Shown: one piece after another, positions 1 through 64,000 of the stretch
How positions within the stretch are numbered: position 1 is the first letter of the stretch
How the letters are laid out: each line of letters starts with the position of its first letter
Assembly (NCBI GenBank): GCA_020630095.1
Contig: JAHDCD010000001.1
Coordinates: forward strand, 133,698-197,697
Origin: Rickettsiales bacterium
Lineage (GTDB): Bacteria; Pseudomonadota; Alphaproteobacteria; Rickettsiales; UBA8987
Direction of reading: 5' to 3'
Length of the DNA stretch: 64,000 nucleotides
The notes under the pieces: generated by a model
Seen by the model: the letters and a program-made list of their open reading frames with translations, nothing else
What the model was told of the DNA's origin: nothing
The model's database searches: none
Position numbers and translations under genes: made by a program

Positions 1-336
1 CGTACGTTGCTTAGCATCAAAACGCGCTGAAAAAGATTGATCAATTATTTTAGCATCTAAAATTGAGATGGGCTTGCCTTGTGAGTGAAAGTTTAGGCCT
101 TCGCGTATTTGGTATTCATCCCATTTATCATTTTTTAAAGTGAAATCTACAACTTGCCCTTTTGCATGAACGCCAGCATCGGTTCTACCGGCTACTGTAG
201 TTTTTGGCTTTTCATTGGTTAACTTGTAAAGAGCATCTTCTAAAATTTCTTGAACAGTTGGTGCATCGTCTTGAATTTGGTAGCCACTTAAGTTAGTGCC
301 ATCGTACTCTAGAGTTATTTTAAACTTACTTGCCAT
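1..336 (-). CDS. truA: tRNA pseudouridine synthase A (TruA), N-terminal part; gene runs off the left edge
   Basis: Not in ORF track (edge-truncated). Manual minus-strand translation from ATG at 336: MASKFKITLEYDGTNLSGYQIQDDAPTVQEILEDALYKLTNEKPKTTVAGRTDAGVHAKGQVVDF... GRTDAGVHA is the TruA catalytic-Asp motif. Overlaps the rnpA stop by 11 nt. Confidence 0.85.
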   Translation of the reverse strand, partial: MASKFKITLEYDGTNLSGYQIQDDAPTVQEILEDALYKLTNEKPKTTVAGRTDAGVHAKGQVVDFTLKNDKWDEYQIREGLNFHSQGKPISILDAKIIDQSFSARFDAKQRT

Positions 337-658
337 TGTTAACTTGATTTAATGCCCATACAAAATCTTTCTTTAGGGCTTCGTACTCTCGATTTAAGGT
401 GTTTGGTGTGGCGATAAAATTATATAAAATGTTTTCTTTTTTATATTTATCAAATACTTCGCTTAATATTGCGCGGTAACGGCGTTTAACTAGGTTCCTG
501 TCAACTGCGCGTTTAGATATTTTCTTAGAAACAGTTAGTCCGTAAAGGGCAGGGCCTTCGTAATTTACGTGAACTAATAGTAATCCCTTAGACTTAATTA
601 ATATGCCTTCTTTCCTTAATCTGCGGAAGTGATGTAGGGATGTTATTGTATTTTTCAT
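326..658 (-). CDS. rnpA: Ribonuclease P protein component
   Basis: ORF 326..685. Basic core GLTVSKKISKRAVDRNLVKRRYRAIL is typical of RnpA. ATG at 658 (MKNTITSL...) is preferred over the TTG at 685. No room for rpmH upstream. Confidence 0.85.
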   Translation of the reverse strand: MKNTITSLHHFRRLRKEGILIKSKGLLLVHVNYEGPALYGLTVSKKISKRAVDRNLVKRRYRAILSEVFDKYKKENILYNFIATPNTLNREYEALKKDFVWALNQVNNGK

Positions 659-747
659 TTTCAATGGTCGCACGGGCTTGCCCAAGTTGTTCGCTACGCT
701 CCAACCCTTCGGGTGCAGTATGCACTTCTTAGGCCCTTCGCTCCCGA

Positions 748-1668
748 TTATCCTCTAACTTCAACGTAAGTTTCGTTATAAAGTTCGTTCATAAACTTTT
801 CGCCTTCACGTTTCATTTTTTGTAATAGGATTTTTTCCTTAACCTTATTTTTAGTTAAATTTGAAGAAAGATTTTTAACCTCGCCGATTCTAATTAGGCG
901 GTAAGCGTCTAAGTCATTATCATATACTGGACGTGTAGTGGTATTTCTAGCAACGTTGCCAACGATATCTTTTAATTTTTTACTTAAACGTTCTTCGTTA
1001 ATAAACCCTAGACGGCCACCTTTTGGAGCGGTAGGGCTTTCAGAAAATTCTTTAGCAATTCTCATGAATTTTGTAGAAGTATCGGCTTTTTTATATAATT
1101 CGTTTACGATTAATTTTGTGTCTTCCTTAGTGCCAGATACTGTAATAAGTATTTCAAATACTTCGATTTCTCTACCTGTTATCTCGCTTTTTAATTCGTT
1201 ATATCTAGCGTTAACTTCATCATCAGATACGCTTACTAAAGGGCGAACTTTTGCCGCTAGAATTTTTTGCCATAAAACTTGAGCGCGTAAATTATCTAAT
1301 GTTGCAGCTAGTGATACGTTTTCTTTAACTAATGTTTCAGCAAACTCTTGGGGAGTTTTTCTGTTCATTTTTGCTAATTCAGCAAAGGCATTATTAACTT
1401 CTGCATCTTTTATAGAAACATTAAATTGATTAGCGAATTTCTTTTGTAACTTCTCATTAATTAGGTTTTGTAAGGCTTTATCGGCAATTTCTTGTCTGGC
1501 ACTTAAAGTATCCGGTTTGCCAGAAGACTTAACCATAAGCTCTATTCTTTTATCAAGAGTGGCAGAAGATATTGCCTCTTCACCCACCTTGGCAACAATA
1601 TCTGCTGTGCCTGCGTAAACGCTTAGGCTTAAAAATAAAATAGAAATTGATGTTAATGTTTTAATCAT
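748..1668 (-). CDS. Periplasmic SurA-like chaperone with parvulin-type PPIase-like domain
   Basis: 306 aa with signal peptide MIKTLTSISILFLSLSVYAG. SurA_N-like helical region followed by a parvulin-like segment (FMRIAKEFSESPTAPKGGRLGFI). Confidence 0.6.
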   Translation of the reverse strand: MIKTLTSISILFLSLSVYAGTADIVAKVGEEAISSATLDKRIELMVKSSGKPDTLSARQEIADKALQNLINEKLQKKFANQFNVSIKDAEVNNAFAELAKMNRKTPQEFAETLVKENVSLAATLDNLRAQVLWQKILAAKVRPLVSVSDDEVNARYNELKSEITGREIEVFEILITVSGTKEDTKLIVNELYKKADTSTKFMRIAKEFSESPTAPKGGRLGFINEERLSKKLKDIVGNVARNTTTRPVYDNDLDAYRLIRIGEVKNLSSNLTKNKVKEKILLQKMKREGEKFMNELYNETYVEVRG

Positions 1669-1688
1669 GGTTTTTGTTTAAATCGTAC

Positions 1689-1718
1689 TTGACTTATTAC
1701 TTGTTTTAGTGCTATATA
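1689..1718 (+). promoter_or_regulatory. Putative sigma70-type promoter of rpmB
   Basis: TTGACT (1689-1694), 18-nt spacer, TATATA (1713-1718). GAGG Shine-Dalgarno at 1733 before ATG 1743. Confidence 0.4.
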
Positions 1719-1742
1719 CCTTCTCAATTTATTGAGGTCAAC

Positions 1743-2042
1743 ATGTCAAGAATTTGCGATTTAACAGATAAGAAAGCACAAAGCGGTAACAACGTATCGC
1801 ACTCTAACCGTAAGTCTAGAAGAAAATTTAAAGTTAACTTACATAGAGTTAGCTTATTTTCAGAAGCTTTAGGCGCACGCGTGCCATTAAAACTTGCTGC
1901 ATCTACGTTAAGAACCATTGACTTCAAAGGCGGTCTAGATAGTTTCTTAGTTAACACTAAAAATAACAAACTGTCGGGCAATGCAATCAAGCTTAAAAAG
2001 AAAATTCAAAAAGCAATCACTGAAAAAGAAGTTACTAACTAG
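1743..2042 (+). CDS. rpmB: 50S ribosomal protein L28
   Basis: 99 aa. MSRICDLTDKKAQSGNNVSHSNRKSRRKFKVNLH is the L28 signature; long alphaproteobacterial form. Confidence 0.95.
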   Translation: MSRICDLTDKKAQSGNNVSHSNRKSRRKFKVNLHRVSLFSEALGARVPLKLAASTLRTIDFKGGLDSFLVNTKNNKLSGNAIKLKKKIQKAITEKEVTN

Positions 2043-2517
2043 TCTTCTTTCTATTTTTATTTTATCTAGTTTTTCTAGCGCTAATGCGGAAGAGTCTAAT
2101 TATGCCAATATGAAGGCATCTGAGGCTAATTTGCGTGTTGGGCCGGGGTTACAATATGACGTTTATTTTAAGTTATCTAAGGCTGATGTTCCGCTTAAAG
2201 TAGTGGATGAATTTGAGCACTGGCGCAAAGTTGAAGATTTTGACGGCGACCAAGGTTGGGTTCATAAAGCGCTTTTAAATAAGAAAAGAACTGGTGTAAT
2301 TACTAATGTTGGTACAACAACCCCATACGTAAGTATTTATGAAGAGCCGTTATTTGATGCTGAAATTTTAGCTAATCTGGAATCTGGTGTGATTATTTCA
2401 ATTGAAGAATGTGCTGAGAGCTTTTGTTTAATTTCAAAAGAGCATGATGATAATATCTATCAAGGTTGGTTACCAAAATCTAATATTTGGGGTGTGGATA
2501 CTGCTGAAGTATTTTAG
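1981..2517 (+). CDS. Secreted bacterial SH3-domain protein (DUF1058-like)
   Basis: Signal peptide ending SSANA/EE. ANLRVGPGLQYDV...GDQGWVHKALL matches the SH3b pattern. The listed ATG overlaps rpmB by 62 nt, so the true start is uncertain. Confidence 0.6.
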   Translation: MQSSLKRKFKKQSLKKKLLTSLLSIFILSSFSSANAEESNYANMKASEANLRVGPGLQYDVYFKLSKADVPLKVVDEFEHWRKVEDFDGDQGWVHKALLNKKRTGVITNVGTTTPYVSIYEEPLFDAEILANLESGVIISIEECAESFCLISKEHDDNIYQGWLPKSNIWGVDTAEVF

Positions 2518-2518
2518 T

Positions 2519-5500
2519 TTATCCAACTTCTAAAGTTTGATCTTGAGTCTCTACTCTAGCTGGTAGATCGCCATATTTTTCTTGAATTTCTTTTCCATTA
2601 TATGATGCGGCGAACCCTTTCCCTGTTTTTGTGTCTTCTGGGGAAATAACGGTTTCTACTTTTGCTTTATTGCCAACTATTGGCTGAGCGATAACAACCA
2701 TTTTTCCGTTCTCTTGAGTTTCTATCGGGTAAACGACTTTATGTTGTTCGGCTAAATCTTCATTAACTGTAAATGTTATAGATCCATCTTCATTTAAATT
2801 AACATGATCAGGGTGATAAAACACCACGGCATCCCCTGTAGGCTCTATTTTGCCATTTTTTCTGGCGCAAACATATTTAGTTTCACTATCTCGACTTTTA
2901 TCGGAGTTGTATTCTTTTATTGCATCCGCTTTTTGTTGTGTATTTGTGTTATCTTTAATACCAATTTTATCGCCTAAAGAGGTGCTTTTATATGTATCTG
3001 GCGCAGATGCTACAGGAGTTGGTGCATCTCTTCCTTCTTGTTCATTGCCCTCGATTGCGGATTCAATTGTATTTGGTGCGTTAAGCTCCTTGTCTGTTTC
3101 GGGTTCTTCTTCAATAGAATTATTTTTGCTAAGAATTTGCTCTCTATTTATACCTAGCTTCTTGGCTAATTTACTTTGAAGCTTTTCTAAAATATCTGGT
3201 TCGTAGATAGTTTCTTCCAATTTATTATCTAGGAAAGTATATGCTAATTCTTTTGATTCGTCCTCATTCTTACCTAGTTCTTTATATGTATTTACTAAGC
3301 TATCGAAGTTGTTTTTAAGATTTTCGTTAACTACCCTTAAGGCAATTTCATCTATTTTTTCTTCAAATCGTTCAATTCTTTCATCAAGTTGCCTTTTTTT
3401 ATCGTCTAAACTTGTCCAACCCCATTGAGTTGTTCCATGTAAGCTTTCTCTGCCTTTATCGGCTATTTTTTCTTTTATATCGTCTTTTCTTGCTTCAAGT
3501 TTTATTACTTTTTCTTCAAGCCTATTGGATTTTTTTTCTATATGTTTTTCTAATTTCTTTTGCGTTTTCTTTATCTCTTCTAAGGTGTCAACTGTGGTAT
3601 CAACTAATTTTTTAATGCCACCACCTTCACCGCGTAGGGTATCAAACTTGCCTTCTGTAAAGAAGTCATCTAATACGTCGCGAGTTGTATCGGCTTCTTG
3701 TGCTGTAGATATAACTTGTAAAACTTCTTTATAATCTTCTTCAAGTTCAGCTTGATCAATTCCAGAGTGAGATACTATATTTTCTAAAGTGTCCTTTGCG
3801 TATTGAATTGATTCTTCGGTATAGTTTTCGGCAACAAATTGGCTCTGTTCTAAATAGATACCTAGTGCGATGATATTCTTTTTATTACCATCTATTGCGC
3901 CTTTTCTTAATGGGCCGTCTTTAAATGTTCCGTTAAGTAGGTCGGACATTTGTTTATGAACGCCTATGTGAATTTTATTGCTTACCTTGAAGTCATAGTT
4001 ATTTTCATCCCAAGATCTTTCTAGCTTAATGCTTCTTGGGTAATATTCTCTTTCAGGCTCGTTATCTTCTAACTCAAGTTCATCACCGCCATCTATTGCT
4101 GGTGTAATATTTTCTGGATTATCTATAGAGCTTTCTGCTTTATCTAATGTGTCTAGATAAGGAGTTTCTTTATCTATAAATTTATTAAGTACTTTAGACC
4201 CAAGTTGAGTAAGTGCTGGAGCGGATAGGGTAAAGGCGCTGTAAGCGGCTAATGTTGCTGGGTATATTATAGGTGCTCCAAGTGTAGAACTTACTATACT
4301 TGCAGTTGCGCTGGTAAGTCCAAGTAGAGCTAGAGCTTCTCTTGGGGCTGTTTTAGGTCCCCATATTTTCGTTACGGCTATATCTATAGCTCTTTTTGTT
4401 TCGGCAAATCTTTCTTTAGGGCTTTTTCTATGAACATTCTCAGCAGTTAGTGTATCAACGTCTATATCCTCTGCATCTGCTGGAGTAGTTTCTTCTGTAG
4501 GTATCCCTGTAGTTTCGTTTGAATTTGCTTCAAGAGATTTGGAGGGTTTTCTTTTTTGACTTTCCTCTGGCGCGGGTGCGGGTGGAGCTGTAAGGGGTGT
4601 TATGGGCGCAGTAATAGGTTTTGTTTTTTGGTCGGGTAACTTCTCTATTTCGTCCTCTGCTTTTATAGCTGCAGGGGTAGCTTGCTCGTTAGCAAGTAGA
4701 TTCTCATTAACAACATTAAGTACCGCCTGAGATAAAGCTAATTCTTGCTCTTTTGATATACCATTTACGCTGAATGCACCAATAGCAGACATTACATCAA
4801 TATATTGAGCTATAGGTTTAAGTAACAATTCTATTTCTTTGGCTTTAGGAACATTATCATCATCAAATAGTTTTAATATTTGATTAGATATATTTTTTAT
4901 TTCTGTCTGTTTACCTGTTACATCTAGTGTTGAGCTTGTTGTAAATATGGTTAGTTCTTTTTTTTCCTCTTCTAATGCAGGCTCTTCTGTAAGAGGTTTA
5001 TCTTTTTTATTAAAAGGATTAAACTTTGAAAAGAAACTAGATTTATTGGGCTTAGTAATTTTATCAGGTTTTTCTGGGGCTTCATCAACTTCAAAAAAAG
5101 ATTTTTTTGGTAAAAACTTCGAAAGATGCTTTCCATCCGCATGATCAAATACGGCTTTTGCTTCTTCAGGAGATACAGTTTTAGGTTTGTTGGGTGATTC
5201 GTATTCAACGATTGGAAACTCACTACTTTTATACCTATCAGATGATAATGGTCTTCCGTCAATAAGGAGTCTATAGCTTTTATCTAATCCTGCTTCATCA
5301 ACGGCTTGATTGTAAAAAATTGATAAAACTTTTGTTAAATCAATATTATCGTTACTTAGTTCAATTATATTTCCAGTTCTATTTTTTAAGTTTTCTTTTA
5401 GCTTAGTTAATGTTTCTTCATATCTAATTCGTTTTGTTTGATCACCTTGGTTGTTTTCAAGGTCATCAGCAGCGATGTAAAACTCTTTTATAGTTTGATT

Positions 5501-5602
5501 AAGGCTAATTGCGTAATATGAAGCATCGCTTTGAGAAATGTCGCTAGAGAATGTAATGATGGTATCATTATATTCTGTTATGTTTGAATTATCTTCTGCC
5601 AT
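2519..5602 (-). CDS. Large acidic coiled-coil ORFan protein (1027 aa) with central bilobed hydrophobic segment
   Basis: Long uninterrupted ORF. Pro-rich linker PITAPITPLTAPPAPAPEE. Two adjacent hydrophobic helices at about residues 423-468 (4199..4336). Long Glu/Lys-rich heptad-like stretches. No recognisable enzymatic motif. Confidence 0.7.
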   Translation of the reverse strand: MAEDNSNITEYNDTIITFSSDISQSDASYYAISLNQTIKEFYIAADDLENNQGDQTKRIRYEETLTKLKENLKNRTGNIIELSNDNIDLTKVLSIFYNQAVDEAGLDKSYRLLIDGRPLSSDRYKSSEFPIVEYESPNKPKTVSPEEAKAVFDHADGKHLSKFLPKKSFFEVDEAPEKPDKITKPNKSSFFSKFNPFNKKDKPLTEEPALEEEKKELTIFTTSSTLDVTGKQTEIKNISNQILKLFDDDNVPKAKEIELLLKPIAQYIDVMSAIGAFSVNGISKEQELALSQAVLNVVNENLLANEQATPAAIKAEDEIEKLPDQKTKPITAPITPLTAPPAPAPEESQKRKPSKSLEANSNETTGIPTEETTPADAEDIDVDTLTAENVHRKSPKERFAETKRAIDIAVTKIWGPKTAPREALALLGLTSATASIVSSTLGAPIIYPATLAAYSAFTLSAPALTQLGSKVLNKFIDKETPYLDTLDKAESSIDNPENITPAIDGGDELELEDNEPEREYYPRSIKLERSWDENNYDFKVSNKIHIGVHKQMSDLLNGTFKDGPLRKGAIDGNKKNIIALGIYLEQSQFVAENYTEESIQYAKDTLENIVSHSGIDQAELEEDYKEVLQVISTAQEADTTRDVLDDFFTEGKFDTLRGEGGGIKKLVDTTVDTLEEIKKTQKKLEKHIEKKSNRLEEKVIKLEARKDDIKEKIADKGRESLHGTTQWGWTSLDDKKRQLDERIERFEEKIDEIALRVVNENLKNNFDSLVNTYKELGKNEDESKELAYTFLDNKLEETIYEPDILEKLQSKLAKKLGINREQILSKNNSIEEEPETDKELNAPNTIESAIEGNEQEGRDAPTPVASAPDTYKSTSLGDKIGIKDNTNTQQKADAIKEYNSDKSRDSETKYVCARKNGKIEPTGDAVVFYHPDHVNLNEDGSITFTVNEDLAEQHKVVYPIETQENGKMVVIAQPIVGNKAKVETVISPEDTKTGKGFAASYNGKEIQEKYGDLPARVETQDQTLEVG

Positions 5603-5620
5603 ATATCACTCAACACTTTA

Positions 5621-5653
5621 AGTTTAAATGGCAAAGGTTAACAAAAGGTTAAC
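5621..5653 (-). promoter_or_regulatory. CtrA-type box (TTAA-N7-TTAAC) plus -10-like hexamer upstream of the 1027-aa ORFan
   Basis: Plus strand 5638-5653 is TTAAcaaaaggTTAAC (GTTAAC at both halves). In gene orientation, 11 nt then TAAACT (5626-5621), then 18 nt to ATG 5602. Confidence 0.5.
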
Positions 5654-5686
5654 TTGAAGTAGAAATGTTAACTAAAAATAGGGTTT

Positions 5687-7513
5687 TTAGGCCGCTTCTT
5701 CGCTGTTCTTTTCTTCCTCTGTTGAGTTTTTCTTTTCTAGTAGCTCGCGTGCTTTAAGGCTTAGTTGAACGTTAAGCTCGCGTAGTTGTTTATCGTCAAC
5801 TAGGGCAGGGGCATTCATAAGTAAGTCTTGCGCCTTTTGATTCATAGGGAATGCAATAACTTCGCGGATATTAGGTTCATCACAAAGTAGCATTACAATT
5901 CTGTCGATACCTGGGGCAATACCACCATGTGGAGGAGCGCCAAACTTGAATGCGCGGATCATGCCGCCGAATTTCTCGTCAACAAAGGCTTCGTCGTAGC
6001 CAACAATGCCAAATGCTTTGTACATAATTTCTGGCTTGTGGTTACGAATTGCGCCAGATGAAAGTTCGATTCCGTTACAAACAATATCATACTGGTATGC
6101 TTTTATGGCAAGTAGATCTTCATCTGTTTTTGCGTTTTCTAGCACTTCCATTTCGCCTTGAGGCATTGAGAATGGGTTGTGTGAGAAGTCTATTTTGCCT
6201 TCGTCTTCATTATATTCGAAGTAAGGGAAGTCTACTACCCAGCAGAATTTGAATTCATTTTCATTTATTAAATCTAGGTCGTTCGCAAGTTCAACACGAA
6301 CCTTGCCCGCTAATTCTGCGGCGAAAAGTTCTGCACCAGCGGAGAAGAATACAGCATCGCCTGCGCCAGCGTTAGCTGTTTGCTTAATTTGTTCAATGCG
6401 GTCGGCATCTAAGTTGTTAGCAATAGGGCCTTTGCCATTGCCTTCTTCGTCGAAGTTAATGTAGCCCAAACCTTTTGCGCCGTGGCTTTGTGCGAATTCG
6501 ATTTTCTTATCGAAGAAGCTTCTTGCCTTTGTGCCGCATTTTGGTGCTGGAATTGCACGGACAACTTGCCCCGCTTCAACTGTTTTAGCGAATATGCCGA
6601 AGCCTGAGCCACGGAATATTTCGGATACGTCCGTTATCTCTAAATCGTAGCGTAAATCTGGCTTGTCCGAGCCGTATTTTAGCATTGCATCATCGTATGT
6701 GATGCGTGGGAATGGAGTTGACGTTACTTTTTTATCGGTGAATTTTGTGAATATGTGATTCATTAAATTCTCAGTTATTTCAAATACTTCATCTTGCGTT
6801 ACGAAGCTCATCTCCATATCTAGCTGGTAGAATTCACCAGGGGAGCGGTCTGCTCTAGCGTCTTCATCGCGGAAGCAAGGGGCAATTTGGAAATAGCGGT
6901 CGAAACCTGATACCATTAATAATTGCTTAAATTGCTGAGGGGCTTGCGGTAGTGCGTAGAAATGCCCAGGGTGGACACGGCTTGGCACTAAATAATCACG
7001 TGCGCCTTCTGGCGAGCTTGCTGTTAATATTGGCGTTTGGAATTCGTTAAAATTTGCATCCGTCATGTATCGGCGGATTTCGCTAATTACATTAGACCTT
7101 AGTAATATGTTCTTGTGTAGCTTGTCTTTTCTTAAATCTAAGAAGCGGTATTTTAGGCGCGTAGATTCAGGAAATTCTTTATCTGAATTTACTTCTAGCG
7201 GTAAAACATCTGCCGCAGATTCTAGCGTTATAGATGTTGCTTTAATTTCTATTTCACCAGTTGCTAAATTTTTATTAACGGCTTCATCTGCACGGGCGAT
7301 AACTTCGCCTTCAACTGTAATTACGCTTTCGTAACGGATGTTAATATCTTCCTCGGTTACAATTTGCGTGATGCCGTAATGGTCGCGTAAATCGATGAAG
7401 AAAACGCCGCCATGGTCACGCTTACGGTGAACCCAGCCGGAAAGCTTTACGCTCTCGCCGATATCGGCTTTGTTTAGTTGGTTACAGGTATGTGATCTAT
7501 AAGGATTAGTCAT
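5687..7513 (-). CDS. aspS: Aspartate--tRNA ligase
   Basis: 608 aa. OB-fold N-terminus ([22 protein letters not shown]). Class II motifs ([29 protein letters not shown]). Short Glu/Lys-rich C-terminal tail. Confidence 0.95.
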
Positions 7514-7598
7514 TGCGGTAATTGTTTACTTATTCATGCGGTTTTATTCAAGAAAAACCTTGCATAAGATGAGATTTTTGTACTATATATGTTGCACT

Positions 7599-8141
7599 AT
7601 GTCTTTAACTATTAAACAGAAAGAAGTTGCAGTTTGGTTAGTTGATAATACTACCCTTACTTTTGAACAAATTGCCGAATTTTGTAATCTACACCCTGTA
7701 GAGGTGCGTGGTATTGCTGATGGTGAGGTTGCAGCTAACTTTATGGGTGCTAACCCTGTTGGGCAAAAAATGATCTCTCTGGAGAATCTTGAAGATGCTC
7801 AAAAGGATAAAAATGTTGCACTTAAATTATTACCTGAGTTTGCGGCATATTTAAAATCTAATGAGAAGAAAACTTCTCGCTATACTCCGATTGCTCGTAG
7901 GCAGGATAAGCCAGATGCAATCTTATGGTTATTAAAGAAATATCCGACTATTAATGATTCGCAAATTTCGAAGTTAATAGGTACTACTAAGAAAACTATT
8001 ACTTCTATTCGTGATAAATCTCATAGTAAGTATCAGCAGTTAAAGCCTAAAGATCCTGTATTATTAGGTCTTTGTGGTCAGTCTGCGCTTAATATTGTTG
8101 CTGAAAAATTAGAAAAAGCGGCTGATAAAGAGTCTGCTTAA
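7599..8141 (+). CDS. trcR: DUF1013-family cell-cycle transcriptional regulator (TrcR-like)
   Basis: VAVWLVDNTTLTFEQIAEFCNLHPVEVRGIADGE matches the alphaproteobacterial DUF1013 N-terminus. ATG at 7599 is preferred over the ORF-track start at 7536. TTGCAT (7560) and TATATA (7584) lie 9 nt before the ATG. Confidence 0.7.
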   Translation: MSLTIKQKEVAVWLVDNTTLTFEQIAEFCNLHPVEVRGIADGEVAANFMGANPVGQKMISLENLEDAQKDKNVALKLLPEFAAYLKSNEKKTSRYTPIARRQDKPDAILWLLKKYPTINDSQISKLIGTTKKTITSIRDKSHSKYQQLKPKDPVLLGLCGQSALNIVAEKLEKAADKESA

Positions 8142-8148
8142 TCTATTT

Positions 8149-9291
8149 TTATTCTATAATTTCTGAAATACGTTTTCCGGTGGCTAATGATTGAGTCCAA
8201 CCTAGGAAGCCATTGCCTGAGCAAATGTAAGTATCTTCTTGTAATTGCTTGATAATTGGTTGTCCGTTGGGGGTGAAGGGGCGAAGGCATGCCCATTCTT
8301 CAGATTCATTGATATTGCTCTCTAGTTGTGGAAAAAGTTTAAGAGTTTGTTGTTTTAATAGTTTTATACGGCTTGGAGTGATATCGTAATTAAAGCCATT
8401 AAATTCACCTGTTCCAGCCGCGCGTAGTCGGTTGCCAAGTCTTGTGTAAACAATTTTTGTATCTTCATCCATTAAACTTCCCGAAATGCAGTTTTCATCT
8501 TTAATCGGTACTGTAATGCTATAGCCCTTAGTTGGGTATATGGGTAGTCTAAGCCTAAGTTGTTTTGCTAAATTATAAGAGTTTGCACCTGCGGCGATAA
8601 TGATTTTTTCATTATTATTTGGCTTGGTAATTTTGTACTCAGCATCAAATACAAATTTTACACCTTTCTTTTGTAGTAAAGACTTAAGCTCTGTGCAGAA
8701 AACGCGGGAATTGCCAATTTCATCTTGAGGGTGGTAAATACTACCTGCGATATCTTTTTTAACAGATTTGTTATACTCGTAAAATTCTGATTTATTTAAA
8801 CTTTCGTAATTTACGCCTGCGTTCTTGGAGTAATTTTTGAATTTCTCTAAGTCTTTGACGTTTTTAAATATATGATAAATTCCGCTTTGTTTAAATTCAA
8901 AATCAAATGGGAATTTTTCTTCTTTAAATAGCTCTTTGGTTTCAAAGCCTAGTTTTAAAATTTCTTTTATATTTTGCCTTTTTTTGTAAGGTAAGGCATT
9001 TATTGCATATTTAAATAACCAAGGTAATTGTCCGTTCTTGAAGGATGGGCGAATAAGCAGAGGTGCATCTTCTTTGCCAAGCCAGCTTATGCCTTTTAAT
9101 ATATTACCTAATGATGATATAGGGCCGACATCGCTATATGAAAGCTGACAGCCATTTTGGAAGGTGCATTCGCCAGCAGGGTGCGGTTGCCTGTCAATTA
9201 CTGTTATATTATTATAATTTTTTTTATGGATGAAATACGCGGCAGAAAGTCCAATAATTCCTGAGCCAATTATGGTGATTTTATTATCCAC
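8149..9291 (-). CDS. FAD-dependent oxidoreductase, D-amino-acid dehydrogenase (DadA)-like
   Basis: N-terminal GxGxxG (IIGSGIIGLSAAYF). PIYPTKGYSITVP and LRPFTPNGQPII resemble DadA-family motifs. Confidence 0.7.
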   Translation of the reverse strand: MDNKITIIGSGIIGLSAAYFIHKKNYNNITVIDRQPHPAGECTFQNGCQLSYSDVGPISSLGNILKGISWLGKEDAPLLIRPSFKNGQLPWLFKYAINALPYKKRQNIKEILKLGFETKELFKEEKFPFDFEFKQSGIYHIFKNVKDLEKFKNYSKNAGVNYESLNKSEFYEYNKSVKKDIAGSIYHPQDEIGNSRVFCTELKSLLQKKGVKFVFDAEYKITKPNNNEKIIIAAGANSYNLAKQLRLRLPIYPTKGYSITVPIKDENCISGSLMDEDTKIVYTRLGNRLRAAGTGEFNGFNYDITPSRIKLLKQQTLKLFPQLESNINESEEWACLRPFTPNGQPIIKQLQEDTYICSGNGFLGWTQSLATGKRISEIIE

Positions 9292-9330
9292 GGAATAAGG
9301 ATAGGGATTATATAGAATCTAGCAAATAGA

Positions 9331-9843
9331 TTATCTTGTTGGTGTGGTTACTGGTTTAGCTGAAGCGCTTGGAGTTACTGGTTTAGCTTCTGCACTTGGT
9401 ACAGGAGTTGCTCTAGGGGGAACTGGTTCAGCTTGAAAGGGTGTTGCTTTATCTAACTTTACCTTTCCACGCTCGCCTTTTTTTAGTTCTTGTATAGCTA
9501 TTTCATCTAATTCAAGTTGTGCAGGTAATTTAAAAATTGAGTCTTTTTGTCCTGTTTCTTGCTCTCTGGCTGATGCTTGAATTAAAGCTGCTAGACCTGT
9601 TGCTAATTCATCTGCTGATGGCTTTCTTTCTTTGTGTAAAGATTTTAGAGGTTTGTTCTTTTCTTTATCCTCTGTTAATGGAGTTATAGATTCTTGATAT
9701 TTTACTCTATCCATTCGAGATTCTTGATCTCGTGAAAGGACGCCATTACCATAAAAATGGTGTTGTTGTGTTTTATCTTCAGGTTTGTTAAGAAGTTTTT
9801 CTAAAATTTCACTAAAAATATTATTATTTTTATTATCTGCCAT
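9331..9843 (-). CDS. ORFan protein (170 aa), Pro/Thr/Ala-rich repeated C-terminus
   Basis: ORF with the box promoter. C-terminus KPVTPSASAKPVTTP is encoded by a duplicated gttactggtttagct segment (9344-9387). Confidence 0.6.
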   Translation of the reverse strand: MADNKNNNIFSEILEKLLNKPEDKTQQHHFYGNGVLSRDQESRMDRVKYQESITPLTEDKEKNKPLKSLHKERKPSADELATGLAALIQASAREQETGQKDSIFKLPAQLELDEIAIQELKKGERGKVKLDKATPFQAEPVPPRATPVPSAEAKPVTPSASAKPVTTPTR

Positions 9844-9850
9844 TGATTGA

Positions 9851-9883
9851 ATTGTAGCAGAGAAAGTTTAATAAAAAGTTAAC
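9851..9883 (-). promoter_or_regulatory. CtrA-type box plus -10, predicted leaderless promoter of ORF 9331..9843
   Basis: Plus strand 9868-9883 is TTAAtaaaaagTTAAC. In gene orientation: proximal TTAA, 11 nt, TACAAT (9856-9851), 7 nt, ATG 9843. No Shine-Dalgarno. Confidence 0.55.
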
Positions 9884-9919
9884 GTAATTATATAGGGCCT
9901 TAGTAGTGTAAAGCTTAAA

Positions 9920-11347
9920 TTAAACGGCAGTACCGCCAACAGTAAGTTTGTCAATCAGCATAGATGGTTGGCCTACGCCTACAGGAACACCTTGACCATC
10001 TTTACCGCAAGTGCCAATACCATGGTCTAGCTCTAGGTCGTTACCGATAGATTTGATTTTCTTCATAACGTCAGGGCCGTTACCAATTAATGTTGCGCCT
10101 TTTACTGGGTGAGTAATTTTACCATCCTCAATCATATAAGTTTCTTGGGCAGAAAATACGAATTTACCAGAGGTAATATCTACCTGACCGCCACCAAAGT
10201 TAACAGCGTAAATACCGCGTTTAGTATTTGCTATCATGTCGGAAACATTGTCGTTACCGGCTAGCATGTAAGTGTTTGTCATTCTAGGCATTGGCTGGTG
10301 TTGGTAGCTTTCGCGGCGTCCGTTACCAGTTGGTTTTACACCCATTAGCCTTGCATTTAGCCTATCTTGCATGAAGCCAGTTAATATACCGTCTTCAATT
10401 AATATGTTATTTGCTGAGGCTGTGCCTTCGTCGTCTACAGTTATTGAACCACGGCGATCTGGCATTGTGCCGTTATCAACTACAGTTACGCCTTTTGAGG
10501 CAACTTGTTTGCCCATTTGGTCGTGGAATATAGATGTTTTCTTGCGGTTGAAGTCGCCTTCTAAGCCGTGACCTACAGCTTCATGTAACATTACACCAGG
10601 CCAGCCATTGCCTAAGATTACAGTCATTTCACCTGCAGGTGATGGTTTGGCCTCTAGATTTACTAGTGCTTGACGAAGTGCTTCGTCAGCTGCTTTTTGC
10701 CAATTGTCGCGCGTTACGAAAGTATCTAATTTTGCTCTACCGCCACAGCCGTATGAGCCAGTTTCTTTTACGCCGTCCTTTTCTACTACAACGGAAATGT
10801 TCATACGAACTAATGGGCGGATATCACCAGTTTCAAAGCCACCTGCTCGGATGATTTTAACTGCTTGCCATTCGCCACCGATAGAACAGCTAACTTGTTT
10901 TACGCGCTCATCTTTTGTGCGCAAGTAATCGTCAATTTCTTTTAAAATATCTACTTTGGCATCAAATGAATATGATGAAATTGGGTTGTCAGGTACATAT
11001 AGCGGGGCAGGCGCTTGACTTGGGTTGCCAACTAAATCTTCAACGCCATTATGGCCACCTTTTACTGAGCGGACAGTTTCTGCCGCGTTACGCATTGATT
11101 GCTCAGTTATGTTAGATGAATGTGCATAGCCAGAAAGTTCGCCCATTACGGAGCGTAAGCCGAAGCCTTGTGTGGTGTTGTATGTTGCGTTTTTTAATAC
11201 GCTGTCATCAAATCCTAAACCTTCGGTTTGGGTGTATTCAAGGAACATCTCGCCATCGTCGAAGCCATCTAGCACATTGTTGGTAATTTTATGCACAGTG
11301 TCGGGTGAAATGTTTTTGTAAAAAATATTATCTAAAATTTCTTTCAT
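9920..11347 (-). CDS. tldD: Metalloprotease TldD
   Basis: HEAVGHGLEGDF zinc motif and TldD/PmbA-family length. ATG at 11347 (MKEILDN) is preferred because it abuts the stop of the upstream gene. Confidence 0.9.
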   Translation of the reverse strand: MKEILDNIFYKNISPDTVHKITNNVLDGFDDGEMFLEYTQTEGLGFDDSVLKNATYNTTQGFGLRSVMGELSGYAHSSNITEQSMRNAAETVRSVKGGHNGVEDLVGNPSQAPAPLYVPDNPISSYSFDAKVDILKEIDDYLRTKDERVKQVSCSIGGEWQAVKIIRAGGFETGDIRPLVRMNISVVVEKDGVKETGSYGCGGRAKLDTFVTRDNWQKAADEALRQALVNLEAKPSPAGEMTVILGNGWPGVMLHEAVGHGLEGDFNRKKTSIFHDQMGKQVASKGVTVVDNGTMPDRRGSITVDDEGTASANNILIEDGILTGFMQDRLNARLMGVKPTGNGRRESYQHQPMPRMTNTYMLAGNDNVSDMIANTKRGIYAVNFGGGQVDITSGKFVFSAQETYMIEDGKITHPVKGATLIGNGPDVMKKIKSIGNDLELDHGIGTCGKDGQGVPVGVGQPSMLIDKLTVGGTAV

Positions 11348-11349
11348 AA

Positions 11350-11988
11350 TTAAAATGTGAGCTTTAGTAAGCCCCACCAGTTAATATTTTGTATAGGAGT
11401 AAACTCGGATGTGCTAGAGTTTTTTACTTTAACTGCGTAGTGGTTAAGGATTTTTCTGAATTTCTTCAATTCTTTGTTTAACTCTAGTTTAGAAGCTTCT
11501 TGTTTAAGTTCTTGAATTTTATTGGATAAATCTTCTTTTTCTAAAATGGCTATGTTCGGGTAGTAGCTACACATGCGATACAGATTTATATAGCCATGTA
11601 ATAGTGTTAATTGATCATTCTTGGATGATATTATTTTAAGAATATTGCCGTATTTTTTAGAGCAGAAACCTTCGAAGTCAGTTTGGTCTTTAAAAGGTTT
11701 TTCGTCTAAAAAGCGTTCATGAGTATCTATTATTTCTAGTAGTAAAGAATAGTCTTTTTCAGTGAAAGTATCCTTCATTTTTTCTATTACATCATGTTTT
11801 TTAATAAGCCCTTCGGTAATTGCTTCGCGCCACCATTGGTAGCGTATCATCCCTATCATTTCTTCAGATGTTTTGTGAGGGATTTGTTCTATCTCATTTA
11901 AAAATAAGCATAAAGCTTCTGATCGTTTTCTTTGTGAGGGTTGTAAGAATAGGCTCCAAATATAATAATCGTAATGGGTATTTTTCAT
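11350..11988 (-). CDS. Squalene/phytoene-synthase-family protein (NDUFAF6-like)
   Basis: ALCLFLNEIEQIPHKTSEEMIGMIRYQWWREAI resembles the alphaproteobacterial ...FNLEIARI...RLQWWRDAL pattern. Shorter than typical members. Confidence 0.5.
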   Translation of the reverse strand: MKNTHYDYYIWSLFLQPSQRKRSEALCLFLNEIEQIPHKTSEEMIGMIRYQWWREAITEGLIKKHDVIEKMKDTFTEKDYSLLLEIIDTHERFLDEKPFKDQTDFEGFCSKKYGNILKIISSKNDQLTLLHGYINLYRMCSYYPNIAILEKEDLSNKIQELKQEASKLELNKELKKFRKILNHYAVKVKNSSTSEFTPIQNINWWGLLKLTF

Positions 11989-11997
11989 TAGATTAGC

Positions 11998-12225
11998 CTA
12001 AAAAACTTTGAACATAGTGTACATGCCGCCTAAAATTAAACCTATAGAGGTAAGTGCAACCGTTAAGATTCTGTTGTTAATCTCGTGTTTAAGGATTTCT
12101 AGGTCTTTTTTTGTAGAAACACCATCGCCGATATCAGTTATTACATCAACTACTTTTTCAGTAAAGGTATTCCCTTTTACAAGATGCTCAACCGCTGCAT
12201 ATGTATCAAGAATGTGTGTGTTCAT
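11998..12225 (-). CDS. Small membrane-anchored protein (75 aa, C-terminal TM)
   Basis: C-terminal TM ILTVALTSIGLILGGMYTMF. Promoter TTGATT (12261-12256), 17 nt, TATCAT (12238-12233), 7 nt, ATG 12225. Confidence 0.5.
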   Translation of the reverse strand: MNTHILDTYAAVEHLVKGNTFTEKVVDVITDIGDGVSTKKDLEILKHEINNRILTVALTSIGLILGGMYTMFKVF

Positions 12226-12263
12226 TTAATAAATGATAGAGTAAAACTTTATAAAAATCAAGT

Positions 12264-13262
12264 TTATAAGATAATCCAGCTAGCGAGTCCTAGGAAGATA
12301 AAGAATGCGGAAATGTCAGTTATTGTGGTTACAAATACTGAGCTTGCGATTGCTGGGTCTACGCCCATTTTTGATAAGATAAGTGGTGTTAAACCGCCAG
12401 CTAAAGCTGCGAGTATTAGGGCTAGTATCATGGATATGCCGAATACTACTGATAGCATAACATCTGAGTAGAATGCATAACTTGCGCAGAATACTATAAA
12501 GGCAAATATAACGCCATTAATTAGGCCTGTTATAATCTCGCGTTTGATCATTTCAGGGGAGTTTTCTATATCTAACTCCTTGGTTGCTAATGCACGAATT
12601 GCTACTGTAAGCGTTTGCATACCTGCGTTACCAGCCATAGATGCTACGATTGGCATTAGTACTGCTAATGCTACTAGGCGGTCGATATCTGCTTCGAAGA
12701 TTTTAATTACTAATGATGCCGCAATTGCGGTAAGTAAGTTAATTAACAACCAGCTAAAGCGACCTTTTGCTTTTTCGAATGGAGCAGCATCTATATCAGA
12801 TTCTTCACCTACACCGGCCATTAATAGTAAATCTTCTTCGGCTTCATCTTCAGCGATTTCAGCGATATTATCTAGCGTTACAACGCCTAGTACATCATTA
12901 TTATTAGAAACTACCGTTGCAGAGATTAGGCCTTTTTCTTGGAACTCGTATACTAGGTCCTCTTGGTCTGTTTCAGCGGATACTTTGGTTATCTCAGTAT
13001 TCATTATAGTTGAGATATTTTCTTTACGCTCCGAGCGGAGAATTCTTGAAAGCAGTACAGTACCTACCGGTTTTTGGTCTGAATTTAAAACTAGAATATC
13101 ATGAAAATCATCTGAGATATTTTTGTTAGAGCGAAGATAGTCAATTGTTTCACCAACGGTCCAGCCTAGTCCGACAGAGATAAAATCTTTCGTCATAATA
13201 GAACCTGCGGTATTTTCTAAATACGCGTTTAGGTTCTGCTTATTTATAGGCTCAGCCTTCAT
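12264..13262 (-). CDS. mgtE: Magnesium transporter MgtE (short form lacking the N-domain)
   Basis: Tandem CBS region followed by the MgtE membrane domain (LMPIVASMAGNAGMQTLTVAIRAL). 332 aa versus about 450 typical. Confidence 0.85.
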   Translation of the reverse strand: MKAEPINKQNLNAYLENTAGSIMTKDFISVGLGWTVGETIDYLRSNKNISDDFHDILVLNSDQKPVGTVLLSRILRSERKENISTIMNTEITKVSAETDQEDLVYEFQEKGLISATVVSNNNDVLGVVTLDNIAEIAEDEAEEDLLLMAGVGEESDIDAAPFEKAKGRFSWLLINLLTAIAASLVIKIFEADIDRLVALAVLMPIVASMAGNAGMQTLTVAIRALATKELDIENSPEMIKREIITGLINGVIFAFIVFCASYAFYSDVMLSVVFGISMILALILAALAGGLTPLILSKMGVDPAIASSVFVTTITDISAFFIFLGLASWIIL

Positions 13263-13298
13263 ATAAAATGAAGGAATATAAGGGTTTAGTTGTTTTTG

Positions 13299-13574
13299 CT
13301 AGTTTAAAATATCTTCCATAAGAAGAAATTCTTCCATTGACTGAGGTTCGGATGATGAGATTTCAGAAGGAAGGTTATAAGATAGTGCTATGCCTATAAA
13401 AGTGATCGCGAATGTTGCGACAGCAGCTCTACGTATAAAGAAAAATAGATTGTTTGAAGTTTTATCTTTATTTTTTTGCTGTAGAGATGCCGCAATGATA
13501 CGATCTTCAAGTCCAGCTTTCGCAGGCTCAAACTTACGTTTTTTCAATAGTTTATTTAACGAATTATCGTCCAT
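13299..13574 (-). CDS. Putative single-pass anti-sigma factor
   Basis: 91 aa with one TM (AAVATFAITFIGIALSY). Lies immediately downstream of the ECF sigma gene. Confidence 0.4.
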   Translation of the reverse strand: MDDNSLNKLLKKRKFEPAKAGLEDRIIAASLQQKNKDKTSNNLFFFIRRAAVATFAITFIGIALSYNLPSEISSSEPQSMEEFLLMEDILN

Positions 13575-13599
13575 ATATTATATTAGTACTGTTTAAAAT

Positions 13600-14157
13600 C
13601 TAATTCCCTTCGCCTTGCGCGACTAATTCTTTTAATTTTTTCTTTGCTCTCATTAATAGGCTTTCTAAGGCTTTTACGCCAACGCCTACAACATCGGCGG
13701 CTTCCTTATTTGAAAGTCCTTCATAAAAAGTTAAGTTTATAGCAAGTGCCTGATTTTCAGGAAGGGTTGCTATCATATCTTCAATTTGTCCTTGTAAAGT
13801 TTCCTTCTCAATGTCAACTGAGGTGTCAGCAAACTGTACATCTTCCATCATTGGAAGGGGCTTTTTCTTCTTAATATAATCTAAGCACATATTAGATACA
13901 ACTCGATAGAACCAAGTGGTAAATTTTGCAGCTTTTTCAGGGTTGTATATAGCCTTCTTGCTCCATAACTTTAGGAATGCTTCTTGGGTGATTTCTTCGG
14001 AAATATCTGGATCGCGAACGTAGCGATAGCATAGTGAATAGAACTTCTGAGAGTGGCGCTGAATAAGCATGGCAAAAGCAGGGTGGTTATCCTCTTCTTG
14101 AGCTAATTTGATTAGCTCTTCGTCTTTTAATTCGCTTATGTTGTTAGTTTTAGCCAC
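13600..14157 (-). CDS. ECF-type RNA polymerase sigma-70 factor
   Basis: 185 aa. Region 2 (YRYVRDPDISEEITQEAFLKLW) and region 4 HTH (LSNKEAADVVGVGVKALESLLMRAKKKL). GTG start. Confidence 0.85.
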   Translation of the reverse strand: MAKTNNISELKDEELIKLAQEEDNHPAFAMLIQRHSQKFYSLCYRYVRDPDISEEITQEAFLKLWSKKAIYNPEKAAKFTTWFYRVVSNMCLDYIKKKKPLPMMEDVQFADTSVDIEKETLQGQIEDMIATLPENQALAINLTFYEGLSNKEAADVVGVGVKALESLLMRAKKKLKELVAQGEGN

Positions 14158-14201
14158 TTTATGACTTTACTAACAGTTTTTTTGTAAATAAAACTAAAAA
14201 T

Positions 14202-16022
14202 ATGTCTTTATTTGGTGACCCACTCAAAAAAACTAGTTTTCCTGCAGCTAACAATAGTGCGGCGGGGCAGCAGGTTGCCGAAAATAATTCGGAATTAAAA
14301 GATCAAGAACCTAATGCGAGTGTTAAAAATGCTAAGTCAGATTATGCATCGCTTGGTGAGCAGTTAGTTAAGCAAAATCTTATTACTCCGGATCAATTGG
14401 AAATTGCTAAGAAAGTGCAGCGCGAAACTGGTGGTGCGCAAATGATTGGTAATATTCTGGTAGAGATGGGCTTCATTACGGAGCATACTTTATCGGAAGT
14501 TTTAAGTACCGATAAAGGGATTGATACTTTTGACCCTTCAAATTCAATAGTAGACCCTGATATTGTTAAGCTTGTGCCTAAGGAGCTTGCAATGAACTTT
14601 AGGGCGGTGCCGATATCATCTGAAGATAATAAGATATATCTGGCGATGGTAGATATATATGATGTTGTTGCGCTTGATCGCTTGAAGATGCATCTGCCGG
14701 CGGAAAGTAAGATTGTGCCAATGCAATGTTCGCAAGCGGCACTTTCTGATCTGATTGATAATTACTATGAGTATGAATTATCGATTGATGGTATTTTGCG
14801 CGAGATTGAGCATTTGAATCGTGATGAGCTTGTTAAGCAGGCGTCTAACGAACAAAGTTACGTTAACCCAACGGTGCGTTTATTGGATGCGATTTTAATT
14901 GATGCGATTAGGCAAGGCGCATCGGATATTCACTTTGAGCCGGAGGGGGTTTTCGTAAGAGTTAGGTATCGTATTGATGGGCATTTAGTGCTTATCCGTT
15001 CATTCCATATTGATTATTGGAGTGCGGTGGTTGTGCGTATTAAGATTATTTCAGGCATGAATATTGCTGAAACTAGATTGCCTCAGGATGGTAGAATAGG
15101 GTATCAAGTATTGGGTCGCGAGATCGACTTCCGTGTATCTACTCAGCCAACTATTGATGGTGAGAACGTGGTAATGCGTATTCTTGATAAGAAGAATTCC
15201 TTATTGCCAATGGCTAAGCTTGGTTTAAGTAAAAAGAATATTGAGCGCTTGCAAAAAGCGATGAGTAAGCCGGAAGGAATTGTGGTTGTAACTGGTCCTA
15301 CTGGTTCTGGTAAAACGACAACTCTATATTCAATTCTTTCAGAAATTAATGATCTTTCGATTAATATTATGACCTTGGAGGATCCGGTAGAGTATCGCTT
15401 GCCGATGATTAGACAGTCTAATATTAGAGCGCAAGGTGGTATGGATTTCGCTGGTGGTATTAAGGCGGCGTTAAGGCAGGATCCGGACGTGATATTTGTA
15501 GGTGAGGTGCGTGATAATGAAACGGCAACGCTTGCTATGCGTGCTTCGATGACTGGTCATAAAGTATTTACATCACTGCATACAAATGATGCAATTGGTG
15601 CGATAACACGTTTAATCGATATTGGTTGTAATCCGCGTGTATTATCAGAAAATATTGTTGCAGTAATTGCGCAAAGGTTAATTAGAAAGCTTTGTGATAA
15701 TTGTAAAGCTACGCGTGATTCCACAATTAAAGAAAGGCAAATTCTTGGTGATGATGTGCAAACTGTTTATGCTCCTGAAGGTTGTAAAGAATGTGGCGGG
15801 CGTGGTTATAAAGGGCGTTTAGCGGTTACAGAAATTATCTTAATTGATGAGCATTTAACAGAGATGATTGGTAGTCAGGCATCTAAAGGGCAGATGATGA
15901 AATATATTAAAGAGAATACGGGCTTTATTTCTATGGCTTTAGATGGTTTGCAGAAGGTGCGTGATGGTGTAACTGATATTAAAGAGTTAGCGCGTTGTGT
16001 AGATATTACCGACAGGATGTAG
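14202..16022 (+). CDS. GspE/PilB-family secretion or type IV pilus assembly ATPase
   Basis: T2SSE_N-like N-terminus. Walker A GPTGSGKTTT, Walker B/Asp box DPDVIFVGEVRD, His box GHKVFTSLHTND, tetracysteine CDNCK...CKECGGRG. No other T2SS or T4P genes nearby. Confidence 0.9.
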   Translation: MSLFGDPLKKTSFPAANNSAAGQQVAENNSELKDQEPNASVKNAKSDYASLGEQLVKQNLITPDQLEIAKKVQRETGGAQMIGNILVEMGFITEHTLSEVLSTDKGIDTFDPSNSIVDPDIVKLVPKELAMNFRAVPISSEDNKIYLAMVDIYDVVALDRLKMHLPAESKIVPMQCSQAALSDLIDNYYEYELSIDGILREIEHLNRDELVKQASNEQSYVNPTVRLLDAILIDAIRQGASDIHFEPEGVFVRVRYRIDGHLVLIRSFHIDYWSAVVVRIKIISGMNIAETRLPQDGRIGYQVLGREIDFRVSTQPTIDGENVVMRILDKKNSLLPMAKLGLSKKNIERLQKAMSKPEGIVVVTGPTGSGKTTTLYSILSEINDLSINIMTLEDPVEYRLPMIRQSNIRAQGGMDFAGGIKAALRQDPDVIFVGEVRDNETATLAMRASMTGHKVFTSLHTNDAIGAITRLIDIGCNPRVLSENIVAVIAQRLIRKLCDNCKATRDSTIKERQILGDDVQTVYAPEGCKECGGRGYKGRLAVTEIILIDEHLTEMIGSQASKGQMMKYIKENTGFISMALDGLQKVRDGVTDIKELARCVDITDRM

Positions 16023-17024
16023 ATGAAAAAGAATGTTATATTTATGGGGAGTCCTGATTTTGCGGTGCCAGCGTTGCAGGCTCTTATTGATGATTCCGGT
16101 ATAGAGGTTATTGCGTGTTTTTCTCAGCCGCCGCGTGAGGCTAATAGGGGGAAGAAAATCACTAAAACGCCTATTCATAAATTAGCAGAGGCGAATGATA
16201 TTGAAGTTCACACGCCTGTGAAGCTTAAAAACGTCATTCCTGCGTCTTATTTTGAATCTTTTAAGCATACGCAGGATGCGTCATTCGCCGACTTGATCGG
16301 CGAATCTAGAAATTGGACTATGGATTCGCCGATCAAGTCGGCGAATGACAAGTTAATTATTAAGGGTAATGTCACTTATATAAACTTGGTTGAATCTATG
16401 AAGCCGGATTTTATTTGTGTTGCGGCATATGGTTTAATATTACCAAAGAGCTTTTTAGACATTGCACCTTGTTTGAATATTCATCCATCTAAGTTGCCAA
16501 GATGGCGCGGTGCTGCGCCTATTCAGCGTACTATTATGGCAGGTGATACAGAAACTTCATGTTGTATTATGGATATGGATGTTGGATTAGATACTGGCGA
16601 TATTTTAATCGAAGAGGATTATAATATTCCGGCGAATTATACGGCGGGTGAATTGCATGATTACATGGCAAGTAAAGGTGGTGAGCTTTTATTAAAGGTA
16701 ATTGAAGGTTATAAAAATATTACTCCGCGTAAGCAATCGGAGCAGGGAGTTACGTATGCCCATAAAATTAAAAAATCTGATACTGAATTGAAGCTAGATG
16801 AGATTACGGCAGATGAAGCTAGAAATTTAATATTAGGTTTATCGCCGTATCCTGCGGCATGGGTTATGCATAATGAAAAACGTTTAAAGATATTAGCGTT
16901 ATCAAGTGAAGATGAAGGGGTTTCATTAGACTGTAAAGTTGGTTCTATTTATCCATCTTTAGTTCAGCCAGAGGGTAAAAAGCCAATGGATATAAAGGCT
17001 TATCTTAACGGCTTGCGTAGTTAA
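16023..17024 (+). CDS. fmt: Methionyl-tRNA formyltransferase carrying a 39-codon palindromic-element insertion
   Basis: FMGSPDFAVPALQAL..., AAYGLILPK, HPSKLPRWRGAAPIQRTIMAGD. The ATG directly follows the TAG of the ATPase gene. Confidence 0.9.
   Translation: MKKNVIFMGSPDFAVPALQALIDDSGIEVIACFSQPPREANRGKKITKTPIHKLAEANDIEVHTPVKLKNVIPASYFESFKHTQDASFADLIGESRNWTMDSPIKSANDKLIIKGNVTYINLVESMKPDFICVAAYGLILPKSFLDIAPCLNIHPSKLPRWRGAAPIQRTIMAGDTETSCCIMDMDVGLDTGDILIEEDYNIPANYTAGELHDYMASKGGELLLKVIEGYKNITPRKQSEQGVTYAHKIKKSDTELKLDEITADEARNLILGLSPYPAAWVMHNEKRLKILALSSEDEGVSLDCKVGSIYPSLVQPEGKKPMDIKAYLNGLRS
16233..16349. repeat. RPE-like palindromic elements (47 + 70 nt) inserted in frame in fmt
   Basis: 16233-16279: gtcattcctgcgt...acgcaggatgc. 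16280-16349: perfect 27-bp arms gtcattcgccgacttgatcggcgaatc / gattcgccgatcaagtcggcgaatgac. Total 117 nt = 39 codons. Confidence 0.8.
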
Positions 17025-17038
17025 ATTTTTGCGCCATT

Positions 17039-19240
17039 ATGGATCGGATATCCATGAATTCATTAGTAGAAAAATTAAATCAGGCGCAGGCGGATGCGGT
17101 ACTTAATATTGACGGGCCTTCGTTAGTGCTTGCTGGTGCAGGTACTGGTAAAACGCGAGTGCTTACATCTAAAATAGCGAATATTTTAAGTAATGAAAAA
17201 GCGTACCCATCGCAAATTCTTGCTGTTACCTTTACCAATAAAGCTGCGCGTGAAATGAATGAGCGTATTCATTCCCTAGTGGGTGATGTTGCGGCTGGAT
17301 TATGGATAGGTACTTTTCATTCGCTTTCGCTTCGTATTATTAACAAAAATTTAGGTGAACTTGGTTTTGAATCGGGTTTTTCAATTGTGGATTCGGCGGA
17401 TAGTTTACGCGTTGTTAAAGATATAATGGCCGCCGGTGGTTGGGATACGAAAAAGCATGCACCTAAGCTTGTTGCGGGTGTAATATCTTCATGGAAAGAT
17501 TTAGCATTAACACCGAATAAAGTGCCAGCAGAAGATCCGTATAAGGAGTATTTGGATATTTATACGAAGTATCAGGCGCGCTTAAAGCAGGGTAATGCTA
17601 TGGATTTTGGCGATTTACTATTGCATGCGGTTAGCTTGCTGCAGAAGAATCCTGAAATATTTAAATATTATAATAATAAGTTTCGTTATGTGTTGGTTGA
17701 TGAGTATCAAGATACCAACGTAGCGCAATATTTGTGGTTACGTTTATTAACTGCACCTAAGCCGGACCAATATGGCGAGTTAAAATCTAATATCACTTGC
17801 GTTGGCGATGATGACCAGGCAATTTATGGTTGGCGTGGCGCTCAGGTGGAAAATATATTACGTTTTGAGAAAGATTTTGAGGGTGCGCAGGTTACGCGCT
17901 TGGAAGAGAATTATCGCTCAACACCGTATATTTTAGATTGCGCTGATGCCGTGATATCTAATAATTCCAATAGATTGGGTAAAAAGCTTTATTCTCAGTA
18001 TAAAGATGGTGAGAAGGTGCGTATATTATCTGTTTGGGATGATAGGTCTGAGGCGCGATATATTGCTGATGAAATTTCGCGTGTGGATGAGTTTAAGGAA
18101 ACAGCGGTTTTAGTTAGGTCATCTTCGCAGACTCGTTTGTTTGAGGAGCAGTTTTTAGCAAAGCAAATTCCATATCAAGTTATTGGTGGTTTGCGCTTCT
18201 ATGAGCGCGCAGAAATTAAGGATGCGATTGCGTATATCCGCTCTATCATTACTCCGGGGAATGATCTTGCTTTTGAGCGTATTATTAATACTCCAAAACG
18301 CGGTATTGGTGGTAAAACAGTTGATAAAATTCGTTTAAATGCGCAAGCTAATGAGTTCCGCGGGCAGATATCTGTTCAGCAATCTGTGCTTGAAATGGCT
18401 AATGCTAAGGCGCTACGCGGTAAAGGTGCTGAAGAGCTTAAATTTACGATATCTAAGTTTGAAAATTGGCGTAAAGATTTTAAATCTAAACCGCATGCTG
18501 AAGTGGTGGATAATATCTTAAAAGGTGTTGGTTATATTAATATGCTACGTCAAGAGCGTACTGAAGAGGCTAACGGGCGCATTGAAAATTTAAATGAACT
18601 TATTAAGGCGCTCGAAGAGTTTGATGATATTCATCATTTCTTAGATCATGTTGCGCTAGTTTCTGATGCGGACACTTTGGAGGATAGAGATTTAGTTTCC
18701 GTAATGACCATTCATGCGGCGAAAGGTTTGGAATTTAATAATGTTTATCTACCGGGTTGGGAAGAGGGGAATTTTCCTTCGCAACGTGCCATTGATGATG
18801 GTGGTAAAAATAGTTTAGAAGAGGAGCGTCGTTTAGCTTATGTGGCAATAACTCGAGCGCGTAAATCTTTGATGATATCTTATGCCTCTAATCGTTTTGT
18901 ATTTGGTTCGGTTATGTCTAGTATGCCATCGCGCTTTATAAAAGAGCTTGATGAAAGTGCTTGCGAAGTAATTGAAGGTGCGGGCGGTATAGATTTGAAT
19001 GCCTCAAACAGGTTGGTTTCTAATTTAGAAGTTGGCGCGATGAATAGAATGTCCGATTCATCTAGGGGGTCATCTTATAATGAGGCATCTTCTGCCGGTG
19101 CATTTAATATTGGCTCGCGCGTGTTCCATCAGAAATTTGGTTATGGCTTAGTTACGGATGTTCAAGGAAATAATATCCGCGTTAGCTTTGATAGCGCTGG
19201 TTCAAAATTATTAGTTAAAGATTATCTTAAACGTGCTTAA
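17039..19240 (+). CDS. uvrD: ATP-dependent DNA helicase, UvrD/PcrA/Rep family
   Basis: Walker A AGAGTGKT, VDEYQDTN, helicase motifs through TIHAAKGLEFN and VAITRA. C-terminal FGYGLV Tudor-like tail. Confidence 0.9.
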   Translation: MDRISMNSLVEKLNQAQADAVLNIDGPSLVLAGAGTGKTRVLTSKIANILSNEKAYPSQILAVTFTNKAAREMNERIHSLVGDVAAGLWIGTFHSLSLRIINKNLGELGFESGFSIVDSADSLRVVKDIMAAGGWDTKKHAPKLVAGVISSWKDLALTPNKVPAEDPYKEYLDIYTKYQARLKQGNAMDFGDLLLHAVSLLQKNPEIFKYYNNKFRYVLVDEYQDTNVAQYLWLRLLTAPKPDQYGELKSNITCVGDDDQAIYGWRGAQVENILRFEKDFEGAQVTRLEENYRSTPYILDCADAVISNNSNRLGKKLYSQYKDGEKVRILSVWDDRSEARYIADEISRVDEFKETAVLVRSSSQTRLFEEQFLAKQIPYQVIGGLRFYERAEIKDAIAYIRSIITPGNDLAFERIINTPKRGIGGKTVDKIRLNAQANEFRGQISVQQSVLEMANAKALRGKGAEELKFTISKFENWRKDFKSKPHAEVVDNILKGVGYINMLRQERTEEANGRIENLNELIKALEEFDDIHHFLDHVALVSDADTLEDRDLVSVMTIHAAKGLEFNNVYLPGWEEGNFPSQRAIDDGGKNSLEEERRLAYVAITRARKSLMISYASNRFVFGSVMSSMPSRFIKELDESACEVIEGAGGIDLNASNRLVSNLEVGAMNRMSDSSRGSSYNEASSAGAFNIGSRVFHQKFGYGLVTDVQGNNIRVSFDSAGSKLLVKDYLKRA

Positions 19241-19251
19241 TAAATATAATT

Positions 19252-19809
19252 CTAAACAGTCATAATGTCGGCTTCTTTTTCTTTATAAATCTCATCAGCT
19301 TTAGCTATGATAGCATCGGTTAGTTTTTGAGCCTCGTCTGATTCAGAGTGCATTTCATCTTCAGTTAGGTCGCCGTCATTTTTTCCTTTCTTAATGGCAT
19401 CCATTAAGTCTTTACGAATGTTACGGATAGAGATTTTACAATCTTCTAAAAAGCCACTACCCATTTTTACAAGCTCTTTACGACGCTCTTCGGTAAGGTC
19501 AGGAATTGGTAAGCGAACTAGCTCGCCAGAGGTTGCAGGGTTTAAGCCTAGGTTTGAATCTAGGACGGCTTTTTCAACTGCTTGTACATTGCCCTTATCC
19601 CAAACTTGTACGTTAATACAACGTGGTTCAGGAACGGAAATTGTTGCAACTTGGCTAAGTGGCATCATTGAGCCGTAAACATTTACCTTTAAATTATCAA
19701 CTAGACCAGCAGATGCTCTACCTGTACGTAAACCGGCAAGGTTGCTTTTGAACGCATCTAGTGATTTGTTCATTCTGTCTTCAAAATCTTTATGGTTTAG
19801 TATTGGCAT
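19252..19809 (-). CDS. frr: Ribosome recycling factor
   Basis: 185 aa. LAGLRTGRASAGLVDNLKVNVYGS... is the canonical RRF pattern. Confidence 0.95.
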   Translation of the reverse strand: MPILNHKDFEDRMNKSLDAFKSNLAGLRTGRASAGLVDNLKVNVYGSMMPLSQVATISVPEPRCINVQVWDKGNVQAVEKAVLDSNLGLNPATSGELVRLPIPDLTEERRKELVKMGSGFLEDCKISIRNIRKDLMDAIKKGKNDGDLTEDEMHSESDEAQKLTDAIIAKADEIYKEKEADIMTV

Positions 19810-19858
19810 GATGTTTTATTTTCTGGAAGTGTGTTTTTATATTATTAATTAAAATATT

Positions 19859-20572
19859 CTACTTAATCAAAGTAAAATTACCTTCGCCATTTACGGCTTT
19901 ACCGAATGCGCCTTTATCGCGGATGCTAAATACGGATATTGGCATGTTATTATCGCGGGCGATTGCGATTGCTGCGCCGTCCATAACTTTTAAGTTTTTT
20001 TCTAGTACAGTTTTATAATCTACTTCTCCATAGCGCTTAGCATCTGGATTAGTTTTTGGGTCGCTACAATATACGCCATCAACTTGCGTGCCTTTTAATA
20101 GCATTTCACAGTTAAGTTCAACTGCACGAAGTGCGGCGGCTGAATCTGTTGTGAAATATGGGTTACCTGTACCTGCGGCGCAGATAATAATTCTACCGCG
20201 CTCCATGTGGCGTTTAGCGCGGCGACGAATAAATGGTTCGCAAACGGCATTCATAGTAATGGCTGAAAGAACGCGCGTTTCAACGTCCATTTTTTCTAAA
20301 GTATTTTGCAGAGCTATTGCATTCATAACAGTTGCTAGCATTCCCATGTAGTCTGCTGAGGCTCTGTCCATCCCTGCTTTTGCCATGGTTTGACCGCGAA
20401 AAATATTTCCACCGCCAACTACAATTGCTACTTCGTTGCCGGCATCTTTTACGGCTTTAATTTCTTCGCATATTATTTTTAATGTTGATAATGAATGGCC
20501 GAAGTCATCGTCACCCATTAAAGATTCGCCAGATAGTTTAAGTAGCACACGTTTCATAATAATTCTAGTCAT
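19859..20572 (-). CDS. pyrH: UMP kinase
   Basis: [35 protein letters not shown]. An alternative ATG lies at 20557. Confidence 0.95.
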
Positions 20573-20642
20573 GTCATTCCCGCGAAGGCGGGAATCTCAT
20601 AACAAGATTTTCAAGGGAGATTCCCGCCTTCGCGGGAATGAC
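20573..20642. repeat. RPE-like 70-nt palindromic element (intergenic, pyrH/serC)
   Basis: Perfect 24-bp arms gtcattcccgcgaaggcgggaatc / gattcccgccttcgcgggaatgac around a 22-nt loop. This is the source of the spurious SFPRRRES...RLRGNDN ORF 20436..20657. Confidence 0.85.
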
Positions 20643-20653
20643 AACATCTATCT

Positions 20654-21829
20654 TTAAGCAGCCTTACTTTCAGCTTCTGCTTTGATTTCTTCAAATGCCC
20701 ATTTTATCCAAGGCATAAGTGCTTCAATATCTGATGTTTCAACTGTTGCGCCACCCCAAATACGTAAGCCGGCAGGGGCATCGCGGTAAGCACCAATGTC
20801 GTAGGCTACGCCTTCAGCATCAAGAGCTTTAACAATTTGTTTTGCCTTAGCTTGCTGCTCTTCAACCGGTAAATTTGTATACCAGTCATCAGTTATTTTT
20901 AAGCAGATAGATGTTGTTGAGCGTTCATTCTCATTTTCTGCCAAAAATCCTAACCAATCAGAATTATCTGCAACAAAATCTTCAACGGCTTTTAAGTTTG
21001 CCGTTGAGCGTTTTATTAAGCCTTGTAAGCCGCCTTCGCTTTCTGCCCAGTTGCAGAAATCTAGCGCGTCTTCAACACATAGCATTGAAGGTGTGTTAAT
21101 TGTTGATCCCTCAAAAATACTTGCGTTTAATTTGCCACCTTTAGTTAAGCGGAAAATTTTTGGAAGAGGGCGGTCAGGTGCATAGCTTTCTAACCTTTCA
21201 ACTGCGCGCGGTGAAAGAATTAATATTCCATGCGCAGCTTCTGAGCCCATAACTTTCTGCCAAGAATATGTTAATACATCAATTTTGCTCCAGTCAATAT
21301 CCTGAGCTAACACACCAGATGTTGCATCGCAAATGGTTATGCCTTCGCGGTCGTTTGCTATCCAGTCTAGGTTAGGGCATTTAACACCAGATGTTGTACC
21401 GTTTAATGTGAATACGATATCACGCGTTTTTGTATCAACTTCTGCAAAGTTTGGTAGCACACCATAATCAGCTACGACAGTTTCTAAATTATCCAATTTT
21501 AATTGCTTCGCGGCATCCGTTACCCATGCTGAGCCAAAGCTTTCCCATGCAAGTACTGTAGTTGGTTTACAACCAAGCATTGACCACATTGCCATTTCTA
21601 CTGCGCCAGTATCCGATGCGGGAACAACACCTAAATGGTAACCCTCAGGTAGTTGTAATAATGCTTTTTGCTTTTCGATAACTTCTTTAAGTTTTTTCTT
21701 ACCGATTGATGACCTGTGAGATCTACCAAGGGCGGCATCACTTAATGCGTTCAAACTCCAGTTTGGACGTTTAGAAGTTGGACCAGATGAAAAGTTTGGA
21801 TTATTAGGTTTTACCGAAGGTTTAGACAT
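20654..21829 (-). CDS. serC: Phosphoserine aminotransferase (alphaproteobacterial long type)
   Basis: 391 aa. N-terminus [17 protein letters not shown] and a class V aminotransferase fold pattern. Confidence 0.85.
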
Positions 21830-21883
21830 GCAGTAATATTTAACAAGATGCCTAAATTATGCAATTATTCTTTATAATTAATT

Positions 21884-22148
21884 CAATTTTCTCAAATATA
21901 GAAAATCTTTTAAGTGTATAAATTTGAAAAAATAATATTTTAAGGGTGTTTTAGGTAGGAAATCCTTATATTTCAATGTATCGCGTTATATTTAAGGCAA
22001 AATAAGTATAAAAAAATGGTAAAAAACGTTCATTTTTTTACGTTTTTTAAGCAAAAACCTGAATTTTTATTGAGGAGATTTACTTTTTGAAGGTGGATTA
22101 ACGATGTAATTAAAATATATAGCCGAGTTTATTTACTGGAAGAGGGGA
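21884..22148. repeat. Dispersed ~260-bp non-coding repeat, copy R1
   Basis: Collinear blocks shared with 52541..52797: aattttc..aatatagaaaat, aaaaaataatattt, cttatatttcaat, tataaaaaatggt, aaaaaacgttca...cgttttttaa, acgatgt, ggaag. Confidence 0.6.
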
Positions 22149-22150
22149 AT

Positions 22151-22417
22151 TATAGTCTTTTCTAATTTGCAAAATAGTCATTTTGTAAATTATTGTTGGT
22201 TAAGTAGATTTCCTTAACAGTCAATCTACTTAACATTCGCCGCGCTACGCTTGCGCAACATAAGGGCGTGCTAGCCCTTATGTTGATAGTAAAACAATTA
22301 ATTTCCTGCGGAAATCTAATTAGTTTACTATAGGTTCATTGCTTCGCAATGCAAAACCAGCTCAAGTTGGTTTTGATAGTAAATCCCAATTTATTACATA
22401 AATTAGAATTTACTATA
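22151..22417 (+). repeat. MITE-like hairpin-array element, long copy (U_L)
   Basis: Outer end tatagtcttttctaattt, inner end ttagaatttactata. Contains at least 7 consecutive stem-loops. Inverted homologue of 22970..23078. Confidence 0.6.
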
Positions 22418-22873
22418 TTACCTTGGTAATGTAGGGGGGCTAACCTCATTCTTAATCAATTTTAGATCAATACTTTTTCCACCAACCTCAGGTTTAGGTC
22501 TTTGATGAGCATCAGCTCTAATACTACCTAATACTATACTTAAATGATCCATAGAAGTTAACTCTTCACGAATCTGGGTTAAAGTTTCTGAAACTTTTTG
22601 AACTATAGGTACCCCCGCTTTTTCTAGGTTTTTAAGATCAGATAATTTAAATTCCAGTTTTAGATGTTTTTCGCCAATATTTTGATAATCAATACCTAGT
22701 GGCTCGAGCTCCTCTTCAACGATGGCTATACTTTCTTCGTTTTCAAATTCAAAAACAAAGGTATCACCACCATTAAGTTCCATAGCCCTATCTTTTGCCC
22801 ATTGTGGAACGATAACTTTTGAGGATAAAAAGGCTTCTTGTGCATCAGTAGAGAATATTTGAGCTTCTGTCAT
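22418..22873 (-). CDS. Acidic ORFan protein (151 aa)
   Basis: ORF with a box promoter, bracketed by the inverted U elements. No recognisable motif. Confidence 0.6.
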   Translation of the reverse strand: MTEAQIFSTDAQEAFLSSKVIVPQWAKDRAMELNGGDTFVFEFENEESIAIVEEELEPLGIDYQNIGEKHLKLEFKLSDLKNLEKAGVPIVQKVSETLTQIREELTSMDHLSIVLGSIRADAHQRPKPEVGGKSIDLKLIKNEVSPPTLPR

Positions 22874-22880
22874 ATAAAAA

Positions 22881-22913
22881 ACCCTACAATATAATAATTA
22901 AAAAAACGTTAAC
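22881..22913 (-). promoter_or_regulatory. CtrA-type box plus -10, predicted leaderless promoter of ORF 22418..22873
   Basis: Plus strand 22898-22913 is TTAAaaaaacgTTAAC. In gene orientation: TTAA, 11 nt, TAGGGT (22886-22881), 7 nt, ATG 22873. Confidence 0.5.
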
Positions 22914-22950
22914 AAAAAAGGCGGCTCTAAATTAATAAAGCCGCCTTTTG
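22914..22950 (-). terminator. Rho-independent terminator of groESL
   Basis: Minus strand reads aaaaggcggc-tttattaatttaga-gccgcctttttt followed by a T run. It sits directly before the next gene's box. Confidence 0.6.
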
Positions 22951-22969
22951 ATAATTAGGTTCTTTAAAG

Positions 22970-23078
22970 TATAGTAAATTCTAATTTACTATCAGAATAA
23001 GCTTGAGCTTATTCTGCGCCGCGAAGCGAGCGAGCCTAATTTACACGCCAACCGGCGTGTAAATTATAAAAGACTATA
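22970..23078 (-). repeat. MITE-like hairpin-array element, short copy (U_R)
   Basis: Minus strand reads tatagtcttttataattt-[acacgcc ggtt ggcgtgt]-...-[agaataag ctcaag cttattct]-gatagtaaattagaatttactata. Starts 6 nt after the groEL stop. Confidence 0.6.
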
Positions 23079-23084
23079 GACTTA

Positions 23085-24764
<1,680 letters not shown>

Positions 24765-24776
24765 TTATGTTATTAT

Positions 24777-25049
24777 TTATGCTACTTTAGCAATAATATC
24801 TGATTGGTTAAAAATTAAGTGCTCTGTACCTTCAATATCAATTTCAGTACCACCCCATTTAGCGATTAATACTGTGTCGCCTTCTTTAACGTTCATAGGC
24901 TCATCTTTTGTGCCCTCGCCAACAGCTGTAACAATAGCTTTGTTTGGCTTTTCTTTTGCGTTATCTGGAATGATAATGCCAGATGCTGTTTTAGTCTCTT
25001 CAGCTTCTCTTTTTACTAATACGCGGTTGCCTAATGGAATTACTTTCAT
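24777..25049 (-). CDS. groS: Co-chaperonin GroES
   Basis: 90 aa. PLGNRVLVKREAEETKTASGIIIPD mobile-loop pattern. AGGAG Shine-Dalgarno. Confidence 0.95.
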   Translation of the reverse strand: MKVIPLGNRVLVKREAEETKTASGIIIPDNAKEKPNKAIVTAVGEGTKDEPMNVKEGDTVLIAKWGGTEIDIEGTEHLIFNQSDIIAKVA

Positions 25050-25084
25050 GTTTTTCTCCTAATTTTTTCCTTTAATATAAAAAA

Positions 25085-25116
25085 TTAACGTTATGTTAAC
25101 AAAGGTAATCTACTAT
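25085..25116 (+). promoter_or_regulatory. CtrA-type box plus -10 oriented toward the autotransporter gene; overlaps the groES promoter
   Basis: 25085-25100 is TTAAcgttatgTTAAC, then 11 nt, then TACTAT (25111-25116). On the other strand TTGTTA-17-TATATT forms a sigma70-like groES promoter overlapping the box. Confidence 0.45.
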
Positions 25117-25194
25117 GTAATAAGTAATATATAGTGAGATATACCTTTTGGTGTGGCAATAATATGGGTTATTAATGGCTTAATTTCAAGTGTG

Positions 25195-28017
25195 ATGAAT
25201 AAATTTTTTATAAAAATCCTTAGTTTAATTTGTGTGGTTTCTATTATTTTAACCACAAGCCCCGAGTTTGGAAGGGCGAACGAGTATTTTGACTACGATA
25301 CTGTTAGTAGAAATAATACTAATCCTAGGCTTATTCAAGCTGCGGCATATGGTAATATTGCAATTGTAGAGCAAGAGTTGTTGGCAGGTGCAAATGTTAA
25401 TATGATAGGTGTGTCGGGTACAACGGCATTAATGCAGGCTGCGTATAATAACGACTTTGAAATGACTGAGTTTTTAATTCAGTCGGGTGCTAGCCTTGAC
25501 CAACGTGATAGAAATCAACGTACGGCGGCGGAATATGCGGCGGCGGCTGACAATGTGCGTATGATAGAGCTTTTAGGTGCGTATGGTGCGGATATTGATA
25601 AATTTATAGTAGGAAAAACAGATTATGGCAGTTTATTATATACAACATTAGGTGTTGTAGCTGTTTTAGCGGCTGCGGGTGCTTTAGGTACAGATGGAGA
25701 GCCGGAAGATTCTACTGGCGGTGGTGGTACAACGCCAACTGTTCCTACGCCAGACCCAGGAACTGGCGGTTCAACGCCAACTGGGAATGTGGTTATTCCC
25801 GTTGCTCCGGAATCTGGAACGGCCTCAACATTTGAAGACACTGAATATGGAACTTCTGGTGCGCATGCCATTGTAAATGCCTCAGCAGCTTATGCGCGTG
25901 GTTATGATGGCTCTGTATTTACTCGTGATGCTGATGGTGCAAACCCTGTATTGGATGCATCTAAGGCTGTTAGGGTTGCGGTAATTGATGGTGGCATTGA
26001 TATTCATCATACAGATTTAGACGATAATTTAGCTACAACAGGCGCTAGGTGTTTAACATCGGGGTGCTTTGGTGATGGTGATGCTAGTGCATCCGAAGAT
26101 AATCATGGTACATTAGTTTCTTCATTAATTTTAGGTGAAGATAATAATTCCGGTGCAATGGGTATTGCGCCTGATGCAAAATTAATTCCTATCAATGCAA
26201 TTACGGCGGGTGGCTCAACTTCACGTGCGTTTGCTCATGCGGTGGGTAATGGCGCAGATATTATTAATAATAGTTGGGGTATTACAGATTTAGCTGGTAG
26301 AGAGGTGTATATTGCTGGCAATTCTACCGCAGCGGATGCTCAAGCCGCATTTAGTGGTGAAAATCAATTTAATGGTATTACGGATGGCGTTAACAATGGC
26401 TCTGTATTTGTATTTGCTACAGGTAATAGTGGTAATTCTGAACCGAATATAGTTGCTGGCTTACCTTTCTATTTTAATGGTGCGGCTAATAATGGTATCA
26501 ATACTTCAAATGTAGATTTACGTAATAATTGGATTGCAGTTGGTGCGTATAGCGCATCTGGTACGAATAATTTAGCATCGTTCTCTAATGCTTGCGGTGT
26601 GGCTAAAGATTGGTGTTTAGTTGCCCCTGGTTCTAGCTTAACGGGTGCGGCTAATGGTGGTGCAACTACTGGGTCATCGGCTACAACATCTGAAACTGGT
26701 ACAAGTTTTGCGGCGCCTGTAGTTTCTGGTGCATTGGCAGTTGTAATGGGTGCGTTCCCGCATTTATCAACTGAGCAGGCGGCTAGTATTTTGTTACAAA
26801 CGGCTACAGATTTAGGTCCGGCGGGTGTTGATGAATTTACGGGGCATGGTTTATTAAATTTAGATTCTGCAACTACACCAGGTGGTTCATTTGTTGTACC
26901 TACGGGCGGTAGTGCAGGTGTTTCACAATTTAGTGCAACGGGTACGGGGTTGGCATTTGGTAGAGCTTCAGCCAGTGCAGTTGGTTCGGAGAACAAGTTA
27001 ATGGTTATAGATTACCTTGGGCGTAATACATATATTGATGTGAATGATTTTACTTCATCTAGCAATGAGCGCTCAGAAAGCGTGAATGATTTATATAATA
27101 AATTCTCTAACAATCCTGATATTGAATTTAACGATGGTAAAACGGAATTTACATTAACAACGCGTTTACAGAATCGTGATGAGCTTGATAGATTTTCAGA
27201 GGAAGATTTACAAGGTTTCCAATATAAAGAGCAATTAAACAAGAAGACTAAGGTGGGTTTTGCCTATAACATGCCAGTTGATAATTCTGGCATTGGTTTG
27301 AATCAGTCTGATAATATACTTAGTTTAGCTGAGAAAGGGTATTCAGCTTCAATTGAAGGGCAGGGCTATAAGTTAGGTTTATTCAATGGGGAGTCACTTG
27401 ATAATGAAGATATTAAGTCTTCAGGTATTTATGTGGAGCAGGATATTGCTAAAAATATTTCATTCATTGGTGGTATTATTAATGAAGAGAATAGTTTTGT
27501 AGGTAATGCATCTTCTGGTGCATTGGAAGTTGGTGAGGATAATATTACTGCATTTTATGGTTTGAAAGGTGGTTATGATTATTCACCGAATCTTTCATTT
27601 AACGCGGAAGCTATTTTAGCTAATACGGAGCTTTCGGATGCTCCAACGAGTTCATTGGTTAATGGTGCTAGTGACATTATGTCGTCGTCATTCAAGCTTG
27701 GTGCGGCGTATAATGGTTTATTTAAAGCTAATGATAATTTCTCTTTAAACATTGCTCAGCCGTTAAAGGTAGAGCAGGGTACGCTTAATATTGCTACGCC
27801 AACATCTATTTCGGCTGATGGTTCTATTGGTTATGAGAATGATAATTTAAACTTAGCTTCAGATGCTAGGCAGGTGGATTTAGGTTTTGATTATAACCTA
27901 AACTTTGGTCTTGGTACTTCATTAAAAGCGGGTGCTATATTAAAAATGAATCCTAATCATTCATCGGATTACGAGAATGAATCGACAGGCTTCATAAGAT
28001 TGCAGCATAATTTCTAG
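25195..28017 (+). CDS. Ankyrin-repeat / subtilisin-like (S8) serine protease autotransporter
   Basis: Signal peptide MNKFFIKILSLICVVSIILT. About 3 ANK repeats (25321..25602), then a hydrophobic helix and a Gly/Thr/Pro linker. S8 triad contexts VAVIDGGID, HGTLVSS, GTSFAAPVVSG. C-terminal beta-barrel ending LQHNF. The ORF extends to a GTG at 25153. Confidence 0.8.
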   Translation: MNKFFIKILSLICVVSIILTTSPEFGRANEYFDYDTVSRNNTNPRLIQAAAYGNIAIVEQELLAGANVNMIGVSGTTALMQAAYNNDFEMTEFLIQSGASLDQRDRNQRTAAEYAAAADNVRMIELLGAYGADIDKFIVGKTDYGSLLYTTLGVVAVLAAAGALGTDGEPEDSTGGGGTTPTVPTPDPGTGGSTPTGNVVIPVAPESGTASTFEDTEYGTSGAHAIVNASAAYARGYDGSVFTRDADGANPVLDASKAVRVAVIDGGIDIHHTDLDDNLATTGARCLTSGCFGDGDASASEDNHGTLVSSLILGEDNNSGAMGIAPDAKLIPINAITAGGSTSRAFAHAVGNGADIINNSWGITDLAGREVYIAGNSTAADAQAAFSGENQFNGITDGVNNGSVFVFATGNSGNSEPNIVAGLPFYFNGAANNGINTSNVDLRNNWIAVGAYSASGTNNLASFSNACGVAKDWCLVAPGSSLTGAANGGATTGSSATTSETGTSFAAPVVSGALAVVMGAFPHLSTEQAASILLQTATDLGPAGVDEFTGHGLLNLDSATTPGGSFVVPTGGSAGVSQFSATGTGLAFGRASASAVGSENKLMVIDYLGRNTYIDVNDFTSSSNERSESVNDLYNKFSNNPDIEFNDGKTEFTLTTRLQNRDELDRFSEEDLQGFQYKEQLNKKTKVGFAYNMPVDNSGIGLNQSDNILSLAEKGYSASIEGQGYKLGLFNGESLDNEDIKSSGIYVEQDIAKNISFIGGIINEENSFVGNASSGALEVGEDNITAFYGLKGGYDYSPNLSFNAEAILANTELSDAPTSSLVNGASDIMSSSFKLGAAYNGLFKANDNFSLNIAQPLKVEQGTLNIATPTSISADGSIGYENDNLNLASDARQVDLGFDYNLNFGLGTSLKAGAILKMNPNHSSDYENESTGFIRLQHNF

Positions 28018-28030
28018 AATATTTTATAAA

Positions 28031-28223
28031 GCGAACGAATGTGAGTGGTGGGGGCAGAGGGCCTTAGCGGCTATGCCGCCATTTAATAATACAAGTACAT
28101 CTGTACCTAATACGAACGAATGTGAGTGGTAGGGGCAGAGGGCCTTAGCGGCTATGCCGCCATTTAATAATACAAGTACATCTGTACCTAATACGAACGA
28201 ATGTGAGTGGTAGGGGCAGAGGG
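28031..28223. repeat. 81-bp tandem repeat re-copying the 3' end of tRNA-Met
   Basis: Units begin at 28032, 28113 and 28194 (period 81). Each contains tggt(a/g)ggggcagaggg, the complement of the tRNA 3' end CCCTCTGCCCCTACCA, plus the same 65-nt spacer with hairpin gcggc-tat-gccgc. Confidence 0.85.
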
Positions 28224-28284
28224 ACTTGAACCCCCGACAAAGACGTTATGAGCGTCCTGCTCTAACCAACTGAGCTATGCCCCT
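28208..28284 (-). tRNA. tRNA-Met (anticodon CAT; elongator type, or possibly tRNA-Ile2)
   Basis: Manual cloverleaf: AGGGGCA-TA-GCTC-AGTTGGTTA-GAGC-A-GGACG-CTCATAA-CGTCT-TTGTC-GGGGG-TTCAAGT-CCCTC-TGCCCCT-A-CCA, 77 nt. Confidence 0.85.
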
Positions 28285-28341
28285 ACAGGTTAGATGTAAA
28301 GTTTATAATTAATTGTTTCTTATGCATCAAGTGTTTTAAAC

Positions 28342-28373
28342 TTAATAATTTCTTAACGAACTTTTATTATAAT
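28342..28373 (+). promoter_or_regulatory. CtrA-type box plus -10, predicted leaderless promoter of ORF 28380..29339
   Basis: TTAAtaatttcTTAAC (28342-28357); TATAAT (28368-28373) lies 11 nt after the proximal TTAA; then 6 nt to GTG 28380. Confidence 0.5.
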
Positions 28374-28379
28374 ATAATC

Positions 28380-29339
28380 GTGGTTCAATTTTATGAATTA
28401 AATAGAGAAGGGCGCCTAGAATTGGTTGATTCAAAGAAGGATTTCAATCGAGGTGATAACGTGCTTTTATACCTTGGCCCTATAGAGGCTAGTTCAGATA
28501 ATAAAAATCAGCATATAGGAGGGATTAAGGTACTAAGGGATATTATAGGTGAGGATGTTATAAATAGCAGGGGGCTTAGATTGGTGTCTTTTCCTTATGA
28601 AGATATTAGTCAAAATAGTCTAAATTTTAACTGCTATAGGATGGAAAGAGATTCTTATTGTTCATTAGAGGCAAAAGAGTTGTTTGAGGCTTTACAATCT
28701 ATGACAGAATTCGGAAGCTCAGTTTCAATTGCAGCGCACAGTTATGGTACATCGTTTTTTGCTCAAATGGTTAATGGAAATAGATTTAAGCAAGGTGAGG
28801 GTTTAGAGGTAATACCAAGAATTTTTACTGGTACTGTAGTTCAATTAGGGCATGTGGAGCAAATGAAGGGTGATACTTTAGCAATGTATGGTATGAATGA
28901 TAAGGTGCTTGAGAATAGAGGTGTTTATCTAGATTCATATTTCAATATGGATACAGAGCTTGAAATATTAGATAAGGGCAATTCTGTTATGGTTGCAGGA
29001 ATGATTCCTACGAAAATTAATTTCTTTCGAGGAGGTGGGGGTGATTTGCGATATGAGAAGCATAAAGGGCTTAAAGATCATGAGGCGCATATTTTACCTG
29101 CGTATGTCTCTGCTGGAGCGGGTTGTGAGTTAGAAGTTGGTAACCCTGTAGAAACACCAATAAGCTATGCGTATAAGAATGCTTTAATTAATATGGTTCT
29201 AGGGCGGAGCCTTTCAGTGGATTCGTTGGCTTATTCAGATTTTCATTCTAAGTCACCTGAAAAGGCTGTTCCATCAGTTTATGCCCAACAAATGGAGTTG
29301 AGGGTGATGCAGGCTGTGGATAGAATGAATGGTATATAG
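28380..29339 (+). CDS. ORFan protein with possible alpha/beta-hydrolase (lipase/esterase) nucleophile motif
   Basis: 319 aa. AAHSYGTSF resembles a G/A-x-S-x-G nucleophile elbow. Later candidate Asp (GMNDKV) and His (KDHEAH). GTG start. Confidence 0.45.
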   Translation: MVQFYELNREGRLELVDSKKDFNRGDNVLLYLGPIEASSDNKNQHIGGIKVLRDIIGEDVINSRGLRLVSFPYEDISQNSLNFNCYRMERDSYCSLEAKELFEALQSMTEFGSSVSIAAHSYGTSFFAQMVNGNRFKQGEGLEVIPRIFTGTVVQLGHVEQMKGDTLAMYGMNDKVLENRGVYLDSYFNMDTELEILDKGNSVMVAGMIPTKINFFRGGGGDLRYEKHKGLKDHEAHILPAYVSAGAGCELEVGNPVETPISYAYKNALINMVLGRSLSVDSLAYSDFHSKSPEKAVPSVYAQQMELRVMQAVDRMNGI

Positions 29340-29427
29340 AATATTATAACATTCTACATAAACATTGTATAATATATATTATGTTAAATAAGATGTTTGG
29401 GTTGAATTGGTATAACTATTATATATA

Positions 29428-30153
29428 TTAGTCACTTAATGCAGAGATTGCATCTTTTACGCTAAATTTATTTTCATAAATGGCACGGCCAGAAATTACA
29501 CCTTCAACGCCTGACGATTTTATTTTAGCTACTTCTTTAAGGTCTGGAAGTGATGAAATTCCACCAGATGCGATTATTGGAATATCTGCTGCTTCTGCGA
29601 GTGCTTTTGTTGATTCTGTATTAACACCAGCCATTGCACCATCGCGTGCAATATCTGTATATATAATTGCGGCGATGCCGAAGCCTTGATATTCTTTGGC
29701 TAGTTCTATAACATCTATGCCTGAGTCTTCAGCCCAACCATCTGTTGCAACTTTGCCATCTTTAGCATCTAAGCCCAAAATTATTTTATTGCCGTATTCT
29801 TTACAAATTTCTTTAGTAAGTTCTTTATTTTTAACGGCGATTGTACCTAGTATTACGCGCGATACGCCTGCATCTAGCCAGCGTTTAACATCGTTTTTTG
29901 AGCGTATGCCACCACCTAGTTGAACTGGCATTTTTACCGCGCCTATTATAGATTTAACGGATTCTTCATTAATTGCTTTACCTTCAAATGCGCCGTTAAG
30001 GTCTACAACGTGTAAATATTGAGCGCCCTCTTCTTCAAACTGCAACGCTTGATCTTTAGGAGAGTTGGAGAAAATCGTAGCTTTATCCATCTCGCCTTGG
30101 TATAATCGTACGCAATTGCCGTCCTTTAAATCTATTGCTGGGTAAAAATTCAT
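29428..30153 (-). CDS. hisA: ProFAR isomerase HisA
   Basis: MNFYPAIDLKDGNCVRLYQG..., LHVVDLNGA, GGGIRS, SGRAIYE. Confidence 0.9.
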   Translation of the reverse strand: MNFYPAIDLKDGNCVRLYQGEMDKATIFSNSPKDQALQFEEEGAQYLHVVDLNGAFEGKAINEESVKSIIGAVKMPVQLGGGIRSKNDVKRWLDAGVSRVILGTIAVKNKELTKEICKEYGNKIILGLDAKDGKVATDGWAEDSGIDVIELAKEYQGFGIAAIIYTDIARDGAMAGVNTESTKALAEAADIPIIASGGISSLPDLKEVAKIKSSGVEGVISGRAIYENKFSVKDAISALSD

Positions 30154-31279
30154 GAAACTCTTACTAATAATAACGGGCTCTATTGCAAGTGTTAAGTGTT
30201 TTGAGCTTATATCTATTCTTAAAAAGAAAGGTGTGGATGTTACCTGCGTGCTTACAAAAGGCGGTGCGGAATTTATACAGCCGCTTAGTTTAGCCTCTTT
30301 AACGGGTAATAAAGTTTACTCGGATCTATTTGATTTAACTGATGAAACTGAGATGGGCCATATACGCTTAGCACGTGATTTTGATAAAATATTAGTGTGT
30401 CCTGCTTCGGCGGACTTTATGGCTAAGGTGGCTAACGGGCTTTGTAATGATTTAGCTTCAACTATTATATCTGCAACGGATACACCTGTTATATTTGCAC
30501 CGGCGATGAACGTTGAAATGTGGGCTAATAAGGCGAATAAGCGCAATATTGAGCAATTAAAGGAAGATGGTTTTGAGATAATTGAACCAGCATCTGGCGA
30601 GCTTGCATGCGGTGAATATGGTGCAGGTAGACTAGCAGAAATTAATGATATTATAGATTATTTACAAGGCGCTCAGCCATTATTAGGTAAGAAAGTTGTT
30701 ATTACTTATGGCGCAACGTTAGAGCCTTTGGATAATGTGCGCTATATATCTAATTATTCATCAGGTAAGCAAGGTTTGGCGATAATTGATTCATTAAAAA
30801 ATGCAGGTGCTGAGGTAATTGGAATTACTGGTGGGACTACGCAAGGCATGCATGATAAAGTTATGGAGTCACTTCCCGCAGATGTATTTATTTCATGTGC
30901 GGCGGTGTGCGATTATAAGCCTGAGAAGAAAATTGATGGTAAGATTAAAAAGACTGCTGAGAATCATTTGGATTTACGCTTAATTAAGAATCCGGATATT
31001 TTAAATAATGTTTCAAATAATTCAGGTGATAAACGCCCTGCTATTGTGGTTGGTTTTGCCGCGGAAGATGGTGATTTAGAAAAGAATGCGCTTGATAAAT
31101 ATGAGCGCAAAAATTGTGATATTTTAGTTGGTAACCATGTTAATGGTGGTAAAATTTTTGGTGCAGATGTTACGTCTGGTATAATTTTTAGCGATACTAA
31201 TAAGAATTTCGACAATATTACTAAAAAGCAACTAGCTGATTTACTTACAGAAGAGATATGTCAAAAAATTGGGAAATAG
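30152..31279 (+). CDS. coaBC: Bifunctional phosphopantothenoylcysteine decarboxylase / phosphopantothenate--cysteine ligase
   Basis: N-terminal flavoprotein domain (LIITGSIASVKC, PASADFMAKVANGLCNDL). CoaB half (ISNYSSGKQG, AAVCDYKP). Confidence 0.9.
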   Translation: MKLLLIITGSIASVKCFELISILKKKGVDVTCVLTKGGAEFIQPLSLASLTGNKVYSDLFDLTDETEMGHIRLARDFDKILVCPASADFMAKVANGLCNDLASTIISATDTPVIFAPAMNVEMWANKANKRNIEQLKEDGFEIIEPASGELACGEYGAGRLAEINDIIDYLQGAQPLLGKKVVITYGATLEPLDNVRYISNYSSGKQGLAIIDSLKNAGAEVIGITGGTTQGMHDKVMESLPADVFISCAAVCDYKPEKKIDGKIKKTAENHLDLRLIKNPDILNNVSNNSGDKRPAIVVGFAAEDGDLEKNALDKYERKNCDILVGNHVNGGKIFGADVTSGIIFSDTNKNFDNITKKQLADLLTEEICQKIGK

Positions 31280-32433
31280 AAACTAAGCAATTACGCTCTG
31301 GCTTAAACCGCACTAACCATGGTGAAACATCTGAAGCTATATTTTTAAACTCAGGCTTTTGCTATGATAATATTGAAACTGCAGAAGCACGCTTCGATGG
31401 CTCACAACCTGGTTTTGTATATTCGCGTTATAGCAACCCTACTCTACGCAGCTTAGAGGAGCGCTTAATTGAGTTGGAGGAAAGTGCTGAAGAGGCTTGT
31501 GTTGTAGGCTCAGGGATGGCGGCAGTTAATGCTGCTATATTAAGTAAGCTTAAGGCTGGTGATCATATAATTGCTTCGAAGGTTTTATTTGGTTCTTGTC
31601 ATTACATTATTAACGAGGTTTTGCCGCGCTTAGGTTTTGAAGTAACCTTGGTTGATGGTAAAAATTTAGATGAATGGGAGGCGGCATTTAAGCCTAATAC
31701 GTCTTTAGTATTTATTGAAACTCCTGCTAACCCTACGTTAGAACTTATTGATATTGAAGCCGTAGCAAATTTATGTAAAAAGAATGATGCCTTCTTTTTG
31801 GTGGATAATATTTTTGCAACTATGCTTTATCAAAAGCCGTTAACGCTTGGTGCAGATGCTGTTATATACTCACTTACTAAGCATATTGATGGTCAAGGTA
31901 GAACGCTTGGTGGAGTTGTGCTTGGTAGCAAAGAGTATATTCAAGAAACGGTTCTGCCATTTTATAGGCACACAGGCCCTGCCCTTTCGCCATTCAATGC
32001 GTGGGTGGTTTTAAAGGCACTTGAAACATTTAAACTTCGTGTTGATAAAATGACTGACAATGCTGAAGCTGTAGCAAATGCGCTGGCAAAATCAGATAAG
32101 ATTGAGAGGGTGATTTATCCATCGGCCAAGCATCATCCGCAAGCGGATATTGTAGAAAAGCAAATGGAGCGCGGTTCTAATATGATTGCCTTCTATGTTA
32201 AAGGTGGTAAGGAAGCTGCATTTAAGTTTGTAAATAACTTGCAGGTTATTGATATATCTAATAATTTAGGTGATGCGCGTTCATTAATTACCCACCCTGC
32301 AACTACTACGCACTCTAACATTCCAGAAGCTGATAGAAACGCTATAGGAATAACAGGTTCATTATTGCGCCTTTCAGTTGGCTTAGAAAATGCTGATGAT
32401 CTAGTTAAAGATATTGAAAAGGCCCTACTCTAA
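31258..32433 (+). CDS. metZ: O-succinylhomoserine sulfhydrylase (Cys/Met PLP family)
   Basis: 391 aa. TKQLRSGLNRTNHGETSEAIFLNSGF, PLP-lysine context YSLTKHIDGQG, LRLSVGLE. Confidence 0.85.
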   Translation: MSKNWEIETKQLRSGLNRTNHGETSEAIFLNSGFCYDNIETAEARFDGSQPGFVYSRYSNPTLRSLEERLIELEESAEEACVVGSGMAAVNAAILSKLKAGDHIIASKVLFGSCHYIINEVLPRLGFEVTLVDGKNLDEWEAAFKPNTSLVFIETPANPTLELIDIEAVANLCKKNDAFFLVDNIFATMLYQKPLTLGADAVIYSLTKHIDGQGRTLGGVVLGSKEYIQETVLPFYRHTGPALSPFNAWVVLKALETFKLRVDKMTDNAEAVANALAKSDKIERVIYPSAKHHPQADIVEKQMERGSNMIAFYVKGGKEAAFKFVNNLQVIDISNNLGDARSLITHPATTTHSNIPEADRNAIGITGSLLRLSVGLENADDLVKDIEKALL

Positions 32434-33075
32434 AATTTCGGTAGGAGCTTCGATGATATCTTGAGCAATAGCCTCAATAGCTTCTTGAGTGGGCTCAATA
32501 TTAGCGCTTTCAGTTTGTTTCATTTCAAAAGTAAGAGGGTCAATATAAACAGTTGGTTCTTCTTTTACTTCACTTATAATTGCACCAGATTGAATTTCTT
32601 CAACGATCTCAACTTTTGGCTTTGTAGTTTTTTGTGATACACCTTCAAAGAAAGAGTGGAATTCATCGTTTGTAAAGCAACCTTCTTTTCCTATGTGGAA
32701 TGCGCAGGTAAGAGTTACAGTTGTACCTTCATGTGCAATATCTTTACCTTCAGGGTTAATTACATTGCGTAAAACTATAAGGTCAATCTTATCATCTAAG
32801 TAAATGCGTTTACGGCTGAATTTTGAAATTGTGCTACGGATTTTATTTAAACCGAATGAGTTATAAGTGGTAAAACCTTTAGCGTCCGTGCTTAAGAAGC
32901 TATCAAAATCAATTTCAACTTCGGTATCTAATTTTGCATATTTCTTTGCAGAGCTTTTAAATTGAGAGATACGTTTTTCAGCATCTGGTCCTGTTAAGCG
33001 TTCAATTTCTGAATCTGAAATTGCATGAGCTGATGTTGCGATTGATAATATTAAAATTGATATTAGTTTTTTCAT
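32425..33075 (-). CDS. Secreted hypothetical protein (216 aa)
   Basis: Signal peptide [18 protein letters not shown]. The start overlaps the mfd stop by 4 nt. Confidence 0.6.
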   Translation of the reverse strand: MKKLISILILSIATSAHAISDSEIERLTGPDAEKRISQFKSSAKKYAKLDTEVEIDFDSFLSTDAKGFTTYNSFGLNKIRSTISKFSRKRIYLDDKIDLIVLRNVINPEGKDIAHEGTTVTLTCAFHIGKEGCFTNDEFHSFFEGVSQKTTKPKVEIVEEIQSGAIISEVKEEPTVYIDPLTFEMKQTESANIEPTQEAIEAIAQDIIEAPTEILE

Positions 33076-36000
33076 AGCTCTTTTATTACTTCGTTAAGAT
33101 AGTTAACCCTTTCATCAGTATTTAAAGATTTGGCGGTATATTCAACAAAAACCTTTTGATCTGGGTGGATTTTTAATTTAAAATTATCATTTCCGCCAGC
33201 TAATTGCATAATTTTAACAGGGTCTTTGGGGGTATCTTCATGGAATCTTATTAAAATTCCTTTTTCTGATAGGGTAACTTTGTCGATGTTATGCTTGTAG
33301 CATTCTCTTTTTATTTCAATGGTTTTAAGTAGGTAGTTAACCTCTGCTGGTAAACTGCCGAACCTGTCAACTAGCTCAATGCGCATATTTTCTATTTCTT
33401 CTATAGTCTCTAAATTGGCAATTTTTCTATATAGACTTAAACGAAGGGTTAAATCTTCGATAAAATCTTGTGGAATCATAACTGAAGCGCCAATATTTAT
33501 ATCAGGCACGTAGTCATGATCGTTAGATTGCTCTTCTTTATTAAGTTGAATATTTTGAATCGCTTCGCGCAGCATCTGTTGATAAAGCTCAATACCAACC
33601 TCTTTAACATTACCAGATTGCTCATCGCCTAGTAAGTTACCGAAGCCACGGATATCCATGTCGTGCGAGGCTAAAGTGAAACCGGCGCCAAGAGTGTCCA
33701 TTTTTTGCATAACCTCTAAGCGCTTCAAGGCATTTTCGGTTATTTTCTTGCGTGTTGGTAATGTTAAATATGCGAATGCGCGGGTTTTGCTACGCCCTAC
33801 TCGCCCTCTAATTTGATATAACTGCGCAAGGCCGTACATATCCGCCTTGTGGATGATAATTGTATTTGCAGATGGGATATCAATACCAGATTCAATAATG
33901 GTAGTGGATAATAGAATATCATAGCCACCATCGTGGAATTTATTCATTATATCATCAAGCTCGGTAGAGCCCATTTGTCCATGAGCGCGGGCGAACTTTA
34001 ATTCAGGTAATTCTTCTTTTAAGAAGGTTTCGATATCATCAAGATCAGAAATTCTAGGTGCAACATAGAAGCTTTTTCCGCCCCTGTAATATTCGCGCAT
34101 TAGTGCTTCTTTGATAATTAATTTATCGAACGGCATTACGAAGGTTCTTATAGGTAGTCTATCAACTGGTGCGGTGGCAAGTAATGAAAGCTCACGTATG
34201 CCAGCTAAAGATAATTGTAATGTACGTGGTATTGGGGTTGCACTCATTGCCAATACATGACACTCTGCACGGAATTCTTTTAAGCGTTCTTTTTGTTTTA
34301 CGCCAAAACGTTGTTCTTCATCAATAATTACTAGGCCAAGATTTTTAAATTCTACATCTTTTGCAAGTAGTGCATGCGTGCCGATAACGATATCTACTTC
34401 GCCACGGGTTATAGCTTCCTTGGTGGCTTTAAGTTCTTTTGCGGTAACTAACCTTGAAAGTACGCCAATTTTTATTCCTAGCCCGTCAAAACGTTCTTTG
34501 AAGTTTAAAAAGTGCTGACGTGCTAATAATGTTGTTGGTGCAATTAGGCATACTTGCGCTTTATTTGAAGCAAATACAATGGCTGCTGCGCCACGCATAG
34601 CAACTTCAGTTTTACCAAAGCCAACATCACCACAGATTAACCTATCCATTGGTTTTCCTTGGGTTAAGTCATCTATTATGTCTTCTGCGGCGTTTAATTG
34701 GTCTTCCGTTTCGGAATATGGGAATTTTTCAATAAACTGATTATATAATTCAGGCTCAGGGTTAAATACTGGCGCGGTACGAGTTGCGCGTTTTGCGGCA
34801 ATAATAAGTAAGGCATCGGCAATTTGTTTAATGCGCTTCTTTAATTTAGATGTTCTATTTTGCCAGTTGGCAGAGCCTAACCTATCTAGTTCAACGCCAT
34901 CTTCTGAGCCGAAGCGTTTAATGGTGTCTATATTTTCTACTGGTACATAGAATTTATCTCCGCCGTAATATTCTAAGTATATGAAGTCGTGCGTTAAACC
35001 GCCAACTTCCATTGTTTCTAATGATATAAAGCGCCCTATTCCATGGTCTTTATGAACTACTAATTCATTTGGTGTTAAAGAGCCTGCTTCTTGGATGAAT
35101 TTTCTATTGTTGCGCTTTTTAGTGGTAATGCGTGAAGCTTTTTCGCCTATTAAATCTTTTTCAGAAACTATAAAAATATCATTGCTAGAAAAGCCATGTT
35201 CTAATGGAAATATGCCTAGTCCAACTTTGCCATCTTTACGTTTTAATTTTGAGGTATCGTTAATATCTTCAATGTTCGTATGAGCAATATCGAACTGGTT
35301 TAATAAGGTAGATATGCGCTCTTTTGTGCCATTGGAGTTACAGGCTATAATGGAATTTTTAGTTTTAAGGTCTTGGGCGATATCAGAATAAAATAGCTCA
35401 AATGCATGTACACCTTTTGCTTTGGATAGGTTGAAATAATCTGGCGCAGTCTTTAATTCGTCATTGCGAGCGTTAGCGAAGCAATCCAGTGATCGCTGTT
35501 CTTGGCTAGATTTCTGGATTGCTTCGTCACTTTGTTCCTCGCAATGACTTGTTAAATTATATAACTCATCTGCTGGTAGTGGATTATATTTTGATTCAAA
35601 CATTCCTTTTGAGGCTGTTTCGGCATCAAAACTGCGAGATTCAAAGTAATCTTTTATTTGTTCGGTACGTTCGGCGATAGATTGTTCAACGAATGGCGAG
35701 AAATAAACAGGGGCATCAATATAATCTGTTATGCTTGCCATGCCGTTATAGAATAATGGTAACCAATGTTCAAAGCCGGCATATTTGCGCCCTTCGGATA
35801 TTGCTTCAAACAGGCTGTCGTCTGATGTTACGGCAAAAGCTTCGCGATAATTAGTTTTGAAGTTTTCTATATTTTCTTCTCTAAATAATGCTTCAGAGGC
35901 GGGTATTATTTCTAAGCTATCAAGTTTAGAGTTTGGTGTAGTTATTTGAGTTATAAGGTCAAATTGACGTATAGATTCTAAGTTGTCGCCGAAGAAATCT

Positions 36001-36506
36001 AAGCGAAACCCTGTTTCAGAGCCCATAGGTACAATATCTATAATTGAGCCGCGTAAGGCAAATTCGCCATTGTCAGATGCTGTGCCAGTATTGATATAGC
36101 CGTTATCAACTAAGAATCTGGAGAACTCGTTATGGTTTATTACATCGCCTAAATTTAAGATTTTAGTTGCAGATTGTATTGCATCTACAGGTGGAAGCTT
36201 TTGTGTGTAAGCATTAACTGAGGTTATAACTAATTTACTTTTATTCTTAGAATTAATGATACTAGAAAGGGCTTTTAAGCGCTTGGATATAATATCATTT
36301 GAAGGTGAAATACGATCGTAGGGAATGCAATCCCATGCTGGGATCGTAATAACATCATATTCTGGTAAGAAGAACTGAGCTTGCTTTGCAGCGAGTTCAG
36401 CTTTTGTATCGTCAAGGCATACTAATATTGCTGACTCTGAAGATTTTATAGAGTTTTTTGTAATAAAAGTTGCAGGCGCAACGGAATTATTTATATTAAT
36501 AAGCAA
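33072..36506 (-). CDS. mfd: Transcription-repair coupling factor Mfd carrying a palindromic-element insertion
   Basis: 1144 aa. CarD-like RID ([12 protein letters not shown]), Walker [22 protein letters not shown], and TRG-region helicase motifs. Confidence 0.95.
35460..35548. repeat. RPE-like palindromic element inside the mfd reading frame
   Basis: Outer arms gtcattgcgag / ctcgcaatgac. Inner arms gcgaagcaatccag / ctggattgcttcg. Translated within Mfd as ...[31 protein letters not shown]... Confidence 0.8.
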
Positions 36507-36530
36507 TTATAGACGGGAGTCTTTTAAAAC

Positions 36531-37037
36531 ATGAGAACATTATTAGCAATTCTATTATTATCATTTTTCACGCCATTAGCTTCTGCTCAAGAAAATTTAG
36601 AGTCTAAAGAGTGGCAAGATTACATGGTGGTTGAAAACCAAGAAGGTGAATTCCAAAATTTAGCATATGAATATGCGGACAAAAATATTCTTTTATTTTT
36701 CTGGGCGGAATGGTGTCATTACTGTCGTAAAACATTACCTTCAATTAATAGGTTAGCTAAAGAGTTTGAAGCGAAATACCCTAACTTTATCGTTATGCCT
36801 GTATCTATTAGTCAAAAAGGTATTGGGCCAGCTAAAAAGTACTTTAAAAGAAATGGTTTTAATAATTTAAAGCCTTACCACGATACTAACAATGCGCTAT
36901 TTGCGCGTTATGGTGGTAGAGGTGTGCCTTACGCGGCGCTACTTTCTAAAGGTAAGTTAATTCAAAAGATTTCTGGTCAGCAAGATTATGATGGTTCAGT
37001 TATGCGTGAATTAATCGCAAATATTGCTAAAAAGTAA
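36531..37037 (+). CDS. Periplasmic TlpA-like thiol:disulfide oxidoreductase (thioredoxin fold)
   Basis: Signal peptide; CxxC motif in FWAEWCHYCRK. Confidence 0.7.
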   Translation: MRTLLAILLLSFFTPLASAQENLESKEWQDYMVVENQEGEFQNLAYEYADKNILLFFWAEWCHYCRKTLPSINRLAKEFEAKYPNFIVMPVSISQKGIGPAKKYFKRNGFNNLKPYHDTNNALFARYGGRGVPYAALLSKGKLIQKISGQQDYDGSVMRELIANIAKK

Positions 37038-37060
37038 TCTTCATATTATAATGCTCGCAA

Positions 37061-37942
37061 ATGAGCAATCAGTATAAAATTATAGCGTTCTACAAGTTTG
37101 TAGAAATTTTAAATTATGAAGAATTTAAAGAGCCTATTAAGGCGGCTATGGTTGAGCGTGGAATCAAAGGTACAATCCTTTTAGCGCGTGAAGGTGTTAA
37201 TGCTACTATTGCGGGTTCATCGGCTGAAGTGGATGATTTCTGGGAGTTCCTTAGTAATTTTGATGAACGCTTGGATGGCGGTTATAATTTTAAAACATCA
37301 TATTCAGAATTTCAGCCATTTGAGCGTACTAAAGTTCGTTTGAAGAAGGAAATTGTGCGCATGGGTTTAGAGAATTTGCCAGTTAAGTCTGGTGAGTATT
37401 TAAAGGGAGAAGATTGGGATAATATGATTATGAAGCCTGAAACTATCACCATTGACACGCGCAATGATTACGAGGTTATGATGGGTAGTTTTGAAGGGGC
37501 GGTTAATCCTGAAACTAAAGACTTTAGGTCTTTCCCGAAATGGGCGGATGACCATTTGAAAGATACCCCTAAGGATACGCCAATTGCGATGTTTTGCACT
37601 GGTGGTATTAGGTGCGAGAAGTCTACATCTTATTTAAAGCATAAAGGTTTTAAAAATGTGTACCATTTAGATGGTGGTATTTTGCAATATCTTGAAGATA
37701 AGCGCGATGAAGGCAAAGAGCATTTATGGAATGGCGATTGCTTTGTATTTGATGACAGGGTTGCCGTTAACGAAAGTTTAGAGCCTTCCCCTGCTCCGTT
37801 ATGTAAAGATTGCGGTCAGCCGGTTACGGGTGATGATATTCGTTGGGGCGATGTTGAACTACGTAAAGAAAGGCATAATCAGAAGGGTATGGTTTGCTTA
37901 CAATGTGCACCTGAATTATACTTGAAGAAGGAATCTAGTTAA
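37061..37942 (+). CDS. trhO: Rhodanese-domain tRNA uridine(34) hydroxylase (UPF0176/YceA family)
   Basis: IIAFYKF...GTILLAREGVNATIAGS and the rhodanese active-site loop CTGGIRCEKS. Confidence 0.8.
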   Translation: MSNQYKIIAFYKFVEILNYEEFKEPIKAAMVERGIKGTILLAREGVNATIAGSSAEVDDFWEFLSNFDERLDGGYNFKTSYSEFQPFERTKVRLKKEIVRMGLENLPVKSGEYLKGEDWDNMIMKPETITIDTRNDYEVMMGSFEGAVNPETKDFRSFPKWADDHLKDTPKDTPIAMFCTGGIRCEKSTSYLKHKGFKNVYHLDGGILQYLEDKRDEGKEHLWNGDCFVFDDRVAVNESLEPSPAPLCKDCGQPVTGDDIRWGDVELRKERHNQKGMVCLQCAPELYLKKESS

Positions 37943-39019
37943 TGTCTATTGATCTATATAAATCACAAATTGAAGAGGCTTTAGCTATGCTAGAGCAGTA
38001 TCTTTGACCTTGATAAATTAAATACAGAGTTTGCTGAGTTAGAGCAAAAAGCTAATGCACCAACTTTGTGGGATAACCCTACTGAAGCGCAAAAAATTAT
38101 GCTTAAAAAATCTGCTATAGAAAAGCAGATAAATTCTATAACGGATATCAAGCAAGGCTTGAATGATTACATTGAACTTACTGAAATTGCTGAAGGTGAT
38201 GAGCTAAAAGAGATTGAGGAATCTTTGAGCGATTTAGCTATTGAAGCTAATAAGGCAAAGATTGAAGCTTTATTTTCAGGCGAAGCTGATTCAAGCGATT
38301 GCTTTATTGAGATTCATGCAGGTGCAGGCGGTACAGAAAGTTGCGATTGGGCAGAAATGCTGTTGAGGCAATATTTACGTTGGTGTGAAAAGCATGAGTT
38401 TAAAACGGAAATTATAGATGAGCTTGTAGGCGATGAAGCTGGTATAAAATCGGTAACATTTTCTGCATCAGGTTTTAATGCCTATGGCTGGGCTAAAACG
38501 GAAAGTGGAGTACATCGGCTAGTACGCATAAGTCCGTTTGATAGTGCTGGTAAAAGGCATACATCGTTTGCATCTGTTTGGGTGTACCCAAAGATTGATG
38601 ATAATATCGAGATTGAAATTGATATGAGCGAGGTGCGCATTGATACTTATCGTGCATCTGGCGCGGGTGGTCAGCATGTTAATAAAACAGATTCCGCGGT
38701 GCGTTTAACGCATGAACCTACGGGTATTGTTGCGCAGTGTCAGAATGGTCGTTCACAGCATAAAAACAAGGCGGAGGCTATGCGTATTTTAAAGTCTCGT
38801 CTTTATGAGCTTGAGTTACGCAAACGTAATGAAGAAGCTGATGCCGCAAATGCCGATAAAACTGAAATTGGTTGGGGTAATCAGATACGCTCTTACGTTT
38901 TGCACCCGTATCAGATGGTTAAGGATTTACGCACTAAAGTTGAAACTGGTAATACATCTGCCGTACTAGATGGCGATTTGGACGAGTTTATTATGGCTAG
39001 CCTTTCTCAGAAGATTTAG
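37942..39019 (+). CDS. prfB: Peptide chain release factor 2, programmed +1 frameshift
   Basis: Frame 0 runs ATG 37942 ... TAT CTT TGA (CTT 38002-38004, TGA 38005-38007). After a +1 shift, GAC at 38006 continues as DLDKLNTEFAELEQKANAPTLWDNP... SPF and GGQ (ASGAGGQHVNKTDSAV) are present. Confidence 0.92.
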
Positions 39020-40136
39020 ATTCATCTGTTAGTTTAGAATCTAGTTCTTTTGAGTATTTAACACCTAGGTTTTTTAATTTTTCTGCACGGGCTACAAGAT
39101 TACCCTTACCTGTGGAAAGTTGATTAATTGCCTTTTCATAAGATGTTCTGGCATTATCTAAGCCTTTCTCTACTCCTAAAATACTTTCGGAGAATAAAAC
39201 AAACTTATCGTACATGAAACCGGCTTGTTGCGCGATTTCCATAGCGTTCTTGTTTTGCTGGTCGATGCGCCAGAATGATGCGATAGTTTTTAGCGCTATC
39301 ATTAACGTTGATGGGCAAGTTATTGCGACTTTTTTATCCCATGCAAAGCTATGTAGGTCTTTATCAGTTTGCATAGCTAAGGAGTATGCACCTTCGATAG
39401 GTACAAACATTAATACAAAGTCTGGAGTGCCTTCCATGCCATCCGCTTCGGAATATTTTTTCTTTTCTAAGCCTTTAACCTGCTCCTTTAATGCTGTTAG
39501 AAAACTATTTAATTTAAGTTGTTGTTCTACGTCTGTTTCTACGGATGTATATTCTTCGTAGTGTTTTAAGTTAATTTTAGAATCTACGATAATATGCTTA
39601 TTCTCAGGTAGTTTAATAATAACGTCTGGTTTTAAATGACCACCGGTATCGGAATGTTTTAAACTCATATCCTCACCTTGGGTGATATAATCCTCGCCTT
39701 TGCGTAGGCCAGATTCTTCTAATATCTTCTCTAGTATAACCTCTCCCCAAGTACCCTGTACTTGAACATCACCTTTTAGCGCGGTGGTTAAGTCGCTAGC
39801 TTGTTTAGTTATTTTTTCGTTAGCTTTAATGATATTCTGTATCTCTCCTTTTAAGTGCATTACATCCTTGCCTTGAGTCTGGAAGGAGTCTTTTACTAAT
39901 TTATCAAAATCTTGAATGCGTTGGTTTAATGGCGTTAGCATTGCACCTAAGCGCTCGCCAGATATTTTATCTAGTGATTCAGATTTTTTATCTAATGATT
40001 TTTGAGCATATTGCTCAAGTTCTGAGCGGAATAAGGCGATTTGATTATCCGCTGAAAATGACTTTACGAAGTACCCGATAACTAGGCCAAGTATAAGGCA
40101 AATTACGGGAATTAATGTGGGTAAATATTCTTGCAT
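38997..40136 (-). CDS. rmuC: DNA recombination protein RmuC
   Basis: 379 aa. N-terminal TM, coiled coil, RmuC nuclease-like C-terminal domain (PDFVLMFVPIEGAY). Confidence 0.8.
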   Translation of the reverse strand: MQEYLPTLIPVICLILGLVIGYFVKSFSADNQIALFRSELEQYAQKSLDKKSESLDKISGERLGAMLTPLNQRIQDFDKLVKDSFQTQGKDVMHLKGEIQNIIKANEKITKQASDLTTALKGDVQVQGTWGEVILEKILEESGLRKGEDYITQGEDMSLKHSDTGGHLKPDVIIKLPENKHIIVDSKINLKHYEEYTSVETDVEQQLKLNSFLTALKEQVKGLEKKKYSEADGMEGTPDFVLMFVPIEGAYSLAMQTDKDLHSFAWDKKVAITCPSTLMIALKTIASFWRIDQQNKNAMEIAQQAGFMYDKFVLFSESILGVEKGLDNARTSYEKAINQLSTGKGNLVARAEKLKNLGVKYSKELDSKLTDESKSSEKG

Positions 40137-40210
40137 ATTTTTCTTAGAAGGTTATTCAAAGTTACAGGGTATTAAGTAAATATCCACTTAAAACAAACAG
40201 GAGTAAAATT

Positions 40211-40603
40211 ATGAAAAAATTATTTTTAGCATTAGTATTAACTACAGGTTTAGTATCTACAGCAGAAGCTAGAGACTTCAATGGTGATGGCATTATTACA
40301 GTTGAAGAGGCTAAACAATTCAGAGCAAATTATGACACTGATGGTGATGGCAAGCTTTCTAAAACTGAAAGAGCGCCTTTAAGAGAAAAAGCTAAGGAAA
40401 GACGTTCTGTAGTTAGAGATAAATTTGATGCAGATGGTTCTGGTAAGCTTAATAAAGAGGAGAGAAAAGCGGCTAGAGAATATAGAAAAGAAAACCGCCC
40501 TAAATTAAGCGATGAACTTAGAGAAAAAACTAAGGAAAGACGTGCTAAGCGTAAAGATAAACGAAAAGAACGCAGAGCTCAAAGGCGTGGTAATGTTAAC
40601 TAG
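40211..40603 (+). CDS. Secreted EF-hand-like calcium-binding protein
   Basis: Signal peptide. Three DxDxDG-type loops (DFNGDGIITVEE, DTDGDGKLSKTE, DADGSGKLNKEE). Arg/Lys-rich tail. Confidence 0.65.
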   Translation: MKKLFLALVLTTGLVSTAEARDFNGDGIITVEEAKQFRANYDTDGDGKLSKTERAPLREKAKERRSVVRDKFDADGSGKLNKEERKAAREYRKENRPKLSDELREKTKERRAKRKDKRKERRAQRRGNVN

Positions 40604-40621
40604 TTTTAGTTAAATATATTT

Positions 40622-40651
40622 AAAAAGGCGGCTTATTAGTCGCCTTTTTTA
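40622..40651 (+). terminator. Rho-independent terminator
   Basis: aaaaaggcg-gcttattagt-cgccttttttatt. Confidence 0.7.
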
Positions 40652-40900
40652 TTAAACCTAAACAAAGAGCAAAATATACGAGTGGTAACAATCTGTAGGA
40701 AAATCCTATTACTGTGTTGCGATGAATACCTGTTAAATTTGCTGTTGTACATGTAACTGCTTATTTCCTATAACTCTTTAAATACTGGTTCTTCACCATC
40801 AAAATTGCCTTCTAATAACCCTGAATGGAATTGGTTATTAGATGATTCCCAATTCTTCATCTCTGTTATAAATTAACCCTAAAACAACTTGTATTAGGTG

Positions 40901-42577
40901 TCAGGTCCTAATTCTATCTTTATTTAAATCAAAATAGACTCTAGTACCTTCACCTTTTGAGGATTTAATTTTTAACTCAGAGCCATGCAATTCAACAAAG
41001 ACCTTACACATAGGTAAGCCTAAACCTGTACCGCCTTTAGCAAGTTCAGAATGTACCTGACCAAAGGTAGATAACGCCTTTGGAATATCGGCTTCATCCA
41101 TACCTATACCGGTATCAGAAACCATTATACGAATCTTTCCATTCTCTCTTCTATAAATATCTAACTTAATTATTCCTTCAGATGGCGTATATTTATCTGC
41201 ATTAGAAATTAAATTAATTAGAACCTGTTTAATCCTACGAGAATCTACTTTAACTTTAGGTAAATCGGGCTCAATTTCATCGATAATTCTAGCTTTATCT
41301 TTAGAGTCATTATTAGTAAAGCTACCTAAAGATTCATGCACAATATCGTTTAAATCAACGATAGATTCTTGAATATCAAGCTTACCAGCCTCCCCCTTGG
41401 AAAATTCCAATATATCTGTAACTAAACTTAATAAATGATGCCCCGAATCATTTATATCAATAATCCGCTCTTCTTGCTTTTCATTGATATCACCAAAGAA
41501 CCTACCTTTAAGCATATCTGAAAAACCTATTATAGCATTTAAAGGAGTCCTAAGTTCGTGACTCATATTAGCTAAAAATTCACTCTTTGACTGACTAGCG
41601 GCAATTGCACCTAGCTCGGCTTTTTTAGCTTCTTCAGTTTTTCTATTTAGAATTAAAGCAAATAAACCAATAATTGCTGCAAATAACGCAAATATAAGGA
41701 AAAATAGAATATCTAACATTCTGTTTTCACGCCACTCGGAATAAATATCACCATCATCAACGAATATTGCAACATCAACACCTATCGATTCAATATTTTG
41801 CAATGCAATCACCCCCTCTTCAATTGCAAACGGGTTTGCGATTGCTTTTGCCAAGCCGCCTTTTTCAAAAAGATGCTTAGTTTGCTTAATTATATTAGGA
41901 TTCTCAATTGTAGATATAAGTGCATTCGTATTCTTACGCATTAAGTGAATTTTTTTACTTTCAAAGCTTGAATCAATAGATTTAAAGAAATCAAATATAT
42001 AGGAAGCATCAACAAATGTTGCAACTACACCATTAAATGAACCGTCCACACCTATAGACTCGCGCGAGAGAACAAAATAAACCTTCCCGCCAGCCTCATA
42101 TAAAAAGATTTCCAATTTATTTTCATAAGACTCAACATGATTTGAAAAGAACGGATATTTTGCTACAGAAGCATTGTATTTCAAGCCAATTTCATCACCA
42201 GTTTTCTCAAAGAAAGACTTAACAAGCCCTTCTTCATTAATAACCATCAATGCCGCTATTTGTGGTATTTCTTCACTCCACATTTTTAGGCTATTTTGAA
42301 CATCTAGATAGATTGTATTGCCAAAAAGCTCATTAACATATTGTTTTTGCTGAACTCTCTTTAGTGTCATATCCGAGGCCAAAAGGATGATCTCAATATG
42401 ATCTGACGTCATATTAGTAATCTGTGAAACCTCACGATTACCCTCAGATGCCGCTTCATTATAACCTGCTGAGGCACGAAAAATAACAAACAATAAATTG
42501 ATTAATAAAATAAAAATCAGCGCTATAATAATAACGCTCGATGTTTGTTTAGAAGTTATTTTAATAAATTTTAGCAC
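40901..42577 (-). CDS. Sensor histidine kinase (periplasmic Cache-like domain, intact catalytic core)
   Basis: Two TM segments flank a ~270-aa sensor domain. H-box SHELRTPLNAI, N-box NLISNADKYT, DTGIGM, GGTGLGL. Confidence 0.85.
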   Translation of the reverse strand: MLKFIKITSKQTSSVIIIALIFILLINLLFVIFRASAGYNEAASEGNREVSQITNMTSDHIEIILLASDMTLKRVQQKQYVNELFGNTIYLDVQNSLKMWSEEIPQIAALMVINEEGLVKSFFEKTGDEIGLKYNASVAKYPFFSNHVESYENKLEIFLYEAGGKVYFVLSRESIGVDGSFNGVVATFVDASYIFDFFKSIDSSFESKKIHLMRKNTNALISTIENPNIIKQTKHLFEKGGLAKAIANPFAIEEGVIALQNIESIGVDVAIFVDDGDIYSEWRENRMLDILFFLIFALFAAIIGLFALILNRKTEEAKKAELGAIAASQSKSEFLANMSHELRTPLNAIIGFSDMLKGRFFGDINEKQEERIIDINDSGHHLLSLVTDILEFSKGEAGKLDIQESIVDLNDIVHESLGSFTNNDSKDKARIIDEIEPDLPKVKVDSRRIKQVLINLISNADKYTPSEGIIKLDIYRRENGKIRIMVSDTGIGMDEADIPKALSTFGQVHSELAKGGTGLGLPMCKVFVELHGSELKIKSSKGEGTRVYFDLNKDRIRT

Positions 42578-42583
42578 TTACTC

Positions 42584-43324
42584 CTAAGCTATCACTCCAG
42601 TAACACAACTCCAGTAGTTTTTTGGTAAGCTTTTTTGAATCTTTAAAGCATCTAGCTGATTATCAAAAATAGCAAAGCACGTAGCACCTGAACCAGACAT
42701 TCCATAACGCTTGTTTTTAGATAGTAAATTCAATAAATTTTCTATCTCAGGTTCAACTTCACATGCAAATTTAGTTAAATGATTCTCACCTTCTAACTCG
42801 CTCAATCTAACTTTTTTAAAAACATCTACAGTAGATACATGAACATTCGGATTAACTAATAAAATATAGCACTTAATAAACTCATCTAACAATTTAATTT
42901 GCTCACCTATTCCACTGAATATTAAAGGCTTTGAATATACACATGCCGGAACATCCGCCCCTAGCTCTAATCCAATTTCACAAAGCTCTTTTTTACTTAA
43001 GTTTAAATTATATTGCTTATTAAACCAATTAAGCGCTACCGCGGCATCCGCCGAACCACCGCCTAATCCTGCACCTACAGGTATATTTTTCTTTAAATTA
43101 TAGGTGGTTTTAGCTTTTATATTAAACTTAGATTTCATCAAGAATATAGCCTTATCAACTATATTATCCTCAATATGACCACCCTGCCCGTTATCTCCAA
43201 CAAAGAATTCTATCTCATCATATAAATCAGAGGCAAATACGCACAAGCTCTCGAGTTCATGATAACCATTTGGTAATTTCCCACGAATATATAGGTTAAG
43301 GTTTATTTTTGCGTGAGCTTTCAC
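42584..43324 (-). CDS. ispE: 4-diphosphocytidyl-2-C-methyl-D-erythritol kinase
   Basis: KINLNLYIRGKLPNGYHELES and GHMP motif PVGAGLGGGSADAA. Confidence 0.85.
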   Translation of the reverse strand: MKAHAKINLNLYIRGKLPNGYHELESLCVFASDLYDEIEFFVGDNGQGGHIEDNIVDKAIFLMKSKFNIKAKTTYNLKKNIPVGAGLGGGSADAAVALNWFNKQYNLNLSKKELCEIGLELGADVPACVYSKPLIFSGIGEQIKLLDEFIKCYILLVNPNVHVSTVDVFKKVRLSELEGENHLTKFACEVEPEIENLLNLLSKNKRYGMSGSGATCFAIFDNQLDALKIQKSLPKNYWSCVTGVIA

Positions 43325-43360
43325 TTTACTTTTTAAACTACAATATTAACTATACTAGCT

Positions 43361-45115
43361 ATGCCAATTTATAATGCACCATTAGATGACTTTAAATTCG
43401 CCCTTAATGAATGGATAGGGATAGAGAAATATTCTCATATCAAAGGATATGAGGACGCATCTATCATGGAACCTTTAATGGAAGAAGGTGCGCGCTACTG
43501 CGAAGAGGTGCTTTTCCCAATCAACCAATCCGGTGACGAAGAAGGTTTAAAATTAGAAAGTGGTAAAGTTACGCTACCTAACGGCTTTGTAGACGCTTAT
43601 AAAACTTATGTTGAATCTGGCTGGCCATCATTTGCCTGCGTTGAAGAATATGGGGGGCAGGGTCTACCCAACCTATACAACACACCATTCATGGAAATGG
43701 TATGCTCATCAAACTTATCATTTGGTTTACTACCTGGTTTATCGCATGGCGCATACTCAGCATTAAATATATTTGGCAATCAAGACCAAAAAGAAAAATA
43801 CCTAACTAAGTTAATTTCCGGCGAATGGACTGGCATAATGTGCTTAACCGAACCCGGCGCAGGAACGGACTTAGGCTTAATGACCACAAAAGCAGAACCT
43901 CAAGATGATGGTACATATAAAATTACCGGTTCAAAAATATTTATATCATTTGGTGAACATGATGCCGCAGAAAATATAGTACACTTAGTACTAGCACGCT
44001 TACCGGATGCCCCAGAAGGTGTGCGCGGTATATCTTTGTTCGTAACAACCCGTAACGAATTTGATGATAATGGTGTAACCGGTGAACGTAGAAAAGAAAT
44101 TGAATGCGGTGCAATTGAACATAAAATGGGCATCCATGCATCACCAACATGTGTAATGAATTACGATGGCGCATTTGCTAGGCTTGTTGGTGAGCCTAAT
44201 AAAGGCTTAAAAGCAATGTTCGTAATGATGAACGAGGCACGCCTACTTGTTGGTTTGCAAGGCTTGGGGATATCTGAAGTAGCATACCAGAATGCATTAG
44301 CCTACGCTGAAGAGCGTTTACAAGGTCGCGCACTAAAAGGCGCAGTGCTTCCAAACAAAAAGGCAGACCCTATAACGGCTCACCCAGATGTACGTAGAAT
44401 GTTACTTACTATGCGCTCGTTAGTTGAAGGGAATCGTATCCTAGCAATGTGGACATATTTAAACATTGATATCGCCCACCATGCAACGGACGAAAAAGAA
44501 AAACAAAAAGCGGATGATTTTGTGCAATTCATAACGCCTGTGGTAAAATCATTCCTAACAGAAATGGGCACTTACGTTGCCAACCTAGCAATTCAAGTGC
44601 ATGGCGGTTATGGCTATATTAAGGAATATGGCGTAGAGCAATATTTGCGCGATTGTAGAATTACCGAAATTTACGAAGGTACAAACGGCGTACAAGCGCT
44701 TGACCTTGTAGGTAGAAAATTACCTGCAAATACAGGAAGGTACTTAAGAGGCTTCACCCATGAGATTGATCAATTTATCTCTGACAATAGAGATGACGAA
44801 AACATGGCTGAGTTTACTAAGCCATTATACCAAGTATTAAAGTCGCTTCAGCAAGCATCTTTATGGATTGCACAAAAAGGTATGGCAAATCCAGATGAGG
44901 CCGCTGGTGCATCGTCTGACTATTTACGTTTAGTAGCCCTTACCGCGCTTGCATATATTTGGGCTAAATCGGCAAAAATATCTTTGGATAAGAAGGATCA
45001 AGATTTCTACGCAACAAAAATCAAAACCGCGAGGTTCTATATGCATAAAATCTTACCTGAACATTTCTCATTATTAGCTAAGCTAACTTCTGGTGTTAAG
45101 TATTTAGAGTTATAA
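43361..45115 (+). CDS. Long-form acyl-CoA dehydrogenase family protein
   Basis: 584 aa. CLTEPGAGTDLG and YEGTNGVQALDLVGRKL, plus a C-terminal extension domain. Confidence 0.85.
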   Translation: MPIYNAPLDDFKFALNEWIGIEKYSHIKGYEDASIMEPLMEEGARYCEEVLFPINQSGDEEGLKLESGKVTLPNGFVDAYKTYVESGWPSFACVEEYGGQGLPNLYNTPFMEMVCSSNLSFGLLPGLSHGAYSALNIFGNQDQKEKYLTKLISGEWTGIMCLTEPGAGTDLGLMTTKAEPQDDGTYKITGSKIFISFGEHDAAENIVHLVLARLPDAPEGVRGISLFVTTRNEFDDNGVTGERRKEIECGAIEHKMGIHASPTCVMNYDGAFARLVGEPNKGLKAMFVMMNEARLLVGLQGLGISEVAYQNALAYAEERLQGRALKGAVLPNKKADPITAHPDVRRMLLTMRSLVEGNRILAMWTYLNIDIAHHATDEKEKQKADDFVQFITPVVKSFLTEMGTYVANLAIQVHGGYGYIKEYGVEQYLRDCRITEIYEGTNGVQALDLVGRKLPANTGRYLRGFTHEIDQFISDNRDDENMAEFTKPLYQVLKSLQQASLWIAQKGMANPDEAAGASSDYLRLVALTALAYIWAKSAKISLDKKDQDFYATKIKTARFYMHKILPEHFSLLAKLTSGVKYLEL

Positions 45116-45119
45116 ATTG

Positions 45120-45151
45120 TTAACGCTTTGTTAACTAACTTTTGCTAATAT
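45120..45151 (+). promoter_or_regulatory. CtrA-type box plus -10, predicted leaderless promoter of ORF 45158..45433
   Basis: TTAAcgctttgTTAAC (45120-45135); TAATAT (45146-45151) lies 11 nt after the proximal TTAA; then 6 nt to ATG 45158. Confidence 0.55.
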
Positions 45152-45157
45152 GCATCG

Positions 45158-45433
45158 ATGAGTACAAAAGACATATTAGTTTCTGTGGTTGCTGTTATTC
45201 CGCCATTAATTGTAGCTTTAGAGCTGAGTAATGCCCTTGATAAGGATGGAAAATCAAATGCACCTCATATCCCAGAGGCCAAAGTTCAAACGGCAAGTGA
45301 AAAAGAAATTGCCGTCATGAAAGAGAGGGAGAGGTCTTTTGAAGAAGCTGTTGAAAAGCAAAGAGAAAAATGGCAAGATAGAGAGTCTAAAAGTAGCAAT
45401 TCAGCAGGCGCTCCATCGGGTTTTGGCAGATAA
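45158..45433 (+). CDS. ORFan membrane-anchored protein (91 aa)
   Basis: N-terminal TM ILVSVVAVIPPLIVAL followed by a charged tail. Has the box promoter. Confidence 0.55.
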   Translation: MSTKDILVSVVAVIPPLIVALELSNALDKDGKSNAPHIPEAKVQTASEKEIAVMKERERSFEEAVEKQREKWQDRESKSSNSAGAPSGFGR

Positions 45434-45471
45434 TTTGTAATATTTTTTTATAATCATAAGAATAATAGTTT

Positions 45472-46047
45472 ATGAGAAATTTAATTCTTACACTAATTTT
45501 ATTATTAACCCCTTTGAAATCTGAAGCAGTAAATATTAAGAAAGCCTATTTTGCCGCGGGCTGTTTCTGGTGTATCCAACCTGTATACGATAGCCTAGAT
45601 GGCGTAATTGAAACATCTGTTGGTTATGCAGGCATTACCGGTAACGAAACAGTAGAGGCAAATTATAAAAATATAACAACAGGCACTTCAGGCTACCTAG
45701 AAGCTATTGAGGTAACCTACAATCCAAGCGAAGTTTCATACTCAACTTTATTAGAAAATCTTTGGCTTAATATAGACCCTTACGATAAATATGGGCAATT
45801 CGCCGATAAAGGAGAGCAGTATCAAAGTGCTATAATTTATAATACCGAGCAAGAAAAGGTAGAAGCCTTAGAATCTGCTAAGAAGTTAGAAATTGCTGAT
45901 TACGAAACTAGGATTTTAGAATTTAAGAGCTTCTTTGATGCCGAAGAATATCATCAAGACTATTATAAAAAGAATCCAATGCGCTACAATATGTACAAGT
46001 ATGGTTCCGGCCGCCTACAACGCTTAAAACAATTATGGAATAAATAA
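45472..46047 (+). CDS. msrA: Peptide-methionine (S)-S-oxide reductase MsrA (exported form)
   Basis: Signal peptide, GCFWC active site, EYHQDYY. Confidence 0.9.
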   Translation: MRNLILTLILLLTPLKSEAVNIKKAYFAAGCFWCIQPVYDSLDGVIETSVGYAGITGNETVEANYKNITTGTSGYLEAIEVTYNPSEVSYSTLLENLWLNIDPYDKYGQFADKGEQYQSAIIYNTEQEKVEALESAKKLEIADYETRILEFKSFFDAEEYHQDYYKKNPMRYNMYKYGSGRLQRLKQLWNK

Positions 46048-46566
46048 TTACTCAGCCTCTTTAAACTCTAAAGCAACGCCGTTGGTACAAAAACGTTTAC
46101 CCGTTGAATGCTTAGGGCCATCGTCAAATACATGACCTAAATGCGCGCCACATGTGGCACAATGAAATTCAACCCTTTCATAACCTAATTTAAAATCTAC
46201 TGAAGTATTAACTGAACCTTCTATAGCATCATCAAAAGATGGCCAACCAGTGCCGGAGTCAAACTTAGTTCCAGACTCAAACAAATGCTCACCACACGCG
46301 GCACAATTATAATGCCCCGTTCTTTTCTCCTCATTTAATGGTGAAGTGAATGCACGCTCAGTTCCCTGTTCAAACATAACTTCATAAGCCTGAGGTGATA
46401 GTTTATCTTTATACTTTTCAGATCCTGTCATTTTTATAAACCTATTTCCCGCTTCAGTTTCTACATAGCCAGTTTTTATAACCTTAATTTTCTCTTCCTT
46501 TTGAAAAAAGAAAAAGTACGAAAACCCGCTTGCAATAAGCACTATTATAATAAATATTAATTTCAT
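46048..46566 (-). CDS. msrB: Peptide-methionine (R)-S-oxide reductase MsrB (membrane-anchored)
   Basis: N-terminal TM. Zinc CxxC pairs (CAACGEHLF, CATCGAHLGHVFDDGP). RFCTNG active-site Cys context. Confidence 0.9.
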   Translation of the reverse strand: MKLIFIIIVLIASGFSYFFFFQKEEKIKVIKTGYVETEAGNRFIKMTGSEKYKDKLSPQAYEVMFEQGTERAFTSPLNEEKRTGHYNCAACGEHLFESGTKFDSGTGWPSFDDAIEGSVNTSVDFKLGYERVEFHCATCGAHLGHVFDDGPKHSTGKRFCTNGVALEFKEAE

Positions 46567-46581
46567 TAATTTTTAACTATC

Positions 46582-47427
46582 ATGATAATAGACGGTAAGG
46601 CAATATCTAATAAGCTAATTAGCAATCTTGAGAAGGAAGTTGCAACTCTACCTTCAAAACCCGGCTTAGCTGTTGTTCTTGTAGGCGAAGACCCTGCAAG
46701 TAAGGTTTACGTATCTAATAAAATTAAGAAAACCGAAAAAATTGGTATGAATAGCTTTGGCCACTTTATGCCAGAATCTACCACAGAAGAAGATTTACTA
46801 GCTAAAGTAGATGAGCTAAATAAAGACGATTCTGTACACGGCATTTTAGTGCAATTACCACTACCTAAGCACATCAAAGAAGAAGCTATTATAGACAGAG
46901 TATCTCCGGAAAAAGATGTTGATGGCTTCCACGTTGTAAATTCTGGTAAACTATTCTGCGGACTAACAAATACCGCACTTGTACCATGTACGCCATCTGG
47001 CTGTGTAATACTTGCCAAAGAAGCCTTAGGCGATAATTTATCTGGTAACCATGTTGTGGTTATTGGTCGCTCAAATATTGTTGGTAAGCCAGCTGCACAA
47101 CTATTCCTTCAAGAAAATTGCACTGTAACGATTGCTCATTCAAGAACACGCAACTTAGAAGAAATCTGTAAACAAGCAGATATTCTAGTACCTGCAATCG
47201 GTAGAGCAAACTTTATCGGCATAGAACATGTAAAACAAGGCGCCACAATTATTGATGTAGGCATTAACCGCAACGAAGAAGGCAAACTATGCGGGGACGT
47301 TAACTTTGAAGAAGTAAAAGATATCGCAAGTCATATATCCCCCGTACCAGGTGGAGTTGGCCCAATGACTATCGCTTGTTTATTGAAAAATACAGTTAGA
47401 GCTTATAGAAATATTAATAATGTCTGA
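46582..47427 (+). CDS. folD: Bifunctional methylenetetrahydrofolate dehydrogenase/cyclohydrolase
   Basis: VLVGEDPASKVYV, GILVQLPLP, VVIGRSNIVGKP, PVPGGVGPMT. Confidence 0.95.
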   Translation: MIIDGKAISNKLISNLEKEVATLPSKPGLAVVLVGEDPASKVYVSNKIKKTEKIGMNSFGHFMPESTTEEDLLAKVDELNKDDSVHGILVQLPLPKHIKEEAIIDRVSPEKDVDGFHVVNSGKLFCGLTNTALVPCTPSGCVILAKEALGDNLSGNHVVVIGRSNIVGKPAAQLFLQENCTVTIAHSRTRNLEEICKQADILVPAIGRANFIGIEHVKQGATIIDVGINRNEEGKLCGDVNFEEVKDIASHISPVPGGVGPMTIACLLKNTVRAYRNINNV

Positions 47428-48034
47428 CGAAAAGAAAAAATACTCTACCTCAGATGTACTAGAAAATCTTGTAATTGAAACTAAGCAGCAAGATAAAGTT
47501 TCAATTGGCGAGCTTAAAATGCTCTTAAAGGATAGAGGGTTCGATATCTTAATGATAATCGCTGCACTACCAATGTGCATACCTATTCCTGTACCTCCAG
47601 GTTACACAACATTCTTTTCAATCCCTTTATTTATATTCGCATGGCAAATGTTAATGGGATCACGCAGTGTATGGTTACCCAAATGGATAAATAAAAAAGA
47701 AATTAAACGTACTACAGCCGGTTTGCTGGTAGAAAAAGCCAGCCCTAGCCTTCGCTTTATTGAGCGCTTCTCAAGGCCTCGGGCGTTATGGATGCTTAGT
47801 AAACAAACAAGGCGAATACTGGGATTCATAGTAATGGTACTAACAGTATCTATTGCCCTACCCTTACCACTAACAAACCTGCTTCCGGCATGGGGCATAG
47901 TAATTATGTGCATAGGCTCTTTAAACCGCGATGGCTTACTAAGCTTAATCGGGGTACTTATTGGAATTGCAGGCGTGGCCGTTACCCTTTTGGTCCTTTA
48001 TGGTGGCGTTGAGTTAATAAATTCAATTTTTTAA
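47420..48034 (+). CDS. exoD: ExoD-family exopolysaccharide synthesis membrane protein
   Basis: SIGELKMLLKDRGFDILMIIAALPMCIPIPVPPGYTT and the multi-TM ExoD pattern. Confidence 0.75.
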   Translation: MSDEKKKYSTSDVLENLVIETKQQDKVSIGELKMLLKDRGFDILMIIAALPMCIPIPVPPGYTTFFSIPLFIFAWQMLMGSRSVWLPKWINKKEIKRTTAGLLVEKASPSLRFIERFSRPRALWMLSKQTRRILGFIVMVLTVSIALPLPLTNLLPAWGIVIMCIGSLNRDGLLSLIGVLIGIAGVAVTLLVLYGGVELINSIF

Positions 48035-48062
48035 CGTTTTTTTAACAATTTTATAAGATAAT
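48031..48062 (+). promoter_or_regulatory. CtrA-type box plus -10, predicted leaderless promoter of ORF 48069..49355
   Basis: TTAAcgtttttTTAAC (48031-48046; the first TTAA contains the exoD stop codon); GATAAT (48057-48062) lies 11 nt after the proximal TTAA; then 6 nt to ATG 48069. Confidence 0.55.
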
Positions 48063-48068
48063 AAGCCT

Positions 48069-49355
48069 ATGTCTAACTACACAGATATAAGCAAGCTAAA
48101 GTTAATTCCTTTAAGAGGTGCCTTTCCAGAAAATGTACTAAAACTTACTTGGAATGAAATTCTTCAAACCTTTAATCCAACTCTATCTACTGAAAATTTT
48201 CAAGCCAGAGCTAAGGATAATAATGACATGGTTGACCTAGAAGCCTTAGTTATAGATATTAATGGTCGTGAAATAAACATATTTAAGAGAGCAAAGAGTG
48301 ATCCTCAAATTCAAGGTATTAACGAAAATCAAGTAATTATTTACATTACAGAATCTGATAGAGATCATATTTTAGAGAACACACACTCTGTAGAAAACTT
48401 TACTAGAATAGACTTTTCGGGGAAAAGAGGAAAGGTAACTGAGGGTATGCATTCACTTAAAAATGCCATTAGAGAGCAAATTCCTGAACAAAGAAATGAA
48501 TCCCCAATCTATACATTTAAAGAGGAAGGGCAAGCAACGAAAAAACTAAGAAAATTTAAATTTAAATTTGAAGGAAAAATTTACAACTATTACAATACAC
48601 AGGCTCAAGATAAAGAAACTTTATTTGCTAATGCTCACTTTGAAGCTGAACAGGCTAACGAAATAGAAGGAAAAATAGCCGAAATAGATTCACCTAAAGA
48701 AAGCAATGGTAAGAAAAGCGAGGCTTCACATAACGATGAAAAAATTATTCCGGCTTCAAAAATAATAAAACAACCCCAAAAAGTACGTTTTCACTTCTTA
48801 AATATCCTTGCGAATAGTGCAATTAAAAGAGATAGCGAGGGCGTGAAAAATCCAGATTATGGCTCAGGAAAATATTCTCAATGTTATTTTATTACCAATG
48901 AAGGAGCACAAATAGCCTTTACCGCTAAATTAAATCAAACAAAAAGGGCTTTAATATACATAAAAGAAAGTCAACAAAGCGATTTCCTTTCTCTCTATGA
49001 AGCTTATGAAGAGGCCTTCACAAAAGAGGGAGATGGCATAAGGAAAGAAAATGCAAATAGACGTAAGTATAATCTTAACCCTGAAAACGCCGATGAAAAA
49101 ACACTTATCACGGATGAAGAAAAAATAGCACGATGTAAAAGGGCTGGAATGAATGGCTTACTAGGAGAAATAGATAAAGAGGCAACTTCAGCATATAAAA
49201 AAACCAATGATATCCGCGACATACCGAGCAACAGTAAACCTAAGTTGCAAAAAGAGGGTGTTCAAATAGTCGCCAAAGCACCGGCAAAACCCTCTCAACA
49301 GCCAACAAGAGTTGTTGAAGCTCCAAAAACTGAAAATCAACTACAACAAGGCTAA
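48069..49355 (+). CDS. Lys/Glu-rich ORFan protein (428 aa)
   Basis: Long ORF with the box promoter. No signal peptide or recognisable motif. Confidence 0.65.
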   Translation: MSNYTDISKLKLIPLRGAFPENVLKLTWNEILQTFNPTLSTENFQARAKDNNDMVDLEALVIDINGREINIFKRAKSDPQIQGINENQVIIYITESDRDHILENTHSVENFTRIDFSGKRGKVTEGMHSLKNAIREQIPEQRNESPIYTFKEEGQATKKLRKFKFKFEGKIYNYYNTQAQDKETLFANAHFEAEQANEIEGKIAEIDSPKESNGKKSEASHNDEKIIPASKIIKQPQKVRFHFLNILANSAIKRDSEGVKNPDYGSGKYSQCYFITNEGAQIAFTAKLNQTKRALIYIKESQQSDFLSLYEAYEEAFTKEGDGIRKENANRRKYNLNPENADEKTLITDEEKIARCKRAGMNGLLGEIDKEATSAYKKTNDIRDIPSNSKPKLQKEGVQIVAKAPAKPSQQPTRVVEAPKTENQLQQG

Positions 49356-49385
49356 TATCTTAGAGTTTTCGAATTATTTTTTAAA

Positions 49386-49401
49386 TTAACTTAAAGTTAA
49401 C
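49386..49401. promoter_or_regulatory. Orphan CtrA-type box
   Basis: TTAActtaaagTTAAC. No good -10 at the N11 position in either direction. Followed by hairpin tgtac-aaa-gtaca (49422-49434). Confidence 0.3.
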
Positions 49402-49530
49402 TAATTACAACCTAAGCGTGCTTGTACAAAGTACAGTTTTAAGTTATATACTTAAAGCTTTTTAATTTTTTATAAAACCAAAAAAGTAACCAAGTTTTTT
49501 TATTATTTTAACCACTTAGGGGTATCGGTT

Positions 49531-49731
49531 ATGAAAAGGGTAATTATGTTAACGGCACTAGCGTGCCTTGTTCAGTCTTGCACAGATGCGGATTCGTATC
49601 AGCAATCACTTAATCCAAATTATACAATTGTGGAATCTTATCCACAGAACGTATATTATGTTTCTGAAGAGGAGCGTTTATTCAATTCTCAAGCAGATGA
49701 AATGCAATTAAGTTACTATAATTGGTATTAA
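49531..49731 (+). CDS. Small lipoprotein (66 aa)
   Basis: Lipobox LVQS/C after the signal peptide MKRVIMLTALAC. GGGG Shine-Dalgarno. Confidence 0.55.
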   Translation: MKRVIMLTALACLVQSCTDADSYQQSLNPNYTIVESYPQNVYYVSEEERLFNSQADEMQLSYYNWY

Positions 49732-49789
49732 TACACTAATTATAAAAAAACTTCTTGCGAAGTACCGCTTGGATATACTATAAAACTGA

Positions 49790-49822
49790 AATCCGTTTTG
49801 TATGACGGATTATTATATTTTT
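49790..49822 (+). terminator. Possible terminator hairpin
   Basis: atccgt-tttgtatg-acggat followed by tattatattttt. Confidence 0.35.
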
Positions 49823-50033
49823 AATGCGGGTAGTTGGCTGCCCCGCCGCGAGTAGCGGCAATTAAATAATCACTCAGCCATTTATACAATGAGTGTTATT
49901 TTATTTTTTAAATTATCTCTACGGAATAATTTATTAACGCGGGTAGTTGGCTGAGTGCCCCGCGCCGTACAGGCGCAATCGAATAGTTCGAGCACTCAGA
50001 CAACTTTTTGTTGTTTTATATTATCTTAAATGC
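49823..50033 (+). repeat. Two pseudo-copies of the tRNA-Ser 5' end with embedded GC hairpins
   Basis: aatgcgggtagttggctg at 49823 and aacgcgggtagttggctgagtg at 49936 copy the tRNA 5' flank plus positions 1-12 and 1-16. Each continues with cccc-hairpin-aa (gccgc gagta gcggc / gcgcc gtaca ggcgc). Confidence 0.8.
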
Positions 50034-50123
50034 GGGTAGTTGGCTGAGTGGTCGAAAGCACTAGTCTTGAAAACTAGCGAGGGGGCAACTCCTCCGGGGG
50101 TTCGAATCCCTCACTGCCCGCCA
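50034..50123 (+). tRNA. tRNA-Ser (anticodon TGA)
   Basis: GGGTAGT acceptor stem, D arm GCT/AGC, anticodon arm CTAGT-CTTGAAA-ACTAG, long variable arm GAGG...CCTC, T arm GGGGG-TTCGAAT-CCCTC, ACTGCCC-G-CCA. 90 nt. Confidence 0.9.
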
Positions 50124-50297
50124 TTTTCTCTTCCACTAACATCCTATAAAGTCCATTAAATCCTTGTATATCAACGGCTACATCATTTTCTCTGTCCATA
50201 GAGGTTTACTATTGTCCAGTGACATCTAGTATAAATGAGGGGTAAAATGGAGGGGTAAAATTACCCACTATATTTTTTACCCTTCATTTATTAGAAA

Positions 50298-50876
50298 ATG
50301 AAGCTAACGGACATTAAAATAAAATCTATTAAACCACCTATAGATAAAGCAAAGGAATCTTATGTAGATGGAGACGGCTTGCGTTTGATTGTAACTAACA
50401 AAGGCGGTAAATACTGGGAGTTTCGATATACCTACAACAACAAGCCAGACTCGCTTAATCTTGGTAAATATCCACATATTAGCCTTGCAGATGCACGAGA
50501 GAAGCGAAATGAGTTTAAAAAGCAGCTTGCTCACGGTGTAGACATTAAAGCCAATATTAGACAAGAGAAGCAATCTAAAGCTCTATCTGATGCTATTACC
50601 TTTGAAGTTATCGCTAGAGAGTGGCACGAGAAGAAACGCGAAGAATGGACAGAAAGGCACTCTAAATACGTTCTAAGACGCTTAGAAGCCGATTTATTCC
50701 CTGCTATTGGTTCAATGCCCATTAATACAATTACTACCGTAGACTTCTTAAACGCTCTTAGGGTAGTAGAAAAGCGAGGTGCATACGATATTACAAAGCG
50801 TATGCGTCAGACAGGTGGGCAGATATTCCGCTACGCTGTTGCAACTGGTAGAGCCGAGCGAGATAGCCAACTGTAA
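50298..50876 (+). pseudogene. Truncated P4/CP4-57-type tyrosine integrase (N-terminal arm-binding and core-binding part only)
   Basis: LTDIKIKSIKPP...DGDGLRLIVTNKGGKYWEFRY (DUF4102-like) and the SAM-like region up to ATGRAERD, then SQL-stop. The catalytic domain is absent. Lies 175 nt downstream of tRNA-Ser. Confidence 0.8.
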
Positions 50877-50954
50877 TACCAAGGGGGCTTGCCCCGTGGA
50901 TCGTTTACTATAATATTTGTTGCATCTCGTTACTATCAGTTTTAGGAGTTTATT

Positions 50955-51383
50955 ATGAAGAAAATTTTATTACCAATTTTTGTATTACTATTATTACCGG
51001 CATTTTCTAAGGCGGAAGCTATAGATATTTCTGGTGTATACTGGAATAAAGAGAAGGATGCACAAATATCTATTTATCCGAAAGAAGATGGTAAATTTTA
51101 TGGTTCAATTGTTTGGAATAAAACTCCAAAGAAAAGAGATGTTAATAACCCAGACCCCAATTTGCGTGATAGACCTGTTAGAGGTTTAGAGATTTTAAGC
51201 GGTTTTGAATATAACCCTAAAAATGGCAAATGGATTAATGGTAAGATTTATGATCCTAAGAAAGGAAAAACCTACAAATGTAAAATGTGGTTTAAAGATG
51301 GCAAGTCTAACGTGCTTAATATCCGTGGTTACATGGGCATTTCTTTAATTGGACGTACAAGTCAGTTCTATAAAATTAAGTAA
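50955..51383 (+). CDS. Secreted DUF2147-family protein
   Basis: Signal peptide. GKIYDPKKGKTYKCKMWF...LNIRGYMGISLIGRT is the DUF2147 pattern. Confidence 0.75.
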   Translation: MKKILLPIFVLLLLPAFSKAEAIDISGVYWNKEKDAQISIYPKEDGKFYGSIVWNKTPKKRDVNNPDPNLRDRPVRGLEILSGFEYNPKNGKWINGKIYDPKKGKTYKCKMWFKDGKSNVLNIRGYMGISLIGRTSQFYKIK

Positions 51384-51384
51384 A

Positions 51385-52011
51385 TTGAAATTAGGTTTAT
51401 ACATAGTTGTCGTATTGAGCAGTTTAGCGCTGTTTTACTTCTACCCTGAAGTTGACCTAAAGCTTTCGCAATTTATTTATAATAAATTAGATGGGTTTTT
51501 GCCTGAAACCTTTCCGATTACTTTGGTAAGTTATATATTGTGGGGAGTTATATTGCTCTTCTTACTTATTGTACCAACTTATATGGCCTATAAATATAGT
51601 TGGAAGATATTATTAATACCAATTTTAACTGTTTTTATAATTCATATTATTCCTGAATATGCTTTTAAACAGCAGTGGGAGCGCCCTCGTCCGGTTGAGG
51701 TAATACAGTTTGGTGGCGATGAGTTATTTGAATCTATTTACGAAGTTGAAGCTGGTATAAAAGTTCCGGAGACTATTAAGTCTGAGTCTAATAATTCTTT
51801 TATATCTCGTCATACTTTAGCGGCAGCTTACGTTGTGATTATATTTGGTGGCTTCACGCCAATTGGAAGCTTTTTGCTTTTGTTAGTTATTCTATCTAGG
51901 CTTGTTACGGGGAATCATTTTATTTCAGATTGCATTTTTGCGGTTCTTTTAATATACCCTCTTACATTCGCGGATATGCGTAAAAGAATTAATAAAGAAA
52001 ACACAGAATAA
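51385..52011 (+). CDS. PAP2-family membrane phosphatase
   Basis: KQQWERPRP (Kx6RP), SRHT, and SRLVTGNHFISD (SRx5Hx3D). TTG start at 51385 just after the upstream stop; the ORF track starts at 51349. Confidence 0.7.
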   Translation: MKLGLYIVVVLSSLALFYFYPEVDLKLSQFIYNKLDGFLPETFPITLVSYILWGVILLFLLIVPTYMAYKYSWKILLIPILTVFIIHIIPEYAFKQQWERPRPVEVIQFGGDELFESIYEVEAGIKVPETIKSESNNSFISRHTLAAAYVVIIFGGFTPIGSFLLLLVILSRLVTGNHFISDCIFAVLLIYPLTFADMRKRINKENTE

Positions 52012-52013
52012 AA

Positions 52014-52538
52014 ATGAATATAGATAAAATCTCAATTGGTAAAAATGCACCTTCAGACGTTAACGTAGTTATCGAAATTCCTCAGAATGCTCCGGGTGTT
52101 AAATATGAAGTAGATAAAGACTCAGGCGCTGTTTTTGTGGACAGATTCCTTTCTGCGCCAATGTTTTACCCATGTAATTATGGTTTTATTCCTAATACTC
52201 TTTCTGGAGATGGTGACCCTGTAGATGTTCTTGTGGTTGCTCCTTATGAGATTGCTGTTGGTGCGGTTCTTCGTTCGCGCCCTATTGGTGTATTGGTTAT
52301 GGAAGATGAAGATGGTCAGGATGAAAAGATTCTTGCTGTTCCAGCTGATAAAATGACTCCGCTTTATAAAGATGTTAAGTCTTATAAAGATTTACCGCCA
52401 CTTTTAATTGAACAAATTACTCACTTCTTTGAGCGCTATAAAGATTTAGAGAAGAATAAATGGGTTAAAGTTAAAGAATGGGGTAATGCTGAAGATGCTG
52501 AAAAGATGATTCTTGAAGGTATCGCCCGCGCTAAATAG
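52014..52538 (+). CDS. ppa: Inorganic pyrophosphatase
   Basis: 174 aa. NVVIEIPQN, YPCNYGFIP, DGDPVDVLV. Confidence 0.95.
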   Translation: MNIDKISIGKNAPSDVNVVIEIPQNAPGVKYEVDKDSGAVFVDRFLSAPMFYPCNYGFIPNTLSGDGDPVDVLVVAPYEIAVGAVLRSRPIGVLVMEDEDGQDEKILAVPADKMTPLYKDVKSYKDLPPLLIEQITHFFERYKDLEKNKWVKVKEWGNAEDAEKMILEGIARAK

Positions 52539-52540
52539 TT

Positions 52541-52797
52541 GAATTTTCCAGAATATAGAAAATTTATTTTATTCTAAAAATTTTAAAAAATAATATTTAG
52601 AGGCTGGAATCTAAAAAAATCTTTATATTTCAATAGACCTTAGGATTTATCCTATAAAAAATGGTTTAAAAAACGTTCAAAAATGGGCGTTTTTTAACAA
52701 AAAATGACGATTTTTTTAATAAAATCATACATTCCTTTTTGGTTATTCACGATGTTGAGTTGATATTATCACGTAGAATATACTCCGGAAGTGATGT
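52541..52797. repeat. Dispersed ~260-bp non-coding repeat, copy R2
   Basis: Same ordered sequence blocks as 21884..22148, in direct orientation. Contains the conserved hairpin aaaaaacg...cgtttttt. Confidence 0.6.
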
Positions 52798-52798
52798 A

Positions 52799-53527
52799 TT
52801 AATTGCTCTTCTTGGCGTTTTGTTTAAGTAGAACTTTTGAGGTGAAATAGCCTTTTTCTTTAGTTTCTGAAATGGTCTTTTTATTTACGCTTTTTTCTTT
52901 CGTTGAATCTGATTTGCGCTTATAGGTATTTTCCTTTGCTGTTATAATATAGCCGCCTTTAGATTCTGAAATTTTATCATTTAATTCAATGGTTAAGGTG
53001 AATTTCTTAACGCCTTTTCCGGATTTATATTTCTTGCCATAAATCATAATATGCAATGCGTTACGTGCTGGAATTGACCTTTGAGGATATTGTTCTTGCA
53101 GTTCTTGTAAGTCTGATTCAGCTTCTTCAATGGTTTTGTAGATATAACCGGATTCAACTTTACGTAATATGGGGTGAAGCCAGTCTGGGTGTTGCTTGCT
53201 GGTATCGTAACGCTTCATTGGGTGGATAGATAGTTTTGCTTCAAGTTTTTTTACTTTAAAGCCCCATTTTTTATCTTTTAATGGCGCTATATCAATAGTG
53301 GCGTAATTACCGTAAAAGCCTTTTTGAGACTCTTCTTTTGTTACGTTATATTCTTTTATCCAGATTATTAGGGTATCTTCATCTTCTGTGTTTAGCTTAG
53401 ATGTTATGAAGCGTTTGCGAATGTCCAGCAATGTGTTTTTGGCATCTTGTTTGCTTAGAAAACTATATCTATTTTCTACTATGGCGGCAATTTTAGGATG
53501 CTTTATGTAGGCGTAAACTGGTTTCAT
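52799..53527 (-). CDS. Lys-rich ORFan protein (~242 aa)
   Basis: ORF 52799..53539. ATG at 53527 (MKPVYAY) is preferred over the TTG at 53539. Has the box promoter. Confidence 0.6.
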   Translation of the reverse strand: MKPVYAYIKHPKIAAIVENRYSFLSKQDAKNTLLDIRKRFITSKLNTEDEDTLIIWIKEYNVTKEESQKGFYGNYATIDIAPLKDKKWGFKVKKLEAKLSIHPMKRYDTSKQHPDWLHPILRKVESGYIYKTIEEAESDLQELQEQYPQRSIPARNALHIMIYGKKYKSGKGVKKFTLTIELNDKISESKGGYIITAKENTYKRKSDSTKEKSVNKKTISETKEKGYFTSKVLLKQNAKKSN

Positions 53528-53535
53528 GCAGTTTA

Positions 53536-53568
53536 ACAATATTAGGTATAATTTAATAAAAGGTTAAG
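53536..53568 (-). promoter_or_regulatory. CtrA-type box (near-perfect) plus -10 for ORF 52799..53527
   Basis: Plus strand 53553-53568 is TTAAtaaaaggTTAAg. In gene orientation: TTAA, 11 nt, TATTGT (53541-53536), 8 nt, ATG 53527. Confidence 0.45.
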
Positions 53569-53638
53569 AAAATTAAGAAATAGCACCTCCCCCGTGAGGG
53601 GAAGATGCTACCAAAAAAATGAAAATAAGGCTGTGTGG

Positions 53639-54127
53639 TTAGTTTCTAACTAGGTCAGTACTAAGCACTGGAAGCTTAAAAATTAATTTATAAGTTCCAT
53701 TAGCCTTTTTTATAACGCTAAAACCCTCAATCTCTACTGCGTACAGAAGAATATCCAATAATATGGAAAGCTCTGTAATCTCAATAGAGTGAGTTCTACC
53801 TTCAGTTTCGTAATGAAAGCGAACGGATCGTATTTGTTGTACGATGGGTTCTTCATTATTAACCTTAACAAAGGCCGACGAGGCGTTATCCTTGAGCAGA
53901 AGCCCGATTACGTTCTCGTTGTCGGTTTGAGTTATCTTGATTGAATCAAGACCTTCTTCCATCTCGAAAGATTGGAAGTAGAAAAACTTCCCCGATGTTG
54001 TTTCAATGCGAATAAGAGGCTCTCCCTCAAATGCATTGGTTGCGGTAGTTGTGGCGTTGGCGTTATTTGTGGCGACTCCGAAAAGTGCCACGATAATGGC
54101 TGCTGCGAACGAGTTATTCAATTTCAT
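53639..54127 (-). CDS. Secreted ORFan protein (162 aa)
   Basis: Signal peptide MKLNNSFAAAIIVALFGVATNNANA. No other motif. Confidence 0.6.
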   Translation of the reverse strand: MKLNNSFAAAIIVALFGVATNNANATTTATNAFEGEPLIRIETTSGKFFYFQSFEMEEGLDSIKITQTDNENVIGLLLKDNASSAFVKVNNEEPIVQQIRSVRFHYETEGRTHSIEITELSILLDILLYAVEIEGFSVIKKANGTYKLIFKLPVLSTDLVRN

Positions 54128-54253
54128 TATACTTGTTTTGGTGTGTGTTTGTTGTTGTTATGAATTGTTTTACAACGGTTTACACGAACAAGCGAGAATC
54201 CACAACGGAGACTCACTTAAGTGAAAACGTTGTGAAAACAAGGTTAAGCCCCC

Positions 54254-54285
54254 ATTATATCATATTGTGGTTAAGAAATAGTTAA
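54254..54285 (-). promoter_or_regulatory. CtrA-type box plus TATAAT; long-leader promoter of ORF 53639..54127
   Basis: Minus strand reads TTAActatttcTTAAC (54285->54270), 11 nt, TATAAT (54259->54254). About 120-nt leader with a hairpin and a CA-rich tract. Confidence 0.5.
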
Positions 54286-54289
54286 GAAA

Positions 54290-54322
54290 AAAAACGCCCT
54301 CCAGAAAGGGGAGGACGTTTTC
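54290..54322 (-). terminator. Rho-independent terminator downstream of pepA
   Basis: Minus strand reads aaaacgtcctcccc-tttctg-gagggcg followed by tttttttt. Confidence 0.6.
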
Positions 54323-54607
54323 GGTCTGTATTTTTAAGTTCTTTTTATCGAACAGCGCAATTAAGGCAGGTTACAGAAAACCAATTCCTTCCTAGTTAGG
54401 GTAAACTATTACAGGAAGAAAATCCTTAGCCACTACAGCTATCGTACCAATGACGATAATGGGGCCAAGGATTGTACTGGCTGCTAGGCACAAAATAAAA
54501 AACCATGCACAAAACCTTAGGTTTGATAAATAATTCCCAAACCATAGATGGATAAAGCGAAATGAACCTTTATTATACCCTAAAAAGGTTGATATAGGGT
54601 TAACTTA

Positions 54608-56113
54608 TTACTTTTCGTAATAGTCGCGTACCATGCGGTCAATTAAGCGTACGCCATAGCCGGATGCTCCCCAAGGGTAAACATCTTCGCCCTTTTCTTT
54701 CCATTCAACGCCGGCGATATCTAAATGCGCCCAAGGTACATCATTTACGAAGCGTTGTAAGAATTGCGCTGCAGTGATTGAGCCGCCGCCATAGCCGTTA
54801 GAAATATTCTGTACGTCTGCGGTTTTAGAGTCGATCATTTTATCGTACTCATCACCCATTGGTAAGCGCCATGTGCGTTCCCCTGAATCTTGTCCCGCTT
54901 TGGTGATGTTTTCTGATAGTTCATCGTTATTTGAGAATAAACCAGAGTAATGATTAGCTAATGATACTACGATTGCGCCGGTTAGAGTTGCAAAGTCTAT
55001 CATGAATTTTGGCTTATATTTATCCTGCGTATACCAAAGGGCATCAGCAAGGACTAGTCTACCTTCGGCATCGGTGTTTAATATCTCGATAGTTTGACCG
55101 GACATTGATTTTACAACGTCCGATGGGCGAGAAGCGTTACCATCTGGCATATTTTCAACTAATCCGATAACGCCGATAGCGTTAACTTTAGCTTTACGTG
55201 ATGCTAGTGCCTTCATAATGCCGCATACCACGCCGGAGCCTGCCATGTCGTATTTCATATCTTCCATGCCTTTAGATGGTTTTAGTGAAATTCCGCCGGT
55301 ATCGAAAGTTACGCCTTTACCAACGAATGCAAGTGGAGCATCGTTTTTAGGGCCGTTTTCATATTTCATTATAACTAGTTGAGACTCTTTAGTTGAGCCC
55401 ATACCTACGGATAATAATGAGCCCATGCCTAGTTTACGCATTTCGCGCTCGCCTAGTACTTCAACTTTTACGCCTAGTCCGCGTAGTTCAGCCTTTACTA
55501 TATCAGAGTAATGTTCTGGGTATAAAATGTTAGGTGGCTCAGAAACTACATCACGCGTTAGGAATACACCTTCATTTACGGCGTGTTGGTCTTGGAATAT
55601 ACTCTCAGCTTCTTCATTATCTTGTGTGAAGAAGTTTAATGACGTTACGGTATTTTCTTTATCATCTAATTTTTTAGTGAAATACTTATTGAATTTATAT
55701 GAACCTAATTCTGCACCAGATGCTGCGTAAGCAGATATTTTAGCTGAAGAGATTCCATTTATAGATACATCACCTAAAGCTGTTACGTTTTCTAGTTTTT
55801 TACCGTTGGCGCATTGTGCAATTTTGCCACCTAGTTTCTCGGCATCTAGTAATGAGAATTTTTCGTCATCTTTTTTATGCGTGCCAATCAGTACAATTAA
55901 GCCATTTTTGGGGGTGTATATGTCTAATTTACCGCCGAATTTGGCTTTAAACTCACGATTTTTAATGGCTGATGTGATAATTCCGTCATTATCGCCGTCA
56001 ATCTTTTGTAAGCCTGAGGGTAATTCTGATACATCTTCTACTAAAATATAAGATGCTGATTTATCTTCATTATTTGGTTTGTAATCTTTTATGTTCTGTA
56101 GCGTAATCTTCAT
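54608..56113 (-). CDS. pepA: Leucyl aminopeptidase (M17)
   Basis: VGKGVTFDTGG, NTDAEGRLVLAD, DIAG. ATG at 56113 (MKITLQ) is preferred; the ORF extends to 56134. Confidence 0.92.
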   Translation of the reverse strand: MKITLQNIKDYKPNNEDKSASYILVEDVSELPSGLQKIDGDNDGIITSAIKNREFKAKFGGKLDIYTPKNGLIVLIGTHKKDDEKFSLLDAEKLGGKIAQCANGKKLENVTALGDVSINGISSAKISAYAASGAELGSYKFNKYFTKKLDDKENTVTSLNFFTQDNEEAESIFQDQHAVNEGVFLTRDVVSEPPNILYPEHYSDIVKAELRGLGVKVEVLGEREMRKLGMGSLLSVGMGSTKESQLVIMKYENGPKNDAPLAFVGKGVTFDTGGISLKPSKGMEDMKYDMAGSGVVCGIMKALASRKAKVNAIGVIGLVENMPDGNASRPSDVVKSMSGQTIEILNTDAEGRLVLADALWYTQDKYKPKFMIDFATLTGAIVVSLANHYSGLFSNNDELSENITKAGQDSGERTWRLPMGDEYDKMIDSKTADVQNISNGYGGGSITAAQFLQRFVNDVPWAHLDIAGVEWKEKGEDVYPWGASGYGVRLIDRMVRDYYEK

Positions 56114-56279
56114 AAGACAACACTTAAGCCCCATTTATTGAAATAATCAAGTGAGAAAAAATTAAATATTAATTATTTTAACGGTTGACAATGGGGGCGC
56201 TGTAGCCAATGCTTTCTAGGCCCTCGCACTGGTGCGGAGCATATATTTTCAACTAATAAACATAATCTAAGGAGATAAA

Positions 56280-57455
56280 ATGTTAAAAAAATTATTACTT
56301 ACTACAGCTATTGCTACTATTGCAGTATCTGCTTCTGCTGGTGAGAGAGATAGCTCTTTCGGTACGCACACAGGTTCACACCTAAATAACGACTTCCACT
56401 CTGGAACTGGTTTCTTTAACGGCGGTATCAGAGGTGGTTCTTCTGCTTCAGCTCAAGCTGAAACTTGGAATGCTTCTTACGAAACTCAAGAAGTTGCTAC
56501 AACTACTTCTTACGAAGCTCCTGTAGCTGCTACAACGTACACTACAACTACTACAGCATCTGCTTCAACTGGTTCTTTTGGTTCTTCTAACCAAGGTCCT
56601 GTTAATGCAAGAGCTGGTGAGTGTTTCGCTAAAATTAAAACTCCAGAAGTAACTAAAGTTGTTAAAGAGCAAGTTCTTGCTACTGAAGCTTCTGAGTCTG
56701 TTTCAATTATTCCTGCACAGTACGAATATGTTGAGCAAGAAATCGTTGTTAAAGAAGCGTCTGAAGAGTTAATCACTATTCCTGCTACTTACACAACTGT
56801 TACTGAAGAAATCGTTGTTCAGCCAGCTCGTGAAGAGTTAGTTACTGTTCCTGCTCAATACGAAACTATTTCTGAGCAAGTATTAGTTCGTCCTGAAACT
56901 ACACAGTGGAAGAAAGGTCGTGGCCCATTAGAAAAAGCTAATGAAATCACTGGTGAAATCATGTGCTTAGTTACTACTCCAGCTCAGTACAAAACTGTTA
57001 CTAGAAAAGTAGTATCTTCTCCAGCTACAACTCAAGCTCGTGTAATCCCAGCTCAAACTAAGACTATCACTAAGCAAGTTGTTGCTGAGCCAGCAAGAGT
57101 TGAAACTCGTGTAATCCCAGCTCAAACTAAGACTGTTAAAACACAAGTTCTAGTACAACCTGCACAAGAAGTTCGTACTCCAATCGAGCCTCAGTACAAA
57201 GAAGTACTTAAGACTGTTGTTGTTCAGCCTGGTGGTTTAGAGTGGAAGCAAATTCTATGTGAAACTAACACTACTGCTGGTGTTGTTAGAAAGATCCAGA
57301 ATGCTTTAGCTAACAAAGGTTACTACAAAGGACCAATTGATGGTATCTATGGTTCTCAAACTACAAATGCTGCTGCTAACTTCCAGCAAGATAACGGCAT
57401 GAGTGGTAACGGTATCACTTTTGAAACTTTAGAATTATTGGGTGTTAGCATCTAG
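56280..57455 (+). CDS. Secreted repeat protein with C-terminal peptidoglycan-binding domain
   Basis: Signal peptide. Repeated xPAQYxTVxxxVVVxPA modules, including an exact 27-nt duplication (57039 and 57108; 23-aa period). C-terminal PG_binding_1-like KGYYKGPIDGIYGSQTTNAAANFQQDNG. Confidence 0.7.
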   Translation: MLKKLLLTTAIATIAVSASAGERDSSFGTHTGSHLNNDFHSGTGFFNGGIRGGSSASAQAETWNASYETQEVATTTSYEAPVAATTYTTTTTASASTGSFGSSNQGPVNARAGECFAKIKTPEVTKVVKEQVLATEASESVSIIPAQYEYVEQEIVVKEASEELITIPATYTTVTEEIVVQPAREELVTVPAQYETISEQVLVRPETTQWKKGRGPLEKANEITGEIMCLVTTPAQYKTVTRKVVSSPATTQARVIPAQTKTITKQVVAEPARVETRVIPAQTKTVKTQVLVQPAQEVRTPIEPQYKEVLKTVVVQPGGLEWKQILCETNTTAGVVRKIQNALANKGYYKGPIDGIYGSQTTNAAANFQQDNGMSGNGITFETLELLGVSI

Positions 57456-57480
57456 TTTCTTCTGAAACTTAAACTTAAGA

Positions 57481-57507
57481 GCCCAGTAAATTTACTGGGC
57501 TTTTTTG
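57481..57507 (+). terminator. Rho-independent terminator
   Basis: gcccagtaaa-tttactgggc followed by ttttttg. Confidence 0.75.
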
Positions 57508-57604
57508 TATCTGCTGAGATGTTTTATGTTTATGTTGATGTTTGTGTGAGTTTTTTTCTTGAAACTCTAAACCCTTACAGCTAGAACCTAACATCTAACA
57601 GTTT

Positions 57605-57678
57605 GGCCCGGTAGCAAAGTGGTAATGCAGGGGATTGCAAATCCTCGATCGTCGGTTCGATTCCGTCCCGGGCCTCCA
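57605..57678 (+). tRNA. tRNA-Cys (anticodon GCA)
   Basis: GGCCCGG acceptor stem, 3-bp D stem, anticodon arm GGGGA-TTGCAAA-TCCTC, T arm GTCGG-TTCGATT-CCGTC (one U-U mismatch), CCGGGCC-T-CCA. 74 nt. Confidence 0.8.
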
Positions 57679-57952
57679 TAAGGATTAGTTTTCCTTTATA
57701 TATTTTATCAGATTTTCATTTGATTGCGACTGCTCGCCGCGGGGCGTCGGTTCGATTTCGTCCCGGGCCTCCATAAGGATTAGTTTTCCTTTATATATTT
57801 TATCAGATTTTCATTTGATTGCGACTGCTCGCCGCGGGGCGTCGGTTCGATTTCGTCCCGGGCCTCCATTTTCTTTCTTTTGAAGTTTTTAATATATCGG
57901 CTTGTATAGCAGTTGTTTCTAGTGGGCGTTGGTTTGAGTTCGTCCTGAGTCT
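57650..57952 (+). repeat. 95-bp tandem repeat re-copying the 3' end of tRNA-Cys
   Basis: cgtcggttcgatt(c/t)cgtcccgggcctcca occurs at 57650 (the real tRNA), 57745 and 57840, with an identical 66-nt spacer. A degenerate fourth copy lies at 57924-57952. Confidence 0.85.
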
Positions 57953-58013
57953 TTTAAGTTAATTTTTTAAGGGGTTATTTAGCTATTATGGCTACTTGCT
58001 GCGTCTAATGGTT

Positions 58014-58319
58014 TTAAATAGTTGATGTTTGTCTGTCTATGTCCCATTCACCTAAGCCTGTAATCTCTGGTGCTCTCATATTGGAGGCTTGACCGTCATA
58101 TAAATCTGTATTTATTTCTAAAAGGGTATCGATGTCTTTTTGTATTTCATCTAATTCAGATAATTCGCACTGCTCAATTCTTTCTATTAAATCTTCATAT
58201 GCGGAAATATCATCTTCAGAGACTTTGCCGTCAGCTAATAATTCTAATAGAGGTTGCCTGATTTCGATTTTAGCTACCTCTATTTTTGCTAGTTCGGCCG
58301 TTGAGGGTTCGTAATTCAT
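58014..58319 (-). CDS. Acidic ORFan protein (101 aa)
   Basis: ORF with the box promoter. Asp/Glu-rich, no motif. Confidence 0.55.
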   Translation of the reverse strand: MNYEPSTAELAKIEVAKIEIRQPLLELLADGKVSEDDISAYEDLIERIEQCELSELDEIQKDIDTLLEINTDLYDGQASNMRAPEITGLGEWDIDRQTSTI

Positions 58320-58325
58320 AAGTTA

Positions 58326-58358
58326 ATTATACAAGTAGTTTATTAAAATAAGGTTAAT
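58326..58358 (-). promoter_or_regulatory. CtrA-type box (near-perfect) plus TATAAT, predicted leaderless promoter of ORF 58014..58319
   Basis: Plus strand 58343-58358 is TTAAaataaggTTAAt and overlaps the zapE stop codon. In gene orientation: TTAA, 11 nt, TATAAT (58331-58326), 6 nt, ATG 58319. Confidence 0.5.
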
Positions 58359-59430
58359 TATTTAGCATTTCATTTAATCGTGATAATGTACGTTTGAATT
58401 CGAAGGATAGTTTGCCTTCTTCTTTGTAGATGTCTTTTAAATCTACTTCGCTTGAGATAAGTATTTCTACTTTTGCTTCATAAGCTACATCAATAAAATT
58501 AATGAAGCGACGAACTAGATTGGTATTATCTATCGATAATTGCTTTAAATTGCTTAAAAAAATTATGTTATATTTCTCGCATATTTTTTTATAATCAGCG
58601 GCGGATAAATTACGTTCGCATAATTCATTAAAATTAGTCCAAAGTAGATTTTCGTAAGTACGCTCAAATACCACGCCGCGCGTTTCGGATACTTTTACAG
58701 ATTCCTTATAGGGTATTTTAGAATTTGTTAGGCGCTTAAATACGTCAAATAGAAACTCCCTGCCCTCTAGGCGCTCACCGATGAATAATTTGTCAGTCGG
58801 TTTTTTATTCTTTTTGCGATAATCAGATTCGCTTTGAAGAGCTAAGACATCATTCTTTTCTTTTAAAAGTTCAATGAAGGGTAGGAAGCGGGTTCTGTTT
58901 AAGCCGTCTTTGTATAATTCATCTGGTACGCGGTTGGAGGTTGCTACCATTACTATGCCATGTTTATAGAGCTTCTTAAATAGACGCCCTAGAATCATAG
59001 CATCGGCTATATCTGTTACTTGGAATTCATCAAAACAGATAAGTAAGTAGCGCTTTGCCAGCATTTTAGCGACCTTTTTAAGGTCTTTTTCTATGCGCAA
59101 TTGTGCGTGTATCATTTCCATGAATTCGTGGAAGTGGATGCGTACTTTATTTTCTATATCTATGCTGTCGTAGAAGATATCCATTAGCATAGACTTACCG
59201 CGTCCTACATCACCCCAGATATATAGACCGTGTGGTTGTTGCAGGTGGAAAAAGCGATTGAGTAAAGAGCCTTTCTTCTTATTATAGGGTATAAGTTCCT
59301 CGCCCAGAGTAACTAGTTTTTCTAATACTCTTATTTGATGAGGGTCTTCGTGAAGCTCACCTGAGCGTACTTTATTTAGATATTTCTCAAGCACTATGAT
59401 TGTAATACGAACAAAGGCAGATTTAAGCAA
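58354..59430 (-). CDS. zapE: AFG1-like ATPase / cell division protein ZapE
   Basis: Walker A GDVGRGKSMLMD and Walker B LICFDEFQV. An alternative GTG start lies at 59394. Confidence 0.8.
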   Translation of the reverse strand: MLKSAFVRITIIVLEKYLNKVRSGELHEDPHQIRVLEKLVTLGEELIPYNKKKGSLLNRFFHLQQPHGLYIWGDVGRGKSMLMDIFYDSIDIENKVRIHFHEFMEMIHAQLRIEKDLKKVAKMLAKRYLLICFDEFQVTDIADAMILGRLFKKLYKHGIVMVATSNRVPDELYKDGLNRTRFLPFIELLKEKNDVLALQSESDYRKKNKKPTDKLFIGERLEGREFLFDVFKRLTNSKIPYKESVKVSETRGVVFERTYENLLWTNFNELCERNLSAADYKKICEKYNIIFLSNLKQLSIDNTNLVRRFINFIDVAYEAKVEILISSEVDLKDIYKEEGKLSFEFKRTLSRLNEMLNN

Positions 59431-60181
59431 TTACTTAAATGATAATGCTAATCCTGTATTTGTTCCAACTATGGGTGCGTTACATGATGCGCATCTTTCG
59501 TTGGTGGAAAAGGCTAAAGAATTTTCTAATAATATATTGGTTTCGATATTTGTTAACCCGCTACAGTTTAATAATGAAGGGGATTTAAAGCATTACCCAA
59601 GAACTGAAGGTGAGGATATAGCAAAGCTTGAGGAGCAAGGTTTAGCGAAAGCCGTTTTTATACCGTCTGTTGATGAGCTATATGAGAATAATGTAGATAA
59701 TTTTGAGGTGAATATTAACCCTAAAATTGGCAAGGTTTTATGCGGTGCTCATCGTGATGGGCATTTTGAAGGTGTGTGTAAAGTGTTGATGGTTTTTAAT
59801 GATTTAATTAAGCCATCAAATTTAATATTAGGCGCTAAAGATTACCAGCAACTCTTTGTAATCAGTAGGTTGTTTGAAGAGTTTAACTTTAACACTGAAG
59901 TTATTGGCGCGCCATTGATGCGTGAAGATGATGGGCTTGCAATGTCTAGCCGTAATTTACGCTTAACTGATAATGGGCGCAAGATTGCGCCTGAGATTTA
60001 TAGATCTTTAACTAATATAGCATCGGATAAATTAACTATAGAGAGTGAGGCTAAGCGTTTAACTGAACTTGGTTTTGAAATTGATTATTTTGAAGTGCGT
60101 AATTTAAGTGGTAAACAAAATAGGATTTTCATTGCAGCGTTTATTGATGGAGTTAGGTTGATAGATAATTTAGAGATATGA
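59396..60181 (+). CDS. panC: Pantoate--beta-alanine ligase
   Basis: FVPTMGALHDAHLSLV, GAKDYQQ, MSSRN. Confidence 0.92.
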   Translation: MIVIRTKADLSNYLNDNANPVFVPTMGALHDAHLSLVEKAKEFSNNILVSIFVNPLQFNNEGDLKHYPRTEGEDIAKLEEQGLAKAVFIPSVDELYENNVDNFEVNINPKIGKVLCGAHRDGHFEGVCKVLMVFNDLIKPSNLILGAKDYQQLFVISRLFEEFNFNTEVIGAPLMREDDGLAMSSRNLRLTDNGRKIAPEIYRSLTNIASDKLTIESEAKRLTELGFEIDYFEVRNLSGKQNRIFIAAFIDGVRLIDNLEI

Positions 60182-61233
60182 TTAATAATTTAGCTAAAAA
60201 TATACTTCATAAACTTGAACCGGAGAAGGCTCATAATACATCTATTTGGGCGCTGAGGAATGATTTATATATTAAGCCTAAGGCCCAAGAATTTGCTAAT
60301 TTAGAAACGCAAGTTTTTGGAATTAACTTTAAGAACCCTGTAGGGTTTGCCGCGGGGTATGATAAGAACGCGGAAGTTATAAAATCTATCCATAATTTTG
60401 GCTTTGGCTTTACTGAGGTTGGTACATGTACGCCGTTGGCACAGGCTGGTAATGCGAAGCCGCGTATATTTAGATTAACTGAAGATAGAGCGATTATTAA
60501 TCGCTTAGGGTTTAACAATAAAGGTGCAGATTACTTTATTAAACAATTAGTTAACCGCGCAGATACTGGCATAGTTGGCGCTAATATTGGTAAAAATAAA
60601 GATACTGAAGACCCGTTTGCTGATTATGATATTATGCTTAAGAAGGTGTGGGGTTTATCTGATTATATTACGATTAATATATCTTCTCCGAATACGCCGA
60701 ACTTGCGCGATATTCAAAAAAAGGAGTATATTGAAGAGTTTTTAGGCAATATAAAAGCAGCGCGTAAGAAGTTGCAGGATAAAACAGGCGAGAACTACCC
60801 TATTCTATTAAAGGTTGCACCAGATGTTGAGGAAAAAGAAATTAAAAATATCGCAAACGCATCAATTAAGGCGGAGTTAGACGGTTTGATTATATCTAAT
60901 ACTACAATTTCGCGCGATAATATTACTATGGATATTGATGAGCAGGGTGGGCTTTCAGGTGCGCCTTTACTGGATAAATCTACAGAGGTTCTAAAGGAGT
61001 TTTATAAAATTACTCGTGGCTCTAATGTTAAACTTATTGGTGTTGGAGGGGTGGACTCGGCGCAAAATGCTTATGCTAAGATAAAAGCAGGAGCTAGTTT
61101 GGTGCAGGTTTACACGGGCTTTATTTATAAAGGCGTTAATATTGCTAATGAGATTAAAGTGGGTTTATCTGAATTGGTAGAGAAAGATGGCTTTAGGAGT
61201 GTTGAAAATGCCGTGGGTGTGGATTTAGATTAA
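60178..61233 (+). CDS. pyrD: Dihydroorotate dehydrogenase (quinone), class 2
   Basis: GFGFTEVGTCTP, NISSPNTPNLR, GVGGV...GASLVQVYTG. Confidence 0.92.
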   Translation: MINNLAKNILHKLEPEKAHNTSIWALRNDLYIKPKAQEFANLETQVFGINFKNPVGFAAGYDKNAEVIKSIHNFGFGFTEVGTCTPLAQAGNAKPRIFRLTEDRAIINRLGFNNKGADYFIKQLVNRADTGIVGANIGKNKDTEDPFADYDIMLKKVWGLSDYITINISSPNTPNLRDIQKKEYIEEFLGNIKAARKKLQDKTGENYPILLKVAPDVEEKEIKNIANASIKAELDGLIISNTTISRDNITMDIDEQGGLSGAPLLDKSTEVLKEFYKITRGSNVKLIGVGGVDSAQNAYAKIKAGASLVQVYTGFIYKGVNIANEIKVGLSELVEKDGFRSVENAVGVDLD

Positions 61234-61271
61234 AATTGACTTAAGTCTATATTCTTCAATTATCTTAATCA

Positions 61272-63248
61272 ATGCATGTAGCTGAAAATATTAACATTCT
61301 ATATGGTCTTATTTTGGGGCTGATGCTACTTTGCGTATTCTTAATTCTTTCTAAAAGGAAATTAAAGAAATCTTCTAATCAAATATCGACTGATAAAAAT
61401 GATCTTAATGAAAAGGTTAGCTTGTTAAGCCAAGAGTCTGAATTAAAAGGATCTTTGATAGATATATTTGACAATATATCTAAGCCGATATGGGTATTTT
61501 CTGCTAATGGAAATATTATCTATTGTAACTCAGCCTATGCAGATTTGGTGGAAGAGGATGAGGAAGAGATTTTTGCAAAGAAGATTAACTTATGTAATGA
61601 GTATAAGGTTGAGGATAAGCCCGTTAGAACTCATATTATTTCACATGGTAAGCGTAACTTTTATGAGCTTACAAAGAGTAAGAAAGGGGAGTTTTTTATC
61701 GGTATTGCTCAAGATGTTACGGAAGTTGAGCGTGAGTTAGCTAATTTAAAATATAATATGGCAGTGCAGAATGACCTGCTAGATAGCTCCGCAAGTGGAA
61801 TTGCAATATATGATTCAAATCAGAATTTAACTTATAATAATAGTTCATTTACTAAGCTATTTTCGCTGGATGATAGTTTTTTAAATAGAAATCCAGCATT
61901 CGGCGAGGTTTTGGAGAATCTGCGTACGAAGTCTATGTTACCAGAGCAAGCGAATTTTGGGCAGTTTAAGCAAGAAGCGCTTGAGATGTTTGAAAATCTA
62001 ATTGGTAAGCATGAGGAGTTTTATTACCTACCGGATGGGCGCGTATTGCGTATTATTGTATTGCCACATCAGAGTGGTGGCTTGTTATTCTCTTATGAGG
62101 ATATGACCAACCAGATAACGCTGGAGCAGTCTTATAATACGTTACTTTCGGTACAGAAATCTACGATTGATAATTTGGCGGAGGGTGTTGCGGTGATTGG
62201 CGAAGATGGGCGCTTACAATTCGCTAACCCTACTTTCCGTAAAATGTGGGGGTTTGAGCGTGAATTTTTAGATTCTAAACCGCATGTTAACGAGGTTTCA
62301 GAGCAGGCGCGTGATAAGTTTAAGAGTGATAAGGATTATATTATTTCTAATAATATAATCATGAAATCCATCTCGGAACATACACCTGCTACAGGTAGCG
62401 TTAGGCTGGCGGATGGAAGTTTATATGAATGGGCGGCGATTCCTCTGCCGGATGGCGCGATATTGCTTACCTTTGTGGATTTAACGGATTCAGCGATGCT
62501 TGAGCAAGCGTTGCGTGCGGAGAAAAAAGCATTGGAAGATGTTCATAAAGTTAAGATTAATTTCCTTACCAACGTATCTAATGAATTGCGTTCTCCGTTG
62601 ACATCTATTAAAGGATTCTCGGAATTGTTGAAGGCGAATTACTTTGGTGATCTTAATGAAAAACAGGGTGAATATGTTGAGGATATTTATCAATCTTCAT
62701 TGCGTTTAGCATCTATGATTGATGATATTTTAGATGTTACTTATTTAGAGGCGGGTAGCTTGCTTTATGAAGAGTATGACTTTAGTGCGAGCAAGGTATT
62801 TGAGAAAGTATTTGCTAGAACTGAGGAACGTGCGGAAGAAAGTAAAATTAATTTAACGCGCAATAAGTTTACCGAAAATGTGGTGCTTAATGGTGATCAA
62901 AAACATTATAAACAGGCGTTAAATAGTTTCTTTGTTTATGCGTTAAAGCTTGTTCCACATAAGGGTAAAATGGATATTGGACAATCTATCGACGATGAGA
63001 AATATCATATATCGATAAAGTTAGATTATAGCCAAGGGGATTTGTCTAGACTTTCTGAGCTGAAACACTTCAATGATGAGGACTTTATGGGCTCTGACCT
63101 TAATTTAATCATTGCAAAGAAGTTCATAGAAATTCATAAAGGCGTATTGCAGGTTGATGAAGAAAAGGATGGTATGCTTGAATTAGGGCTTTCTTTTATA
63201 GTCAATGAGCATCAAAAGCTATTAGAGTTCGAAAAAGATCAAGGTTAG
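61272..63248 (+). CDS. DivL-like PAS-domain pseudo-histidine kinase (H-box His replaced by Asn, degenerate ATP-binding boxes)
   Basis: N-terminal TM and PAS-like repeats. H-box FLTNVSNELRSPLTSIKGF with AAT (Asn) at 62580-62582 where His is expected. N-box QALNSFFVYALK lacks both Asn residues. G1 and G2 boxes are degenerate (LDYSQGD, GSDLNL). Confidence 0.75.
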   Translation: MHVAENINILYGLILGLMLLCVFLILSKRKLKKSSNQISTDKNDLNEKVSLLSQESELKGSLIDIFDNISKPIWVFSANGNIIYCNSAYADLVEEDEEEIFAKKINLCNEYKVEDKPVRTHIISHGKRNFYELTKSKKGEFFIGIAQDVTEVERELANLKYNMAVQNDLLDSSASGIAIYDSNQNLTYNNSSFTKLFSLDDSFLNRNPAFGEVLENLRTKSMLPEQANFGQFKQEALEMFENLIGKHEEFYYLPDGRVLRIIVLPHQSGGLLFSYEDMTNQITLEQSYNTLLSVQKSTIDNLAEGVAVIGEDGRLQFANPTFRKMWGFEREFLDSKPHVNEVSEQARDKFKSDKDYIISNNIIMKSISEHTPATGSVRLADGSLYEWAAIPLPDGAILLTFVDLTDSAMLEQALRAEKKALEDVHKVKINFLTNVSNELRSPLTSIKGFSELLKANYFGDLNEKQGEYVEDIYQSSLRLASMIDDILDVTYLEAGSLLYEEYDFSASKVFEKVFARTEERAEESKINLTRNKFTENVVLNGDQKHYKQALNSFFVYALKLVPHKGKMDIGQSIDDEKYHISIKLDYSQGDLSRLSELKHFNDEDFMGSDLNLIIAKKFIEIHKGVLQVDEEKDGMLELGLSFIVNEHQKLLEFEKDQG

Positions 63249-63250
63249 TA

Positions 63251-64000
63251 ATGAAGTTAGCAACGTATAATATTAATTCAGTTCGTTTAAGGATTGAAAG
63301 GGTTATTCATATTTTAGAAAAATTAGATTTAGATGTTCTGTGTTTGCAGGAAACTAAATGTGAAGATTCTGAGTTCCCTAAAGAAGCTTTCAAAAAAGCA
63401 GGTTATGAGCATTTAGCTATTCGTGGTGAAAAAGCTTATAATGGTGTTGCTATAGTTTCTAGGTTACCAATTAAAGAGAAAAAGGTTTTTAATTTTGTAA
63501 ACCATCATGCGCGCCATGTTTGCGCTAATATTGATGGTATAGATATCCATAATTTTTATGTTCCTGCTGGTGGGATGATTCCAGACAGATTTAGTAATGA
63601 GAAGTTTGAGCATAAACTAAATTATGTTGATGCGTGCGTTGATCATTTTTCTAATAAGAAAAATTCTAGCAATGCAATTATATTAGGTGACCTTAATATT
63701 GCGCCTTATGAGCATGATGTTTGGAGCTCTAAACAGTTGCGTGATGAGGTTTCACACACGGCTATTGAGCGTGAAAAGCTTGATAATTTCAAAAAAGCCG
63801 GAGGATTTGTGGATATCGCTCGTAAATTTATTGACGAGAATGAAAAAATATATTCATGGTGGAGTTATAGAAATCGTGATTGGCGTAAGTCTAACCGCGG
63901 AAGACGCTTGGATCATATCTGGACTTCTGCTAATATAGCTAATGATGTGAAGAGTTATAACGTATATAAAGATTTGCGTGATCCGCTATTTGGCGGTGAA
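63251..64000 (+). CDS. xthA: Exodeoxyribonuclease III, N-terminal about 250 aa (runs off the right edge)
   Basis: Manual translation from ATG 63251: MKLATYNINSVRLRIERVIHILEKLDLDVLCLQETKCEDSEFP...ILGDLNIAP...WWSYRNRDWRKSNRGRRLDHIW. Confidence 0.9.
   Translation, partial: MKLATYNINSVRLRIERVIHILEKLDLDVLCLQETKCEDSEFPKEAFKKAGYEHLAIRGEKAYNGVAIVSRLPIKEKKVFNFVNHHARHVCANIDGIDIHNFYVPAGGMIPDRFSNEKFEHKLNYVDACVDHFSNKKNSSNAIILGDLNIAPYEHDVWSSKQLRDEVSHTAIEREKLDNFKKAGGFVDIARKFIDENEKIYSWWSYRNRDWRKSNRGRRLDHIWTSANIANDVKSYNVYKDLRDPLFGGE

Follow-up and report, generated by a model that had tools for sequence, protein, structure and literature searches.

A compact promoter module, in which a TTAA-N7-TTAA box is followed at a fixed distance by a -10 hexamer and in most cases closely by a start codon, occurs about a dozen times, or ~1 per 5-6 kb, in the 64-kb stretch of DNA analysed here (the window). 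These box promoters are probably -35-less sigma-70 promoters activated by CtrA, the alphaproteobacterial cell-cycle regulator, which is a response regulator of the OmpR/PhoB family, and would mostly give leaderless mRNAs. Judged from the sequence, this appears to be a known promoter type placed on an unusual gene set, almost only ORFans.

Frequency, sequence and geometry of the box

The motif TTAA-N7-TTAAC gives 11 strand matches in the window, corresponding to nine distinct sites because two of the sites are palindromic; the mean of shuffled controls is 2.5, and at least 11 matches were obtained in 0/100 shuffles. The shorter form, TTAA-N7-TTAA, is present at 15 sites, nine of them wholly intergenic, and the intergenic share of the window is 8.1%. 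Together with the boxes at 48031 and 58343, which overlap the last codons of neighbouring genes, 11 boxes with both TTAA half-sites perfect are located in or at intergenic DNA (Table 1), where about one or two are expected. Indeed, shuffling of the intergenic segments (2000 shuffles) yields a mean of 0.9 sites and a maximum of 5 against the 9-11 observed, and among intergenic TTAA-Nx-TTAA arrangements with x = 0-20 only x = 7 is enriched (9 sites, versus 0-4 elsewhere). An earlier note on this DNA had judged the number of copies to be far beyond chance, which these controls confirm, and all the hexamers and coordinates quoted in it were verified against the sequence. It had also written the motif with the C at its end, as TTAA-N7-TTAAC; this needs correction, since in gene orientation the C follows the promoter-distal TTAA in 10/11 boxes and the proximal TTAA in 6/11. 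The spacer is a conserved T-tract, and the overall sequence is TTAAC-n-TTTT-n-TTAA. Outside the box and the -10 no similarity among the sites was found, and the CtrA 8-mer TTAACCAT is not enriched. A relaxed scan (up to two mismatches, with TAnnnT at N11) adds matches that are nearly all intragenic and noise-like; only the one at 54589(-) is a plausible twelfth box.

Table 1. Boxes in the window, with their -10 hexamers, downstream genes and surroundings
Box	Position	Strand	-10 hexamer	Downstream	Surroundings
TTAACCTTTTGTTAA	5638..5652	-	TAAACT 5621-5626	18-nt gap to ATG; 1027-aa ORFan 2519..5602	
TTAACTTTTTATTAA	9868..9882	-	TACAAT 9851-9856	7 nt to ATG 9843; 170-aa ORFan 9331..9843, no Pfam match	5' nt of box 39 nt from ATG
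TTAACGTTTTTTTAA	22898..22912	-	TAGGGT 22881-22886	7 nt to ATG 22873; 151-aa ORFan 22418..22873	adjoins groEL terminator
TTAACGTTATGTTAA	25085..25099	+	TACTAT 25111-25116	Ank + subtilase gene 25153..28017	flanked by groES (24777..25049, -) and the Ank + subtilase gene
TTAATAATTTCTTAA	28342..28356	+	TATAAT 28368-28373	6 nt to GTG 28380; 319-aa ORFan 28380..29339	
TTAACGCTTTGTTAA	45120..45134	+	TAATAT 45146-45151	6 nt to ATG 45158; 91-aa ORFan 45158..45433	begins 5 nt past acyl-CoA dehydrogenase stop codon
TTAACGTTTTTTTAA	48031..48045	+	GATAAT 48057-48062	6 nt to ATG 48069; 428-aa ORFan 48069..49355	overlaps exoD stop codon
TTAACTTAAAGTTAA	49386..49400	+	no TAnnnT at N11 (CTAAGC)		66-aa lipoprotein-like ORF 49531..49731, 131 nt 3' of box
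TTAACCTTTTATTAA	53553..53567	-	TATTGT 53536-53541	8 nt to ATG 53527; 242-aa ORFan 52799..53527	immediately after strong terminator 53612-53579
TTAACTATTTCTTAA	54271..54285	-	TATAAT 54254-54259	~120-nt leader; 162-aa signal-peptide protein 53639..54127	immediately after strong terminator 54322-54290
TTAACCTTATTTTAA	58343..58357	-	TATAAT 58326-58331	6 nt to ATG 58319; 101-aa ORFan 58014..58319	overlaps 3' end of AFG1-ATPase gene
TTAACCCTATATCAA (candidate, 1 mismatch)	54589..54603	-	TATAAT 54572-54577, after 11 nt		~250 nt 3' of box up to terminator 54322-54290, only 33-39-aa ORFs

The distance from the box to the -10 is rigid. TAnnnT is found exactly 11 nt past the proximal TTAA in 9/11 boxes, and GATAAT takes this position in a tenth, whereas TAnnnT occurs at any other offset in at most three boxes; at the background rate of 0.042, N11 has a binomial P of 2e-11. 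The count of ten out of 11 given previously is therefore correct, as is the exception of box 49386, where the hexamer position reads CTAAGC. Seven genes had been described as starting 6-8 nt past the hexamer, and the gaps are indeed 6, 6, 6, 6, 7, 7, and 8 nt, with 38, 38, 38, 38, 39, 39, and 40 nt between the 5' nucleotide of the box and the start codon. The -10 and the start codon of these genes are too close for a leader or a Shine-Dalgarno sequence to fit between them. Absence of the Shine-Dalgarno sequence, also pointed out before, is real at all seven, but because most genes in the window have none, it is not discriminating by itself. The unit of box, -10 and start codon occupies 38-40 nt, fits into spacers of 34-42 nt, and directly follows the stop codon or the terminator of the gene before it. 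A TTGACA/TATAAT scan of 44-59 kb found no -35-like hexamer paired with the N11 hexamers of the box promoters in this interval.

Host organism and genes downstream of the boxes

GroEL places the host in the alphaproteobacteria, the class to which each of the 80 best loci belongs. Its window has a GC content of 37% and encodes TrcR (PF06242), a PleC/DivJ/PdhS-like kinase, an ECF sigma factor (13600..14157), and, as hallmarks of host association, ankyrin and EF-hand proteins; the bacterium is uncultured and probably eukaryote-associated. A decayed integrase and tRNA-Ser duplications are located at 49.8-50.9 kb, near four boxes, while the sites as a whole are scattered over 53 kb amid housekeeping genes. 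The best non-self match is 70% identical for acyl-CoA dehydrogenase and 75% identical for GroEL. No close relative suitable for phylogenetic footprinting was found, synteny with loci L081 and L082 is not conserved, and pooling the 80 GroEL loci in one scan gave too few sites to be informative. In distant relatives, a box followed after 11 nt by TATACT or TATAGT is present in L001 at 12321 and in L081 at 11875.

The boxes are restricted to the promoters of their targets, which are genuine, natively coded, lineage-specific genes. The ORFans show frame-specific codon usage resembling that of housekeeping genes, and no paralogy among the targets was found. Nine of the ten have no Pfam match, the tenth being the ankyrin-subtilase, and the three proteins tested (319, 428, and 1027 aa) match only themselves in databases that hold billions of proteins, in agreement with their designation as ORFans. 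For example, a full HMMER scan against 1.84 billion representatives left the 428-aa protein a singleton, and the only place where the 1027-aa protein turned up is a 4.3-kb Logan contig of run SRR14415275. The 319-aa protein has no sequence match in the PDB, and its single-sequence AlphaFold model is unusable (mean pLDDT 34).

Functional labels proposed earlier for some of these proteins are largely unsupported. Chlamydial Inc membrane proteins have a bilobed hydrophobic domain of ~40-60 residues; the 1027-aa protein is not Inc-like, because it has no hydrophobic segment (no 19-residue window with a Kyte-Doolittle mean >1.6); its GRAVY is -0.74 and its pI is 4.8. The product of 25153..28017 had been called an autotransporter, a class with an N-terminal signal peptide and a C-terminal beta-barrel translocator, which Pfam does not support: only Ank and Peptidase_S8 are matched, with no autotransporter domain at E <= 0.01. 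This protein has a signal-like N-terminus from Met15 and ends in ...QHNF. Its true start is likely ATG 25195, and from the position of the -10 its mRNA is therefore predicted to carry a leader. Signal-peptide-like N-termini are present in only 2/10 targets, so that the term "secreted" does not describe the set.

Candidate regulators of the box promoters

CtrA is conserved across most alphaproteobacteria, Rickettsiales included, but a few lack ctrA; the gene of R. prowazekii complements Caulobacter. The box had been equated with the CtrA recognition sequence, and it does agree with the published consensus TTAA-N7-TTAAC; furthermore, a matrix from 32 Caulobacter sites (PMC4287350 dataset S5) scores the 11 boxes maximally, the matrix being Caulobacter-built. 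Most CtrA-activated promoters of Caulobacter have one site at -35. In 31/44 rows of the same dataset, the full motif has its 5' nucleotide at positions -38 to -40 relative to the mapped TSS, and motifs in TSS orientation often start with TTAAC, matching the distal TTAAC in 10/11 boxes here. Because of this distance, the start codons of the seven genes stand where transcription should begin. The proposal that the box replaces the -35 is consistent with this numerical agreement and with the missing -35 partner. CtrA sites overlapping the -35 can also repress in some contexts.

In the mechanism that we favor, the two TTAA half-sites (about -38..-35 and -27..-24), which are separated by one helical turn, would be contacted by a phosphorylated CtrA dimer. 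The dimer would stand in for the -35 hexamer and bring RNA polymerase to a -10 hexamer of good quality at -12..-7. The A or G that opens the start codon would fall within predicted +1 to +3 in seven promoters. Transcription would therefore start either at this codon or 1-2 nt ahead of it, giving an mRNA that is translated without a leader. The whole set would then be turned on jointly at high CtrA~P. Leaderless mRNAs are documented in Caulobacter and S. meliloti, one of them with a CtrA motif. In S. meliloti, all mapped leaderless mRNAs have AUG, and starts other than AUG are reportedly inefficient. The GTG start of gene 28380 counts against a leaderless reading of this gene.

A different winged-helix regulator of the OmpR/PhoB family might instead read the TTAA direct repeats one helical turn apart, with PmrA as a parallel. 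Two half-sites repeated every 11 bp, the last of which ends 10-11 nt ahead of the -10, are generic for class II activation of the PhoB/OmpR type, as in pho boxes. PmrA of Legionella and Coxiella, also a winged-helix regulator, activates about 40 effector genes, and its consensus is reportedly a tandem TTAAT repeat upstream of the -10. In addition, the targets here are ORFans and not classical CtrA targets: no box was found at such targets in the window (pilB/gspE-like ATPase, trcR, histidine kinases). The trcR gene, a putative CtrA target in other species, probably starts at 7599 and has an ordinary promoter (TTGCAT/-10). A poorly spaced site at 61230 is a possible exception among the classical targets. 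Neither ctrA nor cckA nor chpT is found within the 64-kb window, and because ctrA is absent there we infer the identity of the regulator. Against another regulator, the half-site, the spacing and the flanking C are exactly those of the CtrA consensus, the box-to-start distance is as in mapped CtrA promoters, the host is alphaproteobacterial and outside Legionellales, and we know of no other alphaproteobacterial regulator of this specificity; a non-CtrA regulator is therefore unlikely. PmrA itself in a member of Legionellales, a reading that motif likeness and 37% GC would allow, is ruled out by the alphaproteobacterial GroEL.

It is highly improbable that RNA polymerase itself, with no activator, reads the TTAA(C) repeats, be it as an unusual -35/UP element or as the -35 for an alternative sigma factor (the ECF sigma of 13600..14157, for example). 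A fixed distance to the -10 is expected of a sigma-recognised -35, the ECF gene is in the window, and ECF -35 elements contain AAC, but the -10 hexamers are of the TATAAT-like housekeeping type and not ECF CGTT/TCxx, and a pair of half-sites spaced by one turn points to DNA binding by a dimeric protein. The gaps do not fit either: 21 nt from the distal TTAAC end and 11 nt from the proximal TTAA end to the -10 (10 if C follows), versus 16-18 nt for a -35. Ordinary promoters in the window use TTGnnn at N17. The non-box gene 37061 has an ordinary promoter, TTGCTA-N17-TATAAT.

That the boxes are a by-product of AT-rich composition or ends of a small repeated or mobile element, without regulatory meaning, is effectively refuted: although intergenic DNA has 32% GC with TTAA at 2% of positions, and the decayed integrase and tRNA-Ser duplications lie near four sites, the shuffles, the N7-only enrichment, the N11 hexamer, the lack of wider likeness among the sites, their spread among housekeeping genes and the native codon usage of the targets all speak against it.

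Significance and comparison with known systems

The window offers a natural example of a CtrA-type site, a -10 and a start codon locked within 38-40 nt, where the motif of a conserved cell-cycle regulator is attached almost only to genes without homologues, and it is a useful case for how orphan genes acquire regulation. The targets may have a cell-cycle or developmental, host-directed role. More tentatively, CtrA could in this lineage have been rewired to control, as master switch, a large number of lineage-specific proteins that may be delivered to a host. If so, the 38-nt module would be a standard plug joining new-born or acquired genes to a cell-cycle or developmental programme, and the system would parallel, by convergence, the regulon of PmrA-controlled effectors in Legionella and Coxiella, with a motif usable for finding effectors. 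If the box density held genome-wide, there would be hundreds of targets, in the ORFan-richest CtrA regulon known. Likewise, a genome-wide pattern would let the composite motif predict transcription starts, leaderless mRNAs and co-regulated lineage-specific proteins, and would supply a concrete candidate list of host-interaction factors.

The E. coli pho box has a similar repeat geometry: two direct repeats with 11-bp periodicity, separated by an A/T-rich minor-groove segment, take the place of the -35, their end lying ~10 bp upstream of the -10. Its recognition sequence and its regulator PhoB are different, and it is not known for leaderless transcripts. PmrA promoters of Dot/Icm effectors in Legionella pneumophila and in Coxiella burnetii have a tandem TTAA repeat just upstream of the -10 and serve scattered lineage-specific genes, and their motif was used for effector discovery. 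These are gammaproteobacterial systems with another regulator and proven secretion substrates, whereas the present host is an alphaproteobacterium with no dot/icm or type IV secretion genes in the window.

The obligate intracellular Rickettsiales (CtrA of Ehrlichia chaffeensis; CckA/CtrA of Wolbachia and Orientia) are low-GC alphaproteobacteria like the present host, which shares hallmarks of host association with them. In these Rickettsiales the consensus has been used to predict targets and CtrA is tied to developmental stage. Unlike here, Ehrlichia CtrA sites are far upstream, for example at -181 to -166 from the gst start codon, and neither a rigid box/-10/start module nor an ORFan-dominated target set is described in the Rickettsiales CtrA literature examined.

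The class II CtrA promoters of Caulobacter crescentus (ctrA P2, ccrM, fliQ, and pilA site 1) have the same TTAA-N7-TTAA, often with TTAAC, as a single site overlapping or replacing the -35. Their motif begins at -38 to -40 from the TSS, while here it begins 38-40 nt from the start codon and the TSS is predicted. A leaderless promoter with a CtrA motif is documented in Caulobacter, too (CCNA_01391). The half-sites, mostly degenerate in Caulobacter, are perfect at every site here, where in addition a conserved T-tract forms the spacer, the -10 resembles TATAAT, and 7/10 transcripts are predicted to be leaderless. Lastly, the targets here are ORFans in place of the flagellar, chemotaxis, pilus or division genes of Caulobacter.

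Abundance, position and geometry of the boxes

The box TTAA-N7-TTAAC occurs at 9 distinct sites in the whole window, which count as 11 strand matches because two of the sites are palindromic, against a mean of 2.5 in dinucleotide-preserving shuffles, none of which (0/100) reaches 11. The looser TTAA-N7-TTAA is found 15 times. In a gene map of non-overlapping ORFs, by which 92% of the window is coding and 5,196 nt are intergenic, 9 boxes are entirely intergenic, and those at 48031 and 58343 overlap only the final codons of the upstream gene. When each intergenic segment was shuffled in 2000 trials, intergenic boxes numbered 0.9 on average and 5 at most. Among TTAA-Nx-TTAA patterns with x from 0 to 20 in intergenic DNA, x = 7 alone is enriched, with 9 sites vs 0–4 elsewhere. 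Coding DNA holds 4 boxes, including one at a gene end (61230), against about 7 expected from the coding TTAA frequency. Thus, the abundance beyond chance claimed in the earlier note is borne out, also by the comparison of intergenic with coding DNA within the window, and all of its coordinates and hexamers were verified. Relaxed motif scans of the window gave one plausible extra site only, 54589 on the minus strand, and the CtrA 8-mer motif is not enriched in the window.

Aligned in the orientation of the downstream gene, the sites yield the consensus TTAAC-n-TTTT-n-TTAA(c), with a TAnaaT hexamer 11 nt after the proximal TTAA. TAnnnT stands at this offset in 9 of the 11 sites and GATAAT in a tenth, and at any one of the remaining offsets between 0 and 34 it occurs in at most 3 sites (binomial P = 2e-11 for offset 11, at an intergenic background frequency of 0.042). 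Two details differ from the earlier account: the C is conserved after the promoter-distal half-site (10/11) more than after the proximal one (6/11), and the spacer, previously left unspecified, is a coding-strand T-tract with T in 8–10 of 11 sites at four columns. In a standard −35/−10 scan of 44–59 kb, no N11 hexamer of the box promoters there pairs with a −35-like hexamer. Ordinary promoters of the window carry TTGnnn at N15–17, for example those of 37061 and trcR.

At seven sites the start codon follows the hexamer after 6, 6, 6, 6, 7, 7, and 8 nt. The whole unit of box, −10 and start spans 38–40 nt; spacers as short as 34–42 nt hold it, and several units abut the preceding stop codon or a strong terminator (e.g., 53612–53579 and 54322–54290). 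The missing Shine-Dalgarno sequence, formerly taken as a sign of leaderless mRNAs, is indeed missing, but it does not discriminate box genes, because most genes of the window lack one: among all gene starts, it is recognizable within 20 nt in only about 12 of 60, and it is strong for groES, groEL and the genes of the EF-hand, DUF2147 and peptidoglycan-binding proteins. What is distinctive is the 6–8 nt from −10 to start. Some non-box genes also have TAnnnT 6–8 nt before the start (8149..9291, 11350..11988, 13600..14157, and 37061..37942). In this genome, initiation may often be leaderless or independent of a Shine-Dalgarno sequence.

Comparison with CtrA promoters and competing explanations

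Published CtrA motifs are TTAA-N7-TTAAC and TTAACCAT, so that the box equals an established CtrA recognition sequence, as the earlier note held. Conservation of CtrA among alphaproteobacteria extends to Anaplasmataceae, and Caulobacter is complemented by Rickettsia ctrA; a few alphaproteobacteria lack the gene. Global 5′-RACE placed the 5′ nucleotide of the full motif near −35 at activated promoters, such as −39 at ctrA P2 (PMC4287350), and it lies at −38, −39, or −40 in 31 of the 44 rows listed in dataset S5 of that study. In the seven short-spacing genes of the window, the distance from the 5′ nucleotide of the box to the first base of the start codon is 38, 38, 38, 38, 39, 39, and 40 nt. 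Since this equals the Caulobacter distance from box to transcription start site (TSS), the start codon falls where transcription from a CtrA promoter would be expected to begin, and no other evidence supports the CtrA reading and the leaderless prediction as strongly as this match. Furthermore, Caulobacter motifs in TSS orientation often start with TTAAC (dataset S5), the same orientation bias as in the window boxes. A matrix built from 32 Caulobacter S5 sites is informative at the two TTAA half-sites only, and the window boxes score its maximum.

Similar sites are found among the loci of relatives collected by the homologue searches. Two distant alphaproteobacterial relatives, L001 (12321–12352) and L081 (11875–11906), with GC contents of 50% and 47%, have TTAA-N7-TTAA followed after exactly 11 nt by TATACT or TATAGT, one before a 328-aa gene downstream of groEL and the other before a 693-aa histidine kinase gene adjoining an acyl-CoA dehydrogenase gene. 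This genome is thus not alone in having the N11 geometry. In four alphaproteobacterial loci from marine single cells and MAGs (L063 at 15644, L064 at 15641, L074 at 6895, and L080 at 15647), a common TTAATATTATATTAA is followed by 11 nt, TATTTT and immediately an ATG; this may be a further CtrA-type site that the clade has conserved near groEL.

In the best-supported reading, the window boxes would be class II activation sites for a CtrA~P dimer. Bound to two half-sites at about −38..−35 and −27..−24, it would replace the missing −35 and bring sigma-70 RNA polymerase to a good −10; in seven cases the RNA would start at the start codon and be translated as a leaderless mRNA. The T-tract that separates the half-sites may, to judge by analogy with pho boxes, provide a narrow minor groove touched by the wings of OmpR/PhoB-family proteins. 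For one leaderless candidate (28380), published work suggests that its GTG start is inefficient for leaderless translation. From the sequence we infer the identity of the binding protein, activation rather than repression, the TSS positions and the roles of the proteins. Binding by another OmpR/PhoB-family regulator of the same specificity is unlikely. It is very unlikely that an alternative sigma factor recognizes the boxes directly, as the −10 elements are of the housekeeping type and neither half-site lies 16–18 nt from the −10. The hardly credible idea that the boxes are chance or a mobile repeat is excluded by the enrichment and offset statistics and by the dissimilarity of the sites outside box and −10.

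Lineage, target genes and other features

In a tblastn-confirmed search with the window GroEL, the best 80 loci are all alphaproteobacterial where the class is named, and the top match (75%) is a MAG labelled “uncultured Rickettsiales bacterium.” The nearest non-self acyl-CoA dehydrogenase is 70% identical, and no close relative was found. Regulatory genes of the window code for a cell-cycle regulator of the TrcR family (PF06242), an ECF sigma factor, a PleC/DivJ/PdhS-like histidine kinase and a PAS kinase; ctrA was not found within the 64 kb, and none of the classical CtrA targets present there carries a box. Because these relatives and this gene content point to an alphaproteobacterium, a reading of the motif as the PmrA box of Legionella/Coxiella was abandoned. 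Ankyrin-repeat and EF-hand proteins suggest an association with eukaryotes, and the ankyrin-subtilase and EF-hand proteins are consistent with a host-associated lifestyle. The locus of one relative (L082) has genes for VirB8 and a Rickettsia-type 17-kDa antigen.

Nine of the ten target genes have no Pfam domain, the tenth having ankyrin repeats and a subtilase domain, and the 319-aa, 428-aa, and 1027-aa proteins matched only themselves among 5.8 billion clustered proteins and in a full HMMER scan of 1.84 billion representatives, in agreement with the earlier designation of the first two as ORFans. All targets show frame-specific codon usage resembling that of housekeeping genes, so they are real genes and not recent foreign DNA. 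No paralogy was found in a comparison of the targets with one another. The 319-aa ORFan has no PDB match, and its predicted structure (pLDDT 34) is unusable. The earlier label “secreted” fits the set only in part: signal-like N-termini occur in 53639..54127 and the subtilase (probably starting from Met15 at 25195), while the seven predicted-leaderless products are hydrophilic and lack a signal peptide. The label “Inc-like” fails for the 1027-aa protein because it has no hydrophobic segment, and “autotransporter” lacks Pfam support.

Further features of the window are collected in the table. Downstream of the candidate twelfth box, about 250 nt lead to a strong terminator and contain tiny ORFs only, including a 33-aa hydrophobic peptide MCLAASTILGPIIVIGTIAVVAKDFLPVIVYPN; this unit, at 54565–54290 on the minus strand, could be a gene for a small RNA or a micro-protein that shares the control of the other box genes. 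The site at 61230 has a poor N11 hexamer, TCAATT, and a spacer containing TTGACT, and may represent a CtrA site of different wiring at a signaling gene, or chance. The trcR ORF is probably over-extended; its internal ATG is preceded by TTGCAT-N15-TACTAT. No CtrA box was found upstream of trcR, although CtrA control of this gene is discussed for other species.

Coordinates of sites and genes discussed in the text
Feature	Position	Strand	Remarks
trcR (PF06242) ORF	7536–8141	+	Domain from residue 55; in-frame ATG at 7599
Ankyrin repeats fused to subtilase	25153–28017	+	Eukaryote-like domains; end ...QHNF
130-aa EF-hand protein	40211–40603	+	Eukaryote-like domain; strong Shine-Dalgarno
Candidate twelfth box promoter	54290–54603	−	TTAACCCTATATCAA + 11 nt + TATAAT; relaxed scan
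Perfect TTAA-N7-TTAA	61230–61274	+	Overlaps pyrD stop; 42 nt upstream of ATG of PAS histidine kinase 61272..63248

The first ~15 nt of tRNA-Ser(tga) with ~16 nt upstream form 31-nt direct repeats at 49810, 49923, and 50016, the third of which continues into the intact gene (50034–50123). Just downstream lies a truncated tyrosine-integrase ORF (50298–50876) with arm-binding and central domains only, lacking the catalytic domain, so the 49810–50876 region looks like a decayed integration hotspot. The boxes at 49386, 53553, 54271, and 54589 lie less than 5 kb from it. Elsewhere, prfB (release factor 2; 37943–39019, plus strand) carries at 38002–38008 the sequence CTTTGAC, the classical site for programmed +1 frameshifting, which explains an odd TTG-start ORF (38066..39019) and the apparent 123-nt gap before it.

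Relation to known regulons

The motif, its −35 position, the TSS distance and leaderless CtrA-motif promoters are already known from Caulobacter. New are the unusually regular, perfect-consensus version of a CtrA-type promoter, its predicted, predominantly leaderless design, and its almost exclusive use in front of orphan genes of a lineage not studied before, with about one site every 5–6 kb. We suggest only tentatively that a large set of lineage-specific and possibly host-directed proteins is under CtrA control here; if so, this regulon and the PmrA-effector regulon of Legionella would be a case of convergence.

Follow-up and report, generated by a model that had tools for sequence, protein, structure and literature searches.

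The groEL–serC Locus

The window, i.e., the whole stretch of DNA analysed here (64 kb), comes from a deep-branching alphaproteobacterium without a close sequenced relative. Between groEL and serC it carries two elements, of 109 nt (22970–23078, minus strand) and of 267 nt (22151–22417, plus strand), which are inverted homologues of each other. The neighbouring genes, all four on the minus strand, include groEL/groES and phosphoserine aminotransferase as had been stated in an initial annotation of this DNA, and the elements are situated between co-directional genes. The sequence features listed in that annotation were all found in place. The features of the locus, from groEL to serC, are the following:

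23085–24746, minus strand: groEL, the upstream gene, the 3′ untranslated region (UTR) of which holds unit S
22970–23078, minus strand: unit S (the short element), complete, 109 nt, 130.8 bits to covariance model R1
23061–23078, minus strand: outer terminus of the short element, TATAGTCTTTTATAATTT, located by pattern search
22970–22987, plus strand: inner terminus of the short element, TATAGTAAATTCTAATTT, sharing 19 identical nt with the corresponding end of the long element
22916–22949, minus strand: intrinsic-terminator-like hairpin, AAAAGGCGGCT...AGCCGCCTTTT followed by TTTTTTG (−21.8 kcal/mol, z −5.8)
22898–22913, plus strand: CtrA-type box, TTAA-N7-TTAAC, in the upstream region of the ORFan
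22418–22873, minus strand: 151-aa orphan ORF (ORFan) between the elements, in-frame codon score 0.32
22400–22417, minus strand: inner terminus of the long element, TATAGTAAATTCTAATTT, matching the outer terminus at 13/18 positions
22333–22417, plus strand: unit Eb, 5′-truncated, 85 nt, head-to-tail with Ea and abutting the ORFan stop
22151–22332, plus strand: unit Ea, complete, 182 nt, with termini TATAGTCTTTTC ... TTAGTTTACTATA, itself ending in ...TTTACTATA
22151–22168, plus strand: outer terminus of the long element, TATAGTCTTTTCTAATTT, a terminal inverted repeat with TA at the tip
20654–21829, minus strand: serC (phosphoserine aminotransferase), the downstream gene, with its start 321 nt past the long element's outer end

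The inverted homology of the two elements, claimed in the initial annotation, was recovered by repeat search as complementary arm pairs of 56 nt (22341–22396/22972–23027, complementarity 75%), of 19 nt at the inner ends (22399–22417/22970–22988, perfect) and of 21 nt at the outer ends (22151–22171/23058–23078, 90% complementary). Over the common 109 nt, the short and long elements are 74% identical, with indels of 139 and 19 nt in addition. All four element ends start exactly at TATAGT and the sequence flanking them is unrelated. A description of the two elements as discrete, homologous and MITE/REP-like, with sharp TATAGT...ACTATA edges, is supported.

The short element begins 6 nt past the groEL stop codon and lies between it and the groESL terminator, i.e., in the 3′ UTR, and the long element begins 0 nt past the ORFan stop. 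Inspection of the sequence shows that removal of either element, with one TA left in place, restores a compact stop-to-terminator arrangement. Of the ORFs with 40 aa or more, a single one reaches into the units, a 46-aa frame (23036–23176) that overlaps the end of groEL.

The 267-nt element had been taken as a single unit. Its extent stands, but it is better read as a complete unit (Ea) joined to a 5′-truncated one (Eb), so that three units occupy two sites. Unit S runs from its 5′ end TATAGTCTTTTA through H1, the small GC hairpin H2, H3 with the loop CTCAAG and the terminal hairpin H4 to a final A. Five hairpins are found in Ea, namely H1 (22163–22192), Ha (22199–22234), Hb (22238–22255), Hc (22256–22285) and Hd (22286–22331), while Eb contains H2 (22337–22351, TTC loop), H3 (22352–22375, CTCAAG loop) and H4 (22376–22416), the last being longer because the terminal 19-mer is repeated in tandem. 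Unit S and the part of the long element that corresponds to it were the basis of covariance model R1.

Terminal Inverted Repeats

Imperfect terminal inverted repeats had been noted in each element, and their presence could be verified. The consensus is TATAGT-N5-CTAATTT ... AAATTAG-N5-ACTATA with 13/18 matching positions within an element, while the outer ends of the two elements match each other at 17/18. Allowing up to 3 mismatches, TATAGTCTTTTNTAATTT was found six times in the window against 1.66 expected, and four of the six matches are element termini; this enrichment indicates that the repeats are not a product of chance. TA is present at 4/4 tips and, being part of the inverted repeat, is indistinguishable from a target duplication; a direct repeat longer than TA was not seen flanking either element. 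Mismatches between the short and long elements are distributed very unevenly, with 1/41 in the termini vs 27/68 in the core (p = 7e-6).

Hairpins and Covariation

The predicted RNA fold has an energy of −45.1 kcal/mol (z −7.4) for the short element and −91.7 kcal/mol (z −9.6) for the long one, and the corresponding DNA folding z-scores are −9.5 and −12.8. Minimum-free-energy and centroid structures consist of local hairpins, four in the short element and eight in the long, and neither kind of structure contains the single long stem-loop that the terminal repeats of a MITE would form. Together with two REP dimers, these hairpin arrays are the most structured places of the window. A role of the element hairpins as terminators was considered and dropped, since no T-runs follow them.

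Covariation was assessed by comparing the short copy with the long copy minus its two extra blocks. All of the 36 pairs are kept (100% of cells paired, 0 broken) at a core divergence of 40%, eight of them having changed on both sides and three on one side through G–U. When the partners were slid by one to three columns as a control, 36–40% remained paired, and the chance that all 11 changed pairs would stay standard is ~2e-5 from base composition alone. The third unit contributes one further independent double change in H3 and no broken pair. The CTCAAG-loop hairpins with differing, complementary stems described in the initial annotation are present in the sequence. The hairpins given there are present, but the list was incomplete and missed a fourth covarying hairpin beside the outer end (TAATTTGCAAAAT/ATTTTGTAAATTA vs TAATTTACACGCC/GGCGTGTAAATTA, 4 double changes). 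The TTC-loop hairpin exists as well, although its stem in the short copy either contains a bulged T or has just 4 pairs including one G–T. Conservation of the loops, which had been emphasized, is true of TTC and CTCAAG; for the core at large it is not, as unpaired and paired columns differ equally (8/20 vs 19/48).

It had been argued that the compensatory changes speak for a selected structure. As a proof of a selected RNA structure this is not supported, though not refuted either. The stems are nearly all Watson–Crick and the four strand-asymmetric pairs are split, two favouring each strand. A DNA-level account, either a transposase recognising the hairpins or templated correction of quasi-palindromes, fits equally well, and strand-specific selection of an RNA was dropped on the grounds of the same split. 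Since the elements are discrete, their ends far better conserved than the core and their pairing kept, a process acting on hairpin formation has constrained them.

The Enclosed ORFan

The initial annotation placed the groESL terminator hairpin, a CtrA-type box and the 151-aa ORFan between the two elements, and all three were identified there. The hairpin downstream of unit S is likely the groESL terminator; it is GC-rich and resembles another terminator of the window (40622–40649). The CtrA-type box overlaps a minus-strand promoter-like sequence, TTGTTA-16-TATATT (22915 to 22888), and boxes of this class occur 11 times in the window vs 2.5 expected, sited between genes. The codon score of the ORFan falls inside the range of the annotated genes (0.22–0.67), its codon usage being native and its GC content host-like. 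Because of the native codon usage and the host-type CtrA box, the ORFan is probably a real, resident gene, and it is not demonstrably part of the repeat.

No homologue of the ORFan was found among 1.84 billion representatives or 5.8 billion clusters, and likewise no second copy. With respect to function, searches of Pfam, NCBIfam, PHROGs, PADLOC and PDB sequences as well as exhaustive phmmer gave nothing usable, and the same applies to an AlphaFold2 model made without alignment (pLDDT 44). An impression of an AbrB/MazE-like N-terminal motif was unsupported. ORFs without a Pfam match are common in this window, at least eight other long ones being present (e.g., 2519–5602, 9331–9843, 28380–29339 and 48069–49355).

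Searches for Further Copies

Within the window, blastn (word size 7) revealed no further copy outside 22151–23078, and the best match of the covariance model in the rest of the window, with filters off, was 12.4 bits (E 0.85). All three units fall within 930 bp, on two sites with 552 nt between them, and none was detected in the remaining 63 kb. Such clustering would be mildly improbable for independent insertions, by our estimate roughly 3–7%. Screening of the window ORFs against Pfam, the four long ones at 58354–63248 excepted, revealed no transposase. With Rfam 15, the gathering score was reached in the window by three tRNAs alone, and in E-value mode the best match over 21800–23200 was L20_leader with 34.9 bits vs a gathering score of 58.7.

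Beyond the window, the 19-mer of the inner end was searched in 185,579 species-representative genomes, a collection without the source genome. The 29 matches obtained were all due to chance and in unrelated contexts; two came from Rickettsiales MAGs, both within coding sequence. In JGI metagenomes, the outer end with the base of H1 gave 0 matches, while the loop-core pattern CA-N6-GCTCAAG-N8-GATAGTAAAT gave six, with complementary stems in 0/6. Viral contigs returned either a flood of chance matches or zero, and plasmids and phages returned no match. In contigs of the closest relatives (SerC 71%, GroEL 72–74%), which are not syntenic, groEL and serC are not adjacent and the element is absent. 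A covariance-model match of 20.2 bits in L153 was rejected as plain coding sequence. Exact look-ups with the ORFan and with GroEL yielded no contig, and with SerC just a public-read unitig of 1.7 kb; the organism is present in sequencing run SRR14415274.

Comparison with Known Repeats

Bacterial MITEs typically have 5′-TA-3′ termini and structured transcripts (PMC2229807). In the sense of the same article, the units are MITE-like, being small (<~300 bp; 109, 182 and 85 nt), non-coding and furnished with terminal inverted repeats. They share TA at both termini and the imperfection of the terminal inverted repeats with RUP and other IS630-mobilised MITEs (PMC2229807). By analogy, this suggests that the mobilising enzyme would be a TA-duplicating transposase of the IS630/Tc1-mariner type.

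The Correia elements (CREE/NEMIS) of Neisseria start with TATAG[CT]G, have TA as target, fall into a short and a long class and have a −10 among the six bases at their start (PMC2649163). Similar to these are the TATAGT start, the ACTATA end and the TA tips, the size of ~105 nt with longer variants differing by internal blocks, and the intergenic, gene-adjacent position, in which the units here would likewise be co-transcribed. The first six bases may also serve as a −10 in the present case, TTGATA-16-TATAGT (22948–22975) scoring 10/12 (PMC2649163, PMC2229807). Nevertheless, the identity stops after these six bases, where GGATTAA in Correia elements stands against CTTTT or AAATT here, and the Correia terminal repeat TATAG[CT]GGATTAA(CAAAAA/ATTTAAA) was not found in the units on comparison with the patterns of PMC2649163. 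Further differences are the Neisseria host vs an alphaproteobacterium, one long terminal-repeat stem cleaved by RNase III vs 4–5 independent short hairpins, and >100 dispersed copies per genome vs the three clustered units known here.

REPs are mostly located downstream of ORFs, and their stem sequence varies within a family (PMC3733652). With REP/BIME mosaics the units have in common the short perfect palindromes, mostly 3′ of ORFs between co-directional genes, and the stems that differ between subsets of a family while the structure is kept (PMC3733652). Unlike in REP/BIME, the whole array has its own terminal inverted repeats. Moreover, a tagged REP is a palindrome of 20–40 bp with an unpaired GTAG or CGTC at one end, and none of the hairpins of the three units is preceded by a GTAG, CGTC or TGTC tag. 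Of the proposal of REP/BIME-like 3′-UTR elements in the initial annotation, the location 3′ of stop codons is supported.

The 5′ and 3′ parts of the Caulobacter CIR fold independently (PMC2229807). Both CIR and RPE are lineage-specific palindromic repeats of 100–150 nt in alphaproteobacteria, as the units here may be, but no sequence similarity and no Rfam match connects them with the units. RPEs are famous for inserting in-frame into genes, whereas all units here are intergenic. In-frame insertion into genes is, in this window, a property of another palindromic repeat family, a CGTC-type REP with tags at 16278 and 20571.

In mobile insertion cassettes and MITE-bracketed composite transposons, two inverted copies without transposase flank a passenger gene. 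Inverted copies of one element are found on either side of the ORFan too, but they are diverged and unequal in length. IS200/IS605-derived palindrome-associated elements (cf. PMC3333891) are defined by subterminal hairpins in the same orientation, by an associated Y1 transposase and by having no terminal inverted repeats. The units do possess terminal inverted repeats, and the 151-aa ORF has no match to Y1_Tnp or any other model of Pfam or NCBIfam.

Origin and Possible Role of the Units

With middling confidence, we favour the interpretation that the three units are a lineage-specific small palindromic repeat of 3′ UTRs with MITE-like ends and a REP/BIME-like body. It looks like a previously unseen, yet ordinary, sort of bacterial junk or regulatory repeat. 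Most probably, the units would be non-autonomous insertion elements or their relics, which entered independently at TA sites of two neighbouring 3′ UTRs, with a partial tandem duplication taking place later at one site; the ORF between them would be a resident gene apart from them, with a promoter region and CtrA box of its own. Candidates for the constraint on the hairpins are a transposase recognising ends and hairpins, self-correction of the palindromes by templating, or selection acting on the transcript. We infer that the units are co-transcribed with groESL and the ORFan, in which case they might serve at the 3′ end as hairpin barriers or as substrates of RNases in analogy to REP and Correia elements, and their TATAGT tips could supply −10-like hexamers. 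Several points count against this interpretation. A mobile repeat is defined by dispersal, which was not seen within 64 kb, and the clustering is mildly improbable for independent insertions; no relative of the element turned up in the collections searched and no transposase among the window ORFs screened; TA as a duplication is indistinguishable from the inverted repeat; and a classical bacterial MITE forms a single long stem-loop instead of an array of local hairpins.

The clustering can be explained, if somewhat improbably in our judgement, by units that were never mobile. A hairpin array of the ancestral groEL–serC spacer would then have been duplicated locally, once inverted and once in tandem, and it would be kept for its use to the host, e.g., in REP/BIME-like stabilisation of 3′ UTRs or in insulating the transcripts of groESL, the ORFan and serC from one another. 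Confinement to 930 bp of an otherwise empty 64 kb, the absence of copies from every public collection searched and the position of both sites 3′ of stop codons are in line with such a history; the 19-mer repeat and the head-to-tail Ea–Eb pair are visible cases of tandem duplication, and the pairing is kept at 40% core divergence. However, simple local duplication leaves unexplained the exact stop at TATAGT at four ends, the mutually inverted ends of each unit and the near-invariant termini beside 40% diverged cores, which are a signature of recognised ends. The strand-asymmetric pairs, moreover, do not favour the transcribed strand. According to the initial annotation, the elements could also be the ends of a mobilisable cassette, a composite of 928 bp (22151–23078) with the ORFan, promoter and terminator as passengers. 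We regard this as improbable. The inverted orientation, the 17/18 match of the outer ends, the TA at both outer tips and the orphan passenger, without homologue among 1.84 billion representatives, are what one would expect of it, and excision of the whole leaves a plausible groEL 3′ region. Nevertheless, the ends differ in length and diverged long ago (74% identity over 109 nt, differences of 139 and 19 nt), the ORFan is host-like in codon usage and GC with a CtrA box of the host type, and the enclosed GC-rich terminator is at the place expected for that of groESL and resembles the one at 40622–40649. The lack of a Pfam match is not unusual next to the other long window ORFs that have none. 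The 928-bp unit as a whole is flanked by TA only, which is not informative as a target duplication, and no second copy, empty site or transposase was found in the data searched; the cassette is not supported by these observations.

Inversion of the 552-bp segment with ORFan, promoter and terminator, the perfect 19-nt inner repeats being the crossover sites of a recombinase, appears highly improbable. A promoter and a gene are indeed bracketed by these repeats, and a public-read unitig of the same organism (1.7 kb, found via SerC) breaks at ~22360 in the long element, which could reflect heterogeneity. As a second break of this unitig falls within an unrelated hairpin (~20615), the breaks are probably hairpin or coverage effects. 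Instead of standing as isolated sites, the repeats form the ends of larger homologous elements. The search of the window for recombinases yielded a single one, a truncated phage integrase 27 kb off, and none close to the locus. A new kind of structure-defined mobile DNA is quite improbable as well. Here, a hairpin- or end-specific enzyme would read the invariant TATAGT termini plus any perfect stem, and an inverted pair of units could pick up a gene and mobilise it, the ORFan being a trapped passenger; an enzyme accepting any perfect stem would explain the combination of free stem sequences with strict pairing. An integron attC was dropped because the elements are inverted and their ends lack the GTTRRRY core, and a replication origin or terminus because the GC skew does not turn at the locus.

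If the favoured palindromic repeat is dispersed in the source genome, it would be a new lineage-specific entry among the MITE/REP-like elements of bacteria. It would be unusual in combining TA-tipped, transposon-like terminal repeats with short hairpins strung together in BIME-like fashion, and in being a clean, small case of pairing that survives heavy sequence turnover. Current ideas are not overturned by it, as small palindromic repeats are commonly found 3′ of genes and families with variable stems have already been described. groESL is among the most highly expressed operons, and a unit in its 3′ UTR could affect the stability of the chaperonin mRNA. In a distant relative, the slot from the groEL stop codon to the terminator is occupied by a structured insertion that is not homologous to the units.

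Locus and host

The G+C content of the window is 37.5%. The genes of the neighbourhood are all on the minus strand, and the two elements are placed among them as follows.

24777-25049, minus strand, groES
23085-24746, minus strand, groEL
22970-23078, short element (unit S), between groEL and the terminator-like hairpin
22916-22949, strong terminator-like hairpin, between the short element and the ORFan
22418-22873, minus strand, 151-codon ORF (the ORFan)
22151-22417, long element, between the ORFan and the AT-rich spacer
~320 nt, AT-rich spacer, from the long element to the phosphoserine aminotransferase gene
20654-21829, minus strand, phosphoserine aminotransferase gene (serC)

The best matches of GroEL are alphaproteobacterial with identities of at most 74%, and those of SerC reach at most 71%; therefore, the host is a deep-branching alphaproteobacterium without a close sequenced relative. 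On the contigs carrying the closest SerC (71%), serC adjoins a giant ORF and rpmI-rplT-pheS, and on those carrying the closest GroEL (72-74%) different genes lie downstream of groEL. The element is absent from both sets of contigs. In the latter group, a ~110-nt long-hairpin insertion, non-homologous to the units (z −7.6), was observed between the groEL stop and the terminator of one contig (L169, 7645-7815), and an IS5-type DDE transposase downstream of groEL in another (L168, 8530-9305). The space behind groEL seems to collect passengers. Divergent from groES, 25153-28017 encodes a 954-aa protein with N-terminal ankyrin repeats and a subtilase (S8) domain; large ankyrin proteins are also encoded on contigs of nearby relatives, which hints at a host-associated lifestyle.

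Architecture of the elements

The inverted homology between the short and long elements proposed in the initial annotation was recovered by repeat search as three complementary arm pairs: a core of 56 nt with 75% complementarity, a perfect inner end of 19 nt and an outer end of 21 nt (90%). All four element ends start exactly with TATAGT, and the flanks beyond them are unrelated. The terminal inverted repeats, TATAGT-N5-CTAATTT, match at 13 of 18 positions. With up to three mismatches allowed, the window has six matches to the terminus pattern, where 1.66 would be expected, and the four element ends account for four of them; thus, the imperfect terminal inverted repeats ascribed to each element are genuine.

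Both elements are strongly folded relative to shuffled controls, with z scores of −7.4 and −9.6 as RNA and −9.5 and −12.8 as DNA. In a sliding scan of the 64 kb, they and two unrelated REP dimers were the most structured places. The fold is a series of local hairpins rather than a single long foldback. Read on the minus strand, unit S opens with TATAGTCTTTTA, followed by H1 of 13 bp, a small GC hairpin with a TTC loop (H2), a 10-bp hairpin with the loop CTCAAG (H3), a 9-bp hairpin formed by ATAGTAAAT/ATTTACTAT (H4) and a closing A. Global alignment revealed that the long element is S with two additions, a 139-nt block at the H1/H2 junction and 19 nt within H4, the latter a tandem copy of the terminal 19-mer. 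The block terminates in ...TTAGTTTACTATA and its hairpins follow the order of S (AT-rich, small GC, CA...TG, then ATAGTAAA...TTTACTAT). Because its end and hairpin order repeat those of S, the simplest parse of the long element is a complete unit of 182 nt (Ea, 22151-22332) followed head-to-tail by a 5′-truncated unit of 85 nt (Eb, 22333-22417), that is, three units at two sites within a span of less than 930 bp.

No additional copy was found in the rest of the window by sensitive blastn or by a covariance model tolerating different stems with filters off, for which the best match outside the elements scored 12.4 bits (E 0.85). The inner-end 19-mer gave 29 matches in a representative-genome collection from which the source genome is absent, all of them chance hits in unrelated sequence. 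A metagenome scan with the outer end and the H1 base returned nothing real, and none of six matches to the conserved loops with free stems had complementary stems. The element was likewise not found in the viral contigs, plasmids and phages searched, and no Rfam family matched.

Covariation and constraint

Unit S and its counterpart in the long element were aligned over 109 columns under the four-hairpin structure. All 36 pairs are standard in both sequences: eight have changed on both sides, three on one side via G-U, and none is broken. When the 3′ partners were shifted by 1-3 columns, pairing fell to 36-40%. Four of the eight double changes are located in H1, whose covariation had been missed earlier, and the third unit adds one further independent double change in H3, again with no broken pair. 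From base composition alone, the chance that 11 of 11 changed pairs stay standard is ~2e-5. Mismatches occupy one of 41 columns in the termini versus 27 of 68 in the core (Fisher p = 7e-6). The general picture is one of invariant ends and a strongly diverged core in which pairing is strictly kept.

Within the core, differences are equally frequent in unpaired (8/20) and paired (19/48) columns; hence, the conservation of loops over changed stems, on which the initial annotation relied, is limited to the TTC and CTCAAG loops and does not extend to the others. Its further proposition of a selected structure is borne out in so far as complementarity has been maintained among two to three sequences; this does not by itself identify the agent of maintenance. 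The stems are nearly all Watson-Crick, and as the strand-asymmetric pairs of the long element divide evenly, two plus-strand G-T (H1, H3) versus two minus-strand G-U (H4), the transcribed strand is not singled out. Templated correction of quasi-palindromes is an established process; pairing may be kept in this way, through DNA-hairpin recognition by a mobilising enzyme or by RNA selection.

The enclosed ORFan

No homologue of the ORFan was found among 5.8 billion clustered proteins or, by exhaustive phmmer, among 1.84 billion representatives. It is matched by no profile of Pfam, NCBIfam, PHROGs or PADLOC and by no sequence of the PDB, and its single-sequence structure model is unreliable (pLDDT 44). 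At 0.32, its in-frame codon score falls inside the span of the annotated genes (0.22-0.67); as in real genes, the two shifted frames score strongly negative, and GC3 is typical. The CtrA-type box noticed upstream is indeed present as a full TTAA-N7-TTAAC. The window contains 11 instances of this motif where 2.5 would be expected, all of them in intergenic regions, that upstream of groES included, which suggests a CtrA-like regulon in the host organism. Examples are located at 5637, 9868, 22898, 25085, 28342, 45119, 48031, 49386 and 54270. At least eight other long ORFs of the window are likewise without a Pfam match; orphan genes are thus normal in the lineage. Taken together, the native-range codon score, typical GC3, CtrA-type box and commonness of orphans make the ORFan look like a resident, host-regulated gene and not recent imported cargo.

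Relationship to known repeats and origin

In the ends, the closest known family is the Correia element of Neisseria, which shares the TATAGT start, the TA tips, a −10 within the first six bases and the division into short and long classes (PMC2649163). However, the identity is only six bases, and host and fold differ. In body and position, the units are closest to REP/BIME mosaics, but their hairpins carry neither the GTAG nor the CGTC tag by which the REP superfamilies are defined (PMC3733652), and they lack the single long hairpin of classical bacterial MITEs. Because of these differences, we file them outside every named family, within the broad known kind of small intergenic palindromic repeats. 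The feature is real and well defined and its pairing is genuinely maintained; its kind is ordinary.

The best explanation, to which we give about even chances, is a lineage-specific MITE/REP-like palindromic repeat inserted at TA sites in the 3′ untranslated regions of two neighbouring genes. Unit S would have inserted between the groEL stop and the native GC-rich terminator, and Ea with Eb directly behind the ORFan stop; on reading the sequence with either element deleted and one TA left, a compact stop-to-terminator layout is obtained again. That the ends are invariant and inverted relative to each other argues for enzyme recognition, and the TA tips, by analogy with Correia elements and with the TA-tipped termini of RUP/IS630 (PMC2229807), point to a possible TA-duplicating transposase. 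We infer mobility from the anatomy; judging by their position, the units would be substrates of RNases or hairpin barriers on the 3′ side. By analogy with Correia elements, the TATAGT tip can putatively be used as a −10 hexamer: TTGATA-16-TATAGT at 22948-22975 scores 10/12, among the best promoter-like sites of the region, and is a candidate promoter pointing antisense into groEL.

The tight clustering of the units and the failure to find copies elsewhere would also fit a never-mobile, locus-restricted duplication retained for host function, which we regard as possible and clearly less probable, since the ends are sharp, inverted and invariant. The anatomy is compatible with a composite cassette carrying the orphan gene as well, the mobilisable cassette of the initial annotation. 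This proposal found no positive evidence and appears improbable, as its two ends are unequal and have long been diverging, the passenger ORF looks native, and neither a second copy nor an empty site is available. Least probable of all is an invertible segment with crossover at the perfect 19-nt inner repeats: no recombinase is encoded nearby, and 27 kb separate the locus from the only one found in the window, a phage integrase that is truncated.

Other repeats in the window

Compared with Fmt of E. coli, the fmt ORF (16023-17024, methionyl-tRNA formyltransferase) carries ~46 extra residues, inserted in frame at 16230-16385; in the alignment to 1fmt, query residues 4-69 correspond to chain residues 5-69 and 122-295 to 76-252. 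At the core of the insertion (16278-16351), two REP hairpins with CGTC tags form a head-to-head dimer, CGTC-ATTCGCCGA-CTTGA-TCGGCGAAT. The insertion, a palindromic repeat of RPE-like type that keeps a conserved gene in frame, matches the CGTC REP kind of Di Nocera et al. 2013. A second dimer of this kind, TGTC-ATTCCCGC-GAAG-GCGGGAAT with perfect arms of 27 nt (20571-20644), takes up the spacer from the serC stop to the pyrH start. Paired GANTC sites are present within both dimers. The only public-read contig with this serC (L001, window ~20615-22360) ends on both sides within hairpin loops, those of Eb H3 and of the REP dimer, which could be due to assembly breaks at hairpins, to repeats or to heterogeneity.

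An AT-rich intergenic motif around AAAAACGTT, forming weak hairpins, is located at 22009-22048 and 52666-52697 and also at 22899-22916 and 48027-48054; it could be terminator-like or regulatory. Each of the three tRNA genes of the window is accompanied by partial tandem duplicates of one of its ends and the adjoining flank (57650-57869, 28027-28227 and 49810-50046). The repeat period is 95 nt for the tRNA-Cys 3′ end (2.3 copies at 99% identity) and 81 nt for the tRNA-Met 3′ end (2.4 copies); the tRNA-Ser 5′ start is present three times. Repeated rounds of integration and excision may have left these duplicates as scars. The truncated phage-type integrase (192 aa) is encoded at 50298-50876, immediately downstream of tRNA-Ser (50034-50123), and has the arm-binding and central domains only, without the catalytic domain.

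Follow-up and report, generated by a model that had tools for sequence, protein, structure and literature searches.

Displaced tRNA-gene ends and a shared 27-nt hairpin module in a Rickettsiales genome: possible scars of site-specific integration into tRNA genes

The window (the whole 64,000-nt stretch of DNA that was analysed) contains three intact tRNA genes, and beside each of them one end of the gene is repeated. The original prediction had claimed such end-duplications for all three tRNAs of the window, and fragment repeats at tRNA-Ser, tRNA-Cys and tRNA-Met confirmed this. Each repeat consists of a tRNA fragment plus gene-external flank in direct orientation, successive repeats are separated by 63–96 nt of non-tRNA DNA, and the native T-rich or AT-rich flank adjoins the outermost fragment copy only. 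ARAGORN and Rfam RF00005 detected just the three intact tRNA genes at E up to 10. For the pseudo-copies, the suggested covariance-model check was negative, since none of them matched an Rfam family with E relaxed to 10. The features at the tRNA-Ser locus are as follows.

50034–50123, plus strand: intact tRNA-Ser(TGA) (ARAGORN; Rfam, 59.3 bits)
49810–49840, plus strand: Ser unit 1, the outermost displaced 5' fragment, with AT-rich upstream flank at 49810–49827 and tRNA-Ser positions 1–13 at 49828–49840
49841–49867, plus strand: 27-nt module, Ser variant 1, CCCC GCCGC GAGTA GCGGC AATTAAAT, with the hairpin at 49845–49859
49871–49880, plus strand: inverted copy of tRNA-Ser positions 8–17, CACTCAGCCA (10/10, p = 0.003)
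49923–49957, plus strand: Ser unit 2, with upstream flank at 49923–49940 and tRNA-Ser positions 1–17 at 49941–49957
49958–49984, plus strand: 27-nt module, Ser variant 2, CCCC GCGCC GTACA GGCGC AATCGAAT, with the hairpin at 49962–49976
49987–50005, plus strand: inverted copy of tRNA-Ser positions 5–23, TTCGAGCACTCAGACAACT (17/19, no gaps, p<0.003)
49997–50024, plus strand: best sigma-70-like promoter match for the intact tRNA-Ser, CAGACA-16-TATTAT (a consensus match only)

The two upstream copies of the 5' flank and start of tRNA-Ser that had been described before were confirmed, with tRNA fragments of 13 and 17 nt. Both fragments are identical to the gene (13/13 in unit 1 and 17/17 in unit 2), and the AT-rich flanks upstream of them resemble the real upstream region of tRNA-Ser, with mismatches at 4/18 and 11/18 positions, respectively. 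The contrast between 0/30 mismatches in the fragments and 15/36 in the adjacent flanks (Fisher p = 4e-5) bears out the earlier statement that the copies do not reflect plain decay. With fragments unchanged and flanks diverged, the signal of constraint is stronger in the Ser fragments than in the hairpin stems. The 15-mer GCGGGTAGTTGGCTG, which joins 2 flank bases to tRNA-Ser positions 1–13, occurs three times on the plus strand, at 49826, 49939 and 50032, the last of these being the start of tRNA-Ser itself; about 0.6 matches with at most 3 mismatches are expected by chance. Unit 1 lacks the AGTG present in the fragment of unit 2, and the two units are strongly diverged from each other, both in the module (18/27 identical) and, through indels, elsewhere. 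Directly after each fragment, a CCCC-stem-loop-stem-AA sequence was read at 49841–49861 and 49958–49978, as originally reported, with a 5-bp GC stem and a 5-nt G...A loop.

Beyond the hairpin, copy 2 had been thought to resume tRNA-like sequence. This segment is actually the reverse complement of tRNA-Ser positions 5–23, and without its module unit 2 reads as tRNA positions 1–23, then TAG, then the reverse complement of positions 23–5. In the predicted fold of unit 2, TTCGAGCACTCAGACAACT pairs with 49945–49958 and closes a three-way junction; the ctgagtgc/gcactcag stem around two hairpins that had been proposed for this copy was recovered as its predicted minimum-energy fold (−33.6 kcal/mol, z = −4.2). 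The inverted copy CACTCAGCCA of unit 1 sits within a predicted AU-rich hairpin (49865–49900), next to which a T-run extends to about 49912. T-runs thus lie 3' of both inverted copies. The sequence directly 3' of TTCGAGCACTCAGACAACT is TTTTTGTTGTTTT, at 50006–50018, and the long stem of unit 2 is followed by T5GTTGT4, its branched loop falling outside the rules of the terminator scanner. The −35 hexamer of the promoter match lies within the inverted copy of unit 2. The pseudo-copies were also considered as internally deleted whole tRNA genes, a derivation that was rejected because the inserts are not significantly similar to the parent tRNA in forward orientation (p = 0.07–0.7).

The other two tRNA genes carry their arrays on the 3' side.

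57605–57678, plus strand: intact tRNA-Cys(GCA) (ARAGORN, Rfam)
57679–57868, plus strand: two 95-nt tandem units 3' of tRNA-Cys, each a 66-nt insert that ends in the module, followed by a 29-nt tRNA-Cys copy
57718–57744, minus strand: 27-nt module, Cys copy 1, CCCC GCGGC GAGCA GTCGC AATCAAAT
57813–57839, minus strand: 27-nt module, Cys copy 2, of the same sequence as Cys copy 1
57924–57952, plus strand: probable third, decayed tRNA-Cys 3' fragment (23/29 identical, p = 0.025)
28208–28284, minus strand: intact tRNA-Met(CAT) (ARAGORN, Rfam)
28027–28207, minus strand: two 81-nt tandem units 3' of tRNA-Met, each with a GC hairpin and a copy of the tRNA-Met end

At tRNA-Cys, positions 46–74 of the gene (29 nt) are copied at 57745–57773 and 57840–57868 in units that are 99% identical. 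The probable third, decayed fragment, which lies beyond the two fresh units, suggests an older event at the same site. At tRNA-Met, the hairpin GCGGC-TAT-GCCGC (28067–28079 and 28148–28160) is separated by 2–5 nt from a repeat of the gene's 3' end, comprising the 16 terminal nt of the tRNA and 14 nt of 3' flank, and the similarity of this hairpin to the module is only loose (p = 0.058). Across the Cys and Met arrays, units are 96–99% identical within each array. Their inserts are foreign to the tRNA and without inverted copies, and no canonical terminator was found between either gene and its array. T-stem position 61 is C in the intact tRNA-Cys (57650–57678), where it forms a G-C pair, and T in both displaced copies (G·T); the T-stem of the intact tRNA-Cys also has a U50·U64 mismatch.

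The main fact missed by the original prediction is that the hairpin at tRNA-Ser is part of a 27-nt module common to the 3' repeats of tRNA-Cys. A pattern built from the two Ser copies matches twice more, at the two minus-strand Cys copies (0.03 expected by chance). Each Ser copy is identical to the Cys sequence at 22/27 positions (p<0.002, local alignment). Since the Ser copies share fewer positions with each other than with the Cys copy, the latter looks, from these alignments, near the common ancestor of the module copies. The Ser and Cys inserts resemble each other from position 0 of the junction, the base next to the tRNA fragment, up to nt 27, with CCCC and the GCAAT..AAT tail conserved and the loop and the stem variable. 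At both loci the module abuts the displaced tRNA fragment, which it always faces; its strand is sense to the tRNA at Ser and antisense at Cys, and the looser Met hairpin is likewise antisense. Because this orientation is mirrored between Ser and Cys, the module follows the DNA junction and not the direction of transcription.

All four module copies in the window lie at tRNA-fragment junctions, and a covariance model made from them finds just those four in the 64 kb, the Met hairpin not being recovered. The window has no excess of short GC hairpins (13, against 3–13 in shuffles, mean about 8), and on these two grounds the idea that the module belongs to a genome-wide GC cluster was rejected. 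The hairpin is followed by the A-rich AATTAAAT, AATCGAAT or AATCAAAT and not by a U-run. A terminator, a hammerhead-like ribozyme or another known RNA was likewise dismissed, with no Rfam support. As a separate observation, the module tail (C)GCAAT(T/C)AAAT (49861–49870 and 57718–57727) matches 10–11 nt in the tyrV-distal repeats of E. coli, T/C variants included.

Is the stem selected as RNA? On the CCCC strand, 15/15 stem cells of the three distinct variants pair. As had been noted before, the two Ser stems differ by two compensated swaps, with 2/5 pairs changed on both sides, and one pair in the Cys copy is G·T (G·U in RNA). This fourth pair of the Cys stem, G·T on the minus strand, is an A·C mismatch on the opposite strand, and on the sense strand of tRNA-Cys the mismatched module stem is not a predicted fold. 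The pairing result was equalled by 57/500 shuffles, with n = 3 distinct variants, and the stability of the hairpin is ordinary for its composition (z = −1 to −2.5). In addition, template switching during replication can give rise to compensated changes in stems, and to reverse-complement repeats, with no selection involved (PMC8794818). Preserved pairing in three variants thus does not prove selection on RNA: the compensatory differences on which the original prediction was built are real, and its step from them to RNA selection is limited by the number of variants, the shuffles, the ordinary stability and the template-switching alternative. Overall, the feature is genuine, is not due to chance and extends further than first described, and the geometry of the module points to an origin by recombination or insertion, not to a structured pseudo-tRNA RNA.

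The reading to which we give most weight, with a probability slightly below even, is that the arrays are products of DNA-level recombination: site-specific integration into tRNA genes would have left them as reiterated attachment-site scars or as mini-elements without genes. A small DNA carrying a tRNA-identical segment beside a module-bearing arm would enter the gene, with crossover in the D-loop (Ser), at the variable-loop/T-stem boundary (Cys) or in the T-loop (Met). The intact tRNA would be rebuilt from the copy of the element, the original end would be pushed outward, and the hairpin would be retained as a piece of the recombination arm. The elements would have decayed to, or would always have been, gene-less units of ~80–115 bp, comparable to cis-mobilizable elements (CIMEs). 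Growth may have proceeded by a second integration at Ser, with its diverged units, and by unequal crossover between the 29–30-nt repeats at Cys and Met, with their 96–99% identical units. Two further steps would apply to Ser only. An element on the 5' side must bring a promoter, and the match at 49997–50024 in unit 2 may be the promoter that it supplied to the rebuilt tRNA; the inverted copy and its T-run may pair with the displaced 5' fragment and so end transcripts from the displaced promoter.

The features of att duplication are present: a direct repeat identical to the terminal part of the tRNA, a regenerated intact gene, and foreign DNA between repeats whose outermost copy alone meets the native flank. 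Because the inserts are foreign and the native flank lies beyond the outermost copy only, local duplication cannot explain the first unit. The outermost copies, namely the third Cys copy and Ser unit 1, are the most decayed. At Ser and Cys, the module begins precisely where the inner edge of each displaced fragment stops, and the sharp limits of the similarity, from position 0 to nt 27, are the behaviour of a defined element end. The unchanged Ser fragments beside mismatched flanks fit recombination cores that every event resets. For Met and Cys, the breakpoints lie within the T-arm or at its edge, a classical integrase sublocation. Tandem accretion and decay to gene-less, att-bounded elements have been documented (PMC5704250). 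Integration at the 5' side of a tRNA gene is known but rare (PMC6563490, citing Zhao and Williams 2002), and the Ser array has this rare 5' polarity.

A remnant of a P4-type island occupies 50124–50900, at the 3' end of tRNA-Ser, which has therefore been an integration target. It contains arm-type direct repeats, GAGGGGTAAAAT (two copies plus one inverted, about 50240–50291), and an integrase gene (50298–50876) that retains the arm-binding and central domains only; the GC palindrome CCAAGGGGGCTTGCCCCGTGG at 50880–50900 marks the point of truncation. Matches to the integrase of this remnant are at most 51% identical and come from unrelated bacteria, and no attR copy of the tRNA-Ser 3' end was found in the window for this 3' island.

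Several points count against integration. No integrase or other recombinase was found within the arrays or next to them; the window has just one, the truncated gene 3' of tRNA-Ser. Units of 81–113 bp are too small for easy circularisation as double-stranded DNA, and it would be surprising for decay to have reached such similar sizes three times independently. A single module combined with three different tRNA cores is unusual for the attP sites of tyrosine integrases. The Met hairpin is only loosely similar to the module and was missed by the covariance model. Finally, there is no full-length parent element, empty site or close relative to compare with, and no true module match was found in genome, metagenome, viral, plasmid or phage collections. 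The pattern CCCCGCNNCGNNNAGNNGCAATNNAAT, scanned against public genome, metagenome and viral collections, gave 13 genome, 25 metagenome and 0 viral matches; these were rejected as chance, since the GC content of their contigs (0.41–0.68) is higher than that of the window and in none are both variable pairs complementary. No further exact-pattern module was found in the rest of the source genome, provided that this genome is in the scanned collection. The tRNA-fragment patterns had 0 matches in viral contigs, and blastn found no match of the Ser units to plasmids or of the Cys units to phages. The best non-self match of the FolD protein of the window is 67% identical, which leaves the genome with no close relative; contigs of FolD relatives share the FolD-ExoD synteny and have no comparable tRNA locus, so that the suggested comparison with relatives yielded no counterpart. 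The evidence base is one window of one genome without relatives.

A bolder form of the integration reading, which we hold to be rather unlikely, is that the units represent a new family of ~80–115 bp non-autonomous integrative elements, or products of structure-guided insertion, that home to the 5' or 3' end of tRNA genes, rebuild the gene and carry a 27-nt hairpin terminus at the crossover. Viewed on the module strand, 3/3 targets look similar: sequence of the acceptor strand leads into a stem-loop arm, and the break lies within that arm or directly behind it. Such likeness of the targets would fit recognition of the shape of a tRNA gene over that of one sequence.

Among known systems, reiterated att sites, tandem accretion and CIMEs share with the present arrays direct repeats of a tRNA end that bound foreign DNA, a regenerated gene, the oldest copy in the outermost position and tandem gene-less remnants (PMC5704250). 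CIMEs and islands are, however, kilobases long and derive from identifiable ICEs or IMEs, whereas the inserts here are of 63–96 nt, with no integrase and no identifiable parent. Integron attC sites also have conserved flanking motifs around a variable stem in which complementarity is kept, and they too form unit boundaries in tandem arrays. Unlike attC sites, the module has no R''/R' core motifs (RYYYAAC/GTTRRRY), its stem is of only 5 bp, and tRNA fragments delimit the units; the window has neither an integron integrase nor an attI. REP/BIME, RPE and MITE sequences resemble the module as short GC-rich hairpins in an AT-rich genome, but the module is not dispersed, occurring only at tRNA-fragment junctions, and has neither terminal inverted repeats nor a short target duplication.

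The closest known anatomy is that of the 178-bp repeats distal to E. coli tyrT. In the tyrV-distal region of E. coli (NC_000913, read directly), 178-bp units repeat the 3'-terminal 19 nt of tRNA-Tyr together with flank, and a 5-bp GC hairpin, AGCGC-GCA-GCGCT, lies 4 nt ahead of each tRNA fragment. As here, tandem units beside the tRNA carry a terminal segment with gene-external flank, and the native flank comes after a last copy that is partial. The units described here are half as long (81–113 nt), the Ser array lies on the 5' side as a mirror image, and the junction module is common to different tRNA loci; these last two properties are new relative to tyrT-type repeats. There is no sequence or covariance-model similarity to the tyrT/tyrV-distal region (rtT, tpr), and the Rfam rtT family was not matched at its gathering threshold or at E up to 10. 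Homology to rtT through GCAAT(T/C)AAAT was considered and set aside as probably chance (p = 0.02–0.09).

This resemblance raises a rather unlikely alternative to integration, namely that the repeats are cis-acting leaders or trailers of the tRNA transcription units, of the rtT kind, which are co-transcribed and in which the tRNA end and hairpin have a role in processing, in termination or in insulating the promoter; how the first unit arose is left aside. Beyond the shared layout, this explanation draws on the Ser units, which lie on the tRNA strand with −10-like hexamers at the same offset as in the real gene and with long stems followed by T-runs, and on the likely read-through into the Cys and Met arrays, given that no canonical terminator precedes them. 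It is contradicted by the strand of the module, sense at Ser and antisense at Cys as in the Met hairpin, with an A·C mismatch in a stem that is not a predicted fold on the Cys sense strand. The A-rich instead of U-rich sequence after the hairpin and the lack of rtT among the Rfam matches at E up to 10 also speak against it.

Somewhat less probable again is a neutral origin, in which replication errors at tRNA genes under heavy transcription produced the features. Here, fold-back template switching and slippage would have generated the repeats, small palindromes would be kept perfect, and neither a function nor a mobile element would be involved. The direct-inverted-direct pattern at Ser is as expected of a template switch, a process that is documented (PMC8794818), and the same genome has a palindrome family with conserved flanks and differing self-complementary cores. 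Replication errors leave unexplained, however, how a 27-nt non-tRNA module came to lie at two loci 7.7 kb apart, on opposite strands and with an exact junction start. Equally unexplained are the foreign Cys and Met inserts that lack inverted copies, and the perfect fragments beside diverged flanks.

The units could also encode small structured RNAs, complementary to the neighbouring tRNA and acting in trans as decoys or regulators of tRNA-targeting factors. The CCCC strand does contain antisense segments (17/19 at Ser, 28/29 at Cys, and 16 nt plus flank at Met), all stem cells pair on this strand, one G·U included, and Ser unit 2 folds beyond its shuffles (z = −4.2). We nevertheless regard this as improbable: promoter-like sites on the required strand were not found at Cys, there are 0 Rfam matches, conservation outside this genome was not found, and with n = 3 variants the covariation is non-significant (57/500). 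That the tandem repeats arose artefactually in the assembly of a draft or metagenome-derived genome, as the lack of a close relative and the 99% identity of the Cys units might suggest, is very improbable given the strong divergence of the Ser units in the module (18/27) and through indels, the recurrence of the same architecture at three separate loci and the fixed C/T difference between real and displaced Cys fragments.

Should the arrays prove to be miniature integrative elements, no smaller att-bounded mobile units would have been described. One element end would then serve several tRNA targets and both gene polarities, which bears on target switching by integrases, and a possible origin would be at hand for the long-unexplained tyrT-type repeats. 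If they are scars only, they show that, in an unsampled host-associated lineage, tRNA genes have repeatedly served as sites of integration, and they advise caution, in that compensated hairpin changes near repeats need not mean a functional RNA.

Some other features of the window deserve mention. Two perfect palindromic elements of ~70 nt are present, one inside fmt (16280–16349, within the ORF 16023–17024) and one intergenic (20572–20643). Both have the flanks GTCATTC...GAATC, around the differing self-complementary GC cores GCCGACTTGATCGGC and CCGCGAAGGCGG. The first is in frame in fmt, which encodes methionyl-tRNA formyltransferase, and the ORF stays open at 333 aa; 224 residues of the product align to the 181-position model of the N-terminal domain. 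In this respect the palindrome resembles Rickettsia palindromic elements. The intergenic palindrome contains ATTCCC-N8-GGGAAT, which resembles the dRS3 repeat of Neisseria. An AT-rich element of ~130–170 nt is common to the intergenic regions 21880–22070 and 52540–52715, which lie 30.6 kb apart, with a mean column identity of 78%, and may be a dispersed promoter, regulatory or small-RNA element. The window also encodes a 954-aa ankyrin-repeat subtilase (25153–28017), an EF-hand protein (40211–40603) and a TrcR-family regulator (7536–8141). The TrcR family is associated with alphaproteobacteria; the nearest FolD matches are gammaproteobacterial. Together with a GC content of about 37% and the lack of close relatives, these three proteins suggest a host-associated bacterium of a poorly sampled lineage.

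Follow-up and report, generated by a model that had tools for sequence, protein, structure and literature searches.

Copies of its own 3′ end behind a Rickettsiales tRNA-Cys gene: probable attachment-site scars, locally amplified

Why should a tRNA-Cys gene be followed by a short series of copies of its own 3′ end? We addressed this question in a 64-kb window (the whole stretch of DNA that was analysed) from the genome of a low-GC alphaproteobacterium (37% GC), for which a sequence-only reading had reported that the last 29 nt of the gene recur at 57745 and 57840, and that the recurring copies are separated by identical spacers of 66 nt. Both observations hold, with the repeated block actually 30 nt long and the spacers, counted as 65 or 66 nt, 100% identical. 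Our answer, to which we assign a probability of roughly 0.6, is that integrative elements once inserted at the 3′ end of tRNA-Cys and were later almost entirely deleted, leaving the array behind as a series of attachment-site scars. The locus is made up of the following parts.

57605–57678, forward strand: tRNA-Cys(GCA) gene with encoded CCA (ARAGORN; Rfam RF00005, 61.6 bits).
57650–57679, forward strand: first copy of block T, inside the gene, with C at tRNA position 61 (repeat and pattern searches).
57680–57744, forward strand: first copy of spacer B, 65 nt, 100% identical to the second.
57722–57736 and again 57817–57831, forward strand: within B, relic of the tRNA anticodon loop and of the 3′ side of the anticodon stem (local alignment).
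57745–57774, forward strand: second copy, T′, an attP-like junction with C61 changed to T, X on its left and the left end of B on its right.
57775–57839, forward strand: second copy of spacer B, identical to the first.
57840–57869, forward strand: third copy, T′, attR-like, with X on its left and spacer C on its right.
57870–57926, forward strand: spacer C, 57 nt, not homologous to B (local alignment).
57927–57956, forward strand: fourth copy, T″, a decayed 3′ fragment matching T′ at 20/30 positions.

The block T (cgtcggttcgattccgtcccgggcctccat) comprises the last 29 nt of tRNA-Cys and one flanking base; it opens with the 5′ strand of the T stem and ends 1 nt past the CCA. A repeat search placed it at 57650, 57745 and 57840, with 29–30 of 30 positions matched across the three copies, and a pattern search returned three matches in the window against 0.00 in shuffles. 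Tandem Repeats Finder described the region 57650–57869 as 2.3 copies with a period of 95 and 99% matches. Both pseudo-copies share a C-to-T change at tRNA position 61 (attcc to atttc) that is absent from the gene, a substitution that the sequence-only reading had already noticed and that the repeat search recovered. Spacer B consists of an AT-rich left part of 45 nt (beginning aaggattagttttcc...) and a GC-rich right end of 20 nt, X (...gattgcgactgctcgccgcgggg), and a T-rich run, ttttctttctttt, lies directly 3′ of the third copy. The full layout is T-B-T′-B-T′-C-T″.

A sister array stands at a second tRNA gene of the window.

28208–28284, reverse strand: tRNA-Met(CAT) gene (ARAGORN).
28032–28284, reverse strand: the tRNA-Met locus as a whole, with layout T-B-T-B-T (repeat searches).
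28194–28223, 28113–28142 and 28032–28061, reverse strand: the three copies of Met T, 30 nt each.
28143–28193 and 28062–28112, reverse strand: the two copies of Met B, 51 nt each.

Here Tandem Repeats Finder reported a period of 81 and 2.4 copies (28032–28227, reverse strand), and T is made up of 16 nt of the tRNA end and 14 nt of flank, running from the T loop to the CCA plus 14 nt. The architecture is like that at tRNA-Cys and the spacer is unrelated to the Cys spacer, as had been claimed. Among the Met copies only the last differs, by one base.

These two arrays bear on an extremely improbable alternative, namely that the true Cys locus holds a single B+T′ unit or none and that the assembler looped through the repeat. 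The near-equal copy numbers of the two arrays (2.3 and 2.4) could be taken in its favour, but the first Cys T is one base off the later copies, the third T has a unique right flank, and the variants are distributed differently in the Met array, where the last copy alone deviates; moreover, the 95-bp period is shorter than typical reads and the arrays sit in a long contig of 245.7 kb.

How the repeats are counted is informative about their origin. The Cys array spans 2 × 95 + 30 nt and the Met array 2 × 81 + 30–34 nt, each with one more T than B; B therefore has the character of an insert between T repeats, and not of a segment that was simply doubled. A plain 95-nt tandem duplication would give whole copies ending in B, and would not stop after the third T. 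Simple tandem duplication was rejected for the Cys locus on this basis (2.3 copies ending exactly after T, followed by a non-homologous fourth spacer), although it does fit the final amplification step. The same count weighs on the main rival, a partial duplication without a mobile element, in which slippage or template switching at structured, heavily transcribed tRNA genes would have produced neutral variable-number repeats. We regard this as rather unlikely, since plain duplication gives whole copies and both arrays have the extra T; the identity of the two B copies and the placement of T repeats 95 nt apart, a geometry that favours slippage, speak for it.

The junctions point the same way. 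Taken in order, the flanks of the T copies are tRNA body and B, then X and B, then X and C (sequence reading), which are formally attL, attP-like and attR, as in two tandem integrated elements, with the tRNA-Cys gene acting as attL of the array. Features expected of attachment-site scars are found in that a direct repeat of the tRNA 3′ part reaches up to the 3′ end at both the Cys and the Met locus, and in that there is one more repeat than there are inserts, with attL, attP-like and attR junctions and the same layout in the Met array.

Spacer B itself carries a trace of tRNA sequence. The relic GATTGCGACTGCTCG matches the anticodon region of tRNA-Cys, GATTGCAAATCCTCG, at 12/15 positions and is colinear with T; the alignment has p=0.022 against shuffles before colinearity is allowed for. 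We rejected the idea that B is a decayed full 5′ half of the tRNA, as nothing but the anticodon-loop relic aligns. Identity jumps from 12/15 in the relic to 29/30 at the first base of T. Such a sharp boundary is not what uniform neutral decay of a duplicated tRNA segment would produce, and this counts against partial duplication without a mobile element; it fits an element-derived arm that abuts an identity block common to attP and attB.

The downstream end of the array adds a further, older layer. A fourth copy had been placed at 57924 by the sequence-only reading; the copy is real, and its start is instead at 57927, or at 57923 if the common upstream 'ggg' is counted. It exceeds the background, with 20/30 matches against 18/30 for the best non-tRNA 30-mer compared with the pseudo-copy on either strand of the whole 64-kb window. 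Seven of its 10 differences are GC-to-AT transitions, as would be expected of neutral decay in a genome of 37% GC. When spacer C was aligned locally with B, the score fell under the shuffle mean (p=0.83), and C was accordingly rejected as a diverged copy of B. Since C is not homologous to B while T″ is still recognisable, the fourth copy represents a separate, older event, and the non-homologous spacer is a second difficulty for duplication without an element.

We next consider what the spacers contain. Between the Cys repeats (65 and 57 nt) we found no ORF, no homolog and no integrase or mobile-element gene, and the Cys locus has no integrase or phage-like ORF. Spacer B had no further match, and spacer C no homolog, in the window, in viral contigs or in phage or plasmid records; the notion that either is a copy of another sequence in the window was dropped for want of matches. 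That B has no source in the local chromosome, as searched within the window, argues against partial duplication, which would in turn account for the lack of any remaining mobile-element sequence at the Cys and Met loci. For the attachment-site reading, the lack of an integrase, of mobile-element sequence and of B or C homologs at these two loci is a point against. No match turned up in viral contigs for either T block (Cys or Met), for the X-T junction or for the Met B-T junction, and a blastn search of phage and plasmid records hit nothing except the body of tRNA-Cys. In the window, no further decayed copies of the three tRNAs were found.

Several other classes of repeat were tried and set aside. 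A CRISPR-like array was rejected, as the two spacers are identical and there are no cas-like ORFs among the neighbouring genes. The identity of the spacers also excluded a transposon target duplication, and we know of no transposase that makes a 30-bp target duplication. A functional tRNA, tRNA-like or other structured RNA was discarded as well: ARAGORN and Rfam (E≤5) call the gene alone, and the fold of the unit has z=−1.5.

From this anatomy, which can be read directly, we infer both the mobile-element origin of B and C and the mechanism of duplication, in the following order. An early element would have integrated and pushed the original tRNA 3′ end downstream to what is now T″ at 57927, and would later have been deleted down to the 57-nt spacer C. 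A later element would then have integrated into the restored tRNA-Cys gene and been reduced to the 65 nt of B, which would retain the left end of the element beside the gene and its right arm, that is, the relic and the GC-rich stretch, beside the displaced T′. T′ would have gained the C-to-T change at tRNA position 61, and finally the 95-bp B+T′ unit would have been duplicated once, giving the order attL, B, attP-like junction, B, attR. The duplication may have proceeded by replication slippage or by unequal sister exchange between the two 30-nt repeats; alternatively, an integrase supplied in trans and acting on attL and attR of sister chromosomes could have given the same product. The identity of the two B copies places it after the reduction, and the presence of the C-to-T change in both pseudo-copies places it after that change as well. 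The allele pattern seen here is exactly what would result from slippage once T′ had been copied, or from unequal exchange on the 3′ side of the variant base. The proposal of the sequence-only reading that the array grew by duplicating the pseudo-unit, and not by copying the gene anew, is likewise supported by the identical B copies and by a substitution that the gene lacks.

The route in trans leads to another explanation, in which B+T is a miniature non-autonomous integrative element, comparable to cis-mobilizable elements, that is still recombined in trans by a tRNA-targeting integrase with its gene elsewhere in the genome, and whose copy number is actively changing. The architecture is exactly that of attL-E-attP-E-attR, the T repeats are intact (29–30/30), two tRNAs show the pattern with different spacers, and the spacers are small and uniform in size. 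However, a tyrosine recombinase could not excise a circle as small as 95 bp, which leaves sister-chromosome exchange as the only workable route; C61 to T falls within the core region, and the 64 kb hold no intact integrase, the sole one seen being truncated. We therefore judge an active miniature element to be very unlikely.

That truncated integrase lies beside the third tRNA gene of the window.

50034–50123: tRNA-Ser(TGA) gene.
50298–50876, forward strand: truncated P4-type tyrosine integrase, 192 aa (domain match).

The presence of integrase genes had been put forward as a check on the arrays, and one was found, degraded: a 192-aa N-terminal fragment of the P4 type whose ORF starts 175 nt downstream of tRNA-Ser, with the next gene about 80 nt after its end. 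The remnant covers positions 8–190 of the 413-position NCBIfam P4-type model, such that the Arm-DNA-binding and central domains are kept and the catalytic domain is lost. It shows directly that the genome was entered by tRNA-targeting elements, which are now undergoing deletion, and it supports reading the Cys array as attachment-site scars; correspondingly, it counts against duplication without a mobile element. The window retains no attR copy of the 3′ end of tRNA-Ser. The stretch separating tRNA-Ser from the integrase ORF holds 13-nt direct repeats (AAATGAGGGGTA) and an inverted repeat at 50231–50291, and these repeats may be arm-type binding sites.

The other side of tRNA-Ser is less easily accommodated. 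Upstream of the gene (49826–50033), its 5′ end recurs twice in direct orientation, from 49826 and from 49939; these copies extend from about −8 to +13/+17 with spacings of 113 and 93 nt, and their spacers are diverged but homologous to each other. An inverted copy of tRNA-Ser nt 5–23 lies at 49987–50005 (17/19 matches) and folds into a 14-bp stem around two small hairpins (GC-rich, TCGAA), followed by a T run (fold z=−3.9). This upstream array is unexplained by canonical integration at a tRNA 3′ end, which does not produce a 5′ array with an inverted copy, and it counts against the scar reading; with its inverted copy and 14-bp hairpin it looks like template switching, in favour of duplication without an element. 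A further point against scars is the size of the spacers, all five of which, across the window, are 50–100 nt long, a uniformity that would be odd if they were what random deletion had left of kilobase-sized elements.

The arrays of the window are confined to tRNA genes, which speaks for the scar reading. Outside protein-coding repeats, all exact local direct repeats of at least 15 nt in the 64-kb window lie at the three tRNAs, and all three carry short arrays of their own ends, tRNA-Ser at its 5′ end. Were this to be true genome-wide, three tRNAs of three in 64 kb, one of them with a 5′ array, would give the pattern a wider significance. A process in this lineage that builds arrays of tRNA terminal fragments with periods of 80–115 bp throughout the genome, at most tRNAs and at either end, appears quite unlikely to us; candidate processes would be miniature elements bounded by att sites and amplified in trans by an integrase, or a hotspot of recombination or template switching intrinsic to tRNAs.

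We also compared other lineages. A metagenome search with the Cys T block returned 34 loci, mostly of 25–34% GC with four at 54–61% GC, none of which (0/34) carries the Cys array; these loci belong to other lineages. Partial tRNA copies of at least 14 nt within 400 nt were found at none of 28 comparison tRNAs, a set made up mostly of tRNA-Cys loci on low-GC metagenome contigs with the same 3′ end. One metagenome locus (L099, Ga0209630_10019046, 1159–1277) has a degenerate 3′ fragment, GGCTTGACTCCCTCCCAGGCCTCCA, 20 nt behind tRNA-Cys, on a low-GC (30%), marine-looking contig with about 1.5 kb of small ORFs between the fragment and a gene beginning MDREPCIVG. This fragment is a comparable scar in an unrelated lineage, and such short scars therefore occur elsewhere too. 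The MDREPCIVG gene is unannotated and, we presume, thiolase-like. Among the 34 comparison loci, about 17 have an ORF starting MD[KR]xPCIVG within about 10–20 nt after tRNA-Cys.

Returning to the genomic setting, tRNA-Cys lies among ordinary genes of the chromosome. Its upstream neighbour is a gene for a peptidoglycan-binding protein with its own terminator; the other neighbours are a 101-aa ORF of unassigned function and, downstream, ZapE/AFG1, panC and pyrD. The closest relative of ZapE in a genome-contig search is only 43–44% identical. Converging on the tRNA-Met array is a gene (25153–28017) for a 954-aa protein with ankyrin repeats and a subtilase (S8) domain, the C-terminal part of which looks autotransporter-like. 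This protein, the 37% GC and the lack of relatives above 44% suggest an uncharacterised, host-associated alphaproteobacterial lineage. Two further observations concern short motifs. The 9-mer ACATCTAAC occurs at 57591–57599, 5 nt upstream of tRNA-Cys, and on the reverse strand at 28289–28297, 4 nt upstream of tRNA-Met, with ATCTTAA at a similar position upstream of tRNA-Ser; it may be a common promoter (−10-like) element of the tRNA genes here. Elsewhere, the palindromes ATTCCCGCGAAGGCGGGAAT (20576–20595) and ATTCCCGCCTTCGCGGGAAT (20620–20639) form an inverted pair in an 81-nt gap between two reverse-strand genes, for which shuffles give 0.02 such matches, and which we take to resemble the widespread ATTCCC...GGGAAT type of intergenic repeat.

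The Cys and Met arrays each occupy the entire space that separates the tRNA from the 3′ end of the convergent gene. This arrangement would suit an explanation in which the units are selected RNA or DNA signals that act in termination or processing, both for the tRNA transcript and for the convergent gene, with the GC-rich tRNA 3′ strand paired to the GC-rich X. Indeed, X and the 3′ part of T′ form a hairpin of about −18 kcal/mol, and a T-rich run follows the last unit; yet the fold energies are no better than those of shuffles (z −0.9 to −1.5), a terminator scan makes no call at the units, Rfam gives no match even at E≤5, and the T run begins 5 nt past the stem. Selected signals are thus highly improbable as an explanation, and the array itself is probably functionless; the most it may do is contribute to termination of the tRNA transcript through its last unit, where a GC-rich hairpin precedes a T run.

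If the arrays are attachment-site scars, they testify to two or more earlier integrations at tRNA-Cys in a genome otherwise rid of such elements, and they give the likely attB core of those elements. The Cys locus would then illustrate how an integrated element can be whittled down to about 50–65 bp while both of its attachment repeats persist and later promote a local duplication. For practical purposes, the arrays caution annotators about pseudo-tRNA fragments and are a likely copy-number marker for strain typing.

The anatomy has close counterparts in known systems. Partial tRNA genes are known attR sites (PMC9897764), and islands with P4 integrases at pheV are bounded by repeats of 19–23 bp that run from the T loop to the CCA, with an attR that often carries a T substitution (PMC11537424). 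As in these islands, the repeat at the Cys locus copies the tRNA 3′ end from the T arm to or past the CCA and the distal copy has a point substitution, and a remnant of the same type of integrase lies beside another tRNA of the window. In contrast to such tRNA islands, the DNA between the repeats measures 65 nt here (57 and 51 nt elsewhere) and not kilobases, the Cys array is without integrase or cargo, and the bounded unit has itself been tandemly duplicated.

A second counterpart is found in Dehalococcoides, where over a dozen repeats of the ssrA 3′ end downstream of ssrA mark tandem islands (PMC3146451). Such tandem islands form through serial integration or accretion, and some of them are without integrases and are cis-mobilizable; each ssrA repeat is preceded by an element-derived motif, and a fixed difference separates gene from repeats (PMC3146451). 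The Cys array shares with them the downstream series of several 3′-end direct repeats, a motif just upstream of the repeats that does not align with the gene, the fixed difference between gene and repeats, and units that in some cases lack an integrase. The Dehalococcoides units are kilobase-sized and differ from one another, whereas the Cys units are two identical 95-bp copies and therefore reflect a local duplication after the element had been reduced.

For that last step, slippage systems offer the third comparison. Work by Trinh and Sinden in 1993 (cited in PMC11537424) and by the Lovett laboratory is reported to have described duplication and deletion between short, close direct repeats through slippage or unequal sister exchange. 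Repeats of 30 nt set 95 nt apart are a classic substrate, and slippage after copying of T′ predicts a middle copy with the distal allele, as in the Cys array; these systems account for the amplification alone, and not for the origin of the first T-B-T′ structure. The sequence-only reading had set its finding against an explanation of the arrays by an att site; such an explanation is essentially our conclusion, and the finding is real and mostly ordinary. The array is most likely a set of attachment-site scars behind a tRNA gene, locally amplified, and these are a known and fairly ordinary type of genomic scar; what is distinctive here is that the remnants are extremely small (51–65 nt) and that the reduced unit was duplicated.
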